This document shows, piece by piece, positions 1-64,000 of a DNA stretch of 64,000 nt. The stretch is taken from the IMG/VR virus record IMGVR_UViG_3300031857_000002, positions 186,001 through 250,000 of that record, one strand, 5' to 3'. Made by a program: the position numbers and the translations under genes. Within the stretch, counting starts at the first letter, position 1; the number at the start of each line of letters is the position of its first letter. The notes under the pieces were generated by a model. That model was not told the origin of the DNA, ran no database searches, and saw only the letters and a list, made by a program, of their open reading frames with translations.

Positions 1-3000
1 TTGGTAGTTGCCATCAAAGTTGTTTTCTCTTGCCCACAAAGAGGCCAATTCATTGGCTTTTGCTCTAGTGTTCTCTGCAGGGCGGAAACGATATAATTCA
101 CGATTTAATCCGTCAACTATTTTCCACTGTCCAGTTGGGCTTGTGGCAGCACGGCCTTGAGCCATTGGAATGTCTATGTCAACAAGTTCAAGGCCATCGG
201 CAGTGCGCACACTATAAAAATCATCAGGATGATTGCGACGATACTGTTCAAGTCTGGCCAAAGCAGCTTCGTCATTGGGTGCTAGGAAGGCTACCGCTGT
301 ATGTTGGCTACTTGGATCAAATATTTGATATTCTCTACCAGAGCTGGTGGCACGGCCTGCTGGTTCTTGCCTGCGCACAGGCCTAATGCTAAACATACGT
401 GCGGCTTGAGTGGGTTGTAATCCGTGCGGCCCATGTTGGAAATAATCTTCAAGATGAGCAATTGCTTCTGCTTCATTGGTAACTCTGTCAGGTGCATTTT
501 CTACTGAGTTACCAGTTTGTCTGTTGTAAATTTCATATTTGGTAGTTTGTTCAGTAGGTACGTCGCCAACACGTTCTGCTGACCAACCATTGGTGCTGAA
601 AAATTCTTCCTCAGTGCGCCCACCTACGTTTAGATTCCATTTTTGTCTGGCTTTTTGCATTGCTTCGAATTCATCGGTAGCAACAACTTCTACACCCAGT
701 CTTTGATAGGGAGAACTATTACTACCATAAACTTTCCAAATGGAGGGTTTAGATTTTTCATAATAAGGACTCAATGGTTTGGCACGTAGACTGCCACGGA
801 ACTGTATAGCCTGCGGTGTGTTGGGTTCATCTGGCGCCCAATAGCTTTCGTTAAATGCTTTGTCAATGGCTTCTTCTTTGGTTGTGGCCACAACTTCCAC
901 ACGACCATTACCCCAGGACACATTCCACCAGTAGCGTTGTCCACCAGTGTCGCCCTTCTTAAGTTTGTTAGCTAGATTCTTCTGCTGGAGTTCTTGAGCA
1001 GCTACTTTTCTAAAATCTTTAATGGCCTGTTGTGTTTCTTTGCTGAGTTTGCCGCCAGCCTCTTTCCCATCGCCCTGCAACGACGTCATGTACTTGGCAA
1101 ACTCTTCGATCATATCACCGTACTCGTCTTTGATGCCATCAGGGTTCAACAACTTATACAGTTTCTTCAAGTATTCTTCACGATACATTTCAGGATTTAT
1201 GGCCGCACTCATGGCCACTGTAAAGCGCAACAAGGTGTTTTCAATCTTGTCAAAGTTTTCATCCAGCCAATCGCCACCAGGTGAACGGAATTCAATGTGT
1301 CCGTCTTTGACGTTGATACTAGTGTACTTTGTGGTCACACCTGAGTGGATGGCCTTGCTGGCTGCTGTATCCAAGTGTGTTTTCATTTTTTCTAATGCTT
1401 GTTCTACTGCTTCAGGACGACTGCGAATGTTATCACGAATCATGCCCATGGCACTTTTGGCGTAGAAAGCACCAAGTCGACCAAAGCTGTCAGACACATA
1501 CTCGTCACCCATTAAGATAGCCAACTTAACAAAGTCCAAGTTTTCTCTGCTGTAGTCAGGCACTGAAACATTGATGTGCAATCCTGTTGAATCATTGGTG
1601 TAACACCCATATGATTTGGCCCATCGCTTGACCTTGTTTAGATCATTAAGAATCACATCAATGGGCAGGGGCGGGCTCACAAACTCCAGGCCTCTGTCTC
1701 CGTAGTCGTCGCCTTCTAAACTGCCATCAGGTTCAACCACATAGTGATGCGAACTTGTACTGGGTCTATCCACACTTCCTGCGTGATAATTGGTGCTGGC
1801 TTGAACATCTGTTCCTATAGCATCTTGGAAATCGTTAGCCACATCTTCTATGCTTCTATCACCACCACCCTGTGAATACCAGTGAGGCCAATTAATATCA
1901 TAATTGCTTTCAACGTCCTGCATGGTATTGATATTATTATCTTCCAGCCATTCTGATTCTAAATCTGCATTTTGATTAAAATCTTCTTGAGCGGATTCAC
2001 GTGCCGCATCATACCAGTAGTTGCCGTAGCTTGCTTCTATGACTTTTTCTGTAGCATCGCGATATGTTTGTTGATCAACGGTGTCTGGATAATTGTCTGC
2101 GTCAAGTTCAATGCCCAATATTTCTGCAATTTCTTCTGTGCTGGCGTTTTCTTTAAGGTAGTTGTAGACAAATTCTGATTCGTCGCTGTCCCAACTGCTG
2201 TCAAACTGTTCGCTTAGCCATTCGTAGTAATCATTTTGCATCCGTTCACGCAGTCTAGTGACATCGCCACGGCTGTTGTAATCGCCATCGTAGAAGAAGT
2301 CATAAGCCTCCTGTATGCTACTAACACCTTCATCGTAACTGTAATCTGCTTCCATTTGACCGTCGTCGTCGTCGCCGCCTTCAACATTGGGCACAATCAT
2401 TTCAAATTCCATACCAGCAATGGCGCCTGTCTTGGCAGCTTCGGCTCGTAGGTTCTTGCCGGTCATTTTGATTTCAAACAGTGCAACGCCTTCGTCAAAC
2501 TGCGCAAATTCTTCGTGCAGTTGGTTGGCAAATTCTTTCATCAACAGAGCAGGACGACCTTGTGCATCTGTTTGCAGACCCATCTTGTTGGCTTCTTTGC
2601 CTGTTTGCCCGGGATGCACATCCACTGTGAGTGCTGTGCTAAAACGTTTGTCCTTGGCCTGTGCCCGAGTGGGAATGTATCCTGAGCTTTCCTCTAGCGA
2701 TACATCTTTAAACATTTCGGGATGTTCATCAGACCAATGGCGCATGATTCTACCAGCCATGGCATTAGCTTCGTCTTCCCACCAACTGCCAGTTTCGCCT
2801 GCATTATCTGGCAATCGATCTTTTTCATTCTGTTTGCAATGGGTAAGCTCATGCGCCATTGTTCTTAGGATGTCTAACACATGACGTCCACTTGTGGCAA
2901 GATGCAACACGTTGTTATCTGGATTAAATTGGCCAAAACTACCTGTGGACTCGCTCCAGTCTGTGTTGTGATGCAACACCATTTCGGGAGCATTTTCAAT

Positions 3001-3951
3001 TTCTAAAAAGTCTATGCAATTATCAAAAAATCTTGCTAGAACACTATCAATATCAGCTTCATTCAAGAACATCTGTGTTGTTGGACTCACACCGTAAGGA
3101 GATATTGTAGCATCTTCTCTCATGCTCTCGCCGCCACCCCCGTCACCTCCACCTTCGCCGGCTTCTCCACCAAACGAGAATCCTGGTGTGTAGTATCCAC
3201 CAAACCCGTATCTCACACGAGATTTTTTCTTTTTCTTGCGTTCTTGCAAACTCAACTGTTGATCTTTGGCAGCAGTGCGAGCAGTGTATAACTTTTCAAT
3301 CAGACCCTGTGTGCGTAACATTTTGTAGGCTAGATTTTCAGGACCTAGTTCACCGTTCTTGTCCAAACCTGCTTGACGCATCTGTTTGATACGTGCGGCT
3401 GTTCGAGTAAGGCGATTGATATCATTGCTGTCAATGGCAGAGTCAATACGATGCTTCATCAGTTCGTACTTGCTTTTTACAGCACCGTCATTCACTGTGC
3501 TTTCTCTCTTGCGAGGAATAGCAGTCCAGTCGTTGTTTACTACTGAATAGATGCCTTGTGAGTGATGTGTTTGATTGGCGGGCTGAACATACAACTCCAC
3601 AGGATAGCCGCCAATTGATAAGTTGTGCTCATCATTATATTGGTACTTTTTGGCATTGAACAACTCACGATAAACTTCGTCGGTTTCATTTCGTGGAACG
3701 TCTACCACAAGGTGTAGGTCAATGTCCGAGTGTGGAGTATATGTATAACCAGCGTTGCTTCCGCTGAGTGTGATGTCTTTGACTTCCAGGTCAGACAGTC
3801 CTAGACTTTGTTTGAAATCTTTGGCAATGGCCAACAGTTTTCTGCGCACTTCTGGGCGCATGCGAGAACCTTGCCAAATGCGTGGGTTAAGTTCGTCATT
3901 AAACTTAACAGCATCGGCAAGGTTATAGGAATCTAGTTCGTTGATGTTCAT
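1..3951 (-). CDS. Giant multidomain protein (>=1317 aa, 3'-partial): Pol-beta-type nucleotidyltransferase + HExxH metallopeptidase-like + Amidoligase_2-like + C-terminal repeats
   Basis: I translated it by hand: ATG at 3951 and no in-frame stop down to base 1. It is missing from the track because it runs off the edge. Motifs: GSNAGY (3745-3762), SDIDLH (3712-3729), HELTH (2839-2853), EFE (2401-2409), GLEFVSPPL, GLHINVSV (1561-1584), IEFRSPGG (1273-1296). Confidence 0.85.
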   Translation of the reverse strand, partial: MNINELDSYNLADAVKFNDELNPRIWQGSRMRPEVRRKLLAIAKDFKQSLGLSDLEVKDITLSGSNAGYTYTPHSDIDLHLVVDVPRNETDEVYRELFNAKKYQYNDEHNLSIGGYPVELYVQPANQTHHSQGIYSVVNNDWTAIPRKRESTVNDGAVKSKYELMKHRIDSAIDSNDINRLTRTAARIKQMRQAGLDKNGELGPENLAYKMLRTQGLIEKLYTARTAAKDQQLSLQERKKKKKSRVRYGFGGYYTPGFSFGGEAGEGGGDGGGGESMREDATISPYGVSPTTQMFLNEADIDSVLARFFDNCIDFLEIENAPEMVLHHNTDWSESTGSFGQFNPDNNVLHLATSGRHVLDILRTMAHELTHCKQNEKDRLPDNAGETGSWWEDEANAMAGRIMRHWSDEHPEMFKDVSLEESSGYIPTRAQAKDKRFSTALTVDVHPGQTGKEANKMGLQTDAQGRPALLMKEFANQLHEEFAQFDEGVALFEIKMTGKNLRAEAAKTGAIAGMEFEMIVPNVEGGDDDDGQMEADYSYDEGVSSIQEAYDFFYDGDYNSRGDVTRLRERMQNDYYEWLSEQFDSSWDSDESEFVYNYLKENASTEEIAEILGIELDADNYPDTVDQQTYRDATEKVIEASYGNYWYDAARESAQEDFNQNADLESEWLEDNNINTMQDVESNYDINWPHWYSQGGGDRSIEDVANDFQDAIGTDVQASTNYHAGSVDRPSTSSHHYVVEPDGSLEGDDYGDRGLEFVSPPLPIDVILNDLNKVKRWAKSYGCYTNDSTGLHINVSVPDYSRENLDFVKLAILMGDEYVSDSFGRLGAFYAKSAMGMIRDNIRSRPEAVEQALEKMKTHLDTAASKAIHSGVTTKYTSINVKDGHIEFRSPGGDWLDENFDKIENTLLRFTVAMSAAINPEMYREEYLKKLYKLLNPDGIKDEYGDMIEEFAKYMTSLQGDGKEAGGKLSKETQQAIKDFRKVAAQELQQKNLANKLKKGDTGGQRYWWNVSWGNGRVEVVATTKEEAIDKAFNESYWAPDEPNTPQAIQFRGSLRAKPLSPYYEKSKPSIWKVYGSNSSPYQRLGVEVVATDEFEAMQKARQKWNLNVGGRTEEEFFSTNGWSAERVGDVPTEQTTKYEIYNRQTGNSVENAPDRVTNEAEAIAHLEDYFQHGPHGLQPTQAARMFSIRPVRRQEPAGRATSSGREYQIFDPSSQHTAVAFLAPNDEAALARLEQYRRNHPDDFYSVRTADGLELVDIDIPMAQGRAATSPTGQWKIVDGLNRELYRFRPAENTRAKANELASLWARENNFDGNYQ

Positions 3952-3968
3952 ACGAACTATATTTACCG

Positions 3969-4850
3969 TCAGTCTGCGTTAGCTACTTTCTTGCTAGACG
4001 CCAACACAGTGGCTTCTACAGGCGGTGCAGGTTCAGCAGCCAGTTGATGTGGTGTTGCTGGCACAGGGTTTACAGGCACAGGCATGGACTTGGGCAAGCC
4101 GCCTGCCAAGTGCATTTCATGCAGATCTTGATAGAGTTTTTCGTGTGTGCCAAAGTCAAACACATAGGTACCTGTGTGCTTGAGCAACACACGTTTGTCC
4201 ACAAAAATCTGTCCACCTAGATCACGCCAGTTTTCACAGAATGTCCAGTCTTCTGAATAGTAGCGGCCTTCACGCACAGCAGTATCAAAGTAGGTTTTCA
4301 TGTGTACGTTGAGTGCAGGATCAAGTCCAATGTCATTGGTAAATGGCTTCACAGCAGGGTGTGCAGTGAGTTTGTCAAACACATGACGCTTCATGAGCAA
4401 GAAACCTGTGCCTGTTTTGGTAACTTCTACTAGACCACTTGGATCGTTTTCTTCTGCACCAGGAATGCCGTTCACACACCACTTGACCGGCAGGCTTTTC
4501 ATTGGATACAAACCACCAATAACGTCTTTGTCAGCATTGAGCAAGGCCAACAGGTGCCATGGCTCCCAGCCAATGTCTGCGTCAATAAACATCAGGTGTG
4601 TGCTACCTTCTGTGCAAAGGAACTTGGCAGTAAGGGTATTACGTGCTCGGCTGATCAGTGATTCATTGGTCATTGTTTCCACAGTCCAATCAATGCCCAA
4701 TTGGCGGCATGTATTGGCCCATTTAATAAAGCTCATGAATGTGGACTCAGTGAGTTGTCCGCCATAACAGGGCATGCAGATATGCACTCGTGTAGTCTTT
4801 AGATAATCAAGATTAACTTGAATTTGCTGTTCAGCCATTGGGTTCTCCAT
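3969..4850 (-). CDS. Glycosyltransferase (GT-A fold, GT2-like)
   Basis: ESLISRARN, FIDADIGW (DxD), GTGFLLMKRHVF and SEDWTFC motifs. Confidence 0.7.
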   Translation of the reverse strand: MENPMAEQQIQVNLDYLKTTRVHICMPCYGGQLTESTFMSFIKWANTCRQLGIDWTVETMTNESLISRARNTLTAKFLCTEGSTHLMFIDADIGWEPWHLLALLNADKDVIGGLYPMKSLPVKWCVNGIPGAEENDPSGLVEVTKTGTGFLLMKRHVFDKLTAHPAVKPFTNDIGLDPALNVHMKTYFDTAVREGRYYSEDWTFCENWRDLGGQIFVDKRVLLKHTGTYVFDFGTHEKLYQDLHEMHLAGGLPKSMPVPVNPVPATPHQLAAEPAPPVEATVLASSKKVANAD

Positions 4851-4894
4851 AAAATTGTGTAATATTTACATTGTAGCACAGCACTGGCAAAATT

Positions 4895-6013
4895 TCAAGC
4901 TCTTGTGATAAAATTGTAGAATTCTGGGTGAGTGTGTTGATAACTCTGATTGGTAATAGCATCGTAGTCTTGAATGTACTGTAAGAATGGACCATAAGGA
5001 TCGTCTACCACTGTGATATAACTACTGATATGCGCCAATTCAGGCACACAGGCAATGCGAGTTAACACAGCATCACGCACATCTGCAGTCATTGCAGTGG
5101 CCGAGCAATGTGCCCGTAATCCTGGGAACCAAGTGAACGCATTGTAATTTTTCTTTAACCAAGGAAATGTTCTATTCAGAAAGGCATCTAATTCAGCAAG
5201 ATAAAAAATGTTCAACATGCTGTAGGTAGTTTGTGCAAAGTAGTCAAAGTCTGGGCATTGTTTGCGGAACCAGTGCATGTTGTCCACAACACGAGCCCAG
5301 TCAGCACCATGGCGTTGATATTCAAATCGTTGGTCCATGTCATCAATGCTGAAGTACATGGTCACATGTTCACACTTGTTTAGAATATCCAAAAACTTTT
5401 TGTTTGGTCGTTGGGTGCCATTGGTCACAACAACAACTTCTAAATCATTGTAGTCTCGATACTTGCCCATGTTGGCAAAGAACTCTAGGTAGTTGGATTC
5501 CATAAACGGCTCGCCGCCCTGCATCTGCACAGTTTTTAGTGAGAGAAACAATTCAGGATCATCAATCACAGGTTGATTTCTAGCTTGGTATCTAGTGGCA
5601 GGATCAAAGTAATTCCATTCTGGCGGTGCAATAGCCTGCCACTTTGAACTACTCCACGGACCGCATATGGCACAGGCAAGGTTGCACAAGTTTCCCAGAT
5701 TCAAATCAATCTTGCCATTGCGAGAGCCACGTGGACGAAGGTTAGCAGTTTGCCTTGAACTTTGCAAGCCCATGCTTTCTGTGTGATAGCAAGTGTTGCA
5801 TCCTGCTACAGGACGTCCTGCCTCAGTCTCATCTCTAAGATGCTGTATCCAAGGCGCAGAGTTATGGCCATGATAGATTTGATCAAACCCTGTATTCAAC
5901 ACAGCAGTTTCTGCGCTTTGATAAAGGCAGCATGGTTTATGTGTTAACTGATCGTTGGTTTGGCTGAGATACATGCGGTCCTTAAGTTCCGCACAACGGG
6001 TATCTTGATTCAT
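4895..6013 (-). CDS. Radical SAM protein with additional N-terminal Cys motif
   Basis: CNLACAIC (CxxxCxxC), GGEPF, N-terminal KPCC...CNTC. Confidence 0.85.
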   Translation of the reverse strand: MNQDTRCAELKDRMYLSQTNDQLTHKPCCLYQSAETAVLNTGFDQIYHGHNSAPWIQHLRDETEAGRPVAGCNTCYHTESMGLQSSRQTANLRPRGSRNGKIDLNLGNLCNLACAICGPWSSSKWQAIAPPEWNYFDPATRYQARNQPVIDDPELFLSLKTVQMQGGEPFMESNYLEFFANMGKYRDYNDLEVVVVTNGTQRPNKKFLDILNKCEHVTMYFSIDDMDQRFEYQRHGADWARVVDNMHWFRKQCPDFDYFAQTTYSMLNIFYLAELDAFLNRTFPWLKKNYNAFTWFPGLRAHCSATAMTADVRDAVLTRIACVPELAHISSYITVVDDPYGPFLQYIQDYDAITNQSYQHTHPEFYNFITRA

Positions 6014-6016
6014 TGT

Positions 6017-7453
6017 TTATTGTTTTTTGGCTTCGTCAATATAGTCGGCATTTTCTTTAAATGCTAACTTGTTGGTTCTCAAACGGTTGATGGCAATTTC
6101 CAGAGCACGATCCAGTTTTAGATTCAGTGCTTGATAGTTGTCAGCGGCCGCGCCACGCACCAGCAAGCGAGTGTCAAAGTCCTGTTGCATTGCTGGCGTT
6201 AACAGTCCTTTGTATTCTAGTTTTTGTGACAGAGCATCCAACTGCTGTTGCTTTTTGATAGCCTGATCCAACTGTGCAATTCTGTTTTTTAGTACAGAAT
6301 GTTTTTCGCCAGGCTGTGCCACAGGCACAGCCGGTGGATTGAATCGTTGCTTGGGTTGTTGTCCTGCTAGTTTTGTACTGTTAGCACGGAAATCCTGTTC
6401 CCATTGGTCAACTTCTTGTTGACGTTGTTGTTCAATGTTTTGCTTGGCTTGCTGTAATGCGTTGAATGCATCAGGCTTGAGTCCTTCATACGTAGCAGCC
6501 CAGCCTTGATTTTCACTAACCTTGTCCGAAGATTCAAATGAGAAATCACTTGGTTTAAACTGTGGATACTTGGCAATAACTTTGGCAATGTACCGGTCCA
6601 GGATTTCATAGGGTATATCTGTAGCAACCAATTTAGGGATCTTGCCTGATCTCACATAGATGCTGACCTTGCCTGGATGCATGATTCTTTGAACAAATGG
6701 CCCTTCTGCTACTGGCTGGTTCTCGCGACGTTGGTAACCAGCAGTCATTCCGCCTACAAAGTTTTGTGCATCCACTTCGTCCAACCCACGTTGTTTTCTT
6801 TGTTTGTGTATGCTCTTGAATTGATTACGTTTGTTCGGGCGTGGAAGGTTATCCAACGCACTCTCATCTACTACACCCATTGCTGTGTCCAACAGTTTGA
6901 CCACAGTGGCAGCTAGTTTAGGATTGGTTTGTGTCTTGGGGTACAAGCTCATTACCAGAGCTGTTTTGCGTTTTTCGTTTAGCCGGGGCCATGCACCGCG
7001 AATCTCTGTTGCTGATGTCATGCCAGGACCAAACTCCACAGTAGGCAAGTAGGTCATGTAAGCACGTTGGCTTAAAGGCTGATCGCTAGCGTCATTGTAT
7101 GGTTGTAGATAACTGGGTGTGCCATCTTTCTTAGTGCCTCCAGGACGAGGCTGTGATCCTGCGTCTTTTTCACTGCGCACAAAGATCAACTGTGTGTTGT
7201 TGGGATCGTACTTGTGTACAATTTCTTCAGCACGAAAAGGTGATTTAACCTGTGTAAATCTACCTTTTGGGACACCTGCTAGTTGTGCAAGTTTTTCTTT
7301 GACCGGGAATGGAAACGGTCGTGTGCTGGTATCATTGGTAGCAGCCACATATACATCAGCACCAGGAAATGCTTCTACGGCAGATTGATAAAGTGCGGCG
7401 TGCCCCGCATGAAAAGGGTGAAATCCCCCGGGCATGATTACTAACTGTTTCAT
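6017..7453 (-). CDS. HxGH (cytidylyltransferase-like) nucleotidyltransferase with long modular C-terminal extension
   Basis: PGGFHPFHAGH at the N-terminus and TSATEIR (KMSKS-like); the extension is punctuated by VDE/LDE/VAE/VSE/IDE. Confidence 0.7.
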   Translation of the reverse strand: MKQLVIMPGGFHPFHAGHAALYQSAVEAFPGADVYVAATNDTSTRPFPFPVKEKLAQLAGVPKGRFTQVKSPFRAEEIVHKYDPNNTQLIFVRSEKDAGSQPRPGGTKKDGTPSYLQPYNDASDQPLSQRAYMTYLPTVEFGPGMTSATEIRGAWPRLNEKRKTALVMSLYPKTQTNPKLAATVVKLLDTAMGVVDESALDNLPRPNKRNQFKSIHKQRKQRGLDEVDAQNFVGGMTAGYQRRENQPVAEGPFVQRIMHPGKVSIYVRSGKIPKLVATDIPYEILDRYIAKVIAKYPQFKPSDFSFESSDKVSENQGWAATYEGLKPDAFNALQQAKQNIEQQRQQEVDQWEQDFRANSTKLAGQQPKQRFNPPAVPVAQPGEKHSVLKNRIAQLDQAIKKQQQLDALSQKLEYKGLLTPAMQQDFDTRLLVRGAAADNYQALNLKLDRALEIAINRLRTNKLAFKENADYIDEAKKQ

Positions 7454-7468
7454 AGCTAGTATTTAGCG

Positions 7469-7906
7469 TTACATGTTTTCCAGCAACCAAAGATATAAAG
7501 GTGTAGTGAATTTCAAGCTAACCGTGCCGTTACAGCCCATGCTTCCAAAAAATTTATCTTCTACACTGGATTGACTGCCGTTAAAATCGTGTGTGTAAAC
7601 TGTTTTGTTAAAAAACAATTGCCCCAGATCAATTTCGTCAAATGTTATGTCACTGATAGTCAATATTACATCACGAACAATATTACCTGTGTCATCAAGT
7701 TCCGTATGTTCTGGAATCTTGTGTTTCATTACAATACGTAATTCATGATTGCCATCGTCGTCATCGAGTGTATGAGAAAAATGCACAATACGATCCACAT
7801 GTTCGACGTTAACCACGCAGATATTGTCAATCCAAACTTCGGTGCCGATGGGTATTTTTTTATCACTGGAGTCAACGAATCCAGAAATTGTAGTGGTATT
7901 TGTCAT
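7469..7906 (-). CDS. Hypothetical protein
   Basis: 145-aa ORF in co-directional operon, abuts upstream gene. Confidence 0.6.
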   Translation of the reverse strand: MTNTTTISGFVDSSDKKIPIGTEVWIDNICVVNVEHVDRIVHFSHTLDDDDGNHELRIVMKHKIPEHTELDDTGNIVRDVILTISDITFDEIDLGQLFFNKTVYTHDFNGSQSSVEDKFFGSMGCNGTVSLKFTTPLYLWLLENM

Positions 7907-8274
7907 TAATAAGATATGTTAACAGAATTTATTGTACCGCCACTGAATGCTTCTACCCGCACACGCATCCAGGTAAAATTGCCGGTAATTGTGAATACTT
8001 GGTAGGATGTAAGTGGTGATGTTGAACCGTCGCCATACGTTTGGGTAGTAAACCAAGTGGCAGTTTGTGCATCTGCATCCAGTGTTGCTTCCAAAATTAT
8101 GTCGCCTTCAAACGCACTTGTACTAACCGCCAAGGTTTGTATGTTGCCCTGTCCGCGATAGTAATTGGCAGCTTTGACTCCATCACTTGCCCAGTCTTGA
8201 CTGCTGCCGTCATAGTTGCCCGAAGGCACACCATAAACAACATTAGTTAGAATAGCCTGTGTAGAGATGGTCAT
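7906..8274 (-). CDS. Hypothetical beta-rich protein, possibly virion-associated
   Basis: 122-aa T/S/G-rich ORF ending in TWMRVRVEAFSGGTINSVNISY. Confidence 0.6.
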   Translation of the reverse strand: MTISTQAILTNVVYGVPSGNYDGSSQDWASDGVKAANYYRGQGNIQTLAVSTSAFEGDIILEATLDADAQTATWFTTQTYGDGSTSPLTSYQVFTITGNFTWMRVRVEAFSGGTINSVNISY

Positions 8275-8444
8275 TGATTAAGTTCAACTTCCACAATAAC
8301 TGAGTCGCCAACAAGTTCTTCAGTTACTGATGTTAGTGCTTGAACCACATCAGGAGTAGCAATGTCGCCAATCCCAATAACTTCAGTTTCTTTGATCAAC
8401 TTGTACAGTTTAATAACAATGATTTCTTCGTGTATTTTTGCCAT
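8271..8444 (-). CDS. Small hypothetical protein (57 aa, not in track)
   Basis: Manual translation MAKIHEEIIVIKLYKL...VIVEVELNQ; TAAATA 7 nt upstream; ATGA overlap with next gene. Confidence 0.65.
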   Translation of the reverse strand: MAKIHEEIIVIKLYKLIKETEVIGIGDIATPDVVQALTSVTEELVGDSVIVEVELNQ

Positions 8445-8454
8445 AGTGTTGTAT

Positions 8455-9117
8455 TTAGTTACGAGCCTGTATAGGCAGGGTCTTTCGAACCAGTTGTGGG
8501 CATGCTAGATTTATAAACAGCGCATCTTTTTCGTTGTCATGATCCACAAAGTAATTTGAAGGGATCCACATTCGTTGGCCGTTTAGTAACATTTTAAATC
8601 CTGGGCTGGGACGAAATTGATCTGCTCGTGTGAAAAAGTATTTCTTTATGAGTTCTCTTTGCGACTCATCTAGATAGCGTTCACGAAAATAGGTTCTAAA
8701 CTTGTGTTGGGGATTGTTTAGCACAACACAATCTGCGGGCAAACACACATCAGCTTGCTTGTGCTCAACTAACTTTGTGCCCGGATGTGCTACAACCGCC
8801 GCAAAATCTTCTGGAGTGTTGGTGTAGAACCACATGGTGTTGTTGCACACCACTTTCTTAAAGGGATTCTTGATGGCCAGCAAGAGATCACATACTTCGT
8901 GCAATCGTTCTTGATCACGATCTGATATAACTGTTCTAGTGCCACTGCTACGCCAATTCTGCAGATAGGTGTTACGCCAATAGATAGTGTTGTCAATACT
9001 TTTGTGGCTTAACTGGCGCATCATATTGCCTTCGGGAATCCACCATATCAAGCAGTGATAATACTGCTTGTAATATGGTTCGCTACGTTGCTCAATGTTT
9101 ACGTCAATATCAAACAT
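8455..9117 (-). CDS. Hypothetical protein
   Basis: Long ORF; start reassigned to MFDIDVN at 9117, which overlaps the clpA stop. Confidence 0.6.
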   Translation of the reverse strand: MFDIDVNIEQRSEPYYKQYYHCLIWWIPEGNMMRQLSHKSIDNTIYWRNTYLQNWRSSGTRTVISDRDQERLHEVCDLLLAIKNPFKKVVCNNTMWFYTNTPEDFAAVVAHPGTKLVEHKQADVCLPADCVVLNNPQHKFRTYFRERYLDESQRELIKKYFFTRADQFRPSPGFKMLLNGQRMWIPSNYFVDHDNEKDALFINLACPQLVRKTLPIQARN

Positions 9118-11371
9118 CTGGGAATCGGATAATACCGTCATCGTCCACCACAGGAATGATCTGTGCCACAGATTCAAAATGTACTGCGTCGTCTTGCATT
9201 GTGACAAACACATCACAGTCACTCAGTCGATCAAACAAGATCTTTTTAGATAGTGGTACCTTGATCAGCTCGTCAATCTTACGTGCCAAGGGTCTAGCAC
9301 CCATCTTGGGATCGTAGCCCTTGTCGGCCAACATGTCTATGACCTCTTCGCTGAGTACAAGTTTGATGTGTTTTTCATCCAAACTGGCCTTGAGCTGATC
9401 TGCAAACTTGATCACAATCTTCTTGATGGCCAATCGGTCCAGCTTGTTGAATCTGCAGATTTGATCAATACGATTACGCAGTTCTGGCTTGAAGAACTCT
9501 TTCATAGCTTTGTCTTCGTTACCAGTTTTTTCCTGACTTCCAAAACCAATAGCATTGCTTTCGTTGTCTCTAGCACCCAAGTTTGAAGTCAGGATAATAA
9601 TGGTGTTCTTAACATCCACACGCTTGCCTGCTGAACTAGTGATGTGCCCTTCGTCCAGCATCTGTAGCAAGATGTTGCTGACATCAGGGTGTGCTTTTTC
9701 AATTTCATCAAACAAGATGATTGAAAAAGGGTTCTTGGTAAGATCACTGATCAGCTTGCCGCCGCCAACGTTGCCATCTTCAAAGCCCACATAGCCTGGG
9801 GGTGCACCAATCAAACTTGATACTGTGTGTTTTTCCTGGTACTCACTCATGTCGTACTTCAACAGTTTCATGTCTAGGTTATCACTCAGCAGTTTGGCCA
9901 GTTCTGTTTTGCCTGTGCCTGTTGGACCCAAGAACAAGAAACTCGCCATAGGGCGAGTTGTTGCACCAATGCCTGCAAAGTTGATGTACACACGTTCCAG
10001 CACAGCATCCACTGCTTGATCCTGTCCGTAGAGCTTTTGCTTGATGTTGCTTTCAAGATCTATAATATTTGCTGAGCGTTCGTTCTGCAGTCGGTCCATT
10101 GGAATGCCTGCTACCTTGCTGACCTGTGCCATGATCATGTCTCGAGTGACAGTTACCAGGCCAGCATCCTTCACACGCTGTCGGGCACAAGCACCATCCA
10201 ACAAGTCAATACTCTTGTCAGGATTCTTCTTGTCATGAATATAACGTCCACTCAGTTCCACAGCCGCGGCCATTGCTTCTGTGTCGATCATCACATTGTG
10301 AAACTTCTCCAGTCGCGGACTCAGGCCAATAAGGATCTGTTCTGTGGTTGACGCATTGGGCTCGTCAATGCTCAAGCGATGGAATCTGCGCATCAACGCA
10401 CGATCTTTTTCAAATGACTCGTAGTATTCTTCCCATGTTGTGCTTGCAATAACTTTGAGGTTGCCCTTGGTGATTGCAGGTTTGAGCATGTTGGCAAAGT
10501 CCAGATTGCTTGACCCCGATGATCCTGCACCCTTCATGGTGTGTGCTTCGTCCACAAACAAGATACAGTTCTTCTTGGCTTCTAGTGCGGCAATAACTTG
10601 CTTGAACTTTTCTTCAAACTCACCGCGATACTTAGATCCTGCCAGTAATGAACCAATCTCCAGTCCCCACACTTCGTGACCTTTCAAGAACTCGGGCACG
10701 TTGTTAGCATGTATTTCTTGTGCAAGTCCGTCAATGATGGCAGTTTTGCCCACGCCTGGATCACCTACCATGAGCACATTGGCCTTGAATCGACGTGCCA
10801 ACACAGTGATCATGTCTTCTAGTTCTGCATTACGACCAATCAAGGGCTCCAGTTGATTCTTTGCGGCCATTGCTGAGATGTTGGTGCAATGCTCTTCCAA
10901 GATGTCTGTGGCCTGTTGTACATTCATTTTCACACTCTCGGGCTGGTGATTGCTTTGATAGAACTCAATAAACTCGGCCTTGCGGATACCATACTTGAGC
11001 AAGAAGTAGTGTGCATGACTGTTGTTTTCGGCCATGATGCTCAAGTACACATCAATCAGGCTCATGCTTCTGCGACCTGTAAACATGACCTGTACATTGG
11101 CACGATTAAATATGCGTTCCAGAGCTTGTGTTTTACGAGGTTGTAAATTTTCTGAAGCACTGATCAAATTGATCTGGCTGTCCAAGTAAGCATTGAGCTC
11201 TGTGTCCAGCAGATCTGCATCTGCACCAAATTTGTCTACCACACGTCTGAACGGCAAGTGGCGTAGCATGCCCAACAACAAGTGTTCTGTGACCACATAT
11301 TCGTGACACTTTTCTCTGGCCAATTTAACGGCTGCTTCGACCACTTGTTCAATTTCGGGATTGTTCTGCAT
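9110..11371 (-). CDS. clpA: ATP-dependent Clp protease ATP-binding subunit, ClpA-type
   Basis: Clp N-domain; Walker A GDPGVGKT and GPTGTGKT; pore loops KYRGEFE and GYVG; IGF loop; no ClpB M-domain. Start MQNNPE follows an AGGA RBS. Confidence 0.93.
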   Translation of the reverse strand: MQNNPEIEQVVEAAVKLAREKCHEYVVTEHLLLGMLRHLPFRRVVDKFGADADLLDTELNAYLDSQINLISASENLQPRKTQALERIFNRANVQVMFTGRRSMSLIDVYLSIMAENNSHAHYFLLKYGIRKAEFIEFYQSNHQPESVKMNVQQATDILEEHCTNISAMAAKNQLEPLIGRNAELEDMITVLARRFKANVLMVGDPGVGKTAIIDGLAQEIHANNVPEFLKGHEVWGLEIGSLLAGSKYRGEFEEKFKQVIAALEAKKNCILFVDEAHTMKGAGSSGSSNLDFANMLKPAITKGNLKVIASTTWEEYYESFEKDRALMRRFHRLSIDEPNASTTEQILIGLSPRLEKFHNVMIDTEAMAAAVELSGRYIHDKKNPDKSIDLLDGACARQRVKDAGLVTVTRDMIMAQVSKVAGIPMDRLQNERSANIIDLESNIKQKLYGQDQAVDAVLERVYINFAGIGATTRPMASFLFLGPTGTGKTELAKLLSDNLDMKLLKYDMSEYQEKHTVSSLIGAPPGYVGFEDGNVGGGKLISDLTKNPFSIILFDEIEKAHPDVSNILLQMLDEGHITSSAGKRVDVKNTIIILTSNLGARDNESNAIGFGSQEKTGNEDKAMKEFFKPELRNRIDQICRFNKLDRLAIKKIVIKFADQLKASLDEKHIKLVLSEEVIDMLADKGYDPKMGARPLARKIDELIKVPLSKKILFDRLSDCDVFVTMQDDAVHFESVAQIIPVVDDDGIIRFPDV

Positions 11372-11401
11372 GGGGTTCCTTTGTAAAACTATTATTGTGT
11401 T

Positions 11402-11430
11402 ATTATACTTGATGTTTTGATCACAAGCAA
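11402..11430 (-). promoter_or_regulatory. sigma70-type promoter upstream of clpA
   Basis: TTGCTT-N17-TATAAT on minus strand. Confidence 0.55.
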
Positions 11431-11444
11431 CCAATACGAAATAT

Positions 11445-12227
11445 TTATTCGCGGTATTTTTCGATTGCTTCTACCAATTCAGGTGCTAGTGTGGCAGGAA
11501 TTCGAGCATTTAATTTCACAAACATGTCACCTTGTGCGCCTCTACGATCTCTGAGTCCTTGACTGCGTAGTCTCAGCACAGCATTGGCTTGACAACGCGG
11601 TGGAACCTTGACTGTGAGACTGTGCCCCAAAATGTTGTTCACTGTGATGTCTGTACCCAAAATCAAATCCCACACTGAGATGCTGTGGTCCACAGTTAGG
11701 TTAAGCCCATCACGATGCCAAGCAGGATCTGGACGTATTCTAAATGTGATCACAAGATCCTGACCTCCTGGTGCAAGTCCGCCGTATTGGATATTGTCCC
11801 CGTCATTGAGCCCTAGAGGCACATCCAGTTCTACTGTGCTTTGTCCCTGTGATGTGGCCACTGCTACTGCTTTCTTTCCACCTTGGGCCACGTCTAGTAG
11901 GGAGATGTACAAGGTCATGCGCACATGATTCCTGCGTGGGTGCTGTTGCCCAAACCCGCCGCCGCCAAACATTTGGCTAAAAATATCATTGAACTGTGGT
12001 CCACCACCAAATCCTCCAAAGCCCCCAAACTGGGGTTGTGGGTTGTCGTACTCGGCACGTTTTTGTTCGTCACCTAGCACAGCATAGGCAGCTTGGATGG
12101 CCTGGAACTTGGCAGTATCACCACCCTTGTCCGGATGATGCTGACTGGCCAGTTTTCTAAAGGCCTGTTTGATTTCAGCGGCTGTGGCAGTTCGTGGGAC
12201 GCCTAGTGCGGCGTAGTGATCGGTCAT
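11445..12227 (-). CDS. dnaJ: DnaJ-class co-chaperone (CbpA-like, no Zn finger)
   Basis: J-domain with HPD (HHPDKGG), G/F-rich linker and DnaJ C-terminal domain. Confidence 0.92.
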
Positions 12228-12229
12228 AA

Positions 12230-12263
12230 AAAAATCCTGTACACATAATTATACAGGATTTTT
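12230..12263 (-). terminator. Hairpin/intrinsic terminator overlapping the dnaJ promoter and RBS
   Basis: Perfect 12-bp inverted repeat AAAAATCCTGTA (12230-12241) / TACAGGATTTTT (12252-12263); the U-tract runs into the dnaJ ATG. Confidence 0.7.
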
Positions 12264-12276
12264 GGGGTGGTGTCAA
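12248..12276 (-). promoter_or_regulatory. Consensus sigma70 promoter for dnaJ
   Basis: TTGACA-N17-TATAAT. Confidence 0.8.
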
Positions 12277-12495
12277 TTACTTCTTCACAGGCACATCTGT
12301 ACCTTCTAGTTTTTTGTGTTGTTTGACTTCTTTGCAGTTCTGCTTGACTTTTTTGGTTTTGGGGTCTATGACTTCTCGGCCTTCTTTGTCTTTGACATCA
12401 ACACAGATTCGTTTGGTTTCTTTTGGTGGCTCTGTGGCCACTACTGGCTGTGCCAGTGTCAAACATAGTCCTGCTACAAATATAATGTTTTTCAT
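12277..12495 (-). CDS. Small exported protein
   Basis: Signal peptide MKNIIFVAGLCLTLAQPVVA, Cys pair, Lys-rich. Confidence 0.65.
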   Translation of the reverse strand: MKNIIFVAGLCLTLAQPVVATEPPKETKRICVDVKDKEGREVIDPKTKKVKQNCKEVKQHKKLEGTDVPVKK

Positions 12496-12497
12496 AG

Positions 12498-13061
12498 TTA
12501 TCTTTCTGGATAGAAGTCAGGCAAAGGCGGCGCCAGTTTGCCCCCAAAGCCTGCGGTTACTTGGCCTGTGGAGCCAAAGTTGTTGCCCATTGGCGGTGTA
12601 GCACCATATCCGGGTTGATATCCGCCAGCGGCTGAAACAGGGGAGGTGCCCCAACTGGGTGCTGGTGTATAACCGGTACCGGGCTGGTTGAGGTTTGGCG
12701 AAGGTTGGCCAAATGTTGTAGTGACGCTTTGTGATACGGGTTGTAGTCCTGTGTTGGCATTGCTTGCTCCATTGAGTTTCTCTTGTGTGCGCCCATACGC
12801 ACTAACACCTAGAACAGCACCCATGGCCACATGGAACAGGCCACCGCCTTGTAGTGTAATAGGTACCCATTGACGGAATGCGTCATTGGCTGCTTGTGTT
12901 TCCCAGAACTGTACCACTGTAAACATGATGGGGAATATAAAGAAGTCGGCTAGACAACAGAACATGTACATGATGGCCATCATGGGGCGCCATTTTCTAG
13001 TCATCCAATCATCGTCGGGCTTTTTCTTTTCTACTTTTGCTTCTTTTGTTTTTGTAATCAT
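12498..13061 (-). CDS. Putative holin-like membrane protein
   Basis: KWRPMMAIMYM...GGLFHVAMGAVLG hydrophobic segments; lies in the lysis operon. Confidence 0.5.
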   Translation of the reverse strand: MITKTKEAKVEKKKPDDDWMTRKWRPMMAIMYMFCCLADFFIFPIMFTVVQFWETQAANDAFRQWVPITLQGGGLFHVAMGAVLGVSAYGRTQEKLNGASNANTGLQPVSQSVTTTFGQPSPNLNQPGTGYTPAPSWGTSPVSAAGGYQPGYGATPPMGNNFGSTGQVTAGFGGKLAPPLPDFYPER

Positions 13062-13079
13062 TACAGGCTCCTTGTTATT

Positions 13080-13631
13080 TTATAGTGGTGCCCAGAGCCA
13101 AATGGCCTGACTCATCAGCACGACAGCAAATCCGCCCACTCCCAAGCTAGTGGTAAACAAGCTGTTTTTAACAGCAAGAATGCTAGCTGTCAATAACACA
13201 ATAGCGATCTGTAACAAACTGCCTGCGTATGTGTACCAGGGTGATCGTTGCTTGGCCACAGCACGTTCTGCTTCCAGTGCTCGGGCCTTGGCCAGCAGTT
13301 CTTTCTTGCCTTCGCCTGTGGCAGGTTCGCTTTCGTAACGTGCAATTTTCTTTTCTAGTGCTTCAATTTTCTTGGTATCTTTTTTGGCCACAGCATCATC
13401 CAAGGCCATTTCTGCTAGTGTGCCTTTGATGCTCTTGGCTTGATAAAAGGCATAGGTATTGTTGGCTTCAATGGTGTTGTTTAGTACTTTGCCAGAGTTG
13501 CCACTGGCCATGTATGTGTTGATGGCCAACAAGGCAGCAAACACAACAATGACCAGGCCAGCCTTGTCTTTGATTTGTGCTTCACGCTCTGACCGTGATA
13601 GGGGTTTTGTTTCTTGTTTTTGTTCTGTCAT
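13080..13631 (-). CDS. DUF4337-like membrane protein
   Basis: N-terminal TM, AFYQAKSIK motif, coiled coil and two C-terminal TMs. Confidence 0.65.
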   Translation of the reverse strand: MTEQKQETKPLSRSEREAQIKDKAGLVIVVFAALLAINTYMASGNSGKVLNNTIEANNTYAFYQAKSIKGTLAEMALDDAVAKKDTKKIEALEKKIARYESEPATGEGKKELLAKARALEAERAVAKQRSPWYTYAGSLLQIAIVLLTASILAVKNSLFTTSLGVGGFAVVLMSQAIWLWAPL

Positions 13632-13650
13632 AATTGACTCCTTTTAATTT

Positions 13651-14397
13651 CTAGAACGGATTTAGTGCTGAACTGACTACACTGCCTGTGTTTACAATTG
13701 TAAGATTATTAGTTGAACTATCTTTTAAGAAATTCTCGTCGTTGGGAGTATTCAACAACAACTGTGTATTTGTAATAGCGGTGAGGTTAGTAGTAGGCGG
13801 AGTAAAGTATGTAGTACCCACAGATGTACCAAAAGCGTAAACTAATGATCCTTTTACAATTCTTATATTAGAGATATTACCATTAAATCTGTTGCTGCCG
13901 CTGTCTGAGCCAATGGTCCAAGGTAATGCACTTGACCCCATTTGTGCAGTTCCTACACCTGCACCTGTGGTGCTGGCCCTGCACACTCCATTAATAAACA
14001 AACTATAGCTAGTACCACTTCTCATAGTACAAATATGTTGCCAAGAATTTTGTGCCAGTGTTCCAGCAACTGACGTAATGCTGTTGAAAGGACTGCCTGT
14101 AGTAGGAGTATCGTTCCAGTTGGCTCGCACACGCCCGTCAGTGTTAGCTTGTCCTACAATCATGTAAGCGTTACCGTTTTGCATTACTAGCATATCGCTG
14201 GTACCACTAGCTAAGTTAGTTGGATACGCCCATAATTCTAGTGTAAAATCATTGGTGCCAAAGTTAAATCCAACGTCAGCAGGTGCTGTTAGATATTTTG
14301 CCGACGCACTACTGAATACTGCACTTCCAACTGGCACGAAGCTTTGTATTGTAATTCCTGCGCCTACTGAGATTCCTGGTCCTACTATGATTGCCAT
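13651..14397 (-). CDS. LamG/concanavalin A-like lectin-domain virion protein
   Basis: FTLELWAY, WQHICTMR, FNGNISNIRIVKG. Confidence 0.75.
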   Translation of the reverse strand: MAIIVGPGISVGAGITIQSFVPVGSAVFSSASAKYLTAPADVGFNFGTNDFTLELWAYPTNLASGTSDMLVMQNGNAYMIVGQANTDGRVRANWNDTPTTGSPFNSITSVAGTLAQNSWQHICTMRSGTSYSLFINGVCRASTTGAGVGTAQMGSSALPWTIGSDSGSNRFNGNISNIRIVKGSLVYAFGTSVGTTYFTPPTTNLTAITNTQLLLNTPNDENFLKDSSTNNLTIVNTGSVVSSALNPF

Positions 14398-14400
14398 ATT

Positions 14401-15120
14401 TTAATATCCAAATCTTGATTTATATTGTGTGTACAAGCCTTGTACATCTGACAAGGTCAATACACCGTTGTAAACTTTGACAAATCCTATGTCACCAGTT
14501 TGCGCTTCTGAACCCGATGATCTGCTGAACAATCTCAAGTTGTTGAAGCCACCGCCACTGGCATTGGTCACAGCAAATGATGTGCCCACTGGCTGTGAGC
14601 TTGTTGCTGTGTACAGTTGTCCCAGACTGGTTGAAGTGTTCCAAGTAGCCCAGCCAAAGTGCCAGGCAAGGTCCGCACCCGATGCTGGCAAGTTAACTGC
14701 GTAGTTGGGAAAGAATGTATCTGGGTTGCCGTTGTAAAGTCCCATGAGCCAGTCTTTTTGTGCTTCAACCTGTGTGTTCAGCAATCTGCCTGAGGCCGCA
14801 GTTGAACGCTTGTAGGCCATAAACACTGTGTAACTTTGCCCTGTGGTCCAGTTAGGCCCACCATAGATGTAGTCTGCACTTGTGGCACCTGAACCAGTCA
14901 TTCTAAAAACGCCACCATTGTCTGAGGCCCAGGCTATCCTACTGGTAGTATTGGCCACTGACAGTGTGTAGGTGCCAGTGGCATCCTTTGTGCCGTTTAC
15001 AGGCACAGCAGAGTAGTTGGCAGCGTCTAAGTCATATACCAACGTTGCTGATGGTGAGAATCCTTGAGTGATAGTTATACCACCACCTACCTGGACTCCT
15101 GCTCCGATTACTATTGGCAT
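14401..15120 (-). CDS. LamG-like lectin-domain virion protein
   Basis: Shares the N-terminal IxxGxGVxVGxGITI pattern with 13651-14397; LDAANY and IGFVKVYNGVLT. Confidence 0.65.
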   Translation of the reverse strand: MPIVIGAGVQVGGGITITQGFSPSATLVYDLDAANYSAVPVNGTKDATGTYTLSVANTTSRIAWASDNGGVFRMTGSGATSADYIYGGPNWTTGQSYTVFMAYKRSTAASGRLLNTQVEAQKDWLMGLYNGNPDTFFPNYAVNLPASGADLAWHFGWATWNTSTSLGQLYTATSSQPVGTSFAVTNASGGGFNNLRLFSRSSGSEAQTGDIGFVKVYNGVLTLSDVQGLYTQYKSRFGY

Positions 15121-15738
15121 TTAAACTCCCATTACATGCAGTGCATGTTCATAATGATGAATACGATCTTCTAGGCCAATGTATCCACCGTTGATGGCTC
15201 GAGTGAGTCCACGAATATCGCCTGCGTCAGCAAAGCGATTTAAATTGTTTTGTTCCCAGAACCAGCAGGCACTTTGTGCGGCGCCTTCAAATGTAGCAAG
15301 ATACTCAGCGGCTTCTTCTTCTGAAATGCCTAGACTGCCTGCAAAGAATGTGTAGTTGTCTTTGCCTGTTAACTGTATCAAGCCACGACCGCAGTAGCGC
15401 CAGCCATCTCCGGACTCTTCTGGACCGTTGCCCATGCGACTGGCATACACTCTGTTGGCAATCTTTTCTGGCTTGTTGGCATACTGTGCAGCCAAGGCAT
15501 CTGTGGGGAAATACTTGGGAAATACCTTTCGCAAACTAGCGGCTTTGTAGTTCAAGTTCTCTTTGATGAACACAAAGTTGCCTGACTCATGTGCGCACTG
15601 TGCAATAAAAGCTGCCACCCGCTGTGGTGTGTTGATTTCGTAGTCATCCAACAATTGTTCTAGTGCATCATACCAGTGATCAATGTGTGGATTTTTAACC
15701 ATTTGTTTTAGTTGTTCTCGTGTGAGTATCGTGCTCAT
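15121..15738 (-). CDS. Glycoside hydrolase family 19 endolysin
   Basis: AAFIAQCAHES, YCGRGLIQLTGKDNY, RAINGGYIGLEDR. Confidence 0.9.
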   Translation of the reverse strand: MSTILTREQLKQMVKNPHIDHWYDALEQLLDDYEINTPQRVAAFIAQCAHESGNFVFIKENLNYKAASLRKVFPKYFPTDALAAQYANKPEKIANRVYASRMGNGPEESGDGWRYCGRGLIQLTGKDNYTFFAGSLGISEEEAAEYLATFEGAAQSACWFWEQNNLNRFADAGDIRGLTRAINGGYIGLEDRIHHYEHALHVMGV

Positions 15739-15770
15739 TTAACGGCTCCTTGTTTGTATTTAATCTTTTG

Positions 15771-16412
15771 TTATCTACCCATTACCCAGGGATCATTGAT
15801 AACTGGGGTACCATCTGCCCTGCGCATGAAATTACCACCATGCATATCCCAACGATATCCACGAGCTTTGCCAATTTTCATCAAGTCATCCAGAGTGGCA
15901 ACCATCTGTACCACTCCTTTGGCACCCAGTGCTTTCTCCAGTAGTGCATAATCCCCTTGTCTAAAATTTTTCAAGTATCTCACAAACGCACTCACGCTGA
16001 TACCCTTGTGTTCAATATAACTCCTAGACATCCAGCCTAGATCATCCAAGGCACGTCTCATTGGGCCTTGAGTTTTTTTTAAAGGTTCAGTACGAATCAT
16101 TAGATAGCGATTGTCATTCCACATAAAACTGTCATGACCATAAAACCTTGGCAACAAAGGATTGTCACTGTGCTTGCTACAATAATCGTACCAGGCAAAA
16201 AACATTTTTTGATCAGCACTGAAGTTTTGACGATTGCCTTGAGTGCCAAATACCTTTAGCACCAGGCCAGTACTAGGCTCCAAGTACGCAGTTTGATCCA
16301 CTCCTTTACCCAGGAATTGATAACCCTTGGCTTCTAGCTCAGATCTGATGCCTTTGTCTGTGGTTGAAAATTCTTCTAGATTTTGCTCGTCAATGAACTC
16401 CTGTGCTCTCAT
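15771..16412 (-). CDS. Protein kinase-like fold protein with capsid-targeting-like N-terminus
   Basis: LGKGVDQTAY (Gly loop), VLKV (catalytic Lys), DMHGGNFM (catalytic loop), INDP (DFG equivalent); starts MRAQEFIDE. Confidence 0.7.
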   Translation of the reverse strand: MRAQEFIDEQNLEEFSTTDKGIRSELEAKGYQFLGKGVDQTAYLEPSTGLVLKVFGTQGNRQNFSADQKMFFAWYDYCSKHSDNPLLPRFYGHDSFMWNDNRYLMIRTEPLKKTQGPMRRALDDLGWMSRSYIEHKGISVSAFVRYLKNFRQGDYALLEKALGAKGVVQMVATLDDLMKIGKARGYRWDMHGGNFMRRADGTPVINDPWVMGR

Positions 16413-17032
16413 TTGGCAACACTTTCAAATATTTGTTTTTGTGCTCGATACCATTCCTGCCAGGCTTTTAGTTTTTCTGCGTTTTCGTGGCAGGCGCCGT
16501 AGTTGTCGACGACTGTTTCAAGGAGTTGACTGGCTTTAATGTCGCTGGGGGTTCCATCAACTGACTCGGCACCTCGGGCCACTTCATTACGACTGGCACT
16601 GTCGTGGAGCACGATGCTAGACTTAGGCAAAGAGCACTGGCTATCAAGCTGTGCGCCAGCAACTTCTCTAATGATTTCTCGGTTTGCATATACAGTTTCC
16701 TTTACAACTTTGATCTTGGTAACAAATTTGGTTTCAATTACGGTGTTGACTTCACGACTTCGAGCTTCGGCAATCTGAACTTTTTCTTCTAGTTCTTTGA
16801 TTTTGGCCAGCCATTTTTCTTCATTGCCGCGCCAGCCAAAAAAGTAAGCACCCACGCACAGCAGTAACACACCCACTAGTTCAGCAGGCATGCGGTACTG
16901 CATCATTATAGGAATCCAACGCACCAGCTTAGAAGCAATGTACAACAGCAAGCCTGCCGCAAATATCGCATAGGTCAACATGACAAAAATGCTGTCAGGC
17001 AACAAGCTAAACATCCACACCAACTGGTCCAT
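16409..17032 (-). CDS. i-spanin (Rz-like)
   Basis: N-terminal TMs, coiled coil, C-terminal LHDSAS...VVDNYGACHENAEKL; embedded lipoprotein gene. Confidence 0.75.
   Translation of the reverse strand: MDQLVWMFSLLPDSIFVMLTYAIFAAGLLLYIASKLVRWIPIMMQYRMPAELVGVLLLCVGAYFFGWRGNEEKWLAKIKELEEKVQIAEARSREVNTVIETKFVTKIKVVKETVYANREIIREVAGAQLDSQCSLPKSSIVLHDSASRNEVARGAESVDGTPSDIKASQLLETVVDNYGACHENAEKLKAWQEWYRAQKQIFESVAK
16468..16689 (-). CDS. o-spanin (Rz1-like lipoprotein) embedded in the +1 frame of the i-spanin
   Basis: Lipobox LASC followed by a Pro-rich segment, STTVPVVMKWPEVPSQLMEPP. Confidence 0.7.
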   Translation of the reverse strand: MQTEKSLEKLLAHSLIASALCLSLASCSTTVPVVMKWPEVPSQLMEPPATLKPVNSLKQSSTTTAPATKTQKN

Positions 17033-17084
17033 ATCAGTCCTTTATATAGATGTATTTATTGGATCTGTAGGTTTGATGTAGCAG

Positions 17085-17666
17085 TTAAAAGTCCATGTTA
17101 CATTGAGCTACAAGCTGCCAGTTTTTTAAATATCTGTACGCATCTGACAATCGATTGTGTTCCAGCTGATCCCGCATGAACACACTGAATTCATCAGGAT
17201 CCAAATCAATGTTGATCAGTTGATCAGCGTACCAGTCAACCCCGGTAGTAAAGTAATATTGCCAATGAAAATGCATTACCTTAATAAACACTGTGTTAAG
17301 TCCAAGATTTTCAATATCTTGCTGATGGTGCTGTACGCCGTCCACATTCCAATAACGTGCTAATGCGTCCACTAGATTGCTTTTTATCTTGATGATTTTG
17401 CGGTTGGGATATGTTTTTCTTATCAAATCTGAATTCACAGCGTGAGTATAAGCAATGGGAATACTGTCGTTGATCTCACCGTGATCACTCAGTGTTGGAT
17501 ACCGATATTGATTGGCCGGATTGTGATGTATCAAATGATCATGGCCAATCAATGGAACATTGTGATAATTGCCCTGAAGATTCAGATCAAAAGATTTGCC
17601 CAGCAAATGATGTATAAATCTAAAGCCGCCTGCTCCAGGAAAGTAACTTACAACAACAGGATCCAT
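17085..17666 (-). CDS. Hypothetical, sulfotransferase-like N-terminal loop (PGAGG-F family)
   Basis: VVVSYFPGAGGFRF start, similar to 24470-25357 and 33026-33655. Confidence 0.45.
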   Translation of the reverse strand: MDPVVVSYFPGAGGFRFIHHLLGKSFDLNLQGNYHNVPLIGHDHLIHHNPANQYRYPTLSDHGEINDSIPIAYTHAVNSDLIRKTYPNRKIIKIKSNLVDALARYWNVDGVQHHQQDIENLGLNTVFIKVMHFHWQYYFTTGVDWYADQLINIDLDPDEFSVFMRDQLEHNRLSDAYRYLKNWQLVAQCNMDF

Positions 17667-18724
17667 TAGTATACAAATAAATTCTGGTCACCCCGCTCGG
17701 GAAATAAATCAACTCTACTGTCATTGCGACGTATGTCCAAGGTTAGACAGTGCAGTCCACCGTCCCAGAATGTTCTTGTTCTAAATGGCATGGGGTGTGC
17801 GGTAATGCCATGCTGTTCTAGCGCACGAAATACACCTTCATTTTCCCCTACCATTAGCACGTTCTTTTCATCAATCACAAGACAGTTTAGTTCAAAGTAG
17901 GTTTCTGTGTAGTCGCCTACCCAGTCTTGTGCGTGTTTTATCACATGATCGTTAAATTTTGCCGAATTTGATACTCCGGGCAGCCACCATTTGCCGTTGT
18001 GCCATGGCCCTGTTCTACTGGATTTTTTTTTGTGGCGTAGAAATTCTGGTTGGTTTATGTTTATTTTTTCCCAGCCAGGGAATGTACGATCGTAATCGTC
18101 AAAGTACTCGCTGGTCAGTAATAATCCAGGCTTGAGCACAGCAAAACATCCATCCACATGTCCGCCATTGTTTAACATATGCAACCGATAATCTTTAAAA
18201 GTTTTTTGTATATATTCAACGTCTACATGCTCGTTGTGCCAATAACTGTCTAGGTAAAAGTCGCGACCCACACGTACAGTATTGGCACCGTTGATATGCC
18301 CGGCTCCAGGAATGTTTGGTCGATCAACTATGCGGCTGCCAAGGTCCTTGACATAGTCAGCAACAGCATCAGCCCAGGCTCTGTGATCCCAGGTTGCTCC
18401 AAACAATGTGTTGCCAAACACCAGGAAATGATCACGTGGTGTAATCATGGGCTTGCATAGTTGCCCTGCACTAGTGGGATGACCTTGCGGCATCAAAAAA
18501 TCTTCAATACGATCGTAACGGGGTCTGCGAACTTGCACACCGTGTTCTTCTAGTTTGCGTTGTATTACTGCAAGATCCTCTTGAGTCTTTTGAGTAATTT
18601 CATAAAAGATATCCTGTACTTCTGACTCTAGATGATCATAAAAATGTGCTGGATAACAGTTGCCCAACCATACTTCTTCAAGTCGGCCCCAGTTGGTGAA
18701 ACTGTTTATCTTTGGCAGCGTCAT
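17666..18724 (-). CDS. Amidinotransferase (glycine/inosamine-phosphate amidinotransferase family)
   Basis: NSFTNWGRLEEVWLG, ITPRD, GHVDG, FWDGGLHCLTLDIRR (catalytic Cys). Confidence 0.88.
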   Translation of the reverse strand: MTLPKINSFTNWGRLEEVWLGNCYPAHFYDHLESEVQDIFYEITQKTQEDLAVIQRKLEEHGVQVRRPRYDRIEDFLMPQGHPTSAGQLCKPMITPRDHFLVFGNTLFGATWDHRAWADAVADYVKDLGSRIVDRPNIPGAGHINGANTVRVGRDFYLDSYWHNEHVDVEYIQKTFKDYRLHMLNNGGHVDGCFAVLKPGLLLTSEYFDDYDRTFPGWEKININQPEFLRHKKKSSRTGPWHNGKWWLPGVSNSAKFNDHVIKHAQDWVGDYTETYFELNCLVIDEKNVLMVGENEGVFRALEQHGITAHPMPFRTRTFWDGGLHCLTLDIRRNDSRVDLFPERGDQNLFVY

Positions 18725-19515
18725 TCTAATCCCAGTTCTTTTCTAATAGCAGTGGCCGAAATTGAATGAGTTGCAGAATCAAATGATTCTTGTTCTATCT
18801 TGTAGCCCACGTCTCGACCGTAGGTGATATTTACTATGTTGGGCACAACTTGTATTTCGTATTGACCTTGATATAACATGTCTAGATCTCTACGTATATA
18901 ATTCCTCACCTGTTCTATAGCAAAGGGATTTGATCCTTGCCAGCCTTGACAATCTCTAATTTGAATTACCACTTGACCTGTTTTTGCAATGGCACGTTCA
19001 AACAACTTGCGATGTCCTGCATGCCATGGTTGCCAACGACCTAGCATTTGCACAGTTTCTTTCTGCCAATCGAATACAGGGCGTCTGCGATTATCTAAGA
19101 TATGTGCGGCCACAAACTCGCCCCACTTCTCACCATGCTGTTCAGTGATGCGGAAATCATATTGCTCAGGCGGAACGAATGCTTTATTAGTATCTTCGTA
19201 GCGGCCCTGATCAATGGTGTCAACCCATATGGTCCAGTCTGCTTTGAAATTGTTGCGCATGTCAACCAAGGGAGCCACAAAGTCACAGATCACATAGTCT
19301 ACATCTGTCATTGCATCTGCCAGTTCGCGCATACGTAAACTCTGACGTATACGGCCTGCTTCACTGAAATCCCAGTCGTTGTATTTTTTACGTACATCGT
19401 CGGCATTTAACCAACCCACACGTTTCTTTTCTGCTTGCAAGTGGTCTACAATGTGTTGTGCCAGGTATGTTTTGCCGGCCCCTGGCAGGCCCATGATTAA
19501 AATACGTTGTGTCAT
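18721..19515 (-). CDS. cysC: Adenylylsulfate kinase (CysC-like) fused to a C-terminal HxGH nucleotidyltransferase domain
   Basis: GLPGAGKT P-loop, LNADDVRK, DFSEAGRIRQ, ICDFVAP; then GRWQPWHAGH. Confidence 0.8.
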   Translation of the reverse strand: MTQRILIMGLPGAGKTYLAQHIVDHLQAEKKRVGWLNADDVRKKYNDWDFSEAGRIRQSLRMRELADAMTDVDYVICDFVAPLVDMRNNFKADWTIWVDTIDQGRYEDTNKAFVPPEQYDFRITEQHGEKWGEFVAAHILDNRRRPVFDWQKETVQMLGRWQPWHAGHRKLFERAIAKTGQVVIQIRDCQGWQGSNPFAIEQVRNYIRRDLDMLYQGQYEIQVVPNIVNITYGRDVGYKIEQESFDSATHSISATAIRKELGLE

Positions 19516-19520
19516 GCTAT

Positions 19521-19533
19521 TATTTACTAAGTA
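19521..19533. promoter_or_regulatory. Back-to-back TAAATA (minus) / TAAGTA (plus) late-type promoter pair
   Basis: Sequence CAT-gctat-TATTTA-c-TAAGTA-atttt-ATG; each motif is 5 nt from a divergent start codon. Confidence 0.55.
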
Positions 19534-19538
19534 ATTTT

Positions 19539-20666
19539 ATGAATGTATTAATTTTAACTCCGGACCGCGTTGGCAGCACTTTATTACAACGTGTGATCAC
19601 TGTGTACATGCAATCGCACACTTACAATCGCCCTGTGATTAACTTACACGAACTCACAAACGGATTAATGAAATACTACAGTCCTGTGTTCAATCAAGAA
19701 GTGCTGGGCAAACCAACTGACCGTCCTTGGGGATATTACCAGTCACTCGACGAAATACTGGAGCATTTAAACAGCACAGATCACTACAAGACCGCACGAT
19801 TGGCACATTATCATATTTTAAATCGTCAAGATCCATTGGCTAATCAGGTGCCTTTTTATCAATACCTAAATGATAACTTTTTTATAATCAGCGCCCAAAG
19901 GAAAAATCTACTAGAACATGCACTAAGTTGGTGTATTCAAGGACATTCAAAAAAGTTAAATGTTTACACACATCAAGAAAAGATTGATACATTTGCTGAC
20001 ATATATCAAAATAGAATCACAGTTGATGTGAATGTAATGATAACGTATCTCAACAAGTATGTGAACTACTTGAACTGGGTTGACAATCATTTTACAGTGA
20101 ATTCATACTTTGAATATGAAACACACATGCCTAAAATTGAAGAATATATACTGGGTTTGGATATATTTGGTGGACAACAAAAAAAATCATGGCATGACAC
20201 GTTTGGCATTGAGTTTCAAGACTGGAATCGATATCATTATCTTGCCAGTGACATGAGCGGCATAAGCAAACAGTTACCAAGTCCAGACAACTTAAAAATC
20301 ACGTTTGATTCTCAAGACCAGTTGGACAGTGTAGATCTAGTACCTGTGTTTAATAAAAATGCAATTCATAATAGTCTAAGCATTGGCGACAAACAGTTTT
20401 TAAAACAACATACTAGCAAATACATCAGCAGTTACAAAGCAATTGATGAGTTGGTTCAGCATAAGATAATGGTCACAGGCATTCCCATTAAACTGCAAAC
20501 CATGATGGAAAAAAGCCGACTGATACGCAATTTTGATCAATGCGCAGAAGCATACAATGACTGGGTCAAGCAACGTGGAATAGGCGATCCTTATACCAAT
20601 ACTGATATCAAGAAAATTGCACTAGATGAAATTAGCACCTGGCATTCGATGCCAAGGCTGGAATAA
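19539..20666 (+). CDS. Sulfotransferase-like protein
   Basis: TPDRVGSTLLQR (5'-PSB-like loop) and RKNLLEHALSW (3'-PB-like); start reassigned to MNVLIL. Confidence 0.55.
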   Translation: MNVLILTPDRVGSTLLQRVITVYMQSHTYNRPVINLHELTNGLMKYYSPVFNQEVLGKPTDRPWGYYQSLDEILEHLNSTDHYKTARLAHYHILNRQDPLANQVPFYQYLNDNFFIISAQRKNLLEHALSWCIQGHSKKLNVYTHQEKIDTFADIYQNRITVDVNVMITYLNKYVNYLNWVDNHFTVNSYFEYETHMPKIEEYILGLDIFGGQQKKSWHDTFGIEFQDWNRYHYLASDMSGISKQLPSPDNLKITFDSQDQLDSVDLVPVFNKNAIHNSLSIGDKQFLKQHTSKYISSYKAIDELVQHKIMVTGIPIKLQTMMEKSRLIRNFDQCAEAYNDWVKQRGIGDPYTNTDIKKIALDEISTWHSMPRLE

Positions 20667-21480
20667 TTTCGCATACTAACGCATTGCTAGTAAGAATATC
20701 ATAATGAAATCCATCACGAGCATAATCCAATTGCTCTGTCTGGATCACATTATCAAAATCTAGATTGTCCCCAGCTGGTGCCCAGGACGGAATAGCTGAA
20801 TGTACAATATTTCCCTGTAGTTGTTGCATGCACAATCGAGTATTAATAATGTCCTCGTCAGTGGTAGAATTAATGTGTTCTAACCTTAGTTCTTCACTAG
20901 ATGGGTCGATGCTTGACCAATCATGCAACTGCTTTATTTCTGTCTTTATCCAGGCCGGCAAATTATCAAAATCCTGAATACTTTTACAATCCGGCCAACT
21001 TACATCTTGTACAGATTTATAAAAATTTAAAAATCTTTCATTTAAAATGATGCTTGTGTCAAACTCTCGACGATGCATATAACTCCATTGGACTACTATA
21101 TTAGCCTGAGGAAACTGCGTTAAAATTGCAACTGCAATCCTGGCAATCCAGTTATTACTTGCTCCATCCATGCTGACATTTATTACACGACGCCTTAGGC
21201 GTTGCTGTAGCATATAAGGCCAGGTATGTTCAAGTGGGCTGCCTAGTCCCACAGTAAAACTATCTCCAACGCACCATATCACATCAGACAAATCATCAGG
21301 CCACTCTGCATCTCTAAATCCGCGACTGTTATAATGATATTCAACCTTGTGCGGGTACGACAAAAAATGTTCACGATTCAAGCACAACTCAAGACTATCC
21401 ATGCCTGACTCTAGCCAATGCTGGTTGACTCTTGACGGCAAATATAATTCAGGTAATAGACTTGGTTTTGTTATCGCCAT
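20632..21480 (-). CDS. SGNH/GDSL-like hydrolase-fold protein
   Basis: YNSRGFR, CVGDSFTVG, NVSMDGASN, C-terminal DGFH. Confidence 0.6.
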   Translation of the reverse strand: MAITKPSLLPELYLPSRVNQHWLESGMDSLELCLNREHFLSYPHKVEYHYNSRGFRDAEWPDDLSDVIWCVGDSFTVGLGSPLEHTWPYMLQQRLRRRVINVSMDGASNNWIARIAVAILTQFPQANIVVQWSYMHRREFDTSIILNERFLNFYKSVQDVSWPDCKSIQDFDNLPAWIKTEIKQLHDWSSIDPSSEELRLEHINSTTDEDIINTRLCMQQLQGNIVHSAIPSWAPAGDNLDFDNVIQTEQLDYARDGFHYDILTSNALVCEIIPALASNARC

Positions 21481-21482
21481 TT

Positions 21483-22127
21483 TTATAATGTGCTTAAAAA
21501 TAGTTTTGTCTTGTCAGTAATAATTCCAGTGATCTGCAGAGTGGCTCGGGGCACATGTCCTGCATTGGCGGTGGCGTGCGGTACGTTGATCCAGTCAAAA
21601 GTGCTGACATCCCCGGCCTGCCACCCTGTCCATGCATAGTTGCCATAACTCCAGAAATGTCCCTGCTGCCAGTCTGTGAGCTGTACAAAATAACGCACAA
21701 CCTGAGAAGGGTCAGTAGGCATCCATTTTTCCAGCTTGTCTAAGTGTAGATTCCATACTTGCCCAGGATGTTGCACATGTATTCTAGCCATGCTTTTTTC
21801 CAGGCCAAATTGATCAGCAATGTGTTGAAACACAGGATCAAGATTGTAGTTCAAGTTAGTGACCACATAGTCACGTCCGTAACCTTGTTGCTCTAGATCG
21901 TAGTCTTCTTGATCGTATTCTTCTGTGGCACGTTTTAATGGGTCCGAGTCGCGACCACGAGTGCGCCAGGTCACAGGTGCAGATGCAGTTATAGCCGCAG
22001 ATAATTCTTCTGCCCATGTAGGTTGAATGTGTCCTAGGTGTTGTACTGTGTCCCATCGTGGATCTATTACGCTATTATCAAAATGATATTGACTTCTTTG
22101 TTGAGTTATTGCCCAAGCTGATTTCAT
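21483..22127 (-). CDS. 2OG-Fe(II) oxygenase-like (cupin) protein
   Basis: PGQVWNLHLD (HxD) and distal PHATANAG His; start MKSAWA at 22127. Confidence 0.65.
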   Translation of the reverse strand: MKSAWAITQQRSQYHFDNSVIDPRWDTVQHLGHIQPTWAEELSAAITASAPVTWRTRGRDSDPLKRATEEYDQEDYDLEQQGYGRDYVVTNLNYNLDPVFQHIADQFGLEKSMARIHVQHPGQVWNLHLDKLEKWMPTDPSQVVRYFVQLTDWQQGHFWSYGNYAWTGWQAGDVSTFDWINVPHATANAGHVPRATLQITGIITDKTKLFLSTL

Positions 22128-22744
22128 ATTACTGTTACCTTTATGTCTGACGCTGTGTAGTCTTGATAGTATTCTGTTGCTGGAACTTGAATACCAACAG
22201 TTCTGGCCAGTTGTCTGTTGGTTTCCACAACTGTGGCAGGCCATTCACGGGCCGCACGACGATTGCCCTCATTTTCTCTGCGTATGCATTCGGCCATTTG
22301 ACGCAGGTCTCGGTAATAGTCCCGGTACAATGGATATGTTATTTTAAACTCCCCACATTTGACCCACCATCCTAGGCAAGCATCATCTGTGCGATCAATC
22401 AGCACAATAGGACAATCAGGCCAGGTTTTTTTGATATAATCGATATGATATCCAAACACATGGCTTTTGATAATACGTACACCTGTGCCACTAAATGGTG
22501 CATCAAACTCTGCTTCGTTCTGTTCTCGAGTGTATTGATCCAGGTGTTCAAAATGATCACCAAATTCCATGGCTGGTCCCCAGTACACTCCCATGTGTAA
22601 CAATTCCATTGTGCCCGAAGCGTCATGACGATATGTTCTGGCTTCTGAGTAATCAGTTGAGTCTACGTCGGCGCTGTAGTAAATGTTTTTTACTACGGAA
22701 CTCCATTTAGAGCCCGGGGCTCCACTTACAAAAATATATTTCAT
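22124..22744 (-). CDS. Sulfotransferase/P-loop-like hypothetical protein
   Basis: IFVSGAPGSKWSSV, IIKSH, IVLIDR pattern; start MKYIFV at 22744. Confidence 0.5.
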   Translation of the reverse strand: MKYIFVSGAPGSKWSSVVKNIYYSADVDSTDYSEARTYRHDASGTMELLHMGVYWGPAMEFGDHFEHLDQYTREQNEAEFDAPFSGTGVRIIKSHVFGYHIDYIKKTWPDCPIVLIDRTDDACLGWWVKCGEFKITYPLYRDYYRDLRQMAECIRRENEGNRRAAREWPATVVETNRQLARTVGIQVPATEYYQDYTASDIKVTVI

Positions 22745-23700
22745 TCTGGTCGGATCCTTCTGGCAATGGGTTGCCACGTTTGTTGTAGTCGGGCCATGCT
22801 AGCACGTACACCTGCTGGCGAGTGTTCTTCAGTGGTGATGTACATCATGTTTTCTCGAAACCTTGCTCCTGCTGCTGTTGAGCGTATGGCAGGTACAAAC
22901 TGTTCAGCATACCATTTCTGTATGTCTTGTGGAGTACCTGGTGGTAGTACCATGTTCCAGCAGCCGTGTATGCTGAGTCCTGGTGCTGCCTTGCTCATTA
23001 ACGGCGCAGATTCTAATCCTGGCAAGGGTCGTGTGTCAGCGATACCAATCAACTTGAGCTTGCCTGCAATCACATGCGGATATCCCACTGCCACAGGAGT
23101 AACGCCAAATTCCACATGCCCGCCCATGACATCTAATAGTGCCTGAGCAGGACCTTTGTACATGGCTGTTTCAACTCGATCACCGCCAGCAACATTTAGC
23201 TTGTCTTTAAGATATTCCACTGCTAATTTATGACCCCCTCCGCCAATGGCTATAGTAATGGGCCTTTCTTTCTTTCTAATGGCTGCCACCAGTTCTTCGG
23301 GCGTGTTGATACGACTGCTGGGGTGTGCCCAGAATGCTAGTGGACTACGTGCAATATTAGCAATGGGTTCTAGATCCATGGGATTATATTTAATTACCTT
23401 AGGATACCATACTTCAGGAGTGACCCAATTTGACTGACACGCAGGCACCGCAATAGTGTGTCCGTCTGCAGGTGTAGTCACAAAGTGATTGATAGCAATG
23501 TTGCCATCAGCACCCGGTCTGTGTTCAGACACAAATTTGGCACCGGTTGACTTTTCTACAATATCTGCTACAATACGAAATGATATTTCATTTCCGGCAC
23601 CTGGTCCATTGGGGAATATAACAGTGACAGGTTTGGTGGGTTGCCAGGCCCAGGCTGATGAGGCAAACAAGGCCACGGCAAGAAATTTTAGTGTACGCAT
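22741..23700 (-). CDS. Bug/TctC tripartite tricarboxylate transporter substrate-binding protein
   Basis: Signal peptide, KPVTVIFPNGPG, EHRPGADGNIA, MYKGPAQALLDVMGGHVE, LPPGTP. Confidence 0.88.
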   Translation of the reverse strand: MRTLKFLAVALFASSAWAWQPTKPVTVIFPNGPGAGNEISFRIVADIVEKSTGAKFVSEHRPGADGNIAINHFVTTPADGHTIAVPACQSNWVTPEVWYPKVIKYNPMDLEPIANIARSPLAFWAHPSSRINTPEELVAAIRKKERPITIAIGGGGHKLAVEYLKDKLNVAGGDRVETAMYKGPAQALLDVMGGHVEFGVTPVAVGYPHVIAGKLKLIGIADTRPLPGLESAPLMSKAAPGLSIHGCWNMVLPPGTPQDIQKWYAEQFVPAIRSTAAGARFRENMMYITTEEHSPAGVRASMARLQQTWQPIARRIRPE

Positions 23701-23751
23701 AAGACTCCTTTAAATACATTATAAATTCTAAGTTATATATCAAAATTTACT

Positions 23752-24480
23752 ATGAACACAAAAATTTTCAACCTTTTACAAAAAAATCTACAACTTGCGT
23801 TTAATTTACCCAAGTACGCCGCAATCACAATTGACGCAGATACCAATGTACACAGCCTGCCCTGGACTCCTGCTCGCTACAGCAAGTTCAAAGACGCTGT
23901 GGAAGCAGAACTCAGTCTGCCTTGTGAGTATCGTGGCACCTTGCGAGAGATTGCGGATGACCTTAGTGAACGCTACACACATAGATTCTTTGCGGAAATA
24001 TGGAAGCCAAGAACAGGCGACTATGAACACACAGGCTGGGAACTAGCTGAAGAAATCAACAAACTGAACCCGGAACGTGTGCTTGATGTGGGCTGTGGCT
24101 ATCATCCTTTTAAAGGGCGCATTCACAATCTTGTAGGAATTGATCCTTACAATAACTGCGCAGATTATGAAGTAGACATCTTAGACTACAAGGTAAAACC
24201 ACAATCGCACGATGTGATCATTGCCCTGGGATCAATTAACTTTAATTCACGAGACGAAATCGAATCACGTTTTGCACACTGTGTTTCATTACTAAAGCCT
24301 GGCGGTAAATTCTTTTTGCGAGCCAATCCTGGCATTACCCACAAGACAGGACCTTATGTGGAGATCTTTTCGTGGACTTTTGAAGTTGTGAATGAATTTG
24401 CAGAAACATACAATTTAAATCTAGACACCTTTAAGAAAGATGCCAATGACCGATTGTATTTTGTGTATACTAAACGCTAG
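23752..24480 (+). CDS. Class I SAM-dependent methyltransferase with extra N-terminal domain
   Basis: VLDVGCG motif I, VGIDP, LKPGGKFF. Confidence 0.8.
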   Translation: MNTKIFNLLQKNLQLAFNLPKYAAITIDADTNVHSLPWTPARYSKFKDAVEAELSLPCEYRGTLREIADDLSERYTHRFFAEIWKPRTGDYEHTGWELAEEINKLNPERVLDVGCGYHPFKGRIHNLVGIDPYNNCADYEVDILDYKVKPQSHDVIIALGSINFNSRDEIESRFAHCVSLLKPGGKFFLRANPGITHKTGPYVEIFSWTFEVVNEFAETYNLNLDTFKKDANDRLYFVYTKR

Positions 24481-25357
24481 GAACCCAAGGTTCAGAATCA
24501 CAGCGTAGCAGTGCTTGTTGTATCACGGGCTGTGCATCCACTGTGCTCAAGGCAATGAATTCATCAATGGGCATTTTGAGATAGCGTTCGGCCATGGACA
24601 CATTGCGGTCATGATACTGTTGCATCATACTCACAAGATGCTGGGACGAGTCATAATCAATACCAAAGTGCTGGCACACACGAGCATGCTCTGATTCGCT
24701 GTCTCCAAACATCAATTCAGACAGATCAATGTTGAATAGTGATTGGTAGTCCAGTGGCAAAAACCAGTGCTGATACTCGTTCTGTATCCTGTTGATTACC
24801 GGGATATTTTCCTTGTGGTCACGCCAGGAGTCAACCTCAAATTGATAAAACCATTCTCGTCCGTTGATGTAGTGTTTAAAATTTTCCACGGTGTCATGGT
24901 CTTGATCAAATTGACTTGACAAGTGCTGTGCCCATCCTGATTCTGGGGCAGATGGCAAGTATCTTTCCACGGTAAATCTAAAAAGACGCATTTTGAGCCA
25001 CATCAGTACAAAAAAGAATTTCTTATGTTCGTCAGCACAGGTTATAAAGGCTTTTTGTGCTGGGTCGGCAAACACAATGCCCGAAAATGATCTATTGTCA
25101 GACTGTAAATTGCGTTGGCAGTAAGGGTGAGTGATCAGAAACAACTTGCGGTCTGTGCCCTTGGGAGAAAATTCAAATGTGTTGTTTAGTATATGAACGT
25201 ATCTGTTGTTCTTTAGTTGTTTCACAGTAGAAGGTATGCAGCCAGGATGTTGACTCAGCCAGTAGGCCATGAACTCTCCGCCAAACCCTCCAGGATAAAT
25301 CAACAAATATGCCGATTCAGGACGCACCAGTTGCGTGGTCAATTTCTGATCTAACAT
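24470..25357 (-). CDS. Hypothetical (PGGFGG-F family)
   Basis: LLIYPGGFGGEFMAYWL near the N-terminus. Confidence 0.5.
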   Translation of the reverse strand: MLDQKLTTQLVRPESAYLLIYPGGFGGEFMAYWLSQHPGCIPSTVKQLKNNRYVHILNNTFEFSPKGTDRKLFLITHPYCQRNLQSDNRSFSGIVFADPAQKAFITCADEHKKFFFVLMWLKMRLFRFTVERYLPSAPESGWAQHLSSQFDQDHDTVENFKHYINGREWFYQFEVDSWRDHKENIPVINRIQNEYQHWFLPLDYQSLFNIDLSELMFGDSESEHARVCQHFGIDYDSSQHLVSMMQQYHDRNVSMAERYLKMPIDEFIALSTVDAQPVIQQALLRCDSEPWVPSV

Positions 25358-25360
25358 GTA

Positions 25361-25708
25361 TCATTTGCCAGCGGCCCGTAAATTAGCGCCGTTGTTGAAG
25401 CTGGGGCTGTAAGGACTGTTGCCCTGTATGTTGCCTTTACGTGCTGACCATTCATAGCCTGCACGATGCCCTGAACAGTCCTTGGTACAGGGCGAGCCCA
25501 GGAAGCTGAGTTCATCCAGCTGTTCTTCCTGTAGCTTGGGACGTATTTCTACTATGGTGGCATTGTGATAGTCAGCCCAGGCACGTGCGGCTGTTTCACT
25601 AGGAAACGTTCTACGCCACTGTTCACGCTGATCTCTGCGGTTGTACGCATACCCCCAGGCTTCTACAGGCGTGCCGGCAATTTCTTCAAACAGCATCAGC
25701 AGTTCCAT
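25361..25708 (-). CDS. Hypothetical, probable internal head protein
   Basis: LQE/LDE sites and CTKDCSGHRAGYEW module. Confidence 0.55.
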   Translation of the reverse strand: MELLMLFEEIAGTPVEAWGYAYNRRDQREQWRRTFPSETAARAWADYHNATIVEIRPKLQEEQLDELSFLGSPCTKDCSGHRAGYEWSARKGNIQGNSPYSPSFNNGANLRAAGK

Positions 25709-27153
25709 TTGCGCAGAGCCAGAGCCTTGCGTGTGGGTTTGCCATTGGGCTTTTTCATTGGACCTTTAACACCGCCCATTCTTGCGCAGAAACTCTTGCG
25801 ACGCTTGGCAGCTTTGGATCCAGGCTTGAGTTTTGAAGGCTTGGTTGTGACTGCTGTTTGTAGTTTAGAACCAGGATTCTCTCTACGATAGCTGGCCACA
25901 CCCTTGGCGTTGAGTCCGCCCTTGGCGCTCTTGCCTTCTTTACGACGCCAGGCTGCTGTTTCGTACAGCATGTGGTCATCCATGGCTTCAAATGTTTCCC
26001 ACACAAGATCAACACTTACGCCTTTCTTTCGAGCCATTTCCTCGGCTAACTGATCCATGGCTTCAAACATCTCATCCACTTCAGGATCTACTTCGTCTGA
26101 TGCTTCCTCTGAGTACATGTAATCCCACACACTAACCAACATTGACTTGGCCACTGCAATCTTTTCTTGACACCATTCAGGCAAGTTATCACCTGAGTTG
26201 ATTAGATCATCCAAGCCGTCAACTGCGCGATCAAGAGTTTCTAGGTTGTTTTCTACCATGCCTGCTTCGTCATCGTACTCGGGATTGTAGTCTTCTGCCA
26301 TGCCTTGTTGACCCGACATATCCATCAGTTGTCGAACATAGAAATTGTAATAACCACGACGGCTGTTGTATTCTCTATCGCCTAGCACAGTCTTTAATGC
26401 AGCCACAGCATCACTTGCTTCTGAACCCTGCATTATTTTTAATGCGTCAGTCACAAGTGAATCAACTCTTTGTGAACTTTCTGTCACACCTTTGTTGTGT
26501 GCTTTCCAGGCTGTGGCATAGGCAATTGATTTTTCTTTATCAGACAACTTGCCATCTTTGGCATAGCCTTTTTTGATATGCTTGACCATGCGTTCTGCTT
26601 TGGCACCTGGAGGTGCGGCTTCGTCTACACCGGCCTTTTTCTTTTTGGCAATGGCAATAGCAGCCTGTTGTGCAGGATTTGCGGCTTCCGCTACACTTTG
26701 CTTGGATTTAATAATATTTCTAATGTCTGTAGCATTTACCCAACGTTTGACTTCACTGCGTGGGTAATATGTCTTTGATCCATTGTTAGACGTAACACCT
26801 TCTAACTTTTTGGGGAAATTACCTATATGCAACACAAGTGTTCGTAATTCATTTGAAGTAATACCTAGTTTTTCTGCAATCTCTTGAAAGCTCCAGGTAG
26901 GCTCTCTCCAGTCTGGGTGTTTCATATTTCCTGGAATATGGATTCCTCTGAGCTCGGGGGTAGAATTAGTACTAGATGTAGATGGGGAATATGTACTATC
27001 AAAACCTTCTTCTACTGACTCAGCAGGCACACAGTTGTTCACACGCACACCACCCTTGACCTTGGTTTTAGGGTTGCCAATCTTTTTGCCTGTCCAACAT
27101 TTGGGATCCAAGCGGACTTTTTCTTCAGAAACAATAAAGTCATTAAATTTCAT
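25696..27153 (-). CDS. Modular probable internal head polyprotein (HTH-like module; C-terminal DUF6321-like module)
   Basis: Starts MKFNDFIVSE; modules bounded by VEE/VAE/VDE/VTE/MAE/LYE; SFQEIAEKLGITSNEL HTH; basic C-terminus RRKSFCARM...ALRKWNC. Confidence 0.65.
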   Translation of the reverse strand: MKFNDFIVSEEKVRLDPKCWTGKKIGNPKTKVKGGVRVNNCVPAESVEEGFDSTYSPSTSSTNSTPELRGIHIPGNMKHPDWREPTWSFQEIAEKLGITSNELRTLVLHIGNFPKKLEGVTSNNGSKTYYPRSEVKRWVNATDIRNIIKSKQSVAEAANPAQQAAIAIAKKKKAGVDEAAPPGAKAERMVKHIKKGYAKDGKLSDKEKSIAYATAWKAHNKGVTESSQRVDSLVTDALKIMQGSEASDAVAALKTVLGDREYNSRRGYYNFYVRQLMDMSGQQGMAEDYNPEYDDEAGMVENNLETLDRAVDGLDDLINSGDNLPEWCQEKIAVAKSMLVSVWDYMYSEEASDEVDPEVDEMFEAMDQLAEEMARKKGVSVDLVWETFEAMDDHMLYETAAWRRKEGKSAKGGLNAKGVASYRRENPGSKLQTAVTTKPSKLKPGSKAAKRRKSFCARMGGVKGPMKKPNGKPTRKALALRKWNC

Positions 27154-27671
27154 TATCTTGCCTTTTTGGGTTGTTGTGCAGGTTGCACAGCATGCGGTAC
27201 ATTTTTGTACACACGTCGAGCAGGATCGTACACAGTCCGTAACGGACCGGCTCCTGCTAGTTTTTTCATACGTGACAAGGCAGCATCAAATGCATCAGCA
27301 TCCATGTTGCCTACTTTTTCCTTGGACTCGTCAAACCAGTCGTCAGATTCATCGTCAGTCATGTCATCTGCTGGGTCTGAATCCGTCATGTCATCGGCAT
27401 CGCGATCATTGTAGTAGTCCCAGTCACTGTCGTAGTTTTGTGGATCGGGTGCAATGGGTGGTCGAGCGTCTTCTGGCATCATGCCGTGAGTTTTAACATG
27501 TGTATCTAGGTCATCACGCTGTTTAGACAGTTGTTGAATCAGTTGTTTGTTGCCAGTTTGTATTGCTTGTCTAAGTTTTTCTTGAATAGCATCTGCTTGA
27601 TCATGATAGTCATTCATTCGCATTGGCCCAGGAACTTTGACATCTTCGTCTATAATGTGATTGATTTTCAT
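27153..27671 (-). CDS. Probable internal head protein
   Basis: Starts MKINHIIDE; acidic middle; LSRMKKLAG motif. Confidence 0.6.
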   Translation of the reverse strand: MKINHIIDEDVKVPGPMRMNDYHDQADAIQEKLRQAIQTGNKQLIQQLSKQRDDLDTHVKTHGMMPEDARPPIAPDPQNYDSDWDYYNDRDADDMTDSDPADDMTDDESDDWFDESKEKVGNMDADAFDAALSRMKKLAGAGPLRTVYDPARRVYKNVPHAVQPAQQPKKAR

Positions 27672-29008
27672 TGTGGTAGTCCTGCTAGTTCACGCATGCG
27701 GCGTAGTTGTTGTGATTCATATGTACCAGTTCTAATTGCATCACCTTTTTGTTGAGCAGTGGCCTGACGCAGTTGATCTCTAGTGCGTCGAGCTTGGTCC
27801 AAGTCACTTACATTGGCAGGTAACGGAGGTTCTTCTTCAGCATCCACTGCACTCAGCTTGGTTGGTATGGGACTATCTGTCTTGGGCGGTGCAGGCTCAC
27901 CAAACAAGTCTGCCTGACTTTGATCCACATCAGGTTCAACAGGTTCCCCAAACTTGGCAGGCAATTCCGTGTCCTGTTGTGACACAGGCGGATTTGTAAG
28001 TGGTTGTGCCACAGGCGGATTTGTGAGTTGCTGTGTCATTTGACTCATGGCAGCACTTGTGCTAGGTTTGTCAAGTATGTCTATCGTGGGCATGGGTGCT
28101 GGTGCAGGTTTGACCATGGGTACGGTGGCGCCTAATGGTTTAAATGTACTGGAACCTGACTTGAGCTTTGCTGGCTCAGGGGCAGGTTTGCGCTGTTCAG
28201 CATCTGCGGCACGTTGTTGAGTCTTTTCTGCACGACCAGTTGATCCAACAGTTCCACTGCCATAACTTCTGGTATCTGTATCTGTGTCAGATTTTTTACT
28301 GCTGTCTGAGTCTTTCTTACGCTCAGGCTCTGCGCCTGTTTGACGATGCATGGCATCAAGCTCTCGACTGAGCTTGTCTAGTTCATCACTTAGGGCGTCG
28401 TTTTCGTCATCCAAGCTGCCTATCTTTTTGCTCTGCTGACGGTTAACATCACGCATTTGCACATCAATGTCGTCTTGGCGTTGATTGATTTTTGCTTGTG
28501 CTTGTAGTTCTTGCCCTGTGTTTTTTTGCACATCCATGTCGTACATGAGCAAGGCCTCCATGTCGCTCTGTGCCTGTGGGTACTTGGCATAGGCCTGACG
28601 TAGTGCTGTGCTCAATGCGGCACTGCGCACCGATCCACGGTCTAGATCAGAGTTTTTTTTAGAATCGCGTTCTAACAAGTTGGGCTGTTGTGCTGTGCCT
28701 GTTCTGCGACCTAGTTTTTGTAGCAATGAGTTAAACTTGTCCCCACGACTCATGACATCGTACACAAATGCATAACGATCCTGGTCTGCAGGCAAGGTAT
28801 CATAGTAGTTGGCCACTGCTTCAATATCAGCATCATCTAGTTCAATCACTTGATTGTTGCCAAAGTCCAACTGTAGGTTTCTGCTGAGTCTTGGGCGTTT
28901 GTTTACATAGGCTCTGTGTAGCAGGGCAAAGTTGCCTGTGCCCATGGCTCTACTGCCTGGTGGCCCAAACCCAAATTCCATCAGAGTGACAACGTCTGTT
29001 ATTTTCAT
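27668..29008 (-). CDS. Probable internal head/core protein, coiled-coil and low-complexity
   Basis: Starts MKITDVVTLME; ends LRRMRELAGLPQ; TAAATA 7 nt upstream. Confidence 0.6.
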   Translation of the reverse strand: MKITDVVTLMEFGFGPPGSRAMGTGNFALLHRAYVNKRPRLSRNLQLDFGNNQVIELDDADIEAVANYYDTLPADQDRYAFVYDVMSRGDKFNSLLQKLGRRTGTAQQPNLLERDSKKNSDLDRGSVRSAALSTALRQAYAKYPQAQSDMEALLMYDMDVQKNTGQELQAQAKINQRQDDIDVQMRDVNRQQSKKIGSLDDENDALSDELDKLSRELDAMHRQTGAEPERKKDSDSSKKSDTDTDTRSYGSGTVGSTGRAEKTQQRAADAEQRKPAPEPAKLKSGSSTFKPLGATVPMVKPAPAPMPTIDILDKPSTSAAMSQMTQQLTNPPVAQPLTNPPVSQQDTELPAKFGEPVEPDVDQSQADLFGEPAPPKTDSPIPTKLSAVDAEEEPPLPANVSDLDQARRTRDQLRQATAQQKGDAIRTGTYESQQLRRMRELAGLPQ

Positions 29009-29018
29009 GATATGTTAT

Positions 29019-29456
29019 TTATTTGCTTTTAATTCCAGCCAGTTGACTTAGTCTTGCAAGCTCTTGATCAGTTAAGGGTTTGTCTAGCTTGGGAACTTTT
29101 GGCTTGACATTGGTGGGATAGTATGCTGACTTTGCACGATTTTTTGTGCCTAGAATCTGCTGTGCTGGCACTCGAACGCCTTCGTCTAGATTCAATTCAC
29201 TGTGCGGGAAAGCAATATAACTGTTGCCATTTTCGTCACCTGTGCGTATTACAAACACACCTGCATCGTCGTCACCAGACTCGTCTTGACCTATTTCCCA
29301 GCCCATTGCGGCCAGGGTTTGTTGTGCTCGGGCCATTTGTTGTTCTGTGCCATTCCACCATTGTGCAGCCAACTGCCGTAGAATGTGTTCTTCGTCAGGC
29401 TCACGATCGTCGCCACCAGGTGGGGCAAATTCTTTTAAAATTTGGTCAATATTCAT
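29019..29456 (-). CDS. Probable internal head protein
   Basis: Starts MNIDQILKE; ends ELARLSQLAGIKSK. Confidence 0.6.
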   Translation of the reverse strand: MNIDQILKEFAPPGGDDREPDEEHILRQLAAQWWNGTEQQMARAQQTLAAMGWEIGQDESGDDDAGVFVIRTGDENGNSYIAFPHSELNLDEGVRVPAQQILGTKNRAKSAYYPTNVKPKVPKLDKPLTDQELARLSQLAGIKSK

Positions 29457-29995
29457 TATCGTATCCCCGCTGCCGACTGCAGAGCCAAAGTTTCGGGTGT
29501 GGGCTTGTGAACTTTCTTAGGCTCAATGCCTGCGGCTGTGCGTACTGAATTTAGATCATCTTCGTGAGTGGCACGATAATCAGCTGGGGTTAACGGCACA
29601 GTTTCGGTCATGGCTTCCACTGACCAAGGCTGTGTCTTGCCGTCATAACGCATGGTCCAGTCTTTGGCATCAAACTCTGTGAGTGTGCCTAGGTCTTCAA
29701 TCAGTGTGCCTACCTGCTTGGCCACATTGGGTCTGCGACGCAGTTCTGCGTACACTAGATATCGACTGGGTTTGATTTCGCCCGGGCTACGGTCCGCGTC
29801 CAGCACAAAATCATAGCCCTTTTCAAACCATGAAACTAGATCTTTTGCTGCCTGTAGATCACGCACAAAAAAGCTCACTACCACAATGTCATCATCGTCG
29901 CCCATTTTTGATGCAAATTCATCAATATGAACGGTGCTTTTCATTATGCCTTCTAGGTCTTTGTACTGTAGGCCTTCTAACAAGTGTCTAAACAT
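29456..29995 (-). CDS. Hypothetical phage protein
   Basis: Starts MFRHLLE; ends with two AAGI motifs. Confidence 0.6.
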   Translation of the reverse strand: MFRHLLEGLQYKDLEGIMKSTVHIDEFASKMGDDDDIVVVSFFVRDLQAAKDLVSWFEKGYDFVLDADRSPGEIKPSRYLVYAELRRRPNVAKQVGTLIEDLGTLTEFDAKDWTMRYDGKTQPWSVEAMTETVPLTPADYRATHEDDLNSVRTAAGIEPKKVHKPTPETLALQSAAGIR

Positions 29996-30594
29996 TATAC
30001 TACTCCTGGTGCTGGTGCTTGTGGCTGGCCGGGCACAGCAGCCAAGTCTTGTTGTGCGTTTTCTGCCTTGGCATCGCTTTGCGTTTCTTGTTTGTCAAGA
30101 TCCTGCTCATAGGCATTGTCCAATTCTTCTAGATCAATGTCTTGATCTTCCATTTCGATTGATCCTGTTTTGATGTCGCTCATTAGGCTTTTGGGCATAA
30201 CAATCTCCACCAGCCACACAGGCTTTTTCACAATCTTGGCCTTGTGTGTGCCAGGAATATAATCCGACGGATCTGTAATCTTTATTGGGATTTTCATTTC
30301 TACTCTGCGATAATTAACTTCGCAATCAAATGGCAATAATCTTTTTCCGCCTCTGGGATCAGGCATGAGTTTTTCGGGCCACATAAATGTACAGCCCACA
30401 CGATATTTTGTTATTTCTGGACCGGCAACCAATTCACCAATCTCCCAGTTTTTAAATGCGTAGATGTCTACTTCGTCCAGCACACGCTCAAAGTCCAACA
30501 GCGTGGTGATTGAACCATCGCTCATGTAGATATCGCGGATGTTGTCGGCTACTTGCCAGTAGTCTGAGTGGTCTTTAAAGAGTTCTTTGTCCAT
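29995..30594 (-). CDS. Hypothetical phage protein
   Basis: 199-aa ORF with acidic tail; TAAATA 7 nt upstream. Confidence 0.65.
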   Translation of the reverse strand: MDKELFKDHSDYWQVADNIRDIYMSDGSITTLLDFERVLDEVDIYAFKNWEIGELVAGPEITKYRVGCTFMWPEKLMPDPRGGKRLLPFDCEVNYRRVEMKIPIKITDPSDYIPGTHKAKIVKKPVWLVEIVMPKSLMSDIKTGSIEMEDQDIDLEELDNAYEQDLDKQETQSDAKAENAQQDLAAVPGQPQAPAPGVV

Positions 30595-30758
30595 GGTTGT
30601 ATATTTAGCACAACGGGACTCAAGGTGTATTTTGCTTTCACGTTCAACAAAGCCTAATACTTATACCAATAATCCACGGAAATCTGTCCACATATCTTGA
30701 AATTTCTACACCCGTAAATAACAGGTCCGAGAGGACTAACCCCATAGGAGAATTACAC

Positions 30759-31499
30759 TTGAGTAGAAATCGCGCTGCGAAAGCACAAAACAAACGTATG
30801 ATACAATCTGTAGAAAACACCATCAGCTTTACCCAACAAGCACCTAGAGTGGCTAATCGCCGCATAGACCTGATCCCTCGCACACGAAATCAGGAGAAGT
30901 TGGTGTTGGCTCTACAAGATGAAAGTCAGCACATTGTGGTCACAGTAGGACCTGCAGGTACTGGTAAGACTTATCTTGCTATGCAGGCCGCTGTCAAAGC
31001 CTTGAAAGAGGGGCAATGCGATAGGATAGTAATGACACGTCCGGCCGTGGGCGTAGAAGGAGAACAACACGGATTTTTACCAGGTAACTTAGTGGCCAAA
31101 ATGGAGCCATGGACTCGTCCCTTGTTGGATGTCATGCGAGAATATTATCGCCCTCAGGACATCGTAACCATGATAGAAGATCAGGTAGTGGAGATTGCGC
31201 CTCTGGCATTCATGCGCGGCCGCACCTTTAAAAACAGTTGGATTATAGCCGATGAAATGCAAAACGCAACTCCGGCCCAGGCCAAGATGTTAATGACCCG
31301 CATAGGAACGAACAGTAAGATAGTGATCACAGGAGACGTTGAACAAGCAGACCGTTCAAACGGCGACAACGGCCTGTTGGATCTATGTGAACGATTGGCA
31401 GCTACTTCAGTAGCAGGGATTGCTGTTTGTGCTCTAGAAGCACGTGATGTACAGCGTCATAAGATAATTGGATCAGTGTTGAAATTGTACGCAGATTAG
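30759..31499 (+). CDS. phoH: PhoH-like ATPase
   Basis: GPAGTGKT, MRGRT, IIADEMQN, ITGDVEQAD. Confidence 0.92.
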   Translation: MSRNRAAKAQNKRMIQSVENTISFTQQAPRVANRRIDLIPRTRNQEKLVLALQDESQHIVVTVGPAGTGKTYLAMQAAVKALKEGQCDRIVMTRPAVGVEGEQHGFLPGNLVAKMEPWTRPLLDVMREYYRPQDIVTMIEDQVVEIAPLAFMRGRTFKNSWIIADEMQNATPAQAKMLMTRIGTNSKIVITGDVEQADRSNGDNGLLDLCERLAATSVAGIAVCALEARDVQRHKIIGSVLKLYAD

Positions 31500-32110
31500 G
31501 AGGTGATTATCGCGTAAATTTCCCGCCAATTTTTTACAACCGGAATTTGCTTGTTGGCATGCGACATATTATGCCCATGCTCCATAAGGATGCTACGTAG
31601 ACCCAATGCGTGACCAACTTCAGCATTTTCCGGCTTGTCTTCTACCCACCAGCAACCTGAGTCACGATACTCAGCCAGTGCTTCATGCTTGTCTGCTCCG
31701 GTGTCCAAACAAACAACCCGCTCAAACGCAGTAGGACCAAACAACTTGTTCAGGTTCATTTCGCGCAGTTTGCCTGCTGATGGGTCTAGACTCAGACTAG
31801 TGACGCAGTGGAACACATAGCCGTGTTCTTCGTGCAGGCGTTTGACCCAGTACATGGCATCACGCAAGGGAGGTAAGAACCCAATTGCAGCCGACTCATT
31901 AAAGATCTTGATCAGTTTGCGACCTTGAGGGTGGTCTATGTTGTAGCGACGTCCAATGTCGTATTCAAACTCGCTACCGGCTTGTTTTACAAATCCGTGT
32001 GTTTCCATCCAGATACTAAATGCATACTCCCAGTTAAGCAGTACGCCATCAGCATCAACTAGGATCACTTGCTGACTCAACAGCGGGTTTGGGTTCTTCA
32101 GGTTTGACAA
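31496..32110 (-). CDS. HAD-superfamily 5'(3')-deoxyribonucleotidase-like protein
   Basis: DADGVL (DxDGV) and VEDKPENA. Confidence 0.75.
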   Translation of the reverse strand: MSNLKNPNPLLSQQVILVDADGVLLNWEYAFSIWMETHGFVKQAGSEFEYDIGRRYNIDHPQGRKLIKIFNESAAIGFLPPLRDAMYWVKRLHEEHGYVFHCVTSLSLDPSAGKLREMNLNKLFGPTAFERVVCLDTGADKHEALAEYRDSGCWWVEDKPENAEVGHALGLRSILMEHGHNMSHANKQIPVVKNWREIYAIITS

Positions 32111-32363
32111 TTTCGTATCCGTTTTCGTTGAACAAGCGTTCTATGGTACTTGCGTAGTGTTGATGATAATAACCGACTACTCGATCCCAGTCACGGGGAA
32201 CAACAGTACCATTCATTGTGCATTTTACTACAGAAAGCTTCTTGAAGTCAAGTATAACGTTACAGGTTTGGAGGTCTGAATTTTTAATTTTCTTGGCCAC
32301 AGCCATTACTTCATCAATCTTGCCGCCCGGACGTGTAACATAGGTAAGTATAAGGTATCTCAT
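32055..32363 (-). CDS. Hypothetical protein
   Basis: Start reassigned to MRYLILTY; TAAATA 5 nt upstream. Confidence 0.6.
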   Translation of the reverse strand: MRYLILTYVTRPGGKIDEVMAVAKKIKNSDLQTCNVILDFKKLSVVKCTMNGTVVPRDWDRVVGYYHQHYASTIERLFNENGYEIVKPEEPKPAVESASDPS

Positions 32364-32377
32364 AGGAATATTTACAC

Positions 32378-33046
32378 ATGTCGTTGCCTCTGCCATTTTT
32401 TTCTCAATATGAATGCCGAAATGAAACACTAGAAGTTTTTGCATCGGACCGTCGAGGAATAGTAGAATACAAGATAAACAATCTTGGATATCGCAACAAT
32501 ATTGATTATTTAGAATCTGACACTGAAGTAGGAGCATATTTTGGATCAAGTATTACAACTGCAATTGGTGTGCCCTTGAATCATGGATTTCCTCACATTA
32601 GTGCAACCAATTTGAATTCAAAGTGTTATCAATTTGGGCAAGGTTGTATGATGGTAGACAATCAAGAAAGTCTGCGGCTTCTGAAAGAAGTGTTGTCTAG
32701 TAGCTTGAATCCTCGATATTTTGTAATACAATTTATAAATCTTGGTCGCAGATACAATTACGAAAACGGTAGAGCAACCATGGAAGACAATGCTGACGAC
32801 AATATTAAATTATTTCATCAAACATTTAAAGAAATTGAAGAACTATTGAAAAATCAACCCTGGTGTTTTATAGGCACAGACAATGCAGGAGTTGATGTTG
32901 GCGACTATATAACAAAACACGCACACTGCGTGAAGTGGAATCTAAAATTTGTTGATCTTGCTGGGGTCGGAGAACACCCAGGATTCAAATGGCATCAAAT
33001 GATTGCCGCTGGTATTGTAAATAATTTACAAAAACAATTGTCTTAA
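32378..33046 (+). CDS. SGNH-like hypothetical
   Basis: YKINNLGYR...YFGSSITTAIGV; C-terminal GEHPG. Confidence 0.5.
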   Translation: MSLPLPFFSQYECRNETLEVFASDRRGIVEYKINNLGYRNNIDYLESDTEVGAYFGSSITTAIGVPLNHGFPHISATNLNSKCYQFGQGCMMVDNQESLRLLKEVLSSSLNPRYFVIQFINLGRRYNYENGRATMEDNADDNIKLFHQTFKEIEELLKNQPWCFIGTDNAGVDVGDYITKHAHCVKWNLKFVDLAGVGEHPGFKWHQMIAAGIVNNLQKQLS

Positions 33047-33655
33047 TCGATCATTCTTGCTGATCCATAGGTCGTAACCTGCTGCCAGTTTCTCATAATC
33101 TTTAACTTTACACTGACACACAGTTTCAACTATGTTGTAAAAAATTGATCGGTCAAACAGATCTTGTAGGTATAGTGGTTCTAGCAGAGTATTATTCCTC
33201 CAAGACCTTATATTTTTTGTCCAGTTTATTTCACAAGCATCAACTATGTTACTTGCATTTAACTTAGATTGTATAGGTTCTGTGTACGATGATTTCATAA
33301 AGTCTGCCATTCGCACCCGATCATTGGCAAATCTTTTAAACAAAAAAATATCCACGATGTCACGTGACATCGCATCTGGATAATCTATATAATATAGTTT
33401 ATGTGCAATCTTTGGGTAATAATCTAAATAATAATGCGTATTTTCAACCGGCAAGGTGTTAGATGAATCAACTGAGGCATTGCTGTTAAAGTAGTCTGCC
33501 TTGGTAATATGTTTAAATGTACTTGATAACTCTACCACTCCGTTGTTGCGTATTGTATAAGCAGACGACCCTGATAGTTGGTCCGAGCAAATGCCTGCTA
33601 AAAAATCGCCGGCACTTCCGCCATTGAAACAAATTATTGCTTGAATAGTTTGCAT
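33026..33655 (-). CDS. Hypothetical (GGSAG-F family)
   Basis: IICFNGGSAGDFLAGI near the N-terminus. Confidence 0.5.
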   Translation of the reverse strand: MQTIQAIICFNGGSAGDFLAGICSDQLSGSSAYTIRNNGVVELSSTFKHITKADYFNSNASVDSSNTLPVENTHYYLDYYPKIAHKLYYIDYPDAMSRDIVDIFLFKRFANDRVRMADFMKSSYTEPIQSKLNASNIVDACEINWTKNIRSWRNNTLLEPLYLQDLFDRSIFYNIVETVCQCKVKDYEKLAAGYDLWISKNDRLRQLFL

Positions 33656-34185
33656 AACAACTTGTATGTAATTAGATGTGTACTAATACCCATGTGTGTG
33701 TTGCTAACGTCGGTATCAACATTAGGAACACCCGAAAAACAATTTTTATAAGACATTTTGTCTCCGCAAAATGCCTGTATAAATCCCAACTTGCTTAGTT
33801 GTCTGCTATAAAGATCTAGAGATTCGGTATTTCTGTTAACCCAGTATACAAATTTTTTTGTTGCCTTGTTAAAAGCAGAAGAGTGCAGATAATTGTCAAC
33901 GATTAAAAACACATCATCGTTATTGTAAATCCCAGCTAACCCATAATTGTGGGACAAAGGAAACATGGACGGAAATATATAATTGTGTGCTACTCCAATG
34001 CCAAATACTGAACTACACCCAAAAAACGCATGATCGGGCACAAAGTCAAAATCCACCAACGAGCGAAACCCTTGTTGGTTAAATTGATAATCAATTATTC
34101 CAGTCTGATCCAAACCAAATTGATTAACAGTTTGGCCTTGACAGCGAATCATTCCCGGAACATGGTTGGTTACCCAAGTTGACAT
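33634..34185 (-). CDS. SGNH-like hypothetical
   Basis: YQFNQQGFRS...FFGCSSVFGIGV; C-terminal DVSNTH. Confidence 0.5.
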   Translation of the reverse strand: MSTWVTNHVPGMIRCQGQTVNQFGLDQTGIIDYQFNQQGFRSLVDFDFVPDHAFFGCSSVFGIGVAHNYIFPSMFPLSHNYGLAGIYNNDDVFLIVDNYLHSSAFNKATKKFVYWVNRNTESLDLYSRQLSKLGFIQAFCGDKMSYKNCFSGVPNVDTDVSNTHMGISTHLITYKLLCKLFKQ

Positions 34186-35093
34186 AGTTCAATCAAGGTA
34201 GCACTCAAGTTGATTTCTGTATCTGCTACAGAGTTGTTGTTTACTAGCCCATTGCGAATAATCACAATAGCTTGGTCTTGGCGTTCAGGAGTGTCTCCCC
34301 ACAATTCCAAATTGTCATACATCCAGCGAAACACATCTTCTGCTTCTTCAGGATTGGAGTTCTGACACAGCACCGTTCGGGCTTCACGTACCTTGCCACG
34401 CTTGAACAAATCCACACATTCCAGTCGCCAGTCTCTAGCACTCTTGTCTGCGGCACTGGGTTGTTTGAGCTCACCTGTCTGACTGTTCAACTGCACAAGA
34501 TTCAAACACTTGCGAAGGTCAGGGTATGTGGCCTTGATGTAACTGTCTAGAACATCTGCAGAAAATGTAACTTTTTCATTGTCAAGTACATGGACCACCC
34601 TACCAAAAAAATCTATATGATCTGTCTTTACAATGTGGAATCCTTGGCATCTGCTGTGGATTGGGGCAATGATTTTGTGTGGGTAGTTACAAGTAAGAAT
34701 AAAGCGCACAGTCTGCGAATAGTCTTCCATCAAGTTACGCAAGGCAGGCTGCACTGAATCTTTGTTCATGTAGTCTGCTTCATCAATCAGCACGACCTTG
34801 AACTTGCCAAACGGCATGGTCTGACAAAAGCCAATCAGCTTGTCTACCCATTCAATCTTGCGAGCTTCTTTAGAACCATTGGCCCACATAACGTCATATT
34901 CATCCACGCCTAGCTCGTTGATCAACAGCTTGGCCAATGTGGTCTTGCCTGTGCCTGCTGAGCCACTCAACATCAAATGCGGAATTGATCCGTCTTTGAT
35001 CCACTGTTGTACTTGCTCACGCTGTGATTGGTCTACAAACACATAACCGTCCACTGTGTTGGGACGGTACTTCTCTACCCATAACTCTTTCAT
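34170..35093 (-). CDS. Clamp loader AAA+ subunit (RFC small / T4 gp44-like)
   Basis: WVEKYRP, GSAGTGKT, LIDEAD, SRC motif, DLRKCLN. Confidence 0.93.
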   Translation of the reverse strand: MKELWVEKYRPNTVDGYVFVDQSQREQVQQWIKDGSIPHLMLSGSAGTGKTTLAKLLINELGVDEYDVMWANGSKEARKIEWVDKLIGFCQTMPFGKFKVVLIDEADYMNKDSVQPALRNLMEDYSQTVRFILTCNYPHKIIAPIHSRCQGFHIVKTDHIDFFGRVVHVLDNEKVTFSADVLDSYIKATYPDLRKCLNLVQLNSQTGELKQPSAADKSARDWRLECVDLFKRGKVREARTVLCQNSNPEEAEDVFRWMYDNLELWGDTPERQDQAIVIIRNGLVNNNSVADTEINLSATLIELCQLG

Positions 35094-35281
35094 GTTCTTC
35101 CTTGTGGAATGTTTTTGCCTAGGTGTCGTTCAAAAGAGCTCTCAATGTTTTGCATGTCCTCCGGAAGTGGTGGCGGAACATAACGAGGCTTGGGCTCTTT
35201 CTTGCCAAAGATCTCACTATGTCTAGCTGCCAATTCTTCTTGACTAACAATTGATGGACGTGGTCTTGAACCTTTACTCAT
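35090..35281 (-). CDS. Small hypothetical protein
   Basis: 63-aa ORF with ATGA overlap onto the clamp loader gene. Confidence 0.55.
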   Translation of the reverse strand: MSKGSRPRPSIVSQEELAARHSEIFGKKEPKPRYVPPPLPEDMQNIESSFERHLGKNIPQGRT

Positions 35282-35282
35282 T

Positions 35283-35534
35283 TTACACTAACTCCTCAAC
35301 AATTCCAAGTATTTCGGCAAGAATCAAAAATGTTCCTGCCATCCATAAATTTCCTAGCACTAAATTGCCGCCGGCAACGATGCGTAATGCGCTTTTGGCC
35401 AGGCTCACATAAAAGTGACCCCGACTGGTATCTTTTGGTTGTATTTCTATCATAGGTGGGTGGTGCGGGCAACGGCCCTGTTTATAGTCACAGTCAGGAG
35501 TGTATTCCTTCCTGCAGATGTTACACTTTGTCAT
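35283..35534 (-). CDS. Small hypothetical protein (CxxC + TM)
   Basis: MTKCNICR...RCPHH followed by a hydrophobic C-terminus. Confidence 0.5.
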   Translation of the reverse strand: MTKCNICRKEYTPDCDYKQGRCPHHPPMIEIQPKDTSRGHFYVSLAKSALRIVAGGNLVLGNLWMAGTFLILAEILGIVEELV

Positions 35535-35769
35535 TGAGCGTTCTCCAGACTTGTGCTTTGTCACGCTCTAGTTGCTGTTCCTCTAGCCACTGATCTTCAG
35601 GAGCATAAGTTGGGCAATTCTTTAACATGCGTTCTAGTGCAAATTGTACACGATACAAGTCTTGTTTGCAAGCCCAAGTGGTGTAACCGTCCATCCTGGG
35701 ATCTGTTGTGGCAAAGTAAATTTTTTGTAATTCGCTGATGATTTCACCAGCATTCCAATTGCGTATCAA
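35521..35769 (-). CDS. Hypothetical protein
   Basis: 82-aa ORF in operon with overlapping start/stop codons. Confidence 0.55.
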   Translation of the reverse strand: MIRNWNAGEIISELQKIYFATTDPRMDGYTTWACKQDLYRVQFALERMLKNCPTYAPEDQWLEEQQLERDKAQVWRTLNDKV

Positions 35770-36170
35770 TTGTGTTGCATCCAGTCGGGTTTGGCCTCCA
35801 CATGGATAGCATCCGAGAATGTGGTATCCTGCGGTTCGTCATCTGATTCCATCATGATGTCTTTGGGATCAACTCTGCGTAGAGTTTGTTTTCCACTTTC
35901 ATCTTCGATATCAATACCACGAGTCCAGCGTCCGTGTTCAACACAGATCCATGTGCCCACTTTGATATCTTTCTGATCAGGCCCCACAGCATACACCCGC
36001 CCCCACCGAGGACGAATGCCTGAACTTTTGCCGTTGTCGGTGGGCAGGATAAGACCCCCACGACTGATACGTTCTTTAAAATTCATATCGCTCACAATCA
36101 CAGCGTCCCGTAAGGGCTTTAGTTGTTCGCGATCAATGCGGTGGGGTTCAAATGCTGCTTTTGCCGTCAT
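35766..36170 (-). CDS. groES: GroES-like co-chaperonin
   Basis: LKPLRDAVIV, RGGLILP, GRVYAVGP, IKVG. Confidence 0.8.
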   Translation of the reverse strand: MTAKAAFEPHRIDREQLKPLRDAVIVSDMNFKERISRGGLILPTDNGKSSGIRPRWGRVYAVGPDQKDIKVGTWICVEHGRWTRGIDIEDESGKQTLRRVDPKDIMMESDDEPQDTTFSDAIHVEAKPDWMQHN

Positions 36171-36173
36171 AGA

Positions 36174-36377
36174 TTACTTTCTGGGTGCGGTTTGTTTGTT
36201 GTATTGTTTGTTGACTTGATCGTTTTTGCTACTGATCACACGATTCATATCGTCAACCATGTCGCCACGTGCATTGACTTTCATGTTGCCTACTGCACGA
36301 ACTTTTTCGTGTTGTAACATAAGTTTGCCCATGTCAACTGGTTTGCCCAGTGCGGTTTTGTAAATTTTTCCTGCCAT
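36174..36377 (-). CDS. Small hypothetical protein
   Basis: 67-aa ORF with AGGAG RBS and TAAATA 18 nt upstream. Confidence 0.65.
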   Translation of the reverse strand: MAGKIYKTALGKPVDMGKLMLQHEKVRAVGNMKVNARGDMVDDMNRVISSKNDQVNKQYNKQTAPRK

Positions 36378-36398
36378 GATATTCTCCTAAACTAATAT

Positions 36399-36911
36399 TT
36401 AACGTAAAAATTCTTCCACGTCTAAATCATAGAACATTGAGTCAATTCTATGTATACCCAGTTTATACAGCACATAACTGCTGACACTTGATCCTCGACC
36501 CACACCCCATATCACATGATTCTCACGCATGACATCCACTAGATATGTCAGGAATCGCAACAGATCAAACAAGCCACGTTCTTGATACAGCATGAGTTCA
36601 TGCCCACAGCGTTGTAGTTCTGCGTCTGTGGTACACAGCGTCAACACATGTTCTGCAATGTCCAATTGTTTGTACTGGTCGGGCATGTGCCATTGCTGTT
36701 GCTGTATGGCATCAAATGATTCCTGATTTAATGGTTCCGTCCAATAGGTAAACGCTGGTACATATTCCAACCAAAAGGCTGCCGCTTCTAGATCCACAGA
36801 GCCATCAACAATCATGGTTTCGCTGATGCTTTCAAGATCGCGATCACACATGATCATACTGATCAAGTCGTTTTCGTCTAGTACAATTTGTCCTACTGTG
36901 TCAGTTTTCAT
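36399..36911 (-). CDS. Stand-alone fragment of DNA polymerase III alpha (DnaE), non-catalytic
   Basis: WGVGRGSSVSSYVLYKLGIHRID...EEFLR matches the DnaE GRGSAAGSLVAY.LGIT.D region; it stops before the PDID catalytic motif. Confidence 0.7.
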   Translation of the reverse strand: MKTDTVGQIVLDENDLISMIMCDRDLESISETMIVDGSVDLEAAAFWLEYVPAFTYWTEPLNQESFDAIQQQQWHMPDQYKQLDIAEHVLTLCTTDAELQRCGHELMLYQERGLFDLLRFLTYLVDVMRENHVIWGVGRGSSVSSYVLYKLGIHRIDSMFYDLDVEEFLR

Positions 36912-37498
36912 TTTTTAGGAAAGTTTCCAAATACCACTGTGTTGCCTGTTTCGGTTGCTTCGCCAGGCCAGGCCAGGCCATATTCTGTCCAGGCGTCGGG
37001 TACAACTTTGACTATGTTGGCGTCAACATTGTTGACGTCCACAGTATTGTGCTTTACGCCCGAATCATGCCACCATCCATCTTGTGCAAAAGGTCCTGCT
37101 GAATCTTCGTCATCATGTTGATACCACACTGAGTCTCCGAGACTAGAACTGATATCCAAACTGCGAACAATCATACGACCTTCCATGATAGAATTTAGCT
37201 TGTAGTATAGCATCATACCTATGATCTGGTCAACAGGTTCTTCGGGCAAGGTGGTAACATTTATGCCCATTAGGTGCATGAGTTCAGCACGTTCTCTTTG
37301 TGCAACATTTATAAACACTGAATGTTCTAGCTCACCAAACACAAATGCCTTTATTCGATCCATAGCAATGTTGGTATCTGTGGGGTCGGCTGTGCCAGTG
37401 ACCAAATTCAAACTCACGGAATAGTGATTCATTTGCATTTGCTCTTCAAAATAAATGCCGCCTAAAAACTCTAGGTCGTATTGTAGTCTAACGTTCAT
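36908..37498 (-). CDS. Hypothetical protein
   Basis: 196-aa ORF overlapping both neighbours by 4 nt. Confidence 0.6.
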   Translation of the reverse strand: MNVRLQYDLEFLGGIYFEEQMQMNHYSVSLNLVTGTADPTDTNIAMDRIKAFVFGELEHSVFINVAQRERAELMHLMGINVTTLPEEPVDQIIGMMLYYKLNSIMEGRMIVRSLDISSSLGDSVWYQHDDEDSAGPFAQDGWWHDSGVKHNTVDVNNVDANIVKVVPDAWTEYGLAWPGEATETGNTVVFGNFPKK

Positions 37499-37725
37499 TG
37501 GATGTCAATCTTATCTTCAAAGGTGGATCCGCTGCCTTTGCGGGCGTCAGTGAGTTTTTGTTGGTATTTGCTTTGAAAACTTTCCAGAGCCATGCGTATC
37601 TGATTGCACATGTGTCCGTTGCCAGAGCGGATGGCCATGTTTAGTTTTCGGTTGAGTTCGTTGATTTTCTCACTGAGTTGGTCCTCAGTGAGATGATCGA
37701 TGTTGCCTATTAGTGGGTGCTCCAT
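37495..37725 (-). CDS. Small hypothetical protein
   Basis: 76-aa ORF directly after a sigma70 promoter. Confidence 0.6.
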   Translation of the reverse strand: MEHPLIGNIDHLTEDQLSEKINELNRKLNMAIRSGNGHMCNQIRMALESFQSKYQQKLTDARKGSGSTFEDKIDIQ

Positions 37726-37731
37726 ACTGTA

Positions 37732-37760
37732 ATTATAATACAGTTAATCAGCAAAGTCAA
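37732..37760 (-). promoter_or_regulatory. sigma70 promoter (ATG 6 nt after -10)
   Basis: TTGACT-N17-TATAAT. Confidence 0.7.
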
Positions 37761-37769
37761 ACGGTTTGG

Positions 37770-39290
37770 TTAATTCCAATTTCCAACTGAAGTTACTGCG
37801 CTGGTGCCAACCGGTGTAAATTTGATATAACTGTTGGTCAACACAGTTGAAACGCCGCCAGGTGCCGCGGCGTTGTATTGAATAAGTGGAGCAACATTAC
37901 CAGCAGAATTGGTTCGTATAGTTCCTCTTAGTGCCACAGAAATATACTCATTGGCAGTAGTTGTGCCTGTGGGAGTAATCTGTGTGGCAGTAACTGATGA
38001 AGATGCTGATCTTGAAAGTGTAGTTGCTCCAGCATTGGGAGCACCTGAGGATGTGGTAACATCAGCCACATAGGCAATATTGGTCACAGGATTTTCAGGA
38101 GTAAACAATATGCTCACGCTGTGTGCTGTTGATGGCGATGCTGTGTTGTTGATCAAGTATAAGCCTTCAAAAAAGTATGTGGTACTGGCGCTGAGTCTTA
38201 TCTGGCCATTGGCTACCACATTGTCAAACACTGGTTGTGCAGATGTGCTTTGTGTGAGTGTGTTAGTAGAGCCAGTGACTATGAACTGTGTTGCCGGAAC
38301 AACACCGCGTTGGTTGGCCAAAGGAGTAAAATACAACGATGTTGTGTCAAACTCGACTGTACCAGCTGTGGCAGTGGTCAGTAAATCACCTGCTACAAAT
38401 TGTAATCCTGGTAACGAACTTGTGCCAATGGTGGGACGTATTCTGGAATTGACATATTGACTGTTAACGCTGTCGTTGCTGATTACGTTGCCCACAGCAC
38501 TCAATACAGTGGCACTGAGTACCGCGCCAGATGCGCTTACAGTTCCAGTGGTTCGTAGATTGCCGCCTGACACATTTCCTGTGGCAATCACTTGTTGTCC
38601 AGCAACCACATTGCCTGTGGCTTGAACATAGCCAGTTCCGCCAAATCCTGCAATTAAATTACCTGTGGCAGTTACGTCGTCAACTTCTAGATCGGCTGCA
38701 GTGAAGTTTGTGAGCGCACGATTCAAGTCAAATATGGTGATTGTGGTGCCACCATCATAGGTGCCAAACGCAAACTCAAATGTTCCTGTGGCACCAAACG
38801 TGATTGTGCCTGCATTGTAGCCTTGCAAGCCACTGGTTCCCAGGGTAACACTTGCTGGCAGTGTAACTGTGTGTGCAATATTGGTGATGTTAAGTTGCAG
38901 TTTGATATAACCGTATGTGGTAGATGTAGGAAAGTTGGTAAAACTCAGTGTAATACTAGCAGTGGTGCTGAGACTCTGATAATGCCCGTTGGCGTAGTTA
39001 ACAGAAACTGCTCCGCCGACACTGCCAATGGTGACCTTGGACGCACTGAAATCTCTAATTAATGCGGCATACAACAAGGTATCATTCATGTTGTTGTTGG
39101 GCGTACCATCAACCCCGGGCAAGGCGCCTTTTAAAATCACCTGGTCTTGTAGGTCTGTAATCTCTTGCTCGGCATATTGAAAGTTAACTTTAGTGTTGGT
39201 GAAGTTGTCACGAAAACCTTGTGAGTTATTGTCTTGTCCGGCAACTGGATAGCCGCCATCGATATTGTTAGGGTTAATTAAACTGGTCAT
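37770..39290 (-). CDS. Tail fibre/baseplate-associated structural protein
   Basis: N-terminal YPVAGQDNNSQGFRDNF shared with 39306-40211; TGN repeats; T/S/G-rich. Confidence 0.7.
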   Translation of the reverse strand: MTSLINPNNIDGGYPVAGQDNNSQGFRDNFTNTKVNFQYAEQEITDLQDQVILKGALPGVDGTPNNNMNDTLLYAALIRDFSASKVTIGSVGGAVSVNYANGHYQSLSTTASITLSFTNFPTSTTYGYIKLQLNITNIAHTVTLPASVTLGTSGLQGYNAGTITFGATGTFEFAFGTYDGGTTITIFDLNRALTNFTAADLEVDDVTATGNLIAGFGGTGYVQATGNVVAGQQVIATGNVSGGNLRTTGTVSASGAVLSATVLSAVGNVISNDSVNSQYVNSRIRPTIGTSSLPGLQFVAGDLLTTATAGTVEFDTTSLYFTPLANQRGVVPATQFIVTGSTNTLTQSTSAQPVFDNVVANGQIRLSASTTYFFEGLYLINNTASPSTAHSVSILFTPENPVTNIAYVADVTTSSGAPNAGATTLSRSASSSVTATQITPTGTTTANEYISVALRGTIRTNSAGNVAPLIQYNAAAPGGVSTVLTNSYIKFTPVGTSAVTSVGNWN

Positions 39291-39305
39291 TTGTTGTCCT
39301 TGTGA

Positions 39306-40211
39306 TTATGCAAACACGCAACCGTTGTTGCCAATGCAGAACCATTTTGAGTTGATGTATTTCAATGTGCAGGCATCACCAATGGTATCAAACGTAATAG
39401 AACCTGTGCCAGAGGATTTCCAACCTGCATTTGTGACTGTGATAACCATATCGCCCCCGTCTGCTAACATAGCCAAAACTTTCACTTGTCCGTTGACTCC
39501 TGCTGGTAATGTAGCAGTTTCTGCGGTACTTGTGCTGAAGTAGCTGTCGCTTACTCCCAGATTAACTACTGCAACATTGGCTACATCTTCAGACGATGCA
39601 TTAAACGGCTGAGTGTTTGTGCTCAATGGAGTAACTGTAAAAGTACCGCCTTGATCTGATGTTATTAATTGATAGGTATGAACGCCTGCAATATTGCTAT
39701 TGGTTCTTGGAAAGCTAAATGTGTTTCCAGACAATCCTATTATGCCTGTGTTGGTATTACCTGCGTTGACATTTGCAATACTTACTGAATATGGTGTTGC
39801 AGTTGTGTTGGCAGCAGTGGCGTTGATACTTAGTGTAAGTACCGCAGTATTATTAGCAATTGGTAGTCCTACCAAATTAATAGCAGTGTTGGCTGTAGGA
39901 TTTAATGTTTGATATGTTGCCACTGTGTAATTAACGTTTGCAGTATTAGCAACATTACCTAGTGGAATATGTGAATATGATTGGTTTTGTAACTTGGCTT
40001 CATAGAGCACAGCACCATTAAGGTCGTTAAACACGTTTCCGCCTGCCTGCACAGTATTTGTTTGCAGGGCAGTGATTTCGTCTTTGGCATATTGTAAATT
40101 TTGCTGGATAGATGCAAAGTTTTGGCGGAAGCCAATGGTGTTGTTGTCCTGTCCTGCTACAGGATACTCGGCATCATAGTTGTTTGATTCTGGATTGATC
40201 TGGCTTGTCAT
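39306..40211 (-). CDS. Structural protein, paralog of 37770-39290 N-domain
   Basis: YPVAGQDNNTIGFRQNF N-terminus; N/T-rich beta composition. Confidence 0.7.
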   Translation of the reverse strand: MTSQINPESNNYDAEYPVAGQDNNTIGFRQNFASIQQNLQYAKDEITALQTNTVQAGGNVFNDLNGAVLYEAKLQNQSYSHIPLGNVANTANVNYTVATYQTLNPTANTAINLVGLPIANNTAVLTLSINATAANTTATPYSVSIANVNAGNTNTGIIGLSGNTFSFPRTNSNIAGVHTYQLITSDQGGTFTVTPLSTNTQPFNASSEDVANVAVVNLGVSDSYFSTSTAETATLPAGVNGQVKVLAMLADGGDMVITVTNAGWKSSGTGSITFDTIGDACTLKYINSKWFCIGNNGCVFA

Positions 40212-40222
40212 TTTTGTCCTTG

Positions 40223-43200
40223 TTACACCAAAATGTTGGTCTTGGGAAATACCAGATATTTATCGTTAGAATCGCCCGGGTTGTACATATCAACTGGTTC
40301 AATGAACTCAACACTGCCGCCATCAAACAAAGTTTCAATAGAATTAGCTGTACCGTTGCCTGTACCTGCACCTGTGGCTGTGAAAATTACACCAACCACA
40401 TTTGCACTGGCTCCAATTGCTACCCAGTTTGTTGTCCCCACTGTAACAATTTGATATCTAGTTCCGATAGTATAAGGAGGAGTGGCTCCAGTTGTGATTA
40501 ATGGCAACCAGCTTATTCTAGTTAATCCTTCGCCAGCAATTGTTGGTCGATATAACTGCGCACTTCTATATTGAGTGCCGCGACTTATTTGCACATATTC
40601 ATTGCTGGCAGTTTGATCAACCAAGGTCAGCGCAACAAGCTCTGTTACAGGGTCCACATTGATTTGATATATTGCCATGCGTTCATTATAGGTGGTTGCA
40701 GTCATGGAACCTGAAGATACAGTAGTTAGATCTATGGTGGTACCGTACATGAGACACGATCCTGAACCTGTGGTCAACGTTTGTGTTACCCCACTAGGAG
40801 CAAGTGATACTGTGATCTGAGCTGTGGTACCCGATATTATGGACACGGTCAAGATGTAGTAAGTGGTGCCTTCAACCAAGCTGCCAAATGTGGTTTGATA
40901 GAACTGTACCGCATCTCCTACATTAAATCCAGTGATGTTAGTCACCGTGATCAAGTTAGTGCTGGCTTCTGTAGCAGTCATCGGTGTGGCCTTGGCCACA
41001 GTGAATGTGGTATTATTTGGCGCAGTAAGAGCCACATACAATCCTGCGGTTATACCGCCAAACACTGATCCGCTGAATGTTACTGGCAATCCAGGGTATA
41101 TCTTGGGCGATCCTGATGTATTTGTATAGGTTATTGTGTTGGTAACGCCATCAGATGCAGTACACGTTAATATGTCGCCACCAGATATTGTGAAACTTTC
41201 GTCAAATGCTGCGCCATCTGCAGAATAAGGACTTTCTCCGTAGAGCACTTCATAGTCCTGAAAGGCAGCATCAGCAGTAGGATAGTTGCTGCCTGGCGGG
41301 CCGTTGAATTCTTCTTGCTTGACAAATATCAGAGTATTGCCATCAATATTCAAAATTTGCCCATCTAGTCCGCCCAGCTCGCTAATGTAAGTTAGAGTTT
41401 TTTGGTTCACATCACTGTAGGCCAAGTTGGTGGCAATACTAACGTTGCCAATGAATGTATTAACTCCAGTGTCAAATCGATCAAATGTGGTGAGATTAGG
41501 TTGCGGTGTCCAGTCCTGTGTGGTTGTGTCCCAGTTTATAGTTAAACTACGATCTAGGATGTAACGATCAACCTTGAAGTCAACTTTGTTCAGTTGCTCG
41601 CCAAACTGATTGTTGAGATAGTAGGCAACTTGTGCACCACGCCCAGGGTTCACATATGAAATTACCCAAGCAGGGGTGAATCCCAACACACGACCATTGG
41701 CTTGTTTGGACGTCATCCACAAGGGTAATCCAGTTGATATCTGACCCACTGTGTCAATAACTTGATCACGCATGTTGTCCAAGCTGTTGGGATACACTTG
41801 AGTTACTACTGTGCTGCCGTCAGCAGGATCAATGATTTCATAAGGTAAATTTACAATTTTGCTCACACTCTCGCCTGCGTTGTTAACCAGGTTGTCAACA
41901 ATACGGCTGTATACCACTTCGTAAATGATGTTGTCGTTGGCATCACGAGCCACGGCAGTTTCTACCTGCCCTAACACTAGATTTTTCCAGTAGTGATTGA
42001 GATACAAACTTTCTACATAAACATCCAGGGCATCAGGGGCTAATCCAAATGCATGCTGATATACCACCTGTGTGCTCTTGCCAAAATTGGGATCTGTGGG
42101 ACGGAAAATGTATTCAGGTACAAAGATGTTGTCGTTGCTGAGCAAGCTGTCAATCAGCTCGCGGTCGTTCTGTGGCGGCATGGCCTGCACATATAAATTC
42201 TGATACGGTGCATTGTACTCGCGGACCACACGCACAGTAAATGTCTTGAACACGCTGACCACGTCTCGTGTGCCAGTGGCTTCCATTACAACCTCAAATA
42301 CAGCATCTGTGGTTGGGGAAGGGCCGGAGACCTTAACCAGTGTAGGAGCATTGGCTGATCCAGTATCACCAGTATATCCTGCACCTCGGTTGGCCACAGC
42401 AACGTTTGTAATTGCACCGCCAACAATAGTTATTGCACCCACCGTGGCCTGTACTGCACTGGCGCCAATGGGAACCGGTAAGAATTGTAACACTGGCGGA
42501 TTGCCGCTGTCATATCCACTTCCGCCATTGATAATGTTTATTTCGCTAACATTGTACAAGATTTGGCGTGTATCTGGGGCAAAGGCGTTGGCAGTAAAGG
42601 TAAACTCGCTGTCCCAAGTGGTGGTGTTATCATCAATAGTAGTAGCACCAAGGTCAATAGCAAAAGTGTTAAAAGTCACACGTCCTGCAATGTCACCTGA
42701 TAGCAATAATTCAAGTCCTTGCGGCAAACTGTTGTACTCACCAGATGCCAGTTGATACTGTAGTTCTCTGCCGCCTCGATTCACAGCTTCAACTCTTAGC
42801 AAACTGGTTTCACCATTGATCAAGGTGCCAAGGTCGGCGTCCGTAAGCCAGGTAATTTCTGTGTCCACAGCACCCACAATGGTCATGGTAAACGGATACG
42901 GTTCGCTGGCCACTATAATTGTACCAGTCATTGATCCTGCACTGGTGGTCAACTCTACCGCAGCGGTTGTGGTAGGATTGGCTGCCACTGTAAATTGTGT
43001 GCCGTTGATTACCGCCAGAACATAATACAAAGTATTGGCATCAGTACTGAGTCCACCTAGCCCTGTGCCAGAAAATTTGATTGGTTGACCAACTCCTAGT
43101 TCAGATGTGCTAGCACAGGTAATTATGTTTGTGGTTGTGGTAGTTGCTGTGCATGTCACAGGAGTACCAATGCCTATGGTCTGGTACACACTGATGTTGA

Positions 43201-44167
43201 AGCTGTACTCTACTTCTGTGGTGCCTTGATCTGGAATATTGCCATAGAACCAGCCTGTGGTTGCATCTAACACCAATCCAGGAGGTAATCCATTACCTTC
43301 ATTTACAGAGATAGCATAGGATATATTTGTAGTGTCATAATCGTTGCCCAGAAATTCATAGGCAAAATAATTGCTACTGCGAATTCTACCAAGATCGCTG
43401 GGACTAGCATTGGTCAAGAATGGTGCGCGGTTGTTGGTTTCGTCTGCTGTTACTTGAGTGTTGTCTGTTGTGATCTGTGTGGTGTCTGCAGTCATTTCAT
43501 TTCGTGCATACACAAACATAGTAAATGTTCTTAGGTCGTTGCTCTTGCCATCTGTAACTTCCAAGGTAAACTGATAAGTTCTGCTTTGGTATTGAGTCAC
43601 AAAGTCGTATGGCTCGGCACTGACGGCTGTTTCGTCATACCCAGGAGTTTGATCAATGGGATTGGCTGGCTCAATATAACCTGTTATAAGACCAGTAGCA
43701 CTGAGTGTAAGCCCGCCAGGTAATGCGCCTGCGGCCAGCGATACTACTGTTACATCAGTTGGGTCCGCATCACTGTATTGTATTTGTATGTTGACTTCGC
43801 CGCCATCGTAAAATGTTCCAATACTGCCAGCTGGAGTAATAAACTGTGGTACATCATTGCCAGTTACTGTGAGCTCAAATGTTCTGTCAGCAATGCGTCC
43901 TGTGGCTGTGGCACGAATAACAAACTTGCTGATCACGTCCTGATTTACAGAAACTGGAACACCTTGAATGCTGGCTGCTGCCTGCGGCACTCCAACAATT
44001 TGTCCTGTTGTGGTACATTGTATACCAGCAGGCAAAGTACCAGCAATCACAGCATAAGTCACAGGGCCTAGATCAGGATCCGTAGCCACAAGATTTTGCT
44101 GATAAAACACGCCTTCGGGTATGACCCCTAGACTCCCAGCCGCAGTTTGCCAAATAGGTTGTGCCAT
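40223..44167 (-). CDS. Large baseplate/tail protein with Ig-like (He_PIG-type) repeats
   Basis: Repeated G.LP.GL.L...G.I.G motifs and repeated CTA...N.IT...F.G modules; 1314 aa. Confidence 0.7.
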   Translation of the reverse strand: MAQPIWQTAAGSLGVIPEGVFYQQNLVATDPDLGPVTYAVIAGTLPAGIQCTTTGQIVGVPQAAASIQGVPVSVNQDVISKFVIRATATGRIADRTFELTVTGNDVPQFITPAGSIGTFYDGGEVNIQIQYSDADPTDVTVVSLAAGALPGGLTLSATGLITGYIEPANPIDQTPGYDETAVSAEPYDFVTQYQSRTYQFTLEVTDGKSNDLRTFTMFVYARNEMTADTTQITTDNTQVTADETNNRAPFLTNASPSDLGRIRSSNYFAYEFLGNDYDTTNISYAISVNEGNGLPPGLVLDATTGWFYGNIPDQGTTEVEYSFNISVYQTIGIGTPVTCTATTTTTNIITCASTSELGVGQPIKFSGTGLGGLSTDANTLYYVLAVINGTQFTVAANPTTTAAVELTTSAGSMTGTIIVASEPYPFTMTIVGAVDTEITWLTDADLGTLINGETSLLRVEAVNRGGRELQYQLASGEYNSLPQGLELLLSGDIAGRVTFNTFAIDLGATTIDDNTTTWDSEFTFTANAFAPDTRQILYNVSEINIINGGSGYDSGNPPVLQFLPVPIGASAVQATVGAITIVGGAITNVAVANRGAGYTGDTGSANAPTLVKVSGPSPTTDAVFEVVMEATGTRDVVSVFKTFTVRVVREYNAPYQNLYVQAMPPQNDRELIDSLLSNDNIFVPEYIFRPTDPNFGKSTQVVYQHAFGLAPDALDVYVESLYLNHYWKNLVLGQVETAVARDANDNIIYEVVYSRIVDNLVNNAGESVSKIVNLPYEIIDPADGSTVVTQVYPNSLDNMRDQVIDTVGQISTGLPLWMTSKQANGRVLGFTPAWVISYVNPGRGAQVAYYLNNQFGEQLNKVDFKVDRYILDRSLTINWDTTTQDWTPQPNLTTFDRFDTGVNTFIGNVSIATNLAYSDVNQKTLTYISELGGLDGQILNIDGNTLIFVKQEEFNGPPGSNYPTADAAFQDYEVLYGESPYSADGAAFDESFTISGGDILTCTASDGVTNTITYTNTSGSPKIYPGLPVTFSGSVFGGITAGLYVALTAPNNTTFTVAKATPMTATEASTNLITVTNITGFNVGDAVQFYQTTFGSLVEGTTYYILTVSIISGTTAQITVSLAPSGVTQTLTTGSGSCLMYGTTIDLTTVSSGSMTATTYNERMAIYQINVDPVTELVALTLVDQTASNEYVQISRGTQYRSAQLYRPTIAGEGLTRISWLPLITTGATPPYTIGTRYQIVTVGTTNWVAIGASANVVGVIFTATGAGTGNGTANSIETLFDGGSVEFIEPVDMYNPGDSNDKYLVFPKTNILV

Positions 44168-44177
44168 GGTTTAAAAA

Positions 44178-46790
44178 TTAATTGAGAGCTAACCAGCTAG
44201 TACCTGTGCTAACATATACTCTGCTGTTGAATTGACTGAATACCAGTGCTCCTTGTATTGCTGACCCTGGAGTAGCTGGATTTGTTGGAATACCAGCCAC
44301 CACAGGAATACTCAATATGTTGACACCAGTAATGTTTGCCCCTGTGATATTACCCGTGACATTCAATGCACTAATCACGTTGCCACTTAAACTCAGCCCA
44401 ACAGCGTTAACGTTACCACTGGTGATATTACCTCCAGCACTAATCAAACCTGTGGTAGTAACATTGCCAGCTATGACATTGCCAACCGCTGTGATATTAC
44501 CTCCAGCAGTCACAGTCAGAGATGCATTGAGTGCAGATATAATGTTGCCTGTTAAACTCAATATTCCTGTGTTAACATTGCCTGCAACAACATTGCCTGT
44601 GGCACTCACAATGCCTGGGGTATTGATATTGCCACCAGTTACGTTGCTTGTGACGTTGAGCAAGGACAACACATTTCCGCTTAGACTCAATCCAGCAGTG
44701 TTAACGTTGCCACTTGTGACATTCCCTGTAACACTTACTGTAGTACCTGTGTGTGTTGTGGCATTGACATTGGCACCTCCTAAGATATTACCACCTGTAA
44801 TGTTGCCAGTAGCCGTGATCAATCCTGCAGTAATATAATTTGCACCTGTGATGTTGCCTGCGGCGCTGATGGTGCTTGGAGTAGTAATGCTTCCGCCAGC
44901 AATAGCACCAGTGACATTTAGGTTGCCTATCACATTACCAATCAAGCTCAAACTAGTGGTAATAATGTTGCCACCTGTGATGTTGCCCCCAGCTGACACT
45001 ATGCCGGTGGTCCGTATGTTGCCACCTGCTACATTGGCAGCTGACGTAATATTGCCTGTGGCACTGATGTTTACGTTTGCAGTGAGATATTCTGATTCAA
45101 TGTTGCCTAGAACAATGTTGCCTAGTAAGGTAGTAGTAACAACTTCACCTACAACACTTACTTGTGTAGCAGCCATTAGTTTTCCAACATTGGCAATATA
45201 CCCAATAAATGAAGATTTTTCAAAAGAGTCAAAATACCATAATTGCTCTCCACGGGATTTGCCGTCGTTGGTAGTGAGTGGAGTGTTGTTGGGGCCACGA
45301 CCAAGACCAATAATTGGATCTTCAACTTCTAGTGTGTCTACGTTGACATAACTCAAGTTGCCATTAACAGTTAAGTTACCGCCAATCACAGCATCGCCAG
45401 TTGCGTTGATTGACCCAATGCTGATGTTGCCACCAGCAATGTTGCCAGCCGCTGTGATGTTACCTGCTGATGATATTGCACCAGTAGAACTAATAATACC
45501 ACCAGTGATCAAGTTACCGCCTGTGATGTTGGCAGTTACTGAAACTGTGGTACCTGTATGTGTTGTGGCATTGACATTGGCACCGCCTAGTACATTACCC
45601 CCAGAAATATTACCAGTAACGTTGACATTACCAGCAGTGTTAACATTGCCACCAACAACGTTGCCTGTGGCGCTGACTAGTCCAGCCGTGTTAATGTTTC
45701 CGCCATCAACGTTGCCTGTAGCTGATACTGCGGTACCTTGCACCAGGGACAATGATATAACATTGCCGCCTGTGATGTTGCCACTAGCACTGACCACTGC
45801 TCCAGATATGGCGCTAACAACAGCAATATTGCCACCACCAATGTTGCCTGTTCCTACACTTAAACTAGCACCAGTAACTGCACCAGCAGCACTGATAGTA
45901 CCGCCTACATTGGCATAGCCCACTGTGATCAAGTTACCGCCAGTTACGTTACCCAGGGCACTGACAATGCCGCCTGTGGTCATGTTACTGGCTTCTACAT
46001 TGCCATTTCCTCCAGAAGCATTGGCCACCACAAGATAGTTTAGTGTGCCAACTGTGGTCAATGAACTGTTTAATACGGTGGCAGCAAGAGTAGCACCGGT
46101 CAATGCGTTAGCAGAAGTTGTTGCAGTTACTCCAGTTAGTGCGCTGCCGTTGCCATTGAAGAATAGTGCAGAGACGTTGCCTGATGATGTGATTGAGCCA
46201 AATGCACTAACGGCTCCAGCTGTGGTTAAATTACCACCAACTACGTTGCCTGTTGCAGTTACTAACCCAACTGTGCCTAGATTCTGTGCAGTAATATTAC
46301 CCGAAGCTGATAATATCCCTGGCGTAATTAAATTGCCGCCAGTGATGTTTCCTGACGCAGATAAGTTGGCCAACACACCAACTTTTGTTAAACTGCTCAA
46401 AGTCACATTGGCGCTGAGTGTATTTCCTATTAAGTCTGCGGCATTTGTAGTTCCTGGCACGTTGGTTAACAATGCACCATTTCCAATAAACAACCCGCCC
46501 GAAACAATATTACCCACAGCACTGATCACGTTGGCCACTGTGGTCCCTACTATTGTAACTCCTGTACCTGTTACAGTTACAACGTTGGCCACGTTAGCAC
46601 TGCTCATGCGGATCGGGCCACTAAGTGCAATTTGAATGTTGCTGGTGCCGTTAGCAATACCCGAAACCCCAGCTTGGTTTTCAAGTAATCCAAAATTGCT
46701 GTTGATAATTTGGAAAGCTGTTCGTAAGGGATCACCGGTGCCGTCGTTAGCAGTGTTTCCTACGTTGATTTGCTCAAGTGTAATTGCCAT
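44178..46790 (-). CDS. Tail fibre/spike with GN(I/V)TGGN beta-helix repeats
   Basis: N-terminal INVGNTANDGTGDPLRTAF (T4 gp9/gp10-like anchor); dozens of GNxxG repeats. Confidence 0.78.
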   Translation of the reverse strand: MAITLEQINVGNTANDGTGDPLRTAFQIINSNFGLLENQAGVSGIANGTSNIQIALSGPIRMSSANVANVVTVTGTGVTIVGTTVANVISAVGNIVSGGLFIGNGALLTNVPGTTNAADLIGNTLSANVTLSSLTKVGVLANLSASGNITGGNLITPGILSASGNITAQNLGTVGLVTATGNVVGGNLTTAGAVSAFGSITSSGNVSALFFNGNGSALTGVTATTSANALTGATLAATVLNSSLTTVGTLNYLVVANASGGNGNVEASNMTTGGIVSALGNVTGGNLITVGYANVGGTISAAGAVTGASLSVGTGNIGGGNIAVVSAISGAVVSASGNITGGNVISLSLVQGTAVSATGNVDGGNINTAGLVSATGNVVGGNVNTAGNVNVTGNISGGNVLGGANVNATTHTGTTVSVTANITGGNLITGGIISSTGAISSAGNITAAGNIAGGNISIGSINATGDAVIGGNLTVNGNLSYVNVDTLEVEDPIIGLGRGPNNTPLTTNDGKSRGEQLWYFDSFEKSSFIGYIANVGKLMAATQVSVVGEVVTTTLLGNIVLGNIESEYLTANVNISATGNITSAANVAGGNIRTTGIVSAGGNITGGNIITTSLSLIGNVIGNLNVTGAIAGGSITTPSTISAAGNITGANYITAGLITATGNITGGNILGGANVNATTHTGTTVSVTGNVTSGNVNTAGLSLSGNVLSLLNVTSNVTGGNINTPGIVSATGNVVAGNVNTGILSLTGNIISALNASLTVTAGGNITAVGNVIAGNVTTTGLISAGGNITSGNVNAVGLSLSGNVISALNVTGNITGANITGVNILSIPVVAGIPTNPATPGSAIQGALVFSQFNSRVYVSTGTSWLALN

Positions 46791-46808
46791 AATCTAATCC
46801 TGTTGGAG

Positions 46809-46859
46809 TATTTACCAAAAACTTTGTACCTGGCTACACAGTTTGGTTTGTGCTAAATA
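46809..46859. promoter_or_regulatory. Divergent TAAATA late-type promoters for two fibre genes
   Basis: TATTTA 46809-46814 (18 nt from the 46790 start, AGGA RBS) and TAAATA 46854-46859 (19 nt from the 46879 start, GGAG RBS). Confidence 0.6.
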
Positions 46860-46878
46860 TGAACAGTTGGAGTGATCA

Positions 46879-49557
46879 ATGTCATATATTATCAATAATA
46901 GTCGTGGAAACATCGTAGCAGTAATACCTGATGGTTCAGTAAACACCAGTACAAGTTTGACCCTGATTGGGCAAGGTGTAACCAATTACGGTACTGACCA
47001 AAATGAAAACTTGGTATATTTACTGGAAAACTTTGCTAGTCCTACTGCACCTAGCACACCTATTTTAGGGCAATTATGGTACAATTCTAGTTCAGATTCC
47101 CTGTACTCATATAGCAGTGCAAATGTCTGGGTGGTGTTGGCCAATGACACTTATGTGCAAGCTCAAAAGGTTAGTCCGGTATTTACTGGTATACCCACAG
47201 CACCCACAGCCACATCAGGCACAGCCAACACACAGATTGCTACCACAGCCTTTGTAACCAACAGCCCTGCGCTAAGTGGCGTGCCTACAGCACCCACAGC
47301 AGCCAATGGCACTAGCACCACGCAGATTGCTACCACTGCTTTTGTAAGAAATGCCACTCTTGGACTAGGCACAATGAGCCAACAAAATGCCAGTGCAGTC
47401 ACAATCACTGGTGGCACCATTACCGGGCTGAGTTCTGCACTACCTGTAGCAAGCGGAGGCACTGGAGGCAATACTGCTGCCACAGCAAGAACAAATCTTG
47501 GATTAGGCGACATTGCTACACAAAACGCCAATGCAGTAGCATTCACTAGCGGGACTATTAGTGGACTGACTTCATTGGCAGTTGCTAATACCACATCTGG
47601 GCCTGTGGTTAGTACCAGCGGGGTGTTGTCTGCTATAGCGGCGCTGCCAGTAAATCAAGGTGGAACTGGTGCAACCGATGCTGCCACAGCAAGAACTAAT
47701 CTAGGACTAGGGTCAGGTGCCACTGCTAATGTAGGTACTATTGCCACTCAAGACGCCAATGCAGTCACAATCACTGGTGGAACCATAACTGGACTCTCGT
47801 CAGCGTTGCCTGTAGCATCGGGCGGTACTGGGGGCAACACTGCCGCTACCGCAAGATCGGCACTGTCAGCAGCCGCTTCAGGCAACAACTCTGATATCAC
47901 ACAGATTTCAGGATTGACCACCGCACTGAGCCCAGTGTTTGGTGGCACAGGACAAACAACATTCACAGCAGGCGCAGTACTATTGGGTGCTGGCAATGGA
48001 CCGATTGCCACAGTAGCACCAGGCACATCAGGCAACATTCTTCGCAGTAATGGATCAGCTTGGGTAAGTGAAAACGTACCCGACGGCGGAGGCACAGTGA
48101 CCAGCGTGGCACTTGCAGGAGGTACAGGCATCAGTGTTAGTGGTAGTCCTATTCTAAGTTCAGGCACTATCACTGTGACCAACACAGGTATTACATCTAT
48201 TACAGGCCCCACAGATGGTCCACAAACTGGCGCTATTACATTTACCGGTTCAGGCGTGACCAAAAATGGAAACGTTTATACATTCAGTAGCATAGGTGCT
48301 ACTGGACCACAAGGGCCTGCCGGTCCTGCCGGTACTAACGGCACAAATGGTACCAATGGTACCAATGGTATCAACGGAGCAACAGGTCCTGCTGGCCCAC
48401 AAGGCCCACAAGGTATTCAAGGCACCCCCGGGGCTGGCGGCGATGTATATCTAGCTAACAATCAGGTGTTTACTGGTACTAATGGATTCAGTGCAACCGT
48501 TACGCTATCTAATGTTGTCCGAGTAAACAACGACAACACAGGTGGTGCTGCCAATTCAGGTTTTATAAATTTTGGCAACCCTGGAGGTTGGACCGTGGGC
48601 AAGAGCGTGTATTCAGGTGTTACTGCTTTGGCCTTGCGAGCAGGTACTTCGGGCGCATTATATATTTCTGGCACTCAAACAGATTTGATCACTAACCGAT
48701 TTATTTGTTCGGGATTAGGAGGATTCAGCTCGTCTACAGAATCTGCCTTGTACGGATCATGTTCTTCATTAGGTGCCGCTGGTGCCATTGGTTTATACAC
48801 TCTGGCCACGCCGGGACTGGGCATTGGTGTACGTGGCGAAGGAACTTCATCAGGGTTTGGAGGAGATCTATTACAAGCTGTCACTGCAAGAAGTTCAAGC
48901 ACAGCATTTGACTTTATTGAAGGTTGGGCAGCTGATGCGTCCGTTTGGAAAGTTACAGGACAAGGAAAATTTATTACTGCCTACTCTGGCGCTGACTATG
49001 CTGAATACTTTGAGAGCGCCACAGGTGTTGCGTTAGAAGTAGGTGCCACTGTGGTTTTAGATAACGGGCTAGTTCGTGTTGCTACTGATACTGATGCTGT
49101 AGGAGATATCATTGGTGTAGTTCGTCCCAAAGAAGAAGGCAGAACCACTGCCATGATTGGCAATGAATCTGAACTGCATTGGAATCAACGCTGGATCACT
49201 GATGACTTTGGTAGATTTATCAAAGATACACACGAAATCATTGAATGGCAAACAGTAGATGACACAGGGCAAACTAAGTATCACTCTTATGAAAGTCATG
49301 CTATACCTGCTGATATAGTGATACCCAATCATGCGGTACGTCAATCGCACGACACAGACGGTAATGCCTATCATCACTATCGTGAAAATCCTTCATACGA
49401 TGCTGATGCGACGTATGTACCACGCAGTCAGCGTGATGAGTGGGTGATTGTTGGTATGGTAGGACAGGTTCCTGTACTAAAGGGCCAACCTGTAAATCCT
49501 TCCTGGCGCAAGATGAAAGCGATCAGTTCCGCAGTTGAACTGTGGTTTATACGCTAA
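46879..49557 (+). CDS. Long tail fibre with collagen-like segment and C-terminal Peptidase_G2-like chaperone domain
   Basis: PTAPTA...TQIATTAFV repeats, [14 protein letters not shown] repeats, GxY collagen, ADYAEYFES and [12 protein letters not shown]. Confidence 0.8.
48295..48436 (+). repeat. Collagen-like Gly-X-Y and GTN tandem repeats
   Basis: [46 protein letters not shown]. Confidence 0.85.
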
Positions 49558-49867
49558 AACTTGAACCACATCCGCAAGTGGTTTGAGCTTGCGGATTATT
49601 GATTACAAAACTAGATCCCATATCTGAATCGTTATATTTGATCTCTGCGTTTTGTAAGTATTGCATGCTCATGGCATCCACTAACACTGTGACATCTTCA
49701 TAAACAAAATCAAAGTCGTCTTCGTTCTTTGTTTCTTCCAATGTAAATCCATATTGCATACCTGAGCAACCTCCACCTTGCACAAACACACGGAGTTTGG
49801 CATTGGGGTTGTTCTCTTCTGCTAAGATGTCTCTTAACTTGGTAACTGCGCTTGTGTCTAATTTCAT
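49547..49867 (-). CDS. erpA: A-type Fe-S cluster carrier (ErpA/IscA family)
   Basis: [17 protein letters not shown] and CGCGSSF. Confidence 0.9.
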
Positions 49868-50415
49868 TATAGTCTTTCGTTGCAAACGTCCCAGTCAATG
49901 ATCTTCCAGATATTGTCTAGGTAACGTTCTTTGTCTGCTTGGTAATCCAAGGCCCAGGCGTGTTCCCACCAGTCCACTAACACACAGATGTCTGTGCGAA
50001 CAGCATGGTTAGCAATGGTTTTAATGTCACCACCAGTGCTCAAATAAACCCAACCAGATCCTTGAATCTTCATTGCGGCTTGTTTGAATTCTTCTTTGAA
50101 ATCTTCCCAGGTTTCAAAGTGTTCTTCTATCAGCGCAAGTACTGCACCTCGGGGCCGGTTGGCGCCTTTGGGAGGCCTAAGCTGAGGGAAAAACTTGTTG
50201 TGTAAAAAACTGCCAGCACGATTAAAATCCGCATTGCCTTCTCCTGCATTGTAGCGTTTGGCATAGCCTTTGGCCAAATGCTCAAAATGATAGTCTATAG
50301 TTTCCTTGCTCATTATGGGTTCAAGGTCTTTGATACCATAAGGTAAAGGCGTGGTTTCCAGTTTTGCCGGACGGGTGCTTGCTTCTACAAGATTGATGTG
50401 GTCGCGTAGTTCCAT
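49867..50415 (-). CDS. sod: Fe/Mn superoxide dismutase with capsid-targeting-like N-terminal extension
   Basis: LPY...LEP.MS.ETIDYH, LHNKFF, GSGWVYL, DWWEHA (four metal ligands); starts [11 protein letters not shown]. Confidence 0.88.
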
Positions 50416-50422
50416 GTTGTAT

Positions 50423-50641
50423 TTATTTGCGACGAGTGATACGTCCCTTGGAGAGATCGTAAGGACTAAACTCTAGTTCAACCCTGTCTCCTAGCAACAC
50501 CTTGATGTTGTTCTTGCGCATACGTCCAGATAAGTGTGCTACAACCAAGTTTGGTAAATTGTCTAATTTAATGCGGAACATGGCAGCGGGTAAAACTTCT
50601 TCTACTCGACCTTCCATGTTGATAATATCTTCTTTTGCCAT
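50423..50641 (-). CDS. infA: Translation initiation factor IF-1
   Basis: MAKED...[12 protein letters not shown]...[32 protein letters not shown]. Confidence 0.93.
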
Positions 50642-50651
50642 AAGCAATTAC

Positions 50652-51113
50652 TTATTCGAACGTCAATTCCGCAGTGATCTTCTTTAATCGATCCATTCGG
50701 AAACTGCGCCAGGCTTGAGCTTCTAGATCAAACACCTTGATCACAGCAGGATCTGATTCCTTCCGGGGTTTTTTGGATTCGGTTACCAGCCCGTCCACAC
50801 GTCCCACAATGGAAGCACTGTATGACATAACCGCCATTGGGGGGTTTTCAGGAATCAAGTCCCAGTTTAAGGTACACTTCATGTCACGTTCGGTGCCGTC
50901 TGCTTTGGTAAAGCGTATGGTGATTTCTTGTTTGTTCAACAAGCTCTTGACCCAGTCACGCATGATGGTCTTGTTGACATCATCTGCTTCTTGGTACATT
51001 GTGCCTGGAGCTCCTTTGAGAAGTCGTACAACTTCTTGTTTTTCCCACATATCGGTACTCATAATTCCATCCATAATAATTTCTCTATTGGTTAACAAAC
51101 GTTTCTTAATCAC
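50652..51113 (-). CDS. WYL/SH3-like beta-barrel phage protein
   Basis: FTKADGTERDMKCTL...VFDLEAQAWRSFR; start position uncertain. Confidence 0.65.
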   Translation of the reverse strand: MIKKRLLTNREIIMDGIMSTDMWEKQEVVRLLKGAPGTMYQEADDVNKTIMRDWVKSLLNKQEITIRFTKADGTERDMKCTLNWDLIPENPPMAVMSYSASIVGRVDGLVTESKKPRKESDPAVIKVFDLEAQAWRSFRMDRLKKITAELTFE

Positions 51114-51388
51114 GGCCAGACTGACTTAAACACCAGCATGTCTTGCTCATCCCCAAAGCAAACTTTGTATTTTTTAGATTTGGTAAGTTTCTCATTGATC
51201 AGGGTTTGAGTATCTTCGTCATGTCCTCCCCAGATCATGGTCCAACGTCCTTCGCGATTGTTGAATGGTTCCCAGGGATGGCCAAACTGTTGTTCACACC
51301 ATTTGTGAACCTGCAGTCGTTTGGGCATGTCAATAAAGGTTTCATGCACCAGGCCATTAAATGATGCTGAATGAACAAGATGTTTCAT
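51110..51388 (-). CDS. Hypothetical protein
   Basis: 92-aa ORF with overlapping codons in operon. Confidence 0.55.
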   Translation of the reverse strand: MKHLVHSASFNGLVHETFIDMPKRLQVHKWCEQQFGHPWEPFNNREGRWTMIWGGHDEDTQTLINEKLTKSKKYKVCFGDEQDMLVFKSVWP

Positions 51389-51783
51389 TATCCTCTCCTC
51401 ATTGTGGCAATGTCATGTGCCTCTTCATCCGAGAACACAGGCACAGCGTTGGATTTATGCATGGTACCAATGCCCAAGATCTTGGTGCCTGTGTACCGCG
51501 GAATATCTTTTGTGCGTACGGCACCTGCGTGTCCTGTGTCGCGACTGGGGATGTGAGCAGTCTCGCGGCCCACAGGTGTGGTCAAGTTGTAGGTCAGCGG
51601 TTCGGCACTCATGGCCCGACGACGGCGACGTTCATCTTGTTCAATGCCTTGAGTTTTCAACAGCTCTTTCCAACTGGTGTCCAGATCGCGGGCACGTTGT
51701 GCTTCTGCGGCATTACGAAATTTGACCTTGCCACGCTTTTTGCCGTTGAGGCTCAAGCTAGGGTGATGTAGGTGCATGCTCAT
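51388..51783 (-). CDS. Hypothetical phage protein
   Basis: C-terminal GIGTMHKSNAVPVF; GGAG RBS. Confidence 0.65.
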   Translation of the reverse strand: MSMHLHHPSLSLNGKKRGKVKFRNAAEAQRARDLDTSWKELLKTQGIEQDERRRRRAMSAEPLTYNLTTPVGRETAHIPSRDTGHAGAVRTKDIPRYTGTKILGIGTMHKSNAVPVFSDEEAHDIATMRRG

Positions 51784-51807
51784 TCAGTATCTCCAAAGTA
51801 TGTGTGT

Positions 51808-51836
51808 ATTATAACATGCCCAAATTTATTTGTCAA
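51808..51836 (-). promoter_or_regulatory. Consensus sigma70 promoter
   Basis: TTGACA-N17-TATAAT. Confidence 0.8.
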
Positions 51837-51981
51837 CTACTGGCCGTTCTGGACGATTGATACAGTATTCACAAGTGGGATCATCACACTTGGATTCGGT
51901 CCACTCGTTGGTTGTTTGGTTGTAGTAGGCATCATGCTCTTCAGAGTACTTGAGGTCAACAGGGTCTTGATACGTAATCAT
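51826..51981 (-). CDS. Small Cys-containing hypothetical protein
   Basis: MITYQDP...CDDPTCEYC; ATGA overlap with upstream gene. Confidence 0.5.
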   Translation of the reverse strand: MITYQDPVDLKYSEEHDAYYNQTTNEWTESKCDDPTCEYCINRPERPVVDK

Positions 51982-52208
51982 TTTCGTAATAACTCCATGG
52001 TATATTCGGTGTCTCTCATGTAGGCCACAGGTTTTAGCCACCCTGCGGTGATCGCAGTGACCAAAATACTCTTGTATTCAGCAGGACAGTTGTTGCTAAT
52101 TTCAAATGCCGCACGTGACACCAGTTGAATGCCATCGGGAGAAAACGTGAAATCTGGATCTCCGGGACGCAGAGTTTTAACAGATCGACTTGTAGTAATC
52201 TTAAACAT
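51978..52208 (-). CDS. Small hypothetical protein
   Basis: MFKITTS start 6 nt after TATAAT. Confidence 0.55.
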   Translation of the reverse strand: MFKITTSRSVKTLRPGDPDFTFSPDGIQLVSRAAFEISNNCPAEYKSILVTAITAGWLKPVAYMRDTEYTMELLRK

Positions 52209-52214
52209 GCTAGT

Positions 52215-52243
52215 ATTATAGCATAACAAGATTTAGTGGTCAA
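52215..52243 (-). promoter_or_regulatory. sigma70 promoter
   Basis: TTGACC-N17-TATAAT. Confidence 0.75.
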
Positions 52244-52246
52244 CTG

Positions 52247-52543
52247 TTACTTGAACAAGATCAAGGCCATTAGCACAGCCTGCACAATAAAGCCCATGCC
52301 AATGGTCACAATGTTTAGGATGTCTTTGAGCACCACAGCACGGAAGAACATGAGCACCAGGCCTGCCCAGGCAAACAGCACAATGTCCAAATTTGGTGTG
52401 CGATCACTCAGTCCGGTCATCAAGGCCAGCAAGGTGGGAACAGTTGCGGCATGAATCACAATGGCTGCCAACCAACCCAGGGTTTCTGCAGAGATTTTGG
52501 TAAGGGTAGTTGAAAGAAAGTTGCGTACTGCTTCGATGTTCAT
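52247..52543 (-). CDS. Small 3-TM membrane protein
   Basis: Three hydrophobic segments; ATGA-coupled to the SleB gene. Confidence 0.6.
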   Translation of the reverse strand: MNIEAVRNFLSTTLTKISAETLGWLAAIVIHAATVPTLLALMTGLSDRTPNLDIVLFAWAGLVLMFFRAVVLKDILNIVTIGMGFIVQAVLMALILFK

Positions 52544-53118
52544 TTGCGTTCTCCGTAAAAAATGTGACGTCCAATTTTTTCAATTTTGGGATGATTCCAT
52601 CCTGGGTTTACATAGTCTGCATGATAGTAAAGTGCTTTCTGCAAACTGGGCAATCTAAAGCCTTCCAGCAGGACCTTCTTGGCCACTTCTTCTGATTCAC
52701 GCCACATGGGTTTGTGTACTGGTTTGACTTTGTGATTGTTTTCGCAGTACCATGAGAATTGGCATACTACTTTTTCGTAGAACACATTTTTCTGATGCAC
52801 CACACCGCAAACTGAATTGGCAAACTTGCCCGATTGCATGCGATTCATTGTGACCTGGGCCACTGCTACTTTGCCTTCAAACGGCTCACTTGCGGCTTCC
52901 CAGTAGATGTTGCGTGTTAGACATTCCAGCTGACGTGTTTGTTCTGCGGCAGTGACATATCCCTCAGGCATGCCCAAGCGAACATTGCGTAGACTATCAA
53001 GGCGAGCATCACAAACTGCTACCACTGCTATTGCCACTGCCACAAATCCCACAGTCTTGAGAACACGCGAGATCCAAGGTACGAAGTCAATATTTTTTAA
53101 AGTTAGGTTTGTTTCCAT
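52540..53118 (-). CDS. SleB-like cell wall hydrolase (Hydrolase_2)
   Basis: CLTRNIYWEA.SEP..GKVAVAQVTMNR, CQFSWYC, ALYYHADYV.P.W, IGRHIFY; N-terminal TM. Confidence 0.9.
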   Translation of the reverse strand: METNLTLKNIDFVPWISRVLKTVGFVAVAIAVVAVCDARLDSLRNVRLGMPEGYVTAAEQTRQLECLTRNIYWEAASEPFEGKVAVAQVTMNRMQSGKFANSVCGVVHQKNVFYEKVVCQFSWYCENNHKVKPVHKPMWRESEEVAKKVLLEGFRLPSLQKALYYHADYVNPGWNHPKIEKIGRHIFYGERK

Positions 53119-53213
53119 AGGCTTTTACTTACTCAGATGGGTTGATATTCCGGAAAGACCGGGCCAAAATGAAGCATTATTACCATTAAGTAGGTAGTTA
53201 TCCTACTCAATGT

Positions 53214-53242
53214 ATTATACAACAGATGCAGTTATTTGTCAA
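53214..53242 (-). promoter_or_regulatory. Consensus sigma70 promoter
   Basis: TTGACA-N17-TATAAT. Confidence 0.7.
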
Positions 53243-54047
53243 CTCTGCACACAGGAATTGGTTCCATTTTGTGCAAGTTACGGGTACGAATAGCACGATA
53301 AGTTTTGAGTTGTGCTCGTTCTTCTTTGCTCATTTGGATTGGCAATGTATTGTACACACACTCTCGATCCAGTCGATCATTGGTCATGGCACGTTCCAAA
53401 TCTGGATAGCTCATGCCCAGTTGATCTTCATCTGTGCGGTCATCTGTCCATAAGCCATCGGTTGGTGCAGCGTCAATGATCTCTTGCGGCAAGCCAAATT
53501 CTCTGCCCATATCCCAGACCTCGGTTTTCAAGCAGTCGCCAACGGGGCTGATGTCCACGCCACCATCCCCGTATTTGGTAAAGAAACCCACACCAAAGTC
53601 TTCTACCTTGTTTCCTGTACCTACCACAATACCACCATGACTTTGTGCAATTTGGTACAAGGTCATCATGCGTAAACGAGCACGTGAGTTGGCAAATGCC
53701 AGTTGCTCTTGGGCATCGGGTTCTTGCTCTGTGGAGCAGAATGGTCCAACTTTCTTTTCAAACGCTGTGAAAACTGGAGTCAAATCCATGCTCATATGGG
53801 TAACATTATCCTTATATCGTTCCAACAACCACCCTGCCTGCATACTACTGCGATTGTCCAGTTTTTTGTTCTGGCGGATTGGCATTTGAACCACAATGGT
53901 TTTCAGTCCAGTTTCGGCACACAAGGCACTCACAACCGAGCTGTCAATCCCGCCTGATATGCCCACCACAAGAGTTGAGATCTTGTGTTTGGTGGCATAT
54001 GATCGAATCCATTTGGTGATGTGTTTGATTCTTTGTTTAGATGTCAT
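53232..54047 (-). CDS. nadE: NH3-dependent NAD+ synthetase
   Basis: GISGGIDSSVV, NSRARLRM, GTGNKVE, GFFTKYGDGG, APTDGLW, TDEDQLGMSY; no glutaminase domain. Confidence 0.92.
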   Translation of the reverse strand: MTSKQRIKHITKWIRSYATKHKISTLVVGISGGIDSSVVSALCAETGLKTIVVQMPIRQNKKLDNRSSMQAGWLLERYKDNVTHMSMDLTPVFTAFEKKVGPFCSTEQEPDAQEQLAFANSRARLRMMTLYQIAQSHGGIVVGTGNKVEDFGVGFFTKYGDGGVDISPVGDCLKTEVWDMGREFGLPQEIIDAAPTDGLWTDDRTDEDQLGMSYPDLERAMTNDRLDRECVYNTLPIQMSKEERAQLKTYRAIRTRNLHKMEPIPVCRVDK

Positions 54048-54568
54048 AAGTTTATGTTTGGTTTGGGCATGGACTTGAGTTTGTTCCACATTTCTGCTTT
54101 TTCTTTGCACTTGGCTTCTAGCTTGCGATAGCGATTGCCTAATCGGCGCAAGTCGTCCCATTCTTTTTCAAGTTCAGGATTTGGTACCAGCATGTTGAGT
54201 CGTTCTTCTAGTGCTTCAAGAGTTTTCATCAAGCTCTTGCCATTGATGTCAATGTCAGCGTTGGTACCTTGTAAACTGAGTTTACCAGATTGATTTAGAT
54301 CCATAGCACTTGTGCCATTGAAACCTGATGTGCCTGTGGTCCACATGGTGTTGGCGTATGTCCCACTAGAACCACCAGCACCGCCACCACCAATTGTTAT
54401 TGTTGGTGCACTTATTGTCGGTGCACTTGATATAGTAAACACTGGACTGGCCATTGTGATACTACTACTAAGATCTATTGTACTGAGATCTACTGTTTGA
54501 AAATCGTAGTCTTGTGAGGAAATTGTGTCTTCTAGGTTTGAGAAGGAGATATCTTTCGAATCAGCCAT
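54044..54568 (-). CDS. Hypothetical protein (S/T/G-rich, C-terminal coiled coil)
   Basis: 174-aa ORF with ATGA overlap onto nadE. Confidence 0.6.
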   Translation of the reverse strand: MADSKDISFSNLEDTISSQDYDFQTVDLSTIDLSSSITMASPVFTISSAPTISAPTITIGGGGAGGSSGTYANTMWTTGTSGFNGTSAMDLNQSGKLSLQGTNADIDINGKSLMKTLEALEERLNMLVPNPELEKEWDDLRRLGNRYRKLEAKCKEKAEMWNKLKSMPKPNINL

Positions 54569-54705
54569 GAGCCGTCCTTGTTGTCTTGCCAGTCAAGTGT
54601 GTCGCCTTCTTGCCAGCCAAGCTCGGCGCACAACTCGATACCCAGATCCAGCATTAACTCGCCGGTGTCTGGGTCTTCAACTACGTTCACAATCTTTGTG
54701 GTCAT
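54532..54705 (-). CDS. Small AbrB/MazE-like protein (57 aa, not in track)
   Basis: Manual translation: MTTKIVNVVEDPDTGELMLDLGIELCAELGWQEGDTLDWQDNKDGSWLIRK... Confidence 0.55.
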   Translation of the reverse strand: MTTKIVNVVEDPDTGELMLDLGIELCAELGWQEGDTLDWQDNKDGSWLIRKISPSQT

Positions 54706-54832
54706 TGGTTTTTAAATGCTGGTACCAGGCAGCAAGTCTTGCAACCTTTTCTTTAAGCAGTTGCTCTCTCTGTTCTGGTGTAAGCACAATGGGCCAGTCA
54801 GTTTGATGTAGTTGACTATCTTTTACAATCAT
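54677..54832 (-). CDS. Small hypothetical protein (51 aa, not in track)
   Basis: Manual translation MIVKDSQL...; ATGA overlap with upstream gene. Confidence 0.4.
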   Translation of the reverse strand: MIVKDSQLHQTDWPIVLTPEQREQLLKEKVARLAAWYQHLKTNDHKDCERS

Positions 54833-55020
54833 TTTGCGGCTGTGGCCAATGCTTCTTTTTCTGCTGTGATTTCCTTGCGGCGTTCCTTGATGCCCTTGCT
54901 CATTTCTTGCAATGCCTTACGAGCACGAGCTGCCGCTGCCTTCACACCCTTGGCTGTGAATTTTTCATTTTCCGCGATATATGATTCGTATGCGGCCACG
55001 ATTTGTTCATGTTGTGTCAT
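54829..55020 (-). CDS. Histone H1-like (Hc1-type) basic protein
   Basis: ENEKFTAKGVKAAAARARKALQEMSKGIKERRKEI; AAAGGA RBS. Confidence 0.65.
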   Translation of the reverse strand: MTQHEQIVAAYESYIAENEKFTAKGVKAAAARARKALQEMSKGIKERRKEITAEKEALATAAK

Positions 55021-55048
55021 GTTGTTTCCTTTGTTAATAACAATAGTA

Positions 55049-55077
55049 ATTATACACGCCTGTAGAGGCGATGTCAA
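55049..55077 (-). promoter_or_regulatory. Consensus sigma70 promoter
   Basis: TTGACA-N17-TATAAT. Confidence 0.8.
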
Positions 55078-55107
55078 TAAAAAGCCTGGATTTTAGCACT
55101 CCAGGTT
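55078..55107 (-). terminator. Rho-independent terminator
   Basis: Minus strand: CCTGGA-gtgctaaaa-TCCAGG followed by CTTTTT. Confidence 0.55.
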
Positions 55108-55354
55108 AGTCTAAATATATGTGTCTACGATTCCAAGTGTCCCAGATTGTGATGCTGTCCACATCATGTTTCCAGGTAACTCTAAACTGCTCAAATCCAC
55201 GTTGATCGTGCAACATCATTCGGTTACCAGTTATGTTGGCATGCTCAACACGATTGCTTTTGACCCAGGCCTTGAGCAGGGTTTCAGCTTGATTGTTGTT
55301 TCGTATGGTAACAATGTACAGTGGTTCTACTGCACGATATGAGGTTATGGACAT
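55106..55354 (-). CDS. Hypothetical protein
   Basis: 82-aa ORF, TAATG-coupled to upstream gene. Confidence 0.55.
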   Translation of the reverse strand: MSITSYRAVEPLYIVTIRNNNQAETLLKAWVKSNRVEHANITGNRMMLHDQRGFEQFRVTWKHDVDSITIWDTWNRRHIYLD

Positions 55355-55602
55355 TAATGGAAAGTGGTGCCCGATGGGATATTAATTGGCACTGGTCTAT
55401 TTAATTTGGTAATCAACTCACCAAATTTTTCATCCAACACCACACTCTCATCATCGTGTTTTGCGGCACTGTCCTCATCCACCCCCAACAACCTCATCAT
55501 GGCACCCATGTGCGCTTCTTTGATACCGTGTTCATATAACACAATCATGATGTCAATCATGATCTCTTTGATGCGTTTTTGTAGTTGGTCTTCATCTGAC
55601 AT
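55354..55602 (-). CDS. Hypothetical protein
   Basis: MSDEDQ...; ends PSGTTFH. Confidence 0.55.
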   Translation of the reverse strand: MSDEDQLQKRIKEIMIDIMIVLYEHGIKEAHMGAMMRLLGVDEDSAAKHDDESVVLDEKFGELITKLNRPVPINIPSGTTFH

Positions 55603-55621
55603 ATTATTAGTTATCTCGGTC

Positions 55622-55652
55622 AAAAGAAAAGCGGCCCAAAAGAGCCGCTTTG
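55622..55652 (-). terminator. Rho-independent terminator
   Basis: Minus strand: AAAGCGGC-tcttttgg-GCCGCTTT followed by TCTTTT. Confidence 0.75.
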
Positions 55653-55671
55653 TTGGGAGGTTGGTTTTTTA

Positions 55672-56031
55672 TTACAGAGGTGCATCCTCTGCGGCTGCCA
55701 ACAAGTCCTCAGCAGTTACCTTGGACTTGGAAACTTTGGCACCCTTGGCAGAGACCTTGACTTCGCTTTTCTTAGCGACCTTGGTCTTCTCTGCCAGTTT
55801 GTTTGCTACAGCATAACTGGCGTCACCAGTGTAGCCTTGCGTGTCTTGCAAGAACTGCAGGGCTTGCAGTTTGGTCATGGGCGAGGGAAGCTCTACCAAA
55901 TTAATGGCTGTGCATCCTGCCTTGTTGAGGATCTTAATGCGAGCGACGAGGTCGTTTGCAAAGCGAGCTTTAGTGGTACCGTCTGCGTTAGTTGCGGTGC
56001 CTGCTACTGTAAAGAGTTTAGATTCTGACAT
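55672..56031 (-). CDS. Hypothetical protein with Lys/Ala-rich tail
   Basis: 119 aa; has its own promoter and terminator. Confidence 0.7.
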   Translation of the reverse strand: MSESKLFTVAGTATNADGTTKARFANDLVARIKILNKAGCTAINLVELPSPMTKLQALQFLQDTQGYTGDASYAVANKLAEKTKVAKKSEVKVSAKGAKVSKSKVTAEDLLAAAEDAPL

Positions 56032-56102
56032 TGTGTTGCCTTTCGGTGTTGCCTGTTAAGTTAAAGTTAAAATACATGTTGCTTGTCACACAACATATCA
56101 AT

Positions 56103-56131
56103 ATTATAGCAAAAGAACAGTTTATGGTCAA
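56103..56131 (-). promoter_or_regulatory. sigma70 promoter
   Basis: TTGACC-N17-TATAAT. Confidence 0.75.
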
Positions 56132-56167
56132 GTCTTTTTGCAATAATTTTGATTGGGTTTGCCCGTT

Positions 56168-56296
56168 TCACTGGGCCAATTCTTTGCTGTGGTTTTGGAT
56201 GGTTTGGACGCCCTTGTCAAACATTCGAGCAATGCCCGAGAATCCAACCGAACTGACCACCAGACCCAAAACGAATCCGATTACTATGTTGCGCAT
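56168..56296 (-). CDS. Small membrane peptide (42 aa, not in track)
   Basis: MRNIVIGFVLGLVVSSVGFSGIARMFDKG...; TAATG overlap with upstream gene. Confidence 0.55.
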   Translation of the reverse strand: MRNIVIGFVLGLVVSSVGFSGIARMFDKGVQTIQNHSKELAQ

Positions 56297-56445
56297 TATT
56301 TCTTCTCCCGGAGATTGATGTTGGACTTGGGTTCGACCCATTTGCCCACGTCTTGCAAATCTTGCCCGGCACCTTTGAGGGTACCAGCCACGGTGCCACA
56401 GGCACTTAGTGTTATAGCAGTTAAAATAACCATTAATGTTTTCAT
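56296..56445 (-). CDS. Entericidin-like small lipoprotein (49 aa, not in track)
   Basis: MKTLMVILTAITLSAC-GTVAGTLKGAGQDLQDVG; lipobox LSAC; AAGGA RBS. Confidence 0.65.
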   Translation of the reverse strand: MKTLMVILTAITLSACGTVAGTLKGAGQDLQDVGKWVEPKSNINLREKK

Positions 56446-56454
56446 GCTGTTTCC

Positions 56455-57225
56455 TTAAACAATTTTAACACGGTTAAGTTGAGTCTTACCATCGCGGTGT
56501 GCCTTGACGGTGCCTCGGATTGTGATCCATGATCCTGTTGTCAATTTAGATCTGTAGCTGAAGAACACAGCTTGGTTGTCTGATGTGATTGCAGTGACCC
56601 AAAAGATACCATAAGATTGACTGTAATTGGCACTGACAACTTCTACGTCCAAATCAATCTTGGCATCTGGTGCACCCACATAGCCGCCTGCGGTCTGGCG
56701 TACACGGCTGTCAACTTCTTGACGATCCAAGCTACGTTGATGGCTTGCAGGTAAACTAGCAACCACTGCCAGTTCGTATTTGTGCGTGACTGTGTCGAAT
56801 TCTTCTGACACAGCAACGGTCTTGCTGATGGCAGTATCAAACTCTGTGAGCCGGCCTTTGAGACCACGCAAGGTAATGTCTTGTTCTAAGAACTTTCGGC
56901 ACGCCTGACCCAGTGCAATATCTTCCACTGTGAGTACAGCAGGGTTGGCAAGGATGTCTGTCATGATGTCGCGATTGCGTTGTTTCACAACCACCGTGGT
57001 GTTGGTGTCCTCATCAAAACGATGCTGAGTTTCTTTTACGTAGGAGCCATTGATGCGTTGAGCCGCACATGCCGCACCCCAGACATTGTCCACAGAGTGC
57101 TTGACACCTGCGGGCTTGGCCCGGGGCTTCCACGTTTGGCGTGGAGTCTCATAGTCGTCATCCATTTGGCCCATGCGTTTGATTTCCTGGGCTGTCATGT
57201 TGCTTACGTCTACAAATCCTGGCAT
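56455..57225 (-). CDS. Hypothetical protein with C-terminal OB-fold-like domain
   Basis: C-terminal IRGTVKAHRDGKTQLNRVK. Confidence 0.6.
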   Translation of the reverse strand: MPGFVDVSNMTAQEIKRMGQMDDDYETPRQTWKPRAKPAGVKHSVDNVWGAACAAQRINGSYVKETQHRFDEDTNTTVVVKQRNRDIMTDILANPAVLTVEDIALGQACRKFLEQDITLRGLKGRLTEFDTAISKTVAVSEEFDTVTHKYELAVVASLPASHQRSLDRQEVDSRVRQTAGGYVGAPDAKIDLDVEVVSANYSQSYGIFWVTAITSDNQAVFFSYRSKLTTGSWITIRGTVKAHRDGKTQLNRVKIV

Positions 57226-57256
57226 GTTGGTCTCCTAATTAATTTACAATACAAGT

Positions 57257-57285
57257 ATTATAGCAAATCGGCAATTAAAGGTCAA
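57257..57285 (-). promoter_or_regulatory. sigma70 early promoter cassette 1
   Basis: TTGACC-N17-TATAATACTTGTAT; AGGAG RBS. Confidence 0.85.
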
Positions 57286-57772
57286 CCGTTTCCCATGTCT
57301 TTGCAACAGGTGCCAGGGCAGTTGCCAAGGGCACAAGAGCATCTCCTTCGCCGGGGCAACCTGTGTACCATACGCCATCCTTCATGATGTAGTAGTACTC
57401 TGCGCCACAGTTCTCAACCTGTACCATGAAGTCTGCAAAGGTCATAGCTGACTTAAACTCTGTACCTTGCTCACCACGGTCACGACCGTAGAATGTGGTC
57501 CAACCTTCTTTTTCTGCTTGCTCGTGCGTTGCCATGAGCTTGGCAAAATCTGGCGACTCATTGCTGATCTCAAACTTTGAGAAAGGATGTGCGTCACCAA
57601 TCTTTACACCCAGTGAACTGATGTCGCCTAGTGCCACAAGATGGTTGGCTCGAGCCGAGTCATAGTGCTCTTGCAAGATGCGACCATTGTGGTCCAGATA
57701 GCCATCCCAGTGGCAGTAAACTGATTTGCAGACATCACCGTGCATGACACCAATTCTTGAACGTGTACCCAT
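57275..57772 (-). CDS. Phage hypothetical protein
   Basis: MGTRSRIG...SVYCHWDGY...AEYYY. Confidence 0.7.
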   Translation of the reverse strand: MGTRSRIGVMHGDVCKSVYCHWDGYLDHNGRILQEHYDSARANHLVALGDISSLGVKIGDAHPFSKFEISNESPDFAKLMATHEQAEKEGWTTFYGRDRGEQGTEFKSAMTFADFMVQVENCGAEYYYIMKDGVWYTGCPGEGDALVPLATALAPVAKTWETVDL

Positions 57773-57780
57773 TTTGAGCT

Positions 57781-57831
57781 CCTTTTTAATTACTATACAA
57801 GTATTATAACAGTTTGGGATTTATTGGTCAA
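57781..57831 (-). promoter_or_regulatory. sigma70 early promoter cassette 2 (28-nt repeat copy)
   Basis: TTGACC-N17-TATAATACTTGTATAGTAATTAAAAAGG. Confidence 0.88.
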
Positions 57832-58181
57832 TCTAAACGTGAACCTGCGTAAACGCGATCCAGGCCCAGTTTATCTTTCAGGACCTGAGCGTAGGCTTCT
57901 GCACCTGCTTCCAAGATGCTGATGCTTTGTGTAGGGAAACCACTGGGGTTCCAGATGCATAACGAGCCGGTGTAGTCTTTGCGGAAGCCTTGAGCTTGCA
58001 GGGCTTTGCCGATCTTGCTGTTGGAGCGAACACCCCAGACATTGACCCAGGCAAATCCGCAGGCATCGCGATCACCATGCTTTTCAAAAAAGTCCCTGGC
58101 TGCCGCACGGGCTTCTAGGCCAGCTTCTTGACAAGCCAATTGAACTGCTTCTGGGGTCACTACTGTTGCGATTGCTTTCAT
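57828..58181 (-). CDS. Hypothetical protein
   Basis: Start reassigned to MKAIATV; ACGFAWV...QS..ILEAGAEAYA. Confidence 0.65.
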   Translation of the reverse strand: MKAIATVVTPEAVQLACQEAGLEARAAARDFFEKHGDRDACGFAWVNVWGVRSNSKIGKALQAQGFRKDYTGSLCIWNPSGFPTQSISILEAGAEAYAQVLKDKLGLDRVYAGSRLD

Positions 58182-58189
58182 TTCGGAAT

Positions 58190-58240
58190 CCTTTTTAATT
58201 ACTATACAAGTATTATAACAAATTGGGAATTTCTGGTCAA
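58190..58240 (-). promoter_or_regulatory. sigma70 early promoter cassette 3 (28-nt repeat copy)
   Basis: TTGACC-N17-TATAATACTTGTATAGTAATTAAAAAGG. Confidence 0.88.
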
Positions 58241-58524
58241 CCGTTTTCGCGGTCCATGATGTACTCAAAAAGCACAAATTTTGCACGATTTAACAGTTGA
58301 CGCTGGGCTTCAATGGTTACAAAACCGGGCTGTTCGTAGGCCATCATCTCTTGTGCATCACTCATCATGCTGGCCACAATCATTGCAGGACCCGAGGTTC
58401 TGAATGTGATTGAAGATTCAACGCTGTCACGAAGATCTGCTTCGGTGCAACCGTACATGTTGATCTGACGTTGACGTTGCATGTCGTTGCCGACTGCGGT
58501 GCGGATTGATGCTGTTGCTGTCAT
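58237..58524 (-). CDS. Hypothetical protein
   Basis: MTATASIR...; follows cassette 4. Confidence 0.65.
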   Translation of the reverse strand: MTATASIRTAVGNDMQRQRQINMYGCTEADLRDSVESSITFRTSGPAMIVASMMSDAQEMMAYEQPGFVTIEAQRQLLNRAKFVLFEYIMDRENG

Positions 58525-58532
58525 TTCCAAGT

Positions 58533-58583
58533 CCTTTTTAATTACTATACAAGTATTATAGCAAATTGGGAATATTGGGTCAA
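58533..58583 (-). promoter_or_regulatory. sigma70 early promoter cassette 4 (28-nt repeat copy)
   Basis: TTGACC-N17-TATAATACTTGTATAGTAATTAAAAAGG. Confidence 0.88.
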
Positions 58584-58626
58584 CCGTTTTGTTCTGCTTA
58601 AAAAACAGGCAAATTTAGTGTTGTTT

Positions 58627-58860
58627 TTATACAACAAGGTATTTGTACGCAAGACCCGCAAGTCCTGTGGCCAGCATAACCCCATTGGTCACAATCAAGC
58701 TGGCTTCACGCCAACGGATGCTGACAACAAGCCAAATTAACCCGCCAACGGCCAGGGTTATTGGTCCTTCGGGATAGTAGCCCAGAGAGTTGATTGCAGT
58801 TCCTGCAATAAGGATCACTGTGGCGATCCACTTCAGATACCAGTTTAGATCTTTTTTCAT
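58627..58860 (-). CDS. Small 3-TM membrane protein
   Basis: LKWIATVILIAG...GGLIWLVVSIRWRE.SLIVTN. Confidence 0.65.
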   Translation of the reverse strand: MKKDLNWYLKWIATVILIAGTAINSLGYYPEGPITLAVGGLIWLVVSIRWREASLIVTNGVMLATGLAGLAYKYLVV

Positions 58861-58866
58861 ACCCTA

Positions 58867-58895
58867 ATTATAGCAGTTTAGGAATATTCGGTCAA
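58867..58895 (-). promoter_or_regulatory. sigma70 promoter (ATG 6 nt after -10)
   Basis: TTGACC-N17-TATAAT. Confidence 0.75.
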
Positions 58896-60854
58896 CCGGC
58901 ACCAGTTGCCTTGTTTTTCCCAGTTGAGTTTGAATCCGTAATGAAACCCATCCATGGTGGGGTTGCCATTGGGTCCGTTGCCTTTAAGGTCATAGTCAAA
59001 AACTGCATGCCAGTCACCTTGAGCATCAATTTTAAACTGGTGTCTAGCTCGGTATTCTGTGTACTGATCGTTGGGACACTTGTCAGGACCAAACTCGGCC
59101 ATGTCCAAGTCAGGATCAAACCGCAGATCAATTTCAAATGCACCCACGGCCAAGTGCAACACTCTCAACAAAGGCCATATCTCGTTGATCAAACTGTCAG
59201 CTACAGGATTGATAGATGTTTTGATAATATCATAATCAAAATTGTCATCGTAAGGGATCATGTCTTGAATGCTGTCAGGCTGGTAGGTCAGTGTGTAGTG
59301 ATTTTCTACCCCAGCTCTTTCTTGGGCATAGTAAATATGCTCAGACACACTACCATTGTATCCAGGCATATGTCGGCGAAGATGATTCAGCAGGATGTTT
59401 ACTGTTTTGTATCTTACCAGGCGATGTATGATTGTGTTGGTGTAGTCTTCTGTGACCCAGTGTGCGGCATAGTGCCCATGACTCATACCAAACTTTTCAC
59501 GCTCGTTGTGCAAGGGCGTATCAAGGTTTACGTTGCATACTGTAAAACTCCAGCCGTTGAGACTGGTTTTTCTTGTGCGCCACAGCAGAGTCATTGTGTG
59601 TGCCATGTCTACTGGCTGTTCACCAGGAAACCCCACAAACCAGTTGGAATGTGCCTGTATGCCCACCTTGGTCATGTCAAACAAGTTTTGCTCTATGTGT
59701 TCAATTTTGACATTTTTCTTCATGAGATCCAGCACTTTTTGTGAACCAGATTCAATGCCCAAATTTAACACATTGCACCCACCATCTTTGAGGTCTTGTA
59801 AATATTCAATGTCCATGCGTCCGTCACATCGGGCATAGCCTAGCCAGGCTATTTTGATATCACGCTCTACTAGACCCCGGGAAAATGCACGTAGTTCTTT
59901 GAGATTGCCATTGACCAAGCTGTCAATAAACCACACCGCTTCTATGCCATAGGTACGATACTGATATTCAATCTCGTCCACAATGTTGCCTGCAAGACGT
60001 CCACGATAACGCCAGAATGTGGTTTCACTGCAGAACTGGCACTTGGCCACACACCCGCGACTGATCTCAGAACTAACGCCTGTGCCCATGCTGTACAGGC
60101 TCAAGTCAAAGTCCGAATAGTCAGGCCAGGGCATACTGTCAAGATCTACTCGCACAGCCTTGTCATGGTACAACACACGTTCAGGAATCTCAATACCTGC
60201 TTCGTGCTTTTCCAGAATGTCTAAGAAGATCAACTCACCTTCACCTACCACAAGATGATTGTATAGTTCGGGCTCTTTGACTTTTTCCTGGATGGCTTGC
60301 GGGCCACCGCCAATGATTTTTACCGCGGGCAGGAGTTGTTTAATTTCACGTATGATCCAGTTGGTGCAGTCATTGTTGGTGTAGTATAGAGTAAAGCCTA
60401 TGATATCTGGGGCAAATGCCACAATCTTGTCCACCCATTCGCGTAGGCAAGGCTCAATGATGTGATGCACCTGCTCGTGATAACACATGCTCCACTTCCA
60501 ATCAAGATATCCATCCCACAAGGTTTTGTCTGTGGCTTGGTAGGCAGCAATGTTGATATCGAACGCTCGAGTAGCAAATCCACTGCCTTTGGCAAGAGCT
60601 GTTAATCTAGCCACATTATACGGAGCAATGTATGCACCCCACTCAGGTGCAATCACCATGGCCACTCGTGTGCGACGTGTGACTTCAGGTTGATTCAGCA
60701 CCACTGCTGTGACGTTCTTTTGTGAGACAGGCCTGCTCAACTCTTTCATGACTTCAAGCATCACAAGATGCTTGTCGTCGGTTACAGATATTTCTTGTTC
60801 TGCAGGAGCAGGAGTATTGCTACTTTGTATAGCAATAATTTTTGGTATGGTCAT
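58878..60854 (-). CDS. B12-binding-domain radical SAM protein
   Basis: N-terminal cobalamin-binding-like domain (DIIGFTLY, IIGGGPQA); SRGCVAKCQFC; GIESGSQKVLDLMKK. Confidence 0.88.
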   Translation of the reverse strand: MTIPKIIAIQSSNTPAPAEQEISVTDDKHLVMLEVMKELSRPVSQKNVTAVVLNQPEVTRRTRVAMVIAPEWGAYIAPYNVARLTALAKGSGFATRAFDINIAAYQATDKTLWDGYLDWKWSMCYHEQVHHIIEPCLREWVDKIVAFAPDIIGFTLYYTNNDCTNWIIREIKQLLPAVKIIGGGPQAIQEKVKEPELYNHLVVGEGELIFLDILEKHEAGIEIPERVLYHDKAVRVDLDSMPWPDYSDFDLSLYSMGTGVSSEISRGCVAKCQFCSETTFWRYRGRLAGNIVDEIEYQYRTYGIEAVWFIDSLVNGNLKELRAFSRGLVERDIKIAWLGYARCDGRMDIEYLQDLKDGGCNVLNLGIESGSQKVLDLMKKNVKIEHIEQNLFDMTKVGIQAHSNWFVGFPGEQPVDMAHTMTLLWRTRKTSLNGWSFTVCNVNLDTPLHNEREKFGMSHGHYAAHWVTEDYTNTIIHRLVRYKTVNILLNHLRRHMPGYNGSVSEHIYYAQERAGVENHYTLTYQPDSIQDMIPYDDNFDYDIIKTSINPVADSLINEIWPLLRVLHLAVGAFEIDLRFDPDLDMAEFGPDKCPNDQYTEYRARHQFKIDAQGDWHAVFDYDLKGNGPNGNPTMDGFHYGFKLNWEKQGNWCRLTEYS

Positions 60855-60862
60855 ACCAATAC

Positions 60863-61087
60863 TTATTCACGGAACTTTTTATTCCCGAATTCTTTGTTCA
60901 CATAGTACTGAATCAGTCTGCGCTGGATCATGGTCACCAAGTCACCATTGTCATCTTCTATGAGAAATCTCACAGGGCAGTTGCCCCATTTGGCACTGGC
61001 GTTGAATTCAGCAAACCAAGTGCGGTGGTCCTTGTTGGCAGGATCAAACACCACGAAGGGGCGACTGTGTAATGCTAAACGGCTCAT
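60863..61087 (-). CDS. Small hypothetical protein
   Basis: 74-aa ORF, ATGA-coupled to upstream gene. Confidence 0.6.
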   Translation of the reverse strand: MSRLALHSRPFVVFDPANKDHRTWFAEFNASAKWGNCPVRFLIEDDNGDLVTMIQRRLIQYYVNKEFGNKKFRE

Positions 61088-61659
61088 TTATTAACTCCAA
61101 AAAATTCATAATGTTTACCCAAGGTCCACGTGTGTGGATCTGCGATTGCTTGCCCATTAAACGTTTCATACTGGGCACTAAACACTCCGGTGTAGCGATC
61201 AAAAAAGTTCCAATAACTCGGAGTCTTGTTATTGAACCCACTCTTGCTCAATTGAGCATCGTGTTCTTTGCTGATCAAACAGGTTGGGGGATTCATGGCC
61301 TGTTTGATACTGATGCGGTCTTGTATTAGTAAATCTCGTATGCGACTCTGCGGAATCATGTGCTCAAATATACAATTGGCAAGATCCACGCCAACTTCGC
61401 GATAGTGAGATCCTATGCTGCCTTCAATGGTATAACCATGTCCTCTACGTAGATACAAGTCAATGCCGTCACGAATTAGTCGAGCACGTTGATCCAGCAC
61501 AGTTAAATTCTTGTACATTTCTACCAGTCTCGACACTTCGCCACGAACAAACTCTTCGGTAATGCGATAAGCATCCTGGTTGCGTTCCACCATGACCTGT
61601 CGATAATTGATTTCTTCAAAGCCTTCGACTGACTCTTTAAGTTGGTCAATCTTGTTCAT
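61084..61659 (-). CDS. Hypothetical with HNH/DUF1524-like EHxxP motif
   Basis: CIFEHMIP followed by PTCLISKEHDAQL; ATGA-coupled to the ParB-like gene. Confidence 0.45.
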   Translation of the reverse strand: MNKIDQLKESVEGFEEINYRQVMVERNQDAYRITEEFVRGEVSRLVEMYKNLTVLDQRARLIRDGIDLYLRRGHGYTIEGSIGSHYREVGVDLANCIFEHMIPQSRIRDLLIQDRISIKQAMNPPTCLISKEHDAQLSKSGFNNKTPSYWNFFDRYTGVFSAQYETFNGQAIADPHTWTLGKHYEFFGVNK

Positions 61660-62762
61660 GGTGCGACCTTAGGTGCCTTGTATAACTTAGAATGGTTGGG
61701 AATTAGTGTACCATCAACCCACAGCCCTTTGTCAAGCTCAAAGTCAGCACCGTCGCTGGGAATAGACAGTGCGCCGCCGTTGAGTTTGTACACTTCTCGC
61801 ATGAACTTGAACATACCTTCGGGCACGTTCCAGGTGTTGCTACGACTGATCCATTTGGCATGCCGACTTGCTGATGTTTCCACGTGCTCACTGTTGGCAA
61901 AACTCTGTGACACACCCTTACAAACCTGTAGCATCCAGTCCCGGGGCATTTTCTTGCCCAAGCTGTTGACCACAGTATTCATGTGATACAGGCCAATGTA
62001 AATGCCGTTTTGAATTTTAGATTGCTTGGGCCAAGTTTTGATAATGGCTTCAAGAATCTGTCCGGCTACTTTACCAGTTTTATCTGCGCCCATGGGCTTG
62101 TAAGCATAGTCAAAGTGACTCATGTAAAAGTCTTGACGCTCGGCAGTAGGAATCATTTCTGGTTTTTCTACCAGGTCAATCTTGAGACGATTAAACTGTT
62201 CTTGTAGGTTGTAGGCCGGAATAGTTTCCTCGTCCTGTACACCCAAGGTGTACAAACGAATGTTGTTGCGGTGGAAATCTGGCTTGCCAATTTTCTTGAC
62301 CACACTGTTGCTGGTGCGGAATGCGTAGCTGGGAAATTTAGGATCATCGTCCACAACCACAGTGACATAGATCTCGTCAAAGCCCAGGATGGCCAGGGTC
62401 ACACAACGATGTTGGGCATCGTACACAAACAGTCGTTTGAACTTGTAAATGTGTTTGACAGTATCTACCAGTTCTACCAAATCTGGGTAGGTGTTACAAG
62501 CCGCTGGCTGGCAGATGCGATTGTCCCACTTGGCCAGTAGTGCCAAAATTGTTTTGATAATGACGTCTCGTTGTACTTCGTAGTCAATCCAGATAATTGA
62601 TACGGGTACCCGGATTCCGCCTAATGGGAATCCATATCCTGAGTTAAAAACACGGCTTCGCAGTTGTGCGAGTTGTTGGTCAGTGACGCCATGTTCGTTC
62701 TTGAGCTTGTCAAGAATTTCTACAGCAACATCTGACAGAGAGCGCGAAATTCGCTTTATCAT
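61656..62762 (-). CDS. ParB/Srx-superfamily (DGQHR/DUF262-like) protein
   Basis: IDYEVQRD and VYDAQHRCVTL motifs. Confidence 0.55.
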   Translation of the reverse strand: MIKRISRSLSDVAVEILDKLKNEHGVTDQQLAQLRSRVFNSGYGFPLGGIRVPVSIIWIDYEVQRDVIIKTILALLAKWDNRICQPAACNTYPDLVELVDTVKHIYKFKRLFVYDAQHRCVTLAILGFDEIYVTVVVDDDPKFPSYAFRTSNSVVKKIGKPDFHRNNIRLYTLGVQDEETIPAYNLQEQFNRLKIDLVEKPEMIPTAERQDFYMSHFDYAYKPMGADKTGKVAGQILEAIIKTWPKQSKIQNGIYIGLYHMNTVVNSLGKKMPRDWMLQVCKGVSQSFANSEHVETSASRHAKWISRSNTWNVPEGMFKFMREVYKLNGGALSIPSDGADFELDKGLWVDGTLIPNHSKLYKAPKVAP

Positions 62763-62812
62763 ATGTGAGTTCCAAGTTGGTTAATAATGTGTAGCGTTAG
62801 GCTACATGATGA

Positions 62813-62841
62813 ATTATACTTGAACTAGGAATTGTTGTCAA
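62813..62841 (-). promoter_or_regulatory. Consensus sigma70 promoter for the ParB-like operon
   Basis: TTGACA-N17-TATAAT; the -35 overlaps the MTase stop codon. Confidence 0.8.
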
Positions 62842-63737
62842 GCAGTTTCGTACTCAAATAATCTCTCAGCAGGAGGTGCGTTATCATAGTGATCCTCAAT
62901 GCGACGACGACTGATATCAACATAGTGCTGGCTCATGTCAATTCCAACAAAGTTACAGCCTTCTTTTAAAGAACCAATGCCAGTGGATCCAGATCCCATA
63001 AACGGATCTAGTACTAGGCCGCCTTTTGGGGCATATACCCTGGCCAAGTATCTCATGAGGTCAATGGGTTTGGGAGTGGGATGGTCATTGTATTCGCCTC
63101 GTTCCTTGCGTGTGGCACGTGGCGCATAAAAGTATTTTTGGTGGTCAGGTTCATCAAAGTGGCCAATAATATTACTAGGGTATCTGCCGTTGGGGTTGGC
63201 ATCTTCAGTTTCTTTCACAGCCTGTTCAGATGCCTTGGCTACGTCACCACCAAATGCTCTACGTTTGCTACCGCCCTTGACCCAACCTGTAGGAGGCTTG
63301 CCGTCCCACGGCACCCGTGTTGTAGTTGTATTAATTTGACCACATCCCCATTTCTCAAAGTTGGCTTTGATAGATCCTTCTAGTGGCTTTTGTGCTACAA
63401 AGATAGGTTCGTGTGCGGGTTTGAGTCGATTGGCTTTGGCCATCTTGGTAGTGACCATCCATACCACCATGTCAAGTGGTCGGAAGCCTGCATCCTCAAC
63501 GTTCACTGCCATACGGTGATAGAATTCTGGAGCACAGAATGACAACACAAACGCACCCGGCTTGAGCACTCGGTAAACTTCCTGCCAAGTTTCAACTGGT
63601 GGCACGTCATGATCCCAACCTACACCAGCAATTTCCATTCCGTAAGGTGGATCCGTGATGCAGGCGTCAATAGAATTTTCTGCCATGGTTTGCATGGCTG
63701 TGATGTTGTTGGAGCAGATTAAGTTGTATGTGTTCAT
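62838..63737 (-). CDS. DNA amino-methyltransferase (N6A/N4C), beta class
   Basis: ITDPPY (motif IV) before HPTPKP and DPFMGSGST (motif I). Confidence 0.92.
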   Translation of the reverse strand: MNTYNLICSNNITAMQTMAENSIDACITDPPYGMEIAGVGWDHDVPPVETWQEVYRVLKPGAFVLSFCAPEFYHRMAVNVEDAGFRPLDMVVWMVTTKMAKANRLKPAHEPIFVAQKPLEGSIKANFEKWGCGQINTTTTRVPWDGKPPTGWVKGGSKRRAFGGDVAKASEQAVKETEDANPNGRYPSNIIGHFDEPDHQKYFYAPRATRKERGEYNDHPTPKPIDLMRYLARVYAPKGGLVLDPFMGSGSTGIGSLKEGCNFVGIDMSQHYVDISRRRIEDHYDNAPPAERLFEYETA

Positions 63738-63744
63738 ATGTTAT

Positions 63745-63996
63745 TTACAGATTTTTAAGAATGTTGATTACATTTTGTTCACGGCGGGTACGATCAAGAC
63801 CGTTGCAGGTCTTTCTGTACCAATCATTGTTGCCTTTGCCCCATCCAACGATACCTCGCAAACTAGGTCGGCTGGCACATTCTTGAACATCTTTGTCATA
63901 CCCATCAACGGTGCGAATTTCTTTCACAAACTCGGCGTACTTTGCTAAAACTTTGTTGTAGTAATTGTAGGTTTTGTCATTCATCAGGTCTGCCAT
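63745..63996 (-). CDS. Hypothetical protein
   Basis: 83-aa ORF at the window edge. Confidence 0.5.
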   Translation of the reverse strand: MADLMNDKTYNYYNKVLAKYAEFVKEIRTVDGYDKDVQECASRPSLRGIVGWGKGNNDWYRKTCNGLDRTRREQNVINILKNL

Positions 63997-64000
63997 TTGA

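What the first reader, a model, noticed from the sequence alone, without database searches (positions are those of the whole stretch)
15771..50415. Family of genes with T4 capsid-targeting-like N-termini, including enzymes
Seen: MRAQEFIDE (kinase, 16412), MKFNDFIVSE (27153), MKINHIIDE (27671), MKITDVVTLME (29008), MNIDQILKE (29456), MFRHLLE (29995), MELLMLFEE (25708) and [11 protein letters not shown] (SOD, 50415) all start with a short, roughly 7-11-residue hydrophobic leader ending in hydrophobic-x-Glu. Knowledge: T4 internal proteins IPII/IPIII carry the CTS MKTYQEFIAE, which targets them to the prohead and is removed by gp21. Inference: this phage uses a transferable address tag to load unrelated enzymes into the head, forming a cargo system that acts before phage gene expression.
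Basis: partly seen in the sequence, partly recalled or inferred. Interest (0 to 1): 0.75.

Follow-up and report, generated by a model that had tools for sequence, protein, structure and literature searches.

The report
T4-like capsid address tag on cargo
An uncultured 320-kb freshwater jumbo phage related to T4 puts a nine-residue, T4-like "capsid address" (MRAQEFIxE and variants) in front of many unrelated proteins, including a kinase, an acetyltransferase and a superoxide dismutase. This most likely sends them into the phage head to be injected with the DNA.

Summary
All eight N-termini are real ORF starts at the stated coordinates. A sharper core, M-[RK]-x-x-[ED]-[FIL]-[IVL]-x-E, occurs on 8 genes against about 0.3 expected. 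It is found only at true N-termini, on bodies that mostly share no BLASTP similarity, and with differing codons.

The genome encodes a T4 gp23-type capsid protein and a gp21-type prohead protease. Its scaffold has the proteome's highest density of [LI]-x-E. The tag keeps the residues that matter in T4's MKTYQEFIAE (F, I, E).

A back-translated MRAQEFIxE pattern hits 114 IMG/VR contigs. The 45 largest, the ones checked, are pieces of about 350-kb relatives. At least 20 BLAST-unrelated body families carry the tag.

Homologues of the kinase-fold and GNAT-family proteins keep the tag whatever domain follows. The SOD keeps a variable leader ending in an invariant [LIVF]-x-E before its fold. The closest relative has five tagged genes in a row.

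Verdict: this is a T4-type capsid-targeting and processing leader with an enlarged enzyme cargo, a new member of a known kind. Packaging, cleavage and ejection are inferred, because no virion proteome exists for this clade.

The parts
15771..16412 (-). 213-aa protein-kinase-like protein with the canonical leader MRAQEFIDE (leader codons 16386-16412).
   Evidence: ORF confirmed. 106 of 118 homologues start M[RK]xx[ED][FILV]. AF2 model pLDDT 90.5, with residues 1-13 disordered. All Foldseek hits are protein-kinase-like folds. Invariant K53, D189, N194 and D207.
16409..17032 (-). 207-aa predicted membrane protein, first gene of the unit that holds the kinase. No leader.
   Evidence: Its stop overlaps the kinase start. 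A late-like motif lies upstream.
17053..17059 (-). T4-late-promoter-like motif ATAAATA, 20 nt upstream of the 207-aa gene.
25361..25708 (-). 115-aa protein starting MELLMLFEE. It is a short version of a leader-bearing dCMP/cytidine-deaminase protein found in the closest relative.
   Evidence: Start conserved in L246 as MELLMLVDE, 220 aa, dCMP_cyt_deam_1. At this junction a relative's contig reads MRASEFVSE.
25696..27153 (-). 485-aa basic protein, leader MKFNDFIVSE, with a C-terminal DUF6321 domain.
   Evidence: Pfam DUF6321, 5e-21. Relatives of the same body family start MRAQEFITE, MKIHEIISE or MKIKDFQTE.
27153..27671 (-). 172-aa protein, leader MKINHIIDE. C-terminal region carries ...MKKLAGAG.
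   Evidence: Strict motif. The syntenic 402-aa gene in L246 starts MKINQIIHE. C-terminal motif.
27668..29008 (-). 446-aa protein, leader MKITDVVTLME. Ends ...MRELAGLPQ.
   Evidence: The L246 orthologue (62% identical) starts MKINDVVTLME. A late-like motif lies 7 nt before the ATG. C-terminal motif.
29016..29022 (-). T4-late-promoter-like motif ATAAATA ahead of the 446-aa gene.
29019..29456 (-). 145-aa protein, leader MNIDQILKE. Ends ...SQLAGIKSK.
   Evidence: Strict motif. It corresponds to the C-terminal part of a 397-aa L246 protein that itself starts MKITDVIKE and has ...TLKE before the same FAP... sequence.
29456..29995 (-). 179-aa protein starting MFRHLLE. Homologue of proteins annotated as virion structural. 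Weakest leader.
   Evidence: phrog_13138 'virion structural protein'. PA5oct-group homologues. The N-terminus differs in the G020 and G003 orthologues.
29995..30594 (-). 199-aa virion-protein homologue without a leader. First gene of the unit.
   Evidence: phrog_12928 'virion structural protein', 8e-27. Its likely PA5oct counterpart, inferred from position only, is EST35_0295, which is marked ESI-MS/MS.
30602..30608 (-). T4-late-promoter-like motif CTAAATA ahead of the 199-aa gene.
49867..50415 (-). 182-aa Fe/Mn superoxide dismutase with a 17-residue N-terminal extension. Putative leader [11 protein letters not shown].
   Evidence: Sod_Fe_C and Sod_Fe_N above cut-off. Aligns to solved SODs only from residue 21, with the metal-ligand H, H, D, H kept. 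In 77 orthologues the N-terminus varies but [LIVF]-x-E before ASTRPAKLE... is invariant. The G003 orthologue starts MSYSFIKQFITE.
50420..50426 (-). T4-late-promoter-like motif ATAAATA, 4 nt before the SOD start codon.

Best explanation
The window belongs to a 320-kb uncultured freshwater jumbo phage that builds its head the T4 way. It has a gp23-type capsid protein, a gp20-type portal, a scaffold and a gp21-type serine prohead protease.

A set of late-expressed genes carries a short N-terminal leader with consensus M-R-A-Q-E-F-I-x-E. A second flavour is M-K-I-x-[DEQH]-[IFV]-[IV]-x-E, and looser variants occur on the SOD and the deaminase-family protein.

By analogy with T4's capsid targeting sequence MKTYQEFIAE, the proposed mechanism is:
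1. The leader binds the assembling scaffold core, so the protein is enclosed in the prohead (inferred).
2. The prohead protease then cuts after the Glu of [LIV]-x-E and frees the mature protein inside the head (inferred).
3. The protein leaves with the DNA at infection (inferred).

The cargo in this genome includes a minimal protein-kinase-like enzyme, a probable GNAT-family acetyltransferase with a basic tail, an Fe/Mn SOD, a DUF6321 protein and several small proteins.

Shown here: the tag, its N-terminal exclusivity, its modular attachment to unrelated bodies, its conservation at peptide but not codon level, the protease, and the shared [LI]-x-E logic.
For: - Head machinery: Gp23 family match 8e-98 and Peptidase_S77 9e-24 in the same genome. 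The protease aligns to T4 gp21 (PDB 5JBL, 4e-12) and has His and Ser where that chain has Ala.
- T4 leaders read from AF158101: IPII and IPIII MKTYQEFIAE, IPI ...STITE, Alt MELITELFDE. T4 genetics places targeting at residues 4 and 7 and processing at residues 8 and 10 (PMC9026906). F, I and E at the matching places are the most conserved leader positions here.
- Enrichment: 8 strict leaders against about 0.3 expected, none at 1731 internal Met. The two complete relatives have 9 and 11.
- Independence of bodies: direct BLASTP finds no similarity among the carriers, though family clustering later linked the 121-aa and 127-aa proteins. Codons differ between leaders.
- Spread: 114 IMG/VR contigs match a roughly 39-bit back-translated pattern. 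101 of 115 matches sit at the first start codon of an ORF. There are 28 BLAST-separated body groups, of which about 20 are carried by sequences found independently of my own regex. All 45 of the largest contigs checked are fragments of about 350-kb genomes, and all five that are at least 90% complete encode the protease.
- Modularity: in the GNAT family (3693 homologues) the leader stays at the extreme N-terminus whether GNAT, NUDIX, nucleotidyltransferase or PF22028 follows.
- Kinase: leader residues 1-13 are disordered and lie outside a confident fold.
- SOD: the extension is absent from cellular SODs, and the site is invariant in 77 orthologues.
- Protease logic: the scaffold has 15 [LI]-x-E in 364 aa, the highest density in the proteome (mean 0.88 per 100 aa). 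The capsid protein has four such sites in its first 42 residues.
- Synteny: five consecutive tagged genes in the closest relative.
- Timing: 13 of 15 tagged or head-core genes lie in units behind a T4-late-like TAAATA motif, against 42% of all genes (p = 4e-4).
- Only experimental anchor: the head-module small protein of PA5oct (EST35_0150) starts MKINDIITE and is recorded as found in virions by ESI-MS/MS. It is homologous to this genome's 72-aa gene beside the portal.
Against: - There is no direct evidence that any tagged protein of this clade is in a virion or is cleaved.
- The cargo proteins tested (the 121-aa protein, the kinase and the GNAT-family protein) have no usable homologues in sequenced isolates: two gave no match and the kinase one weak partial match.
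- The complex prediction of protease with the kinase N-terminus gave no answer.
- The nearest isolate, PA5oct, has only one strict leader in the first 150 kb, so heavy use of the tag is not general in the wider group.
- The late-promoter argument rests on a motif resemblance, and 42% of genes qualify.
- The SOD and MFRHLLE leaders score poorly against the canonical profile (p = 0.014 and worse).
- What T4's CTS binds is itself not fully known.
Confidence: 0.75

Rival explanations
1. The leader is only a protease-removable propeptide, for example one that keeps enzymes inactive until head maturation, or a domain-boundary cleavage site. Entry into the head would depend on something else, such as C-terminal motifs or basic DUF6321-type tails that bind DNA or the capsid shell.
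For: - Three proteins of the window's operon end in a motif like the scaffold's conserved C-terminus ...RLAGL.
- The GNAT-family and DUF6321 proteins have very basic C-terminal tails.
- In a G020 polyvalent-like protein, a leader-like ...INE junction lies just after the kinase domain, ahead of sequence resembling leader-body junctions of stand-alone proteins.
Against: - The conserved positions include those needed for targeting in T4 (the Phe), not only the cleavage residues.
- The C-terminal motif is absent from MRAQEFI-type cargo.
- A bare cleavage site would not need to be at the extreme N-terminus with a fixed length.
Confidence: 0.12
2. The N-terminal peptide has another job unrelated to the head. 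It could be a degron, a signal for localisation in the infected cell, a handle for a chaperone or translocase, or a translation-initiation feature of late mRNAs.
For: - Many late genes here have almost no 5' untranslated region, so the first codons could matter for initiation.
- Relatives encode ClpA-type and other AAA+ proteins.
Against: - Codons vary freely while the peptide is kept.
- Most late genes, including tail and capsid genes, lack the peptide.
- The peptide ends in the same [LI]-x-E that is packed into the scaffold.
- It mirrors T4's CTS.
Confidence: 0.08
3. The resemblance is chance or compositional. Hydrophobic-x-Glu near an N-terminus is common, and the list is a selection artefact.
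For: The loose rule fits 13% of genes, and 26 of the 43 matches are expected by chance. MFRHLLE and the SOD leader are not significant on their own.
Against: - The strict motif is 20- to 30-fold enriched and never internal.
- 114 contigs match a roughly 39-bit pattern.
- The leader is kept in 106 of 118 and 99 of 120 homologues of two unrelated families.
Confidence: 0.03

Closest known systems
[quoted passage not shown]
   Same: - A 9-10-residue N-terminal tag on unrelated small proteins.
- Nearly the same core (QEFIxE), ending in [LI]-x-E.
- A gp21-family protease and a gp23-type capsid in the genome.
- Bodies vary between relatives while the tag is kept.
   Different: - One residue shorter.
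- Two flavours coexist (MRAQEFIxE and MKIxxIIxE).
- Used on at least 20 body families across the clade, many of them enzymes and multidomain proteins rather than small basic proteins.
- The phage is a 320-350-kb jumbo phage only 65% identical in capsid protein to its nearest isolates, and far from Tevenvirinae.
- Function is untested.
T4 Alt (ADP-ribosyltransferase packaged in the head and injected)
   Same: An enzyme cargo with a short N-terminal propeptide (MELITE...) cut by gp21. The SOD and deaminase-family leaders here also start MEL...
   Different: The enzyme classes differ: kinase fold, GNAT, SOD, NUDIX, deaminase. No ADP-ribosyltransferase was seen among the tagged proteins examined.
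Propeptide processing of head and ejection proteins in phiKZ, 201phi2-1 and SPN3US
   Same: Jumbo phages that load many proteins into the head and trim them after Glu with a gp21-related protease.
   Different: Those phages use a different motif before the Glu, with longer, non-uniform propeptides. No uniform transferable 9-residue N-terminal tag is described in the review read here (PMC9026906).
Polyvalent proteins of phages (Iyer et al. 2017; PMC7824862)
   Same: The same domain repertoire (GNAT, NUDIX, nucleotidyltransferase, ParB-like, amidoligase, kinase) is proposed to be injected with the DNA. A 1864-aa polyvalent-like protein lies next to a tagged gene, and the kinase domain sits inside such a protein in G020.
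   Different: Here the domains are mostly separate small proteins, each with its own address tag, rather than one giant chain.
T7 gp0.7 protein kinase
   Same: A phage protein-kinase-like enzyme that acts on host proteins. There is a weak PHROG match (phrog_15752, 7e-4).
   Different: gp0.7 is made early from the entering genome and is not packaged. This 213-aa protein is minimal, sits in a late-type unit and carries the tag.

Membership tests
T4-type CTS / gp21 capsid-targeting system | The genome encodes a gp21-family (Peptidase_S77) prohead protease beside a scaffold and a gp23-type capsid protein. | tested here: met
   Head module order: portal, 72 aa, 280 aa acidic, protease, scaffold, capsid.
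T4-type CTS / gp21 capsid-targeting system | The tag is at the extreme N-terminus, about 10 residues long. | tested here: met
   8 of 8 strict matches in called genes are at the first start codon, with none at 1731 internal Met. 101 of 115 in IMG/VR.
T4-type CTS / gp21 capsid-targeting system | The tag ends in the protease's site, hydrophobic (L/I) at P3 and Glu at P1, and the same site is used in scaffold and capsid precursors. | tested here: met
   Leader logo. The scaffold has the highest [LI]-x-E density of the proteome, and the capsid N-terminus has four sites. Actual cleavage was not observed.
T4-type CTS / gp21 capsid-targeting system | Sequence likeness to T4's CTS at the residues shown by genetics to matter (4 and 7 for targeting, 8 and 10 for processing). 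| tested here: met
   T4 MKTYQEFIAE against MRAQEFIxE (PMC9026906). F, I and E are kept. T4's Tyr4 corresponds to Ala here.
T4-type CTS / gp21 capsid-targeting system | The same tag sits on proteins unrelated to each other (transferable). | tested here: met
T4-type CTS / gp21 capsid-targeting system | Tagged proteins are present in mature heads with the tag removed. | not testable with these tools
   No isolate or virion proteome exists for the clade. The only anchor is PA5oct EST35_0150, which starts MKINDIITE and is recorded as ESI-MS/MS-detected.
T4-type CTS / gp21 capsid-targeting system | The tag is sufficient to package a foreign protein. | not testable with these tools
   Needs a bench experiment.
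T4-type CTS / gp21 capsid-targeting system | Cargo genes are expressed late, together with the prohead. | tested here: inconclusive
   13 of 15 lie behind a TAAATA motif like T4's late promoter, against 42% of all genes. Timing was not measured. Metatranscriptome contigs cover parts of the operon but could be DNA carry-over.
Protein-kinase-like superfamily (213-aa protein) | Bilobal kinase fold with a Gly-rich loop, an ATP-binding Lys, a catalytic Asp/Asn loop and a metal-binding Asp. | tested here: met
   AF2 pLDDT 90.5. All top Foldseek hits are kinases or aminoglycoside/choline-type kinases at probability 1.0, though TM is only about 0.4. Invariant G35/G37, K53, D189, N194, D207. No Pfam match. 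Activity and substrate are untested.
Fe/Mn superoxide dismutase (182-aa protein) | Both SOD domains and the four metal ligands (His, His, Asp, His). | tested here: met
   Sod_Fe_C 79 bits and Sod_Fe_N 30.8 bits, both above cut-off. The alignment to 1UES keeps H43, the HN His, and the D and H of DWWEH. The N-terminal hairpin is shortened.
GNAT acetyltransferase (203-aa protein, genome 183749-184360) | Match to the GNAT family above threshold. | tested here: inconclusive
   Acetyltransf_1 scores 16.8 bits, below the 20.7 cut-off. Its Atlas cluster scores 0.97, with 48% of members carrying Acetyltransf_1. Close homologues carry PF00583/PF13508 and are named GNAT by JGI.

The most novel reading that the evidence does not exclude
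The tag may define a very large, sequence-readable 'injected proteome' of an uncultured jumbo-phage clade, with thousands of tagged enzymes: kinase, GNAT, NUDIX, nucleotidyltransferase, deaminase, SOD.

Part of this cargo may use a second address. The proteins of the window's MKI-type operon end in a copy of the scaffold's conserved C-terminal ...R-L-A-G-L motif. They could therefore dock on the shell or portal like a scaffold, while the N-terminal leader handles core binding and release.

A packaged SOD would then protect the entering genome, or change the host's redox state, from the first second of infection.
Probability: 0.25. Interest if true: 0.75.

Novelty: new member of a known kind. 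Interest (0 to 1): 0.6.

Why it matters
If the tag works as in T4, the proteins that these uncultured 350-kb phages carry into the cell can be listed from sequence alone. That would turn "what do jumbo phages inject?" into a testable catalogue of candidate take-over and counter-defence enzymes.

It would also show that the T4 capsid-targeting code is conserved, almost letter for letter, across a very deep split in the T4 superfamily. That is useful for phage engineering, because protein delivery by tagged cargo might transfer between distant phages.

A head-packaged SOD or kinase would be a new kind of pre-made effector.

Tried and rejected
- **Protease-leader complex:** the prediction of the protease with kinase residues 1-30 returned 'no answer'. 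It is not used either way.
- **Isolates carrying the cargo:** no match for the 121-aa and GNAT-family proteins, and one weak partial match for the kinase. megablast of the operon found nothing.
- **PA5oct as a proteomic test bed:** only one strict leader in its first 150 kb, and none with the EFI pattern in the whole record. I did not fetch the remaining 137 kb.
- **Atlas search for the 446-aa protein:** no informative neighbour.
- **Generalising the C-terminal ...LAG motif:** not found in MRAQEFI-type cargo or in the kinase and GNAT families. It is kept only as a side observation.
- **Internal leader-like sites in the 1864-aa polyvalent-like protein:** only three modest sites, which is not convincing.
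- **Metatranscriptome contigs:** fragments of the operon or close relatives are present in four RNA libraries. Direction, timing and DNA carry-over cannot be resolved.
- **A canonical-leader profile as the sole classifier:** it ranks the SOD only 17th (p = 0.014). The SOD's case rests on orthologue conservation instead.
- **Per-gene virion versus non-virion annotation of the whole genome:** The late-motif units served as a proxy.

Full report
**Where the window lies.** The window is bases 186001-250000 of a 320,175-bp IMG/VR virus record, estimated 92% complete. The genome encodes a T4 gp23-family major capsid protein (Pfam Gp23, 8e-98) and a gp21-family prohead serine protease (Peptidase_S77, 9e-24). 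The protease aligns to the solved T4 gp21 (5JBL, 4e-12) and has His and Ser at the two columns where that crystallised chain has Ala. The head module reads portal, 72-aa protein, acidic 280-aa protein, protease, 364-aa scaffold, capsid protein. By capsid protein, the nearest isolates are Pseudomonas phage PA5oct (Arenbergviridae), Vibrio phage 2.275.O and Xanthomonas phage XaC1, at 61-66% identity. No isolate matches at the DNA level.

**Checking the observation.** All eight quoted N-termini are the starts of minus-strand ORFs at the quoted coordinates. I called genes on the whole genome with a codon-model caller of my own (348 genes, 91% coding).

Shuffling residues 2-12 gives 26.2 +/- 4.5, with a maximum of 41 in 500 shuffles. 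Internal windows match at 7.8%. The loose rule is therefore enriched about 1.6-fold, but most single matches could be chance.

A sharper pattern, ^M[RKN]x(1-3)[EDQNH][FILV][ILVM]x(1-2)E, also matches T4's own CTS. It fits 8 genes against 0.26-0.42 expected, and none of 1731 internal Met positions. In a six-frame scan, 8 of the 10 matches are the first start codon of called genes of at least 119 aa. The other two lie in 21-22-codon spurious frames.

The carriers (genome coordinates):
- 320-703, MRAREFITE
- 703-1068, MRAQEFITE
- 183749-184360, MRAQEFITE
- 201771-202412, MRAQEFIDE (the window's kinase)
- 311030-311389, MRFREFITE
- The window's MKFNDFIVSE, MKINHIIDE and MNIDQILKE genes

A 72-aa protein (182280-182498, MRFKEIME...) is a near miss. 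Direct BLASTP finds no similarity between the bodies, although later clustering through relatives linked the 121-aa and 127-aa proteins as one family. The leaders use different synonymous codons, so the constraint is on the peptide and not on the DNA or mRNA.

**Comparison with T4, from sequence rather than memory.** From GenBank AF158101:
- IPII and IPIII start MKTYQEFIAE.
- IPI starts MKTFKEF... and reaches ...STITE at residue 19.
- Alt starts MELITELFDE.

A review of L. Black's work (PMC9026906) states three things. The first 10 residues of IPIII suffice for packaging. Targeting depends mainly on residues 4 and 7, and processing on residues 8 and 10. Foreign proteins fused to the CTS are packaged and delivered.

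Aligned from the Glu, MRAQEFIxE keeps T4's Q5-E6-F7-I8-x-E10. In 143 distinct leaders from two protein families, the most conserved positions are E5, F6 (or L/I), I7 (or V/L) and E9.

**Spread in nature.** The back-translated pattern for MRAQEFI-x-E carries about 39 bits, so one chance match is expected per roughly 7e11 positions (my estimate). It hits 114 IMG/VR contigs. 101 of the 115 matches are at the first start codon of an ORF.

CheckV completeness of the 45 largest contigs scales as fragments of about 350-kb genomes. All five records that are at least 90% complete encode Peptidase_S77.

I fetched two complete relatives, G020 (352,754 bp) and G003 (372,016 bp). They have 9 and 11 strict leaders against about 0.3 expected. 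G003 mostly uses the flavour MKIxE[IL][IL]xE. Its kinase-family protein starts MKIEELLSE and its SOD starts MSYSFIKQFITE.

After removing the leader, the carriers fall into 28 BLAST-separated groups. Some of these are singletons picked by my own regex, so I count about 20 as safe.

**The enzymes.**

*Kinase.* The 213-aa protein has 118 homologues, of which 106 begin M[RK]xx[ED][FILV]. A 37-sequence alignment shows an invariant Gly-rich loop, K53, D189, N194 and D207. The AlphaFold2 model has pLDDT 90.5, with only residues 1-13 disordered. Every top Foldseek hit in the PDB and in Swiss-Prot models is a protein kinase or a related small-molecule kinase. Probability is 1.0 and E about 1e-5, but TM is only about 0.4, which fits a minimal 200-residue kinase. 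In G020 the same domain lies inside a 1087-aa protein.

*SOD.* Both Pfam SOD domains pass their cut-offs. The alignment to solved SODs begins at residue 21, and the four metal ligands are kept. In 77 orthologues from the clade, the first 8-15 residues vary in length and sequence ([44 protein letters not shown] and others). The [LIVF]-x-E immediately before ASTRPAKLE... never varies.

*GNAT family.* The 203-aa MRAQEFITE protein belongs to a family of 3693 database proteins. Pfam's GNAT model falls just below cut-off on this copy. Close homologues carry PF00583/PF13508, and its Atlas cluster scores 0.97. The listed homologues combine this module with NUDIX, nucleotidyltransferase, PF22028 or DUF6321 domains. 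The leader sits at the extreme N-terminus of 99 of 120, whichever domain comes first.

**The window's operon.** Two late-like motifs head the block at 30594-25361:
- 199-aa virion-protein homologue, no leader
- 179 aa, MFRHLLE
- 145 aa, MNIDQILKE
- second motif
- 446 aa, MKITDVVTLME
- 172 aa, MKINHIIDE
- 485 aa, MKFNDFIVSE, with DUF6321
- 115 aa, MELLMLFEE

These rest.

In the closest relative (L246, 62% identical in the 446-aa protein) the syntenic genes are 397, 430, 402, 467 and 220 aa. They start MKITDVIKE, MKINDVVTLME, MKINQIIHE, MKIKDFQTE and MELLMLVDE. That is five leaders in a row, on bodies that differ greatly in length from those in the window. The 220-aa protein is a dCMP/cytidine deaminase, and the window's 115-aa gene is a short version without that domain.

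The weakest member is MFRHLLE. Its G020 and G003 orthologues have other N-termini, although an L-x-E lies at the same place in G020.

**Is [LI]-x-E the protease's site here?** This is indirect. The scaffold has 15 such motifs in 364 aa, the highest density in the proteome (mean 0.88 per 100 aa). The protease ranks fifth. The capsid protein has four sites in its first 42 residues, ahead of the stretch that aligns with the N-terminus of mature T4 gp23*. T4's scaffold gp22 is likewise cut into small pieces (PMC9026906).

**Timing.** A motif NTAAATA, like T4's late promoter TATAAATA (from my own knowledge), occurs 157 times in the genome. 76 copies lie within 60 nt upstream of a start, including the portal, tail and fibre genes. 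13 of 15 tagged or head-core genes lie in units behind it, against 42% of all genes (p = 4e-4). This fits late synthesis but does not measure it.

**Experimental anchor.** The only one I found is in PA5oct. EST35_0150, the 73-aa gene after the portal, starts MKINDIITE and is annotated as detected in virions by ESI-MS/MS. It is homologous to this genome's 72-aa gene beside the portal, which starts MLLTE.... The papers on PA5oct and phAPEC6, and a jumbo-phage comparative review, do not mention a capsid-targeting tag in this group.

**Conclusion.** The best explanation is a T4-type capsid-targeting and processing leader used on an unusually broad, enzyme-rich cargo in an uncultured clade of T4-related jumbo phages. 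Packaging, cleavage, ejection and early action are inferences from T4. They need virion N-terminomics, an in vitro cleavage assay or a fusion test. I file it as a new member of a known kind, with interest 0.6.

Noticed in passing
window 29016-29022, 30602-30608, 50420-50426, and genome-wide: The T4-late-like motif NTAAATA often ends only 4-7 nt before the ATG, with no Shine-Dalgarno sequence. Many late mRNAs of this phage would therefore be leaderless or nearly so.
   Followed up: partly
genome C1:42002-43096 (scaffold); window 27153-27671, 27668-29008, 29019-29456: The scaffold ends ...IDLKRLAGL. The same C-terminal RLAG[LI] is kept in G020, G003 and PA5oct. Three cargo-operon proteins, and their L246 counterparts, end with ...ELAGL...QLAGI or ...KLAGAG. 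This may be a second, scaffold-like address. It is not present in MRAQEFI-type cargo.
   Followed up: partly
genome C1:182280-182498, and 16 IMG/VR loci such as L009 and L016: A 64-72-aa family consists of a leader followed by NASVGATSSGS.... This closely resembles capsid-protein residues 43-58 (NASAGSTSSGNIATL), just after an L-K-E site and next to the region that aligns with the mature N-terminus of T4 gp23*. It looks like a free-standing copy of the capsid protein's N-arm.
   Followed up: no
genome C1:184357-189951 (L005:4357-9951): A 1864-aa protein has nucleotidyltransferase, amidoligase, DUF6886 and ParB-like nuclease matches, two of them below the Pfam cut-off. It is polyvalent-protein-like, lies behind a late-like motif, and is followed directly by the MRAQEFITE GNAT-family gene. 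Its G020 homologue (1087 aa) contains the kinase domain.
   Followed up: partly
L246:4790-5998 and L246:5998-7401: Two tagged proteins of the closest relative carry a twin-arginine-signal-like segment (SRRGFL... followed by an Ala/Gly-rich stretch) in the middle of the chain, at about residues 110-205. No such segment is found in the window's genome.
   Followed up: partly
window 25698 (relatives' contigs in run X17): A loose end of metatranscriptome contigs, read on the minus strand, gives ATG AGA GCC AGT GAA TTT GTT TCT GAA, which is MRASEFVSE. In some relatives the gene after the DUF6321 gene therefore starts with a canonical leader where this genome has MELLMLFEE.
   Followed up: no
genome C1:38171-39319 (L004:2171-3319): A TPR plus glycosyltransferase-9 (heptosyltransferase-like) protein lies beside the capsid gene. 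It starts MDINQIIEQ and sits behind a late-like motif. It is leader-like but has Asp at position 2, and Glu at 8 followed by Gln.
   Followed up: no
window 13651-15120: Two adjacent paralogous genes of 248 and 239 aa start MAIIVGPGISVGAGITI... and MPIVIGAGVQVGGGITI..., a glycine-rich repeat-like N-terminus. Not examined.
   Followed up: no

What the first reader, a model, noticed from the sequence alone, without database searches (positions are those of the whole stretch)
17085..25357. Phage-encoded tailoring cluster (PAPS supply, sulfotransferase-like, amidino, hydroxylase, methyl, SGNH, Bug)
Seen: ten contiguous enzyme-like genes: amidinotransferase, APS kinase fusion, two sulfotransferase-like ORFs, two PG(A/G)xG-F ORFs, an SGNH-like ORF, a 2OG-Fe-like ORF, a SAM methyltransferase and a Bug binding protein. 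A glycosyltransferase and radical SAM enzymes lie elsewhere in the window. Knowledge: sulfotransferases need PAPS made by APS kinase, and amidinotransferases move the amidino group from arginine. Inference: a pathway making a sulfated/amidinated/methylated product, such as a virion glycan, a host-surface modification or a small molecule. I cannot assign the product.
Basis: partly seen in the sequence, partly recalled or inferred. Interest (0 to 1): 0.68.

Follow-up and report, generated by a model that had tools for sequence, protein, structure and literature searches.

The report
Sulfotransferase tailoring module of freshwater jumbo phages
A 320-kb lake-water phage carries a gene block, kept in its relatives, that pairs an APS-kinase-type donor-making enzyme with two sulfotransferase-fold enzymes, a hydroxylase, a methyltransferase, an esterase and an exported binding protein, so it probably sulfates and further decorates a still unknown molecule during infection.

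Summary
Eight of the ten enzyme labels hold up with tools.

- **Sulfotransferase folds:** O4 (19539-20666) is a Pfam orphan, but its model (pLDDT 94.5) has a sulfotransferase fold closest to Stf0 (Z 11.3). O7 (22124-22744) is closest to tyrosylprotein sulfotransferases (Z 11.2), and 29 of 34 family members touch Sulfotransfer_3.
- **Other enzymes:** O3 is an APS-kinase-like domain fused to an NMNAT-type HxGH nucleotidyltransferase. O2 belongs to the AGAT/StrB1/SxtG amidinotransferase family. O8 is a Bug/TctC binding protein. O5, O6 and O9 have SGNH, 2OG-Fe(II) and SAM-methyltransferase signatures.
- **Unassigned:** O1 and O10 remain without a fold.

Only seven genes (O3-O9) form a module conserved in eight distinct relatives, all pieces of 320-350 kb freshwater phages. 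O1, O2 and O10 are additions specific to this strain at the edges.

"PAPS supply" is only half shown. The genome has no ATP sulfurylase, and O3 homologues occur in phages that show no sulfotransferase nearby.

My best reading is a PAPS-type group-transfer tailoring pathway with an unknown acceptor (about 0.55). This is a new variant of a known kind and is of moderate interest.

The parts
17085..17666 (-). O1, 193 aa. Glycine-rich N-terminal loop (PGAGGF). Fold unknown. Strain-specific accessory gene whose start shares a base with the stop of O2.
   Evidence: No Pfam, PHROG or NCBIfam family. No relative in viral contigs. Absent from the modules of relatives; one 30% match inside a 656-aa ORF elsewhere in G003. 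hhalign links to O10 and O7 are not significant.
17666..18724 (-). O2, 352 aa. Amidinotransferase-family enzyme (AGAT/StrB1/SxtG type). It is a third paralogue, found in the module only in this strain.
   Evidence: phmmer against PDB: SxtG 2.1e-11, AGAT 3e-11, StrB1 1.3e-9. The C-terminal Cys and the HxD are kept, but Asn145 stands where the alignment places the first Asp of SxtG's DAAD stretch. From memory, that Asp corresponds to the AGAT triad residue Asp254. Paralogues lie at genome 113082-114101 and 280953-281978. Relatives carry only the distant copies, at 31-33% identity.
18721..19515 (-). O3, 264 aa. N-terminal APS-kinase-like P-loop domain (about residues 1-150) fused to a C-terminal NMNAT-type HxGH nucleotidyltransferase domain (about 154-264). 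Proposed maker of the 3'-phospho-nucleotide donor.
   Evidence: Pfam APS_kinase 43.8 bits against a cut-off of 21.1, covering profile positions 5-94 of 152. The profile search of PDB gives mostly APS kinases, best 1.9e-8, and NMNAT at 3.9e-5. phrog_10255 at 5e-48. It is the most conserved module protein, 68-92% identical across relatives. It is single-copy in every relative tested.
19539..20666 (+). O4, 375 aa. Stf0-like sulfotransferase fold with a C-terminal helical extension. The family has no Pfam model.
   Evidence: AF2 pLDDT 94.5, pTM 0.93. Foldseek top hits are Stf0 1tex and 3rnl. VIA Z 11.3 to 1tex (196 residues, rmsd 4.1), and nearly all of the top 50 are PAPS sulfotransferases. All named Atlas neighbours are Stf0, Sulfotransfer_3 or NodH. 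No Pfam hit in 58 family members. In the 19-sequence alignment A1, P8, D9, G12, S13, R121 and S130 are invariant. In the deeper 58-sequence A3, only P8, G12 and S130 stay at 90% or more.
20632..21480 (-). O5, 282 aa. SGNH/GDSL-type hydrolase or acyltransferase.
   Evidence: Lipase_GDSL_2 E 6e-4. NCBIfam LA_2486 SGNH esterase 7e-5. Five of five homologues hit GDSL models, one over the cut-off. GDS, GASN and DGFH blocks are visible in the sequence.
21483..22127 (-). O6, 214 aa. Probable Fe(II)/2-oxoglutarate oxygenase (cupin fold).
   Evidence: Invariant H128-x-D130, H184 or H191, and R194 across nine sequences. The nearest named Atlas cluster is Asp_Arg_Hydrox, 0.96 with 208 of 256 shared features. 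No HMM or PDB sequence hit. A paralogue lies next to an amidinotransferase paralogue.
22124..22744 (-). O7, 206 aa. Sulfotransfer_3-type sulfotransferase, structurally nearest to tyrosylprotein sulfotransferases.
   Evidence: AF2 pLDDT 82.7. VIA: TPST1 Z 11.2 (165 residues, rmsd 3.4), TPST2 10.3-10.5, CurM and OLS sulfotransferase domains 9.1-9.7, NMP kinases at 8.6 or below. 29 of 34 family members hit PF13469, best 1.9e-6. The BFVD top hit is a 57%-identical 'Sulfotransferase family' protein of an uncultured phage.
22741..23700 (-). O8, 319 aa. Bug/TctC-family periplasmic solute-binding protein with an N-terminal signal-peptide-like segment.
   Evidence: Pfam TctC 1.7e-23, 84 bits against a cut-off of 27. 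Present in 6 of 8 relatives' modules. A second paralogue lies at genome 129076-129990.
23752..24480 (+). O9, 242 aa. Class I SAM-dependent methyltransferase.
   Evidence: Methyltransf_25, _23 and _11 at E 3e-4 to 9e-3, below their cut-offs. Two of three homologues give the same hits. Motif I (VLDVGCG) is in the sequence. 52-85% identical in all eight relatives.
24470..25357 (-). O10, 295 aa. Glycine-rich loop (YPGGFGGEF). Fold unknown. A rare accessory gene.
   Evidence: Only 16 homologue clusters. No Pfam or PDB hit for the family. Language-model neighbours are unnamed viral clusters; the nearest named ones are DUF2972 (0.95) and viral Sulfotransfer_1 clusters (0.94). Absent from relatives' modules, where a second SGNH-like gene holds this position. 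One 27% match lies elsewhere in G001.

Best explanation
The feature is a conserved seven-gene auxiliary tailoring module (O3-O9) of a lineage of 320-350 kb freshwater jumbo phages. In this strain it is extended by three accessory genes, O1, O2 and O10.

Proposed mechanism:
1. O3 makes or tops up a 3'-phosphorylated nucleotide donor. Its APS-kinase-like domain phosphorylates the 3'-OH of a nucleoside 5'-phospho-X compound. That compound is most likely host-made APS, which would give PAPS. The fused NMNAT-type nucleotidyltransferase domain either forms that nucleotidyl-X intermediate or serves an unrelated nucleotide reaction.
2. The two sulfotransferase-fold enzymes, O4 (Stf0-like) and O7 (TPST/Sulfotransfer_3-like), transfer the activated group, most likely sulfate, to two positions or two acceptors.
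3. O6 (Fe/2OG oxygenase) could create or alter a hydroxyl group. O9 methylates. O5 (SGNH) removes or moves an acyl group.
4. O8 is exported to the host periplasm and feeds a carboxylate precursor into a host tripartite tricarboxylate transporter.

What is shown: the folds and families, the gene order, and the conservation. What is inferred: the donor, the order of steps, and that the genes act on one product.

The acceptor is unknown. I lean towards a sugar or glycan on the host envelope or on the virion. A protein or peptide acceptor is the close second.
For: - **Folds:** O4 and O7 have sulfotransferase folds.
- **O3 kinase domain:** it scores above the Pfam APS_kinase cut-off, and a profile search of PDB returns mostly APS kinases. 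My reading of the alignments is that the Arg, the FS pair and the F-V/I-x-P stretch line up with their APS-kinase counterparts.
- **Only one such gene:** O3 is the only APS-kinase-type gene in the genome.
- **Synteny:** O4, O5, O6, O7 and O9 are adjacent in all eight distinct relatives, at 40-90% aa identity, even though the gene order is shuffled. O3 is in the module in 7 of 8, and O8 in 6 of 8.
- **Close packing:** O8, O7, O6 and O5 follow one another with abutting or near-abutting stop and start codons. O3-O2-O1 have overlapping ones.
- **Variable genes in relatives are the same kind of enzyme:** a further P-loop/sulfotransferase-like family, a second SGNH-like gene, a cupin, a di-iron oxygenase and Peptidase_C26.
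- **Leaning towards a sugar acceptor:** O4's nearest named folds are Stf0 and NodH. The genome holds other sugar-tailoring genes, namely a UDP-glucose dehydrogenase and a carbamoyltransferase. The module abuts the lysis and ConA-like lectin genes.
Against: - The genome has no ATP sulfurylase or CysD, so APS would have to come from the host.
- O3 matches only the first 94 of 152 APS_kinase profile positions. It has N-A-D where the APS kinases in the alignments have D-G-D.
- O3 homologues with the same two domains occur in Xylella, Stenotrophomonas and Xanthomonas phages beside MazG and COG3236, with no sulfotransferase annotated nearby.
- In one relative O3 lies 34 kb from the module.
- O4 has no HMM-level sulfotransferase membership. 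O7 stays below Pfam's cut-off.
- P-loop kinases score only 2-3 Z units below the sulfotransferases.
- O7's nearest folds (TPST) and O6's nearest family (Asp/Arg hydroxylase) point to a protein acceptor rather than a sugar.
- No experiment or raw-read expression data exist. Contigs in RNA libraries do not prove transcription.
Confidence: 0.55

Rival explanations
1. The block is not one pathway. It is a hypervariable island of independent auxiliary genes next to the lysis cassette. On this reading O3 is a NadR-like or other nucleotide-cofactor enzyme (kinase plus NMNAT-type adenylyltransferase). It could serve NAD or ADP-ribose metabolism or counter-defence. The Bug protein would be a separate uptake gene, and the sulfotransferases would use host PAPS on their own.
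For: O3's C-terminal domain matches NMNATs (2qjt 3.9e-5, MJ0541). Its GRWQPWHAGH motif resembles, from memory, the archaeal NMNAT signature. Full-length O3 homologues in Sano, Salvo and Bacata-type phages lie next to a COG3236 (NADAR-type) gene and MazG, with no sulfotransferase annotated nearby. In one relative O3 is 34 kb from the module. Gene order inside the block is shuffled and the accessory content varies.
Against: O3 lies inside the block in 7 of 8 relatives despite the shuffling. Its kinase domain matches APS kinases specifically, not nicotinamide-riboside kinases. The remaining core genes are adjacent in all eight relatives.
Confidence: 0.2
2. The module transfers a group other than sulfate from a PAPS-like donor, as in the Campylobacter jejuni O-methyl-phosphoramidate pathway. 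There a cytidylyltransferase and Cj1415 (recalled as an APS-kinase homologue) help build 3'-phospho-CDP-amidate. Cj1421 and Cj1422 are needed to attach the group, and methyltransferase-like genes lie beside them. Here O3 would unite the nucleotidyltransferase and the 3'-kinase, O4 and O7 would be the transferases, and O9 the methyltransferase.
For: The logic of a nucleotidyltransferase followed by a 3'-kinase fits O3's two domains better than plain APS phosphorylation does. Cj1415-1418 make CDP-phosphoramidate 3'-phosphate, and loss of Cj1421 or Cj1422 removes the MeOPN groups (PMC11800397). O10's nearest named language-model cluster is DUF2972 from Campylobacterota. Three relatives carry a Peptidase_C26/GATase gene in the module, the enzyme class I recall for Cj1417. 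A methyltransferase is a core gene.
Against: This genome has no DUF2972 match, no PEP-utilizer domain of the kind I recall for the glutamine kinase, and no Peptidase_C26. So two of the four donor-making activities are missing here. O4 and O7 match bona fide sulfotransferases.
Confidence: 0.08
3. The P-loop and sulfotransferase-fold proteins act on phage DNA as base kinases or transferases in a hypermodification pathway. The oxygenase, methyltransferase and amidinotransferase would then tailor the appended group.
For: O7's BFVD list includes a 5-hmdU DNA kinase of Bacillus phage SP10 (E 0.015) and several nucleotide kinases. NMP kinases score Z 8-8.6. Radical SAM enzymes lie elsewhere in the window. 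From my own knowledge, Campylobacter phages that carry an amidinotransferase have modified DNA.
Against: Sulfotransferases outrank the kinases for both models. Neither O4 nor O7 has a canonical Walker A GK[ST]. The block lies beside lysis genes, not replication genes. An exported binding protein does not fit a DNA pathway.
Confidence: 0.07

Closest known systems
Bacterial PAPS-supply plus sulfotransferase systems: rhizobial NodPQ/NodH, Xanthomonas RaxPQ/RaxST, mycobacterial CysC/Stf0 (my own knowledge of these systems)
   Same: An APS-kinase-type enzyme is encoded together with PAPS-type sulfotransferases that decorate an exported glycolipid, glycan or peptide. O4's nearest folds are Stf0 and NodH-type clusters. 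O7's nearest are TPST-type, the class I recall for RaxST.
   Different: There is no ATP sulfurylase partner. The kinase is fused to an NMNAT-type nucleotidyltransferase and lacks a match to the C-terminal third of the APS_kinase model. O4 is too diverged for any Pfam sulfotransferase model. The system is encoded by a phage and joined to an oxygenase, a methyltransferase, an SGNH enzyme and a Bug protein.
Campylobacter jejuni MeOPN capsule-modification genes Cj1415-Cj1422
   Same: Both combine a kinase that 3'-phosphorylates an NDP-X donor, a nucleotidyltransferase, transferases and methyltransferase-like genes in one cluster (PMC11800397). That Cj1415 is an APS-kinase homologue is my recollection.
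   Different: There is no glutamine kinase or amidohydrolase in this genome and no DUF2972 match. The transferases here match true sulfotransferases.
APS-kinase-like genes of other phages: Ralstonia phiRSL1 'adenosine 5'-phosphosulfate kinase', RsoM2USA, and phrog_10255 'kinase' of the Sano/Salvo group
   Same: O3's kinase domain is 34-46% identical to the RSL1 and RsoM2USA proteins. The full two-domain protein is 36-40% identical to the Sano-group proteins.
   Different: The records of those phages annotate no sulfotransferase nearby. RSL1 and RsoM2USA match the kinase domain only.
Phage amidinotransferase clusters: Campylobacter CP220-type phages and Synechococcus phage S-SCSM2R
   Same: O2 and its paralogues are homologous to them, at E 1e-10 to 7e-25 by tblastn. 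They too sit among tailoring genes: 2OG-Fe oxygenases, KdsA/B and a glycosyltransferase in one, and a BtrN-type radical SAM in the other.
   Different: Only this strain places an amidinotransferase in the sulfotransferase module. At residue 145 O2 has Asn, where the CP20 and S-SCSM2R proteins have Asp.

Membership tests
PAPS-dependent sulfotransferase superfamily (O4) | Sulfotransferase alpha/beta fold | tested here: met
   AF2 pLDDT 94.5. Stf0 Z 11.3, and nearly all of the top 50 are sulfotransferases. All named Atlas neighbours are sulfotransferases.
PAPS-dependent sulfotransferase superfamily (O4) | Match to a curated sulfotransferase sequence model | tested here: not met
   None of 58 family members hits any Pfam sulfotransferase model. 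The profile search of PDB finds nothing.
PAPS-dependent sulfotransferase superfamily (O4) | 5'-phosphosulfate loop and 3'-phosphate Arg...Ser motif | tested here: inconclusive
   In the 19-sequence alignment A1, T7-P8-D9-x-x-G12-S13 and R121...S130 are invariant. In the deeper 58-sequence A3, only T7, P8, G12 and S130 stay at 90% or more. The loop is one residue longer than PKxGTT and has no fixed Lys or Arg. Their placement on the nucleotide was not checked in 3D.
Sulfotransfer_3 / TPST-like (O7) | Fold and family model | tested here: inconclusive
   The fold is met: TPST1 Z 11.2. 29 of 34 members hit PF13469, best E 1.9e-6, but O7 itself scores 15 bits against a cut-off of 27.
Sulfotransferases (O4, O7) | PAPS-dependent sulfuryl transfer | not testable with these tools
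   This needs an enzyme assay.
APS kinase (CysC), O3 N-terminal domain | Family model over its cut-off, with APS kinases as the closest solved relatives | tested here: met
   PF01583 43.8 bits against a cut-off of 21.1 and 44.6 bits in the genome scan. In PDB, 2yvu scores 1.9e-8 and most other hits are APS kinases.
APS kinase (CysC), O3 N-terminal domain | Full-length domain with the D-G-D motif and the C-terminal part of the model | tested here: not met
   Only model positions 5-94 of 152 align. N-A-D replaces the D-G-D seen in the aligned APS kinases. NCBIfam equivalog cut-offs are far from reached.
ATP sulfurylase, O3 C-terminal domain or elsewhere in the genome | Match to PF01747 or to CysD (PF01507) | tested here: not met
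   The whole genome gives no match at E <= 1. The HxxH region aligns to 2gks with a negative score.
HxGH nucleotidyltransferase (NMNAT/cytidylyltransferase-like), O3 C-terminal domain | HxGH and ISxTxIR motifs, and family hits | tested here: met
   WHAGH and ISATxIR are invariant or nearly so. NMNAT 2qjt scores 3.9e-5. CTP_transf_like and NCBIfam NMNAT models hit at 1e-3 to 3e-6, below their cut-offs.
Amidinotransferase (AGAT/StrB1/SxtG), O2 | Sequence membership and the Cys-His-Asp triad | tested here: inconclusive
   Membership is met at E 2e-11. Cys and His-x-Asp are conserved, but Asn145 stands where the alignment places the first Asp of SxtG's DAAD stretch. CP20, S-SCSM2R and one own paralogue have Asp there. 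That this is the AGAT triad Asp254 is my recollection.
Fe(II)/2-oxoglutarate oxygenase, O6 | HxD/E...H facial triad plus Arg, on a cupin fold | tested here: inconclusive
   The motif is invariant in nine sequences. The nearest named Atlas cluster is Asp_Arg_Hydrox at 0.96.
SGNH/GDSL hydrolase, O5 | Blocks I, III and V (GDS, GxN, DxxH) and the family model | tested here: inconclusive
   The blocks are visible in the sequence. O5 scores 20.7 bits, below its cut-off. All five homologues hit, one over the cut-off.
Bug/TctC solute-binding protein, O8 | Family model over its cut-off, and an export signal | tested here: met
   PF03401 84 bits against a cut-off of 27. A hydrophobic N-terminal segment ending in A-W-A is seen in the sequence. 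No signal-peptide predictor was available.
Campylobacter MeOPN pathway | DUF2972 transferase, glutamine kinase (PEP-utilizer domain) and a C26-type amidohydrolase | tested here: not met
   This genome has no PF11186, PF00391 or PF07722 match. Peptidase_C26 is present only in three relatives.

The most novel reading that the evidence does not exclude
O3 is a minimal two-domain donor synthase of 264 aa. Its NMNAT-type domain would form a nucleotidyl-X intermediate, acting either as a previously unseen compact sulfate adenylyltransferase or on a phospho-substrate. Its APS-kinase-like domain would then 3'-phosphorylate that intermediate. The phage would thus make PAPS, or a non-canonical PAPS-like donor, independently of the host. 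O4 and O7 would use it to place an unusual anionic group on a virion or host-envelope macromolecule, in a phage lineage that is widespread in lakes.
Probability: 0.15. Interest if true: 0.8.

Novelty: new variant of a known kind. Interest (0 to 1): 0.55.

Why it matters
Sulfation by phages is almost unstudied. This module is conserved in a lineage of 320-350 kb phages, and DNA near-identical to this stretch is held in lake-water, freshwater and other metagenomes from at least ten studies. Its two sulfotransferase families have thousands of metagenomic members.

If the module sulfates a host-surface or virion molecule, it would be a new way for phages to alter receptors, exclude competitors or change particle properties. 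If the freshwater host turns out to lack an APS kinase, which I did not test, the phage kinase would be what makes PAPS chemistry possible during infection.

Two further points have practical value.
- O4 defines a sulfotransferase-fold family that no sequence model recognises.
- The O3 fusion, also found in cultured Xylella and Stenotrophomonas phages, is an easily testable candidate for a new donor-making enzyme.

Tried and rejected
**Searches that found nothing**
- Megablast of the block against cultured phages: no match.
- Single-sequence and profile searches of PDB for O4, O6, O7 and O10: nothing usable.

**Attempts to link the P-loop-like families to one another**
- Profile-profile comparison of O7 with O4, and of O10, O1 and the 'TGPQGSGNH' family with each other and with O4 and O7: all at probability 33% or lower, mostly below 6%.
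- I therefore do not claim that the two PGxGG ORFs are related to each other or to the sulfotransferases.

**Other checks**
- O6 against the 2OG-Fe oxygenases next to the Synechococcus phage amidinotransferase: no phmmer hit.
- The promoter and terminator scan showed nothing beyond chance for terminators and no clear operon boundaries.
- Three metatranscriptome libraries hold contigs of relatives across the block. These are assembled contigs and may include DNA, so I do not count them as proof of expression.

**Readings I considered and set aside**
- The MeOPN idea was tested and weakened.
- ATP sulfurylase was sought and not found.
- The Raushel-laboratory papers on Cj1415 and Cj1416 are not held. 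What I say about those enzymes' folds is from memory.

**Not run**
- No complex prediction was run, because no specific binding claim is made.

Full report
**Setting**

The window is bases 186001-250000 of a single 320,175-bp IMG/VR virus record that CheckV rates 92% complete. PHROG hits to tail-fibre, virion, radical-SAM and Clp-type ATPase families fit a jumbo tailed phage. DNA near-identical to the stretch 18721-24480 is held in runs labelled lake-water, freshwater or, oddly, fungus metagenome. Seventeen runs from ten studies hold half or more of its sampled words. No cultured phage matches at the DNA level.

**The observation**

Ten ORFs of 193-385 aa fill 17085-25357. Alignments with relatives refine three starts:
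- O4 begins at the ATG at 19539. All homologues start with the same residues.
- O6 begins at 22127.
- O7 begins at 22744.

With these starts, O8, O7, O6 and O5 follow one another on the minus strand with abutting or near-abutting stop and start codons. O3, O2 and O1 do the same with overlapping codons. O4 and O9 lie on the plus strand, convergent with O5 and O10. These are real genes: O4 has 1739 and O7 has 5432 homologue clusters in metagenomes.

**What each gene is**

- **O2** matches solved amidinotransferases: SxtG 2.1e-11, AGAT 3e-11, StrB1 1.3e-9. It keeps the C-terminal catalytic Cys and the His-x-Asp. Asn145 stands where the alignment places the first Asp of SxtG's DAAD stretch, which from memory corresponds to the AGAT triad residue Asp254. 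The CP20 and S-SCSM2R homologues have Asp there.
- **O3** has two domains.
  - Residues 5-92 score 43.8 bits on Pfam APS_kinase, against a cut-off of 21.1. A profile of eight orthologues finds mostly APS kinases in PDB, best 1.9e-8. The Arg, the FS pair and the F-V-A-P stretch line up with their APS-kinase counterparts, but the aligned D-G-D reads N-A-D. Only positions 5-94 of the 152-position model align.
  - Residues 154-264 carry an HxGH motif and an ISxTxIR motif. They match NMN adenylyltransferases (2qjt 3.9e-5, MJ0541).
- **O4** has no hit in Pfam, PHROGs, NCBIfam or PDB sequences. Neither do 57 other members of its family.
  - An exhaustive search finds only 257 clusters at 50% identity.
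  - Its AlphaFold model is very confident, pLDDT 94.5.
  - The model matches sulfotransferases: Stf0 leads Foldseek, and VIA-align gives Z 11.3 over 196 residues at rmsd 4.1. Nearly all of the top 50 are PAPS-dependent sulfotransferases.
  - Every named neighbour in the ESM Atlas is Stf0, Sulfotransfer_3 or NodH-like.
  - In the 19-sequence alignment, an N-terminal T-P-D-x-x-G-S loop and an R121...S130 pair are invariant. They resemble the 5'-phosphosulfate and 3'-phosphate motifs, but only part of this holds in the deeper alignment.
- **O7** scores only 15 bits on Sulfotransfer_3, but 29 of 34 family members hit that model, best 1.9e-6.
  - Its model (pLDDT 82.7) is nearest to tyrosylprotein sulfotransferases, Z 10.3-11.2.
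  - Next come the CurM and OLS sulfotransferase domains and mycobacterial Stf1/Stf9. NMP kinases reach 8.6 at most.
  - The best viral structure hit is a 57%-identical 'Sulfotransferase family' protein of an uncultured phage.
- **O5** has the GDS, GASN and DGFH blocks of SGNH hydrolases and weak GDSL hits. These recur in all five homologues tested, one of them over the cut-off.
- **O6** has no HMM hit. It has an invariant HxD...H...R pattern, and its nearest named language-model cluster is Asp_Arg_Hydrox, 0.96 with 208 shared features.
- **O8** is a clear TctC/Bug protein at 84 bits, with a signal-peptide-like N-terminus.
- **O9** has weak class I methyltransferase hits and motif I.
- **O1 and O10** share only a glycine-rich loop.
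  - O10 has 16 homologue clusters, and its family has no Pfam or PDB hit.
  - Its language-model neighbours are unnamed viral clusters. DUF2972 and Sulfotransfer_1-bearing clusters are the nearest named ones.
  - O1 has no detectable relatives in viral contigs.
  - hhalign does not link O1, O10, O4 or O7 to one another.

**Conservation**

Eleven loci from relatives were recovered, eight of them distinct. They include two complete 347-kb and 353-kb genomes with terminal repeats.
- O4, O5, O6, O7 and O9 lie together in all eight, at 40-90% amino-acid identity. The flanks are always the same: a Clp-type ATPase, DnaJ, holin and GH19 on one side, and a PhoH-side block on the other.
- O3 is in the block in seven. 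In the eighth it lies 34 kb away. It is single-copy in all five records searched.
- O8 is present in six.
- Gene order inside the block is shuffled: O3 and O5 move.
- The gaps hold variable genes of the same general kind:
  - a 208-236 aa family with a P-loop-like 'TGPQGSGNH' motif, in 7 of 8;
  - a second SGNH-like gene at the place O10 occupies here, in 6 of 8;
  - a cupin, a ferritin-like di-iron protein and a Peptidase_C26/GATase, in three;
  - two proteins with GGxGGF loops.
- O1, O2 and O10 are in no relative's block. Relatives keep amidinotransferases at other loci at 31-33% identity; these presumably correspond to this genome's two other paralogues. Only isolated distant matches to O1 and O10 were found.

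The conserved unit is therefore O3-O9. O2 and O1, appended to O3, and O10 are additions specific to this strain.

**Mechanism**

The best-supported reading is a group-transfer tailoring pathway built around two sulfotransferase-fold enzymes and a donor-making enzyme.

O3's kinase domain is the only APS-kinase-type gene in the genome. No ATP sulfurylase or CysD is present. If the donor is PAPS, APS must therefore come from the host, or from the NMNAT-type domain acting in an unprecedented way.

The pairing of a nucleotidyltransferase with a 3'-kinase recurs in PAPS synthase, in CoA synthase and in the Campylobacter MeOPN donor pathway (own knowledge; PMC11800397). It suggests that O3 makes a 3'-phospho-nucleotidyl-X donor in two steps.

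I tested the MeOPN alternative directly. This genome has no DUF2972, no PEP-utilizer domain of the kind I recall for the glutamine kinase, and no C26 amidohydrolase. That alternative is therefore unlikely here.

The oxygenase, methyltransferase and SGNH enzyme are plausible tailoring steps. The exported Bug protein is a plausible importer of a precursor. None of these roles is shown.

**The acceptor**

The evidence divides.
- For a sugar or glycan:
  - O4's nearest folds are Stf0 and NodH.
  - An SGNH enzyme is in the core.
  - The lysis and ConA-like lectin genes are adjacent.
  - Other sugar-tailoring genes are in the genome.
- For a protein or peptide: O7's nearest folds are TPSTs, and O6's nearest family is Asp/Arg hydroxylases.

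I lean to a glycan, without confidence.

**Caveats on the O3 link**

Full-length O3 homologues at 36-40% identity occur in Xylella, Stenotrophomonas, Xanthomonas and Clavibacter phages. In the Sano and Bacata records they sit beside MazG and a COG3236 (NADAR-type) gene, with no sulfotransferase annotated nearby. O3 may therefore serve nucleotide or NAD-type chemistry, and its place in the block may be only partly functional. I give that rival 0.2.

A DNA-hypermodification role is a minor rival. Kinases such as a 5-hmdU DNA kinase appear low in the fold lists.

**Expression**

Three metatranscriptome libraries contain assembled contigs of related sequence across O3-O9. One is a 3.5-kb contig. 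Such libraries can carry DNA and contigs show no strand, so this is not evidence of transcription.

**Verdict**

Sulfotransferase folds and neighbourhood conservation hold. The cluster is seven conserved genes plus three local additions. The PAPS supply is incomplete, and the product is unknown.
- This is a new variant of a known kind: PAPS-type sulfation systems and phage auxiliary tailoring clusters.
- The most testable novelties are the Pfam-orphan O4 family and the O3 fusion.

No alternative genetic code was used. No step needed referral.

Noticed in passing
G000 genome 107000-120000 (L024; outside the window): A second amidinotransferase paralogue (genome 113082-114101, 32% identical to O2) lies among a radical SAM/SPASM enzyme, another radical SAM enzyme, a NodU/CmcH-type carbamoyltransferase and two unknown proteins of about 370 aa. 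Campylobacter phage CP20 also has its amidinotransferase near a 'BtrN' radical SAM gene. This may be a separate aminocyclitol- or sugar-like tailoring cluster.
   Followed up: partly
G000 genome 275000-288000 (L023; outside the window): A third amidinotransferase paralogue (280953-281978) is adjacent to a 178-aa paralogue of O6 and to a UDP-glucose/GDP-mannose dehydrogenase. A UvdE endonuclease and a metallophosphoesterase lie nearby. An amidinotransferase paired with a 2OG-Fe oxygenase also occurs in Synechococcus phage S-SCSM2R, next to KdsA/KdsB.
   Followed up: partly
window 12498-15738: The gene set directly before the module looks like a lysis cassette: a GTA-type 3-TM holin, a DUF4337 protein, two ConA-like lectin (Laminin_G_3) proteins and a weak GH19 hit (22 bits, below the cut-off) that may be the endolysin.
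   Followed up: partly
window 9110-12227: The phage encodes a 774-aa Clp-type two-AAA+ ATPase (phrog_4871, named 'ATP-dependent protease') followed by a 260-aa gene. The homologues of these two genes in relative L003 carry Clp_N/AAA_2/ClpB_D2-small and DnaJ/DnaJ_C domains. Both are conserved in all relatives with enough flank.
   Followed up: no
window 25361-29456: About 4 kb between O10 and the next conserved gene is absent from all relatives. It holds a 485-aa protein with a C-terminal DUF6321 domain, a 446-aa protein with a weak DUF4407 hit, and small ORFs. It looks like a strain-specific insertion.
   Followed up: no
L008:13291-15850, L010:11091-13688, L012:16177-18094: Three relatives carry a four-gene accessory set in the module: a 'TGPQGSGNH' P-loop-like protein, a Cupin_2 protein, a Peptidase_C26/GATase and a ferritin-like (AurF/RNR-small-like) di-iron protein. 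This suggests a different tailoring branch from the one in this strain.
   Followed up: partly
L002:5565-6738 (Xylella phage Sano), L021:4565-5741 (phage Bacata): Full-length O3 homologues in cultured Casjensviridae phages sit directly after a small gene and near MazG and a 'cysteine dioxygenase'. Bacata's record annotates the small gene as COG3236/GTP cyclohydrolase II (NADAR-type). This hints at a nucleotide or ADP-ribose-related role for the fusion in those phages.
   Followed up: partly
L003:6479-7423: A relative encodes a carbonic anhydrase (Pfam Carb_anhydrase) between the holin and the module. It has no counterpart in this window.
   Followed up: no
G000 genome 129076-129990 (outside the window): There is a second Bug/TctC paralogue, 26% identical to O8. 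The phage therefore encodes two exported solute-binding proteins.
   Followed up: no
window 4895-6013 and 30759-31499: A radical SAM enzyme (phrog_14086) lies at 4895-6013. The gene at 30759-31499 is 70% identical to an L003 gene with a PhoH domain. The conserved radical SAM gene that follows PhoH in L003 was not located in this window.
   Followed up: no

Follow-up and report, generated by a model that had tools for sequence, protein, structure and literature searches.

A 264-residue protein encoded by a jumbo phage joins a trimmed, APS-kinase-like domain to a very small HxGH nucleotidyltransferase domain, and we tentatively regard it as a candidate compact PAPS synthase. The pair is widespread in phages and in marine and soil Alphaproteobacteria and recurs beside sulfotransferases, but both enzyme activities are inferred from sequence, predicted structure and genomic context. 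The window analysed is the stretch of 64,000 nucleotides at positions 186,001 to 250,000 of the IMG/VR record IMGVR_UViG_3300031857_000002, a jumbo-phage record of 320 kb. A sequence-only reading had described a CysC-like kinase followed by a domain of roughly 110 aa with GRWQPWHAGH, and this observation holds. Its interpretation, a stripped-down one-gene route from sulfate to PAPS with an HxGH domain related to Sat-type ATP sulfurylases, is partly supported. The two-domain architecture, the CysC-like kinase, the HxGH domain and the domain order shared with metazoan PAPSS were correct, but the HxGH domain is not a Sat-type sulfurylase. The functional inference gains support from fusions, gene neighbourhoods and distribution that could not be seen in the sequence alone, all of it circumstantial, and the alternative offered in the same reading, that the HxGH domain adenylates another substrate, remains possible.

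The gene and its two domains

The open reading frame has an ATG start, needs no alternative genetic code, and its stop codon overlaps the start of the next gene (ATGA at 18721-18724). It is not a chance open reading frame, since PHROG 10255 covers its full length (E 5e-48), more than 8000 protein clusters and 2080 representatives at 50% identity match it, both domains have nearly invariant catalytic motifs, and the AlphaFold model is confident (mean pLDDT 94.2). The family is very abundant, uncharacterised and not specific to this phage, and literature searches found nothing on this fusion. The features and their positions are listed in the table.

Table. Positions in the window of the gene, its domains and motifs, and the neighbouring genes.
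Position	Strand	Residues or length	Feature
18721..19515	-	264 aa	Whole gene: APS-kinase-like domain plus minimal HxGH nucleotidyltransferase domain
19081..19515	-	residues 1-145	Kinase domain, an APS-kinase homologue with a shortened lid
19468..19491	-	residues 9-16	Walker A P-loop, GLPGAGKT
19057..19080	-	residues 146-153	Interdomain linker
18724..19056	-	residues 154-264	Minimal HIGH-superfamily nucleotidyltransferase domain
19012..19041	-	residues 159-168	GRWQPWHAGH, the HxGH ATP-binding motif
18802..18822	-	residues 232-238	YGRDVGY loop after strand 4, a family signature
18742..18762	-	residues 252-258	ISATAIR, the second nucleotidyltransferase motif (ISxTxxR)
17666..18724	-	352 aa	Translationally coupled downstream gene, an amidinotransferase homologue
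19539..20666	+	375 aa	Divergent neighbour, a candidate Stf0-like sulfotransferase (unconfirmed)
20632..21480	-	282 aa	GDSL/SGNH-like protein

The N-terminal domain is a genuine APS-kinase homologue in sequence, fold and acceptor-site residues. It matches the Pfam family APS_kinase, PF01583 (E 3.5e-11), but only over residues 5-92, corresponding to profile positions 5-94 of 152. About the top 40 Foldseek hits in the PDB are all APS kinases (E 1e-6 to 1e-5, TM-score normalised to the target up to 0.80), and the PAPSS1 kinase domain is among the best structural matches. In the P-loop G9, L10, G14, K15 and T16 are invariant or nearly invariant in 51 family members. Aligned with canonical CysC, the domain keeps the P-loop, the (D/N)xDxxR motif, N46, F50-S51, R55, R61, P82 of the ISP motif, R87 and R105, and of these F50, S51, R55, R61 and P82, which include the Phe and Arg residues that hold APS in canonical CysC, are invariant. 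The (D/N)xDxxR motif, which corresponds to DGDxxR, reads NADDVR, with D39 and R42 conserved and the first Asp varying (N, D or E), and a nearly invariant Gln58 replaces Asn in the DRxxN motif. The domain also has a deletion of about 19 residues in the mobile lid, which removes CExRDPKGLYKK, and the protein scores far below the NCBIfam CysC cut-off (41.8 against 127 bits). Other members of the family, such as the proteins P0135 and P0168, are intermediate towards canonical CysC. No helix or strand is found from residue 141 to 154 in the model, and in SAR11 the gene is split near this point into two overlapping open reading frames.

The C-terminal domain of about 111 aa (domain model pLDDT 93.2) gives only weak hits to cytidylyltransferase-like and NMNAT families when the single sequence is searched, with 25-27 bits against NCBIfam cut-offs of 127 and 181. 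A profile of the domain searched against PDB sequences showed that its nearest relatives are the archaeal/NadM NMN adenylyltransferases, with E-values from 7e-12 to 1e-9 (MJ0541 7e-12, NadM 3e-10), whereas no ATP sulfurylase was found even at E 10. PF01747 has no hit in the protein or anywhere in the phage genome. In structural comparison (VIA) NMNAT and PPAT are closest, Z 10.6 and 10.5, followed by Thermus ATP sulfurylase 1v47 at Z 8.9 (114 of 117 residues aligned, rmsd 3.0), while other sulfurylases score Z 5.8-6.6, which shows superfamily-level similarity only. The catalytic domain of a Sat-type enzyme is about 200 aa and is preceded by a PUA-like domain, which is absent here.

The motifs GRxQPxHxGH, NPFxxxE and SxTxIR are shared with MJ0541 (1f9a) and Francisella NadM (2qjt). 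In GRWQPWHAGH the G, R, Q, H and H are invariant in 48 domain sequences, and this motif is of the NMNAT type when set against the QxRNPxHxxH motif of sulfurylases. S253 is at least 90% conserved and R258 invariant, and HMMER aligned ISATAIR with the SGTEIR motif of MJ0541. In YGRDVGY, G233, R234 and G237 are invariant and Y232, V236 and Y238 at least 90% conserved; judged from the motif alone, the loop may resemble the GRD loop of ATP sulfurylases. The domain is about 50 residues shorter than the NadM-type enzymes. The profile match stops at about residue 80 of the NMNATs and the remainder aligns only at GY...SxTxIR, and 106 residues align to positions 1-135 of the 164-residue 1f9a chain. Relative to MJ0541 about 30 residues around the NMN site and the C-terminal helices are missing, and the segment after strand 4 is replaced by the YGRDVGY loop. 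The mini-domain is a cut-down version of these enzymes without the complete NMN-binding half.

Comparison with other two-domain enzymes shows where the protein differs. Metazoan PAPS synthase (PAPSS1/2) has the same order, APS kinase first and a HIGH-superfamily adenylyltransferase second, but it is about 620 aa, with a full Sat-type sulfurylase including a PUA-like domain and a full-length kinase lid. In the bacterial and fungal Sat-APS kinase fusions (e.g. Aquifex 2gks) and in CysN/C (NodQ), sulfate activation and APS kinase also sit on one polypeptide, but the order is opposite to Sat-APS kinase and the activating module here is neither Sat nor the CysD/CysN GTPase pair. NadR (NMNAT plus ribosylnicotinamide kinase) and CoA synthase (PPAT plus dephospho-CoA kinase) likewise fuse a HIGH nucleotidyltransferase to a P-loop kinase acting in the same pathway, but with the nucleotidyltransferase first and a different kinase family.

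Fusions, neighbourhoods and distribution

The mini-domain is repeatedly linked to APS kinase. In the protein P0241 it is fused, in the opposite order, to a full-length canonical APS kinase (PF01583 E 5.7e-63), and this architecture recurs in more than 120 marine protein clusters of about 310 aa at 63-85% identity, from Tara Oceans and NCBI genomes. Together with the fusion in the phage and the split adjacent genes of SAR11, this makes three arrangements in which the mini-domain is linked to an APS-kinase-type domain.

Sulfotransferases are recurrent neighbours. In related phages a confirmed sulfotransferase (PF13469 4e-17, PF00685 4.5e-10) is the commonest neighbour family, found at 18 of 80 loci, in 17 of the 18 just upstream on the same strand. 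In Bradyrhizobium two TPR-sulfotransferases (E 1e-42 and 4e-44) lie directly upstream of the gene, in Inquilinus an arylsulfotransferase lies directly downstream, sulfotransferases also flank the gene in other genera, and nine of 47 non-SAR11 cellular loci have a sulfotransferase within about 4 kb. In Bradyrhizobium sulfotransferases also lie next to copies of CysD-CysN/C. Some relatives fuse the kinase to further domains (P0201, P0176 and P0182) that carry motifs like both PAPS-binding motifs, but this is only suggestive, as the profile support is weak (Pfam E 0.095; hhalign probability 54% and 30%). The contigs of P0135, P0168 and a further protein, P0188, were too short to inform on gene context.

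In SAR11 the pair appears to fill a gap. A complete Pelagibacter genome has sulfotransferases (E 1e-34 and 1e-25) but no Sat, no CysD and no canonical CysC, and its only clear APS-kinase-family match is the kinase of this pair (1.6e-11), while a second, marginal hit (1.7e-4) lies elsewhere. Among 61 SAR11-family genomes, which are incomplete and were compared without correction for phylogeny, the mini-domain (29 genomes) and CysN/C (5 genomes) never co-occur (one-sided p 0.034), and having either route associates with an intact sulfotransferase (odds ratio 6.3, p 0.006). Sat is found in only 3 of the 61, and 8 of the 9 genomes with a stand-alone canonical-like APS kinase also have the mini-domain.

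Possible functions

We consider it possible, although the case is tentative, that the gene encodes a compact bifunctional enzyme supplying PAPS, or a very close analogue, to sulfotransferases. In this view the mini-domain (HxGH plus ISxTxxR, with invariant Arg160, Arg187, Arg234 and Arg258) would use ATP to adenylylate sulfate, giving APS and pyrophosphate, and the lid-shortened kinase would then phosphorylate the 3'-OH of APS to give PAPS, which would pull the unfavourable first step forward. The analysis establishes the domain identities, the conserved catalytic and acceptor-site residues, the natural fusions and the genomic associations, while both substrates and both activities are inferred from them. 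The kinase step is the better supported of the two, and the sulfate-adenylylating role of the mini-domain is the weaker link. Against this explanation stand the closer relationship of the mini-domain to NMN adenylyltransferases than to ATP sulfurylases in both sequence and fold, the shortened lid and low CysC score, and the lack of a confirmed sulfotransferase in this particular phage genome. Furthermore, SAR11 has AprA and can make APS without any sulfurylase, and some genomes carry both this pair and a canonical APS kinase, which could mean that the two have different functions.

Other explanations are conceivable, but each appears less likely. The protein may be an APS kinase only, converting APS made by the host (through CysDN, Sat or AprAB) into PAPS for sulfotransferases, while the mini-domain has a structural, oligomerisation or regulatory nucleotide-binding role or performs an unrelated adenylyltransfer. 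The kinase evidence and the sulfotransferase links also fit this, as do AprA in SAR11 and the NMNAT-like sequence of the mini-domain, and stand-alone kinase domains of about 145 aa exist, for instance in the Ralstonia phages RsoM2USA and RSL1, so that the kinase can work without the mini-domain. However, the mini-domain keeps every catalytic motif of an active nucleotidyltransferase, is linked to an APS-kinase-type domain in three arrangements and never co-occurs with CysN/C in the 61 genomes. Somewhat less likely is a synthase of a different PAPS-like donor, where a nucleotide is joined to a substrate other than sulfate and the kinase adds the 3'-phosphate. This would follow the logic of CoA synthesis (PPAT then dephospho-CoA kinase) or of the Campylobacter phosphoramidate pathway, in which an APS-kinase homologue 3'-phosphorylates cytidine diphosphoramidate. 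The remodelled lid, Gln58, the genomes with both the pair and a canonical APS kinase, the structural closeness of PPAT, and the amidinotransferase, methyltransferase and GDSL-like enzymes encoded nearby in the window would agree with it. In addition, one relative, P0263, fuses the kinase to an RmlA/MobA-type sugar-phosphate nucleotidyltransferase and is encoded beside a CMP-sugar synthetase gene. On the other hand, the mini-domain is fused to a fully canonical CysC, whose substrate is APS, its recurrent partners are sulfotransferases, and it lacks the extra substrate-binding elements of NMNAT and PPAT, which argues for a small substrate.

The least likely of these explanations is an NAD salvage or repair enzyme, a NadR-like pair in swapped order with a nicotinamide riboside kinase and an NMN adenylyltransferase making NAD+, which would help the phage to resist defences that deplete NAD+. 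The best sequence and structure matches of the mini-domain are NMNAT, NadM and NadR, and GRWQPWHAGH and NPFxxEQ closely resemble the NadM motifs. In Sano/Salvo-type phages, and only there, the gene overlaps a NADAR-domain gene, which hints at NAD or ADP-ribose chemistry, and NadR-type fusions and NAD+ synthesis genes are known in jumbo phages (PMC7824862, PMC9503650). However, the kinase is not of the RNK type, PF13521 (AAA_28) giving no hit for the protein, the phage genome has no NAPRTase/Nampt and no NADAR, the partners of the mini-domain are APS kinases and sulfotransferases rather than Nampt or Nudix, the NMN half of the domain is missing, and the fusion to canonical CysC and the sulfotransferase neighbourhoods would not be explained.

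If the mini-domain (GRxQPxHxGH ... YGRDVGY ... ISATxIR) does adenylylate sulfate, which is possible but far from certain, it would be a third, unrecognised class of ATP sulfurylase, derived from NMNAT-like nucleotidyltransferases and much smaller than the only two solutions to sulfate activation currently known, Sat and CysDN. Paired with an APS kinase, fused in either order or split into two genes, it would give phages and many Alphaproteobacteria a complete route from sulfate to PAPS in about 260-310 aa. It would also be the missing ATP sulfurylase of most SAR11, which have AprAB and sulfotransferases but no Sat or CysDN (most SAR11 lack ATP sulfurylase, PMC10356861), and would explain how these bacteria, among the most abundant in the ocean, can use or dispose of APS and feed their sulfotransferases. 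The many viral genes annotated simply as cysC in surveys of auxiliary metabolic genes (PMC8066274, PMC13172472) would then be read as self-sufficient PAPS synthases serving phage-encoded sulfotransferases, which points to sulfation of some phage or host molecule during infection, and a PAPS synthase of about 260 aa could be a useful tool for enzymatic sulfation. If the domain instead has another substrate, the family would still define an uncharacterised and very abundant bifunctional enzyme.

Neighbouring genes in the phage

The DNA around the gene had no match in the phage collection searched, and the immediate neighbours are variable. A fixed operon with the amidinotransferase, Stf0-like and GDSL-like genes can be rejected, as each accompanies the gene in only 3-4 of 80 related loci. 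The amidinotransferase homologue is adjacent in 4 of the 80 and is probably not part of the core function; it has PDB sequence hits to SxtG, AGAT and StrB1 (E 2e-11 to 1e-9), including the C-terminal GGxHC motif. The divergent neighbour is a sulfotransferase candidate only from language-model features, which score 0.95-0.97 against Stf0 sulfotransferase clusters, and from the invariant motifs TPDRVGSTLL and R121...S130, whereas Pfam, NCBIfam, PHROGs, a PDB profile search and hhalign gave nothing significant. An apparent sulfotransferase elsewhere in the phage genome (E 1.6e-45) was an artefact of a single-linkage cluster that mixed domain types; the open reading frame is TPR plus GT9-like, and a cleaned HMM found no sulfotransferase of that type in the genome. 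The GDSL/SGNH-like protein has a weak PF13472 hit, and its homologues are fused to this kinase domain in other proteins: the C-terminal half of P0149 is 36% identical to it (E 1e-62) and that of P0203 38% identical (E 4e-54).

The gene and its two domains

The 264-aa ORF is real, and what the sequence-only reading had described, a CysC-like kinase followed by a domain of about 110 aa with GRWQPWHAGH, was confirmed. The motif occupies residues 159-168. Pfam finds APS_kinase (PF01583, E 3.5e-11), but only over residues 5-92, which correspond to profile positions 5-94 of 152, and a weak cytidylyltransferase-like signal at residues 159-188. NCBIfam gives sub-threshold hits to adenylyl-sulfate kinase models for the N-terminal half, and hits to archaeal NMN adenylyltransferase and NadM models for residues 157-225. 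PHROG 10255, annotated "kinase", covers the whole length (E 5e-48), and the gene is matched by more than 8000 clusters at 90% identity and by 2080 representatives at 50% identity. The AlphaFold2 model (mean pLDDT 94.2) shows a predicted kinase domain at residues 1-140, a loop, and a second alpha/beta domain at residues 154-264.

About the top 40 Foldseek hits in the PDB for the kinase domain are all APS kinases. In 51 family members the nearly invariant residues are G9, L10, G14, K15, T16, D39, R42, F50, R55, Q58, M62, P82, R87, D108, T109, F113 and P116, and an alignment with canonical CysC domains showed that these fall on the P-loop, the DGDxxR motif, the LGFSxxDRxENIRR segment and the FISP motif. 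According to established structural work on APS kinases, these are the elements that hold Mg-ATP and APS. The difference is a deletion of about 19 residues, which removes CExRDPKGLYKK of the mobile lid, while Arg105 and Pro116 remain aligned. Family members such as the proteins P0135 and P0168 read DLGFSxxDRxEQARRMG and bridge to the canonical sequence. The domain is therefore a derived APS kinase, whose acceptor site looks built for a nucleoside 5'-phospho compound.

To place the second domain we searched a profile of 48 domain sequences against PDB sequences. The search found M. jannaschii NMNAT (7e-12), NadM (3e-10) and M. thermautotrophicus NMNAT (about 1e-9), followed weakly by NadR, PPAT and PanC, and no ATP sulfurylase appeared up to E 10. 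A separate model of the domain (pLDDT 93.2) was also compared with known structures.

VIA scores of the modelled HxGH domain against known structures
Structure	Z
NMNAT (1f9a) and NadM (2qjt)	10.6
PPAT	10.5
NadR	9.3
Thermus ATP sulfurylase 1v47 (114 residues aligned)	8.9
Other ATP sulfurylases	5.8-6.6

The domain is thus a minimal member of the HIGH nucleotidyltransferase superfamily, nearest to NadM-type NMNATs and not to Sat-type enzymes. Compared with those NMNATs it lacks about 30 residues after strand 4, where they bind NMN, as well as the C-terminal helices, and in their place stands the invariant YGRDVGY loop. Both catalytic motifs (HxGH and ISxTxxR) and several arginines (R160, R187, R234 and R258) are conserved. 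The intact ATP site, together with a much reduced second-substrate site, argues for a small substrate, but this is an inference.

Fusions, neighbours and distribution

The same mini-domain was found at the N-terminus of another protein, P0241 (311 aa), where it is 42% identical to ours and is followed by a full canonical APS kinase (PF01583, E 5.7e-63). This is not a single case, as more than 120 clusters of about 310 aa, at 63-85% identity and full coverage, come from many marine datasets. They sit in a conserved locus with an MFS/PTR2 transporter divergently upstream, then an unannotated protein of about 655 aa, and then a giant HemolysinCabind (RTX-type) protein. The 655-aa protein has no Pfam match and could be the user of the product. 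Protein P0188 has the mini-domain followed by the derived kinase, and in many SAR11 genomes the kinase and the mini-domain are two overlapping ORFs in different frames, while other SAR11 genomes have them fused in open frames of 258-289 aa, which makes a natural fission/fusion series. The mini-domain is therefore linked to an APS-kinase-type domain in four arrangements, which is strong evidence that the two act in one pathway.

The kinase is also fused to other partners. These are a GDSL-like domain homologous to a nearby ORF of the phage (36-38% identity, E 1e-62 and 4e-54) and, in protein P0263, an RmlA/MobA-type sugar-phosphate nucleotidyltransferase (PF00483, E 4.6e-15) encoded beside a CMP-sugar synthetase-like gene. 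The latter suggests that some branches of the kinase family serve other nucleotide-activated donors. A third group (P0201, P0176 and P0182) carries extra domains with motifs like the two PAPS-binding motifs of sulfotransferases, although the profile support for this group is weak.

In 80 related viral loci (66-91% identity) the commonest neighbouring family is a confirmed sulfotransferase (PF13469 4e-17, PF00685 4.5e-10). It occurs in 18 loci, in all but one of them within four genes upstream, and always on the same strand. A separate small cytidylyltransferase-like protein of 149 aa (PF01467, E 1.3e-12; TGGFDPIHSGH) often lies next to the gene as well, in 11 of the 80 loci. The family is also chromosomal in cellular genomes, in SAR11, SAR86, Bradyrhizobium, Inquilinus, Xanthobacteraceae, Acetobacteraceae and others, at 36-60% identity. 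In Bradyrhizobium sp. Pha-3 two TPR-sulfotransferases (E 1e-42 and 4e-44) lie directly upstream on the same strand, and in Inquilinus limosus an arylsulfotransferase lies directly downstream. Nine of 47 non-SAR11 loci have a sulfotransferase within about 4 kb. In the same Bradyrhizobium genome another sulfotransferase lies next to a CysD-CysN/C copy, so the gene occupies the same kind of genomic position as a canonical PAPS-forming module.

A complete Pelagibacter genome (G001) has sulfotransferases (E 1e-34 and 1e-25), but no Sat, no CysD and no canonical APS kinase. Its only clear APS-kinase-family match is the kinase of this pair, and a second, marginal hit (E 1.7e-4) lies elsewhere. SAR11 does have AprA, and it has been noted that most SAR11 lack ATP sulfurylase (PMC10356861). 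We extended the comparison to a sample of 61 genomes of that family.

Occurrence of the mini-domain, Sat, CysN/C and sulfotransferases in the SAR11-family sample
Feature	Genomes of 61
Mini-domain	29
Sulfotransferase (PF13469)	19
Sat	3
CysN/C	5
Mini-domain and CysN/C together	0

The absence of overlap between the mini-domain and CysN/C has a one-sided p of 0.034. Of 18 genomes with an intact sulfotransferase 15 have one route or the other, against 19 of 43 without one (odds ratio 6.3, p 0.006), and of 9 genomes with a stand-alone canonical-like APS kinase 8 have the mini-domain. These tests ignore phylogenetic relatedness and the genomes are incomplete, so the numbers are supportive but not decisive.

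A possible compact route to PAPS

The most economical reading is that the pair makes PAPS, the mini-domain forming APS from ATP and sulfate and the kinase phosphorylating it at the 3' position. The sequence relationships, the fusions and the genomic distribution are results of the analysis, whereas both activities are inferred. The kinase-to-PAPS step is fairly well supported, but the sulfurylase step rests on fusion, distribution and the small-substrate argument, and the reading as a whole remains tentative. The interpretation in the sequence-only reading, a one-gene route from sulfate to PAPS, is therefore only partly supported; the functional idea is plausible, although its stated basis, a Sat-type domain, is wrong.

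Several findings speak against this reading. The sequence of the mini-domain is NMNAT-like, and in Sano/Salvo-type siphophages (Stenotrophomonas phage Bhz60 and Xylella phage Bacata) the start of the homologue overlaps the end of a NADAR (COG3236) gene, a pairing that is conserved between the two genera and is not explained by the PAPS model. The fusion in P0263 is to a sugar-phosphate nucleotidyltransferase, AprAB is an alternative source of APS, and some genomes carry both this pair and a canonical APS kinase. Furthermore, no confirmed sulfotransferase was found in this particular phage genome.

Viral cysC is listed as an auxiliary metabolic gene in surveys (PMC8066274, PMC13172472), and phage NadR- and NadM-type enzymes have been described in reviews, but literature searches returned nothing on this fusion or on the mini-domain. 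GenBank records call the protein "kinase", "adenylylsulfate kinase" or "hypothetical protein". On present evidence it is best regarded, provisionally, as a PAPS-synthase-like bifunctional enzyme whose activating domain is non-orthologous.

The surrounding phage region

The region belongs to a 320-kb jumbo-phage record from IMG/VR, estimated to be 92% complete. It is a T4-like phage, with a Gp23 major capsid protein and a prohead protease elsewhere in the genome.

Coordinates of the gene, of other features in the window and of loci in related genomes
Location	Strand	Feature
Window 18721..19515	-	APS-kinase-like/HxGH gene
Window 17666-18724	-	Amidinotransferase homologue
Window 20632-21480		GDSL-like ORF
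Window 22741-23700	-	TctC/Bug-family periplasmic solute-binding protein
Window 6017-7453, with 4895-6013 and 3969-4850	- (all)	Second HxGH protein, beside a radical SAM enzyme and a weakly glycosyltransferase-like ORF
Window 17085-17666, 24470-25357, 33026-33655, 22124-22777	- (all)	ORFs with a glycine-rich N-terminal motif
Window 15121-17032	-	Lysis cassette
Window 15121-15738		GH19-like endolysin
Window 16409-17032		Possible spanin ORF
Window 16468-16689		Embedded ORF with a lipobox-like sequence
Window 9110-12227; 49547-50647; 30759-31499; 58878-60854	-; -; +; -	Host-like genes
L153:8001-8785 and other SAR11 loci (L150-L167)		Kinase and mini-domain, overlapping ORFs or fused
L171:7001-14933, L174-L176		Marine locus of the mini-domain/canonical CysC fusion
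L075:4680-5129 and 10 other related phage loci	- (L075)	Small cytidylyltransferase-like protein
L001:5565-6741 and L002:5565-6741 (Stenotrophomonas phage Bhz60, Xylella phage Bacata)		Homologue overlapping a NADAR gene
L007:2133-3302		P0263, kinase fused to an RmlA/MobA-type nucleotidyltransferase

The gene lies in an accessory island. Downstream, and translationally coupled to it by overlapping stop and start codons (ATGA), is the amidinotransferase homologue (SxtG, AGAT and StrB1, E about 1e-11), a protein with no assigned substrate that ends in the GGLHC catalytic-Cys motif, and it is followed by an unknown 193-aa ORF. Divergently upstream is a 375-aa protein that language-model features place near Stf0 sulfotransferases (0.95-0.97), but neither HMM nor profile-profile tests confirmed this. 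Further along are the GDSL-like protein, the TctC-type binding protein and a methyltransferase. The neighbourhood is not conserved, as each of those neighbours accompanies the gene in only 3-4 of the 80 related loci, the amidinotransferase in 4. The N-terminus of the phage-encoded TctC/Bug-family protein (PF03401, E 1.7e-23) reads like a signal peptide, which together with the window's G+C of about 45% may hint at a betaproteobacterial host, although this is speculation. The second HxGH protein, 478 aa and starting MKQLVIMPGGFHPFHAGH (PF01467, E 3.5e-4), may with its neighbours be part of another small-molecule or glycan module.

The ORFs with the glycine-rich motif carry it after a hydrophobic strand (FPGAGGF, YPGGFGGE, FNGGSAGDF, GAPGSKWSS) and match no family in Pfam, PHROGs or NCBIfam; they may be a paralogous set of nucleotide-binding transferases. 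The lysis cassette lies just downstream of the island, and its endolysin matches PF00182 (E 1.3e-4), whereas the spanin is suggested only by inspection of the sequence. The host-like genes form a rich set: a ClpB-type AAA+ chaperone and a DnaJ; an Fe/Mn superoxide dismutase, an IscA/ErpA-like Fe-S protein and translation factor IF-1 in a row; PhoH; and a B12-binding radical SAM enzyme.
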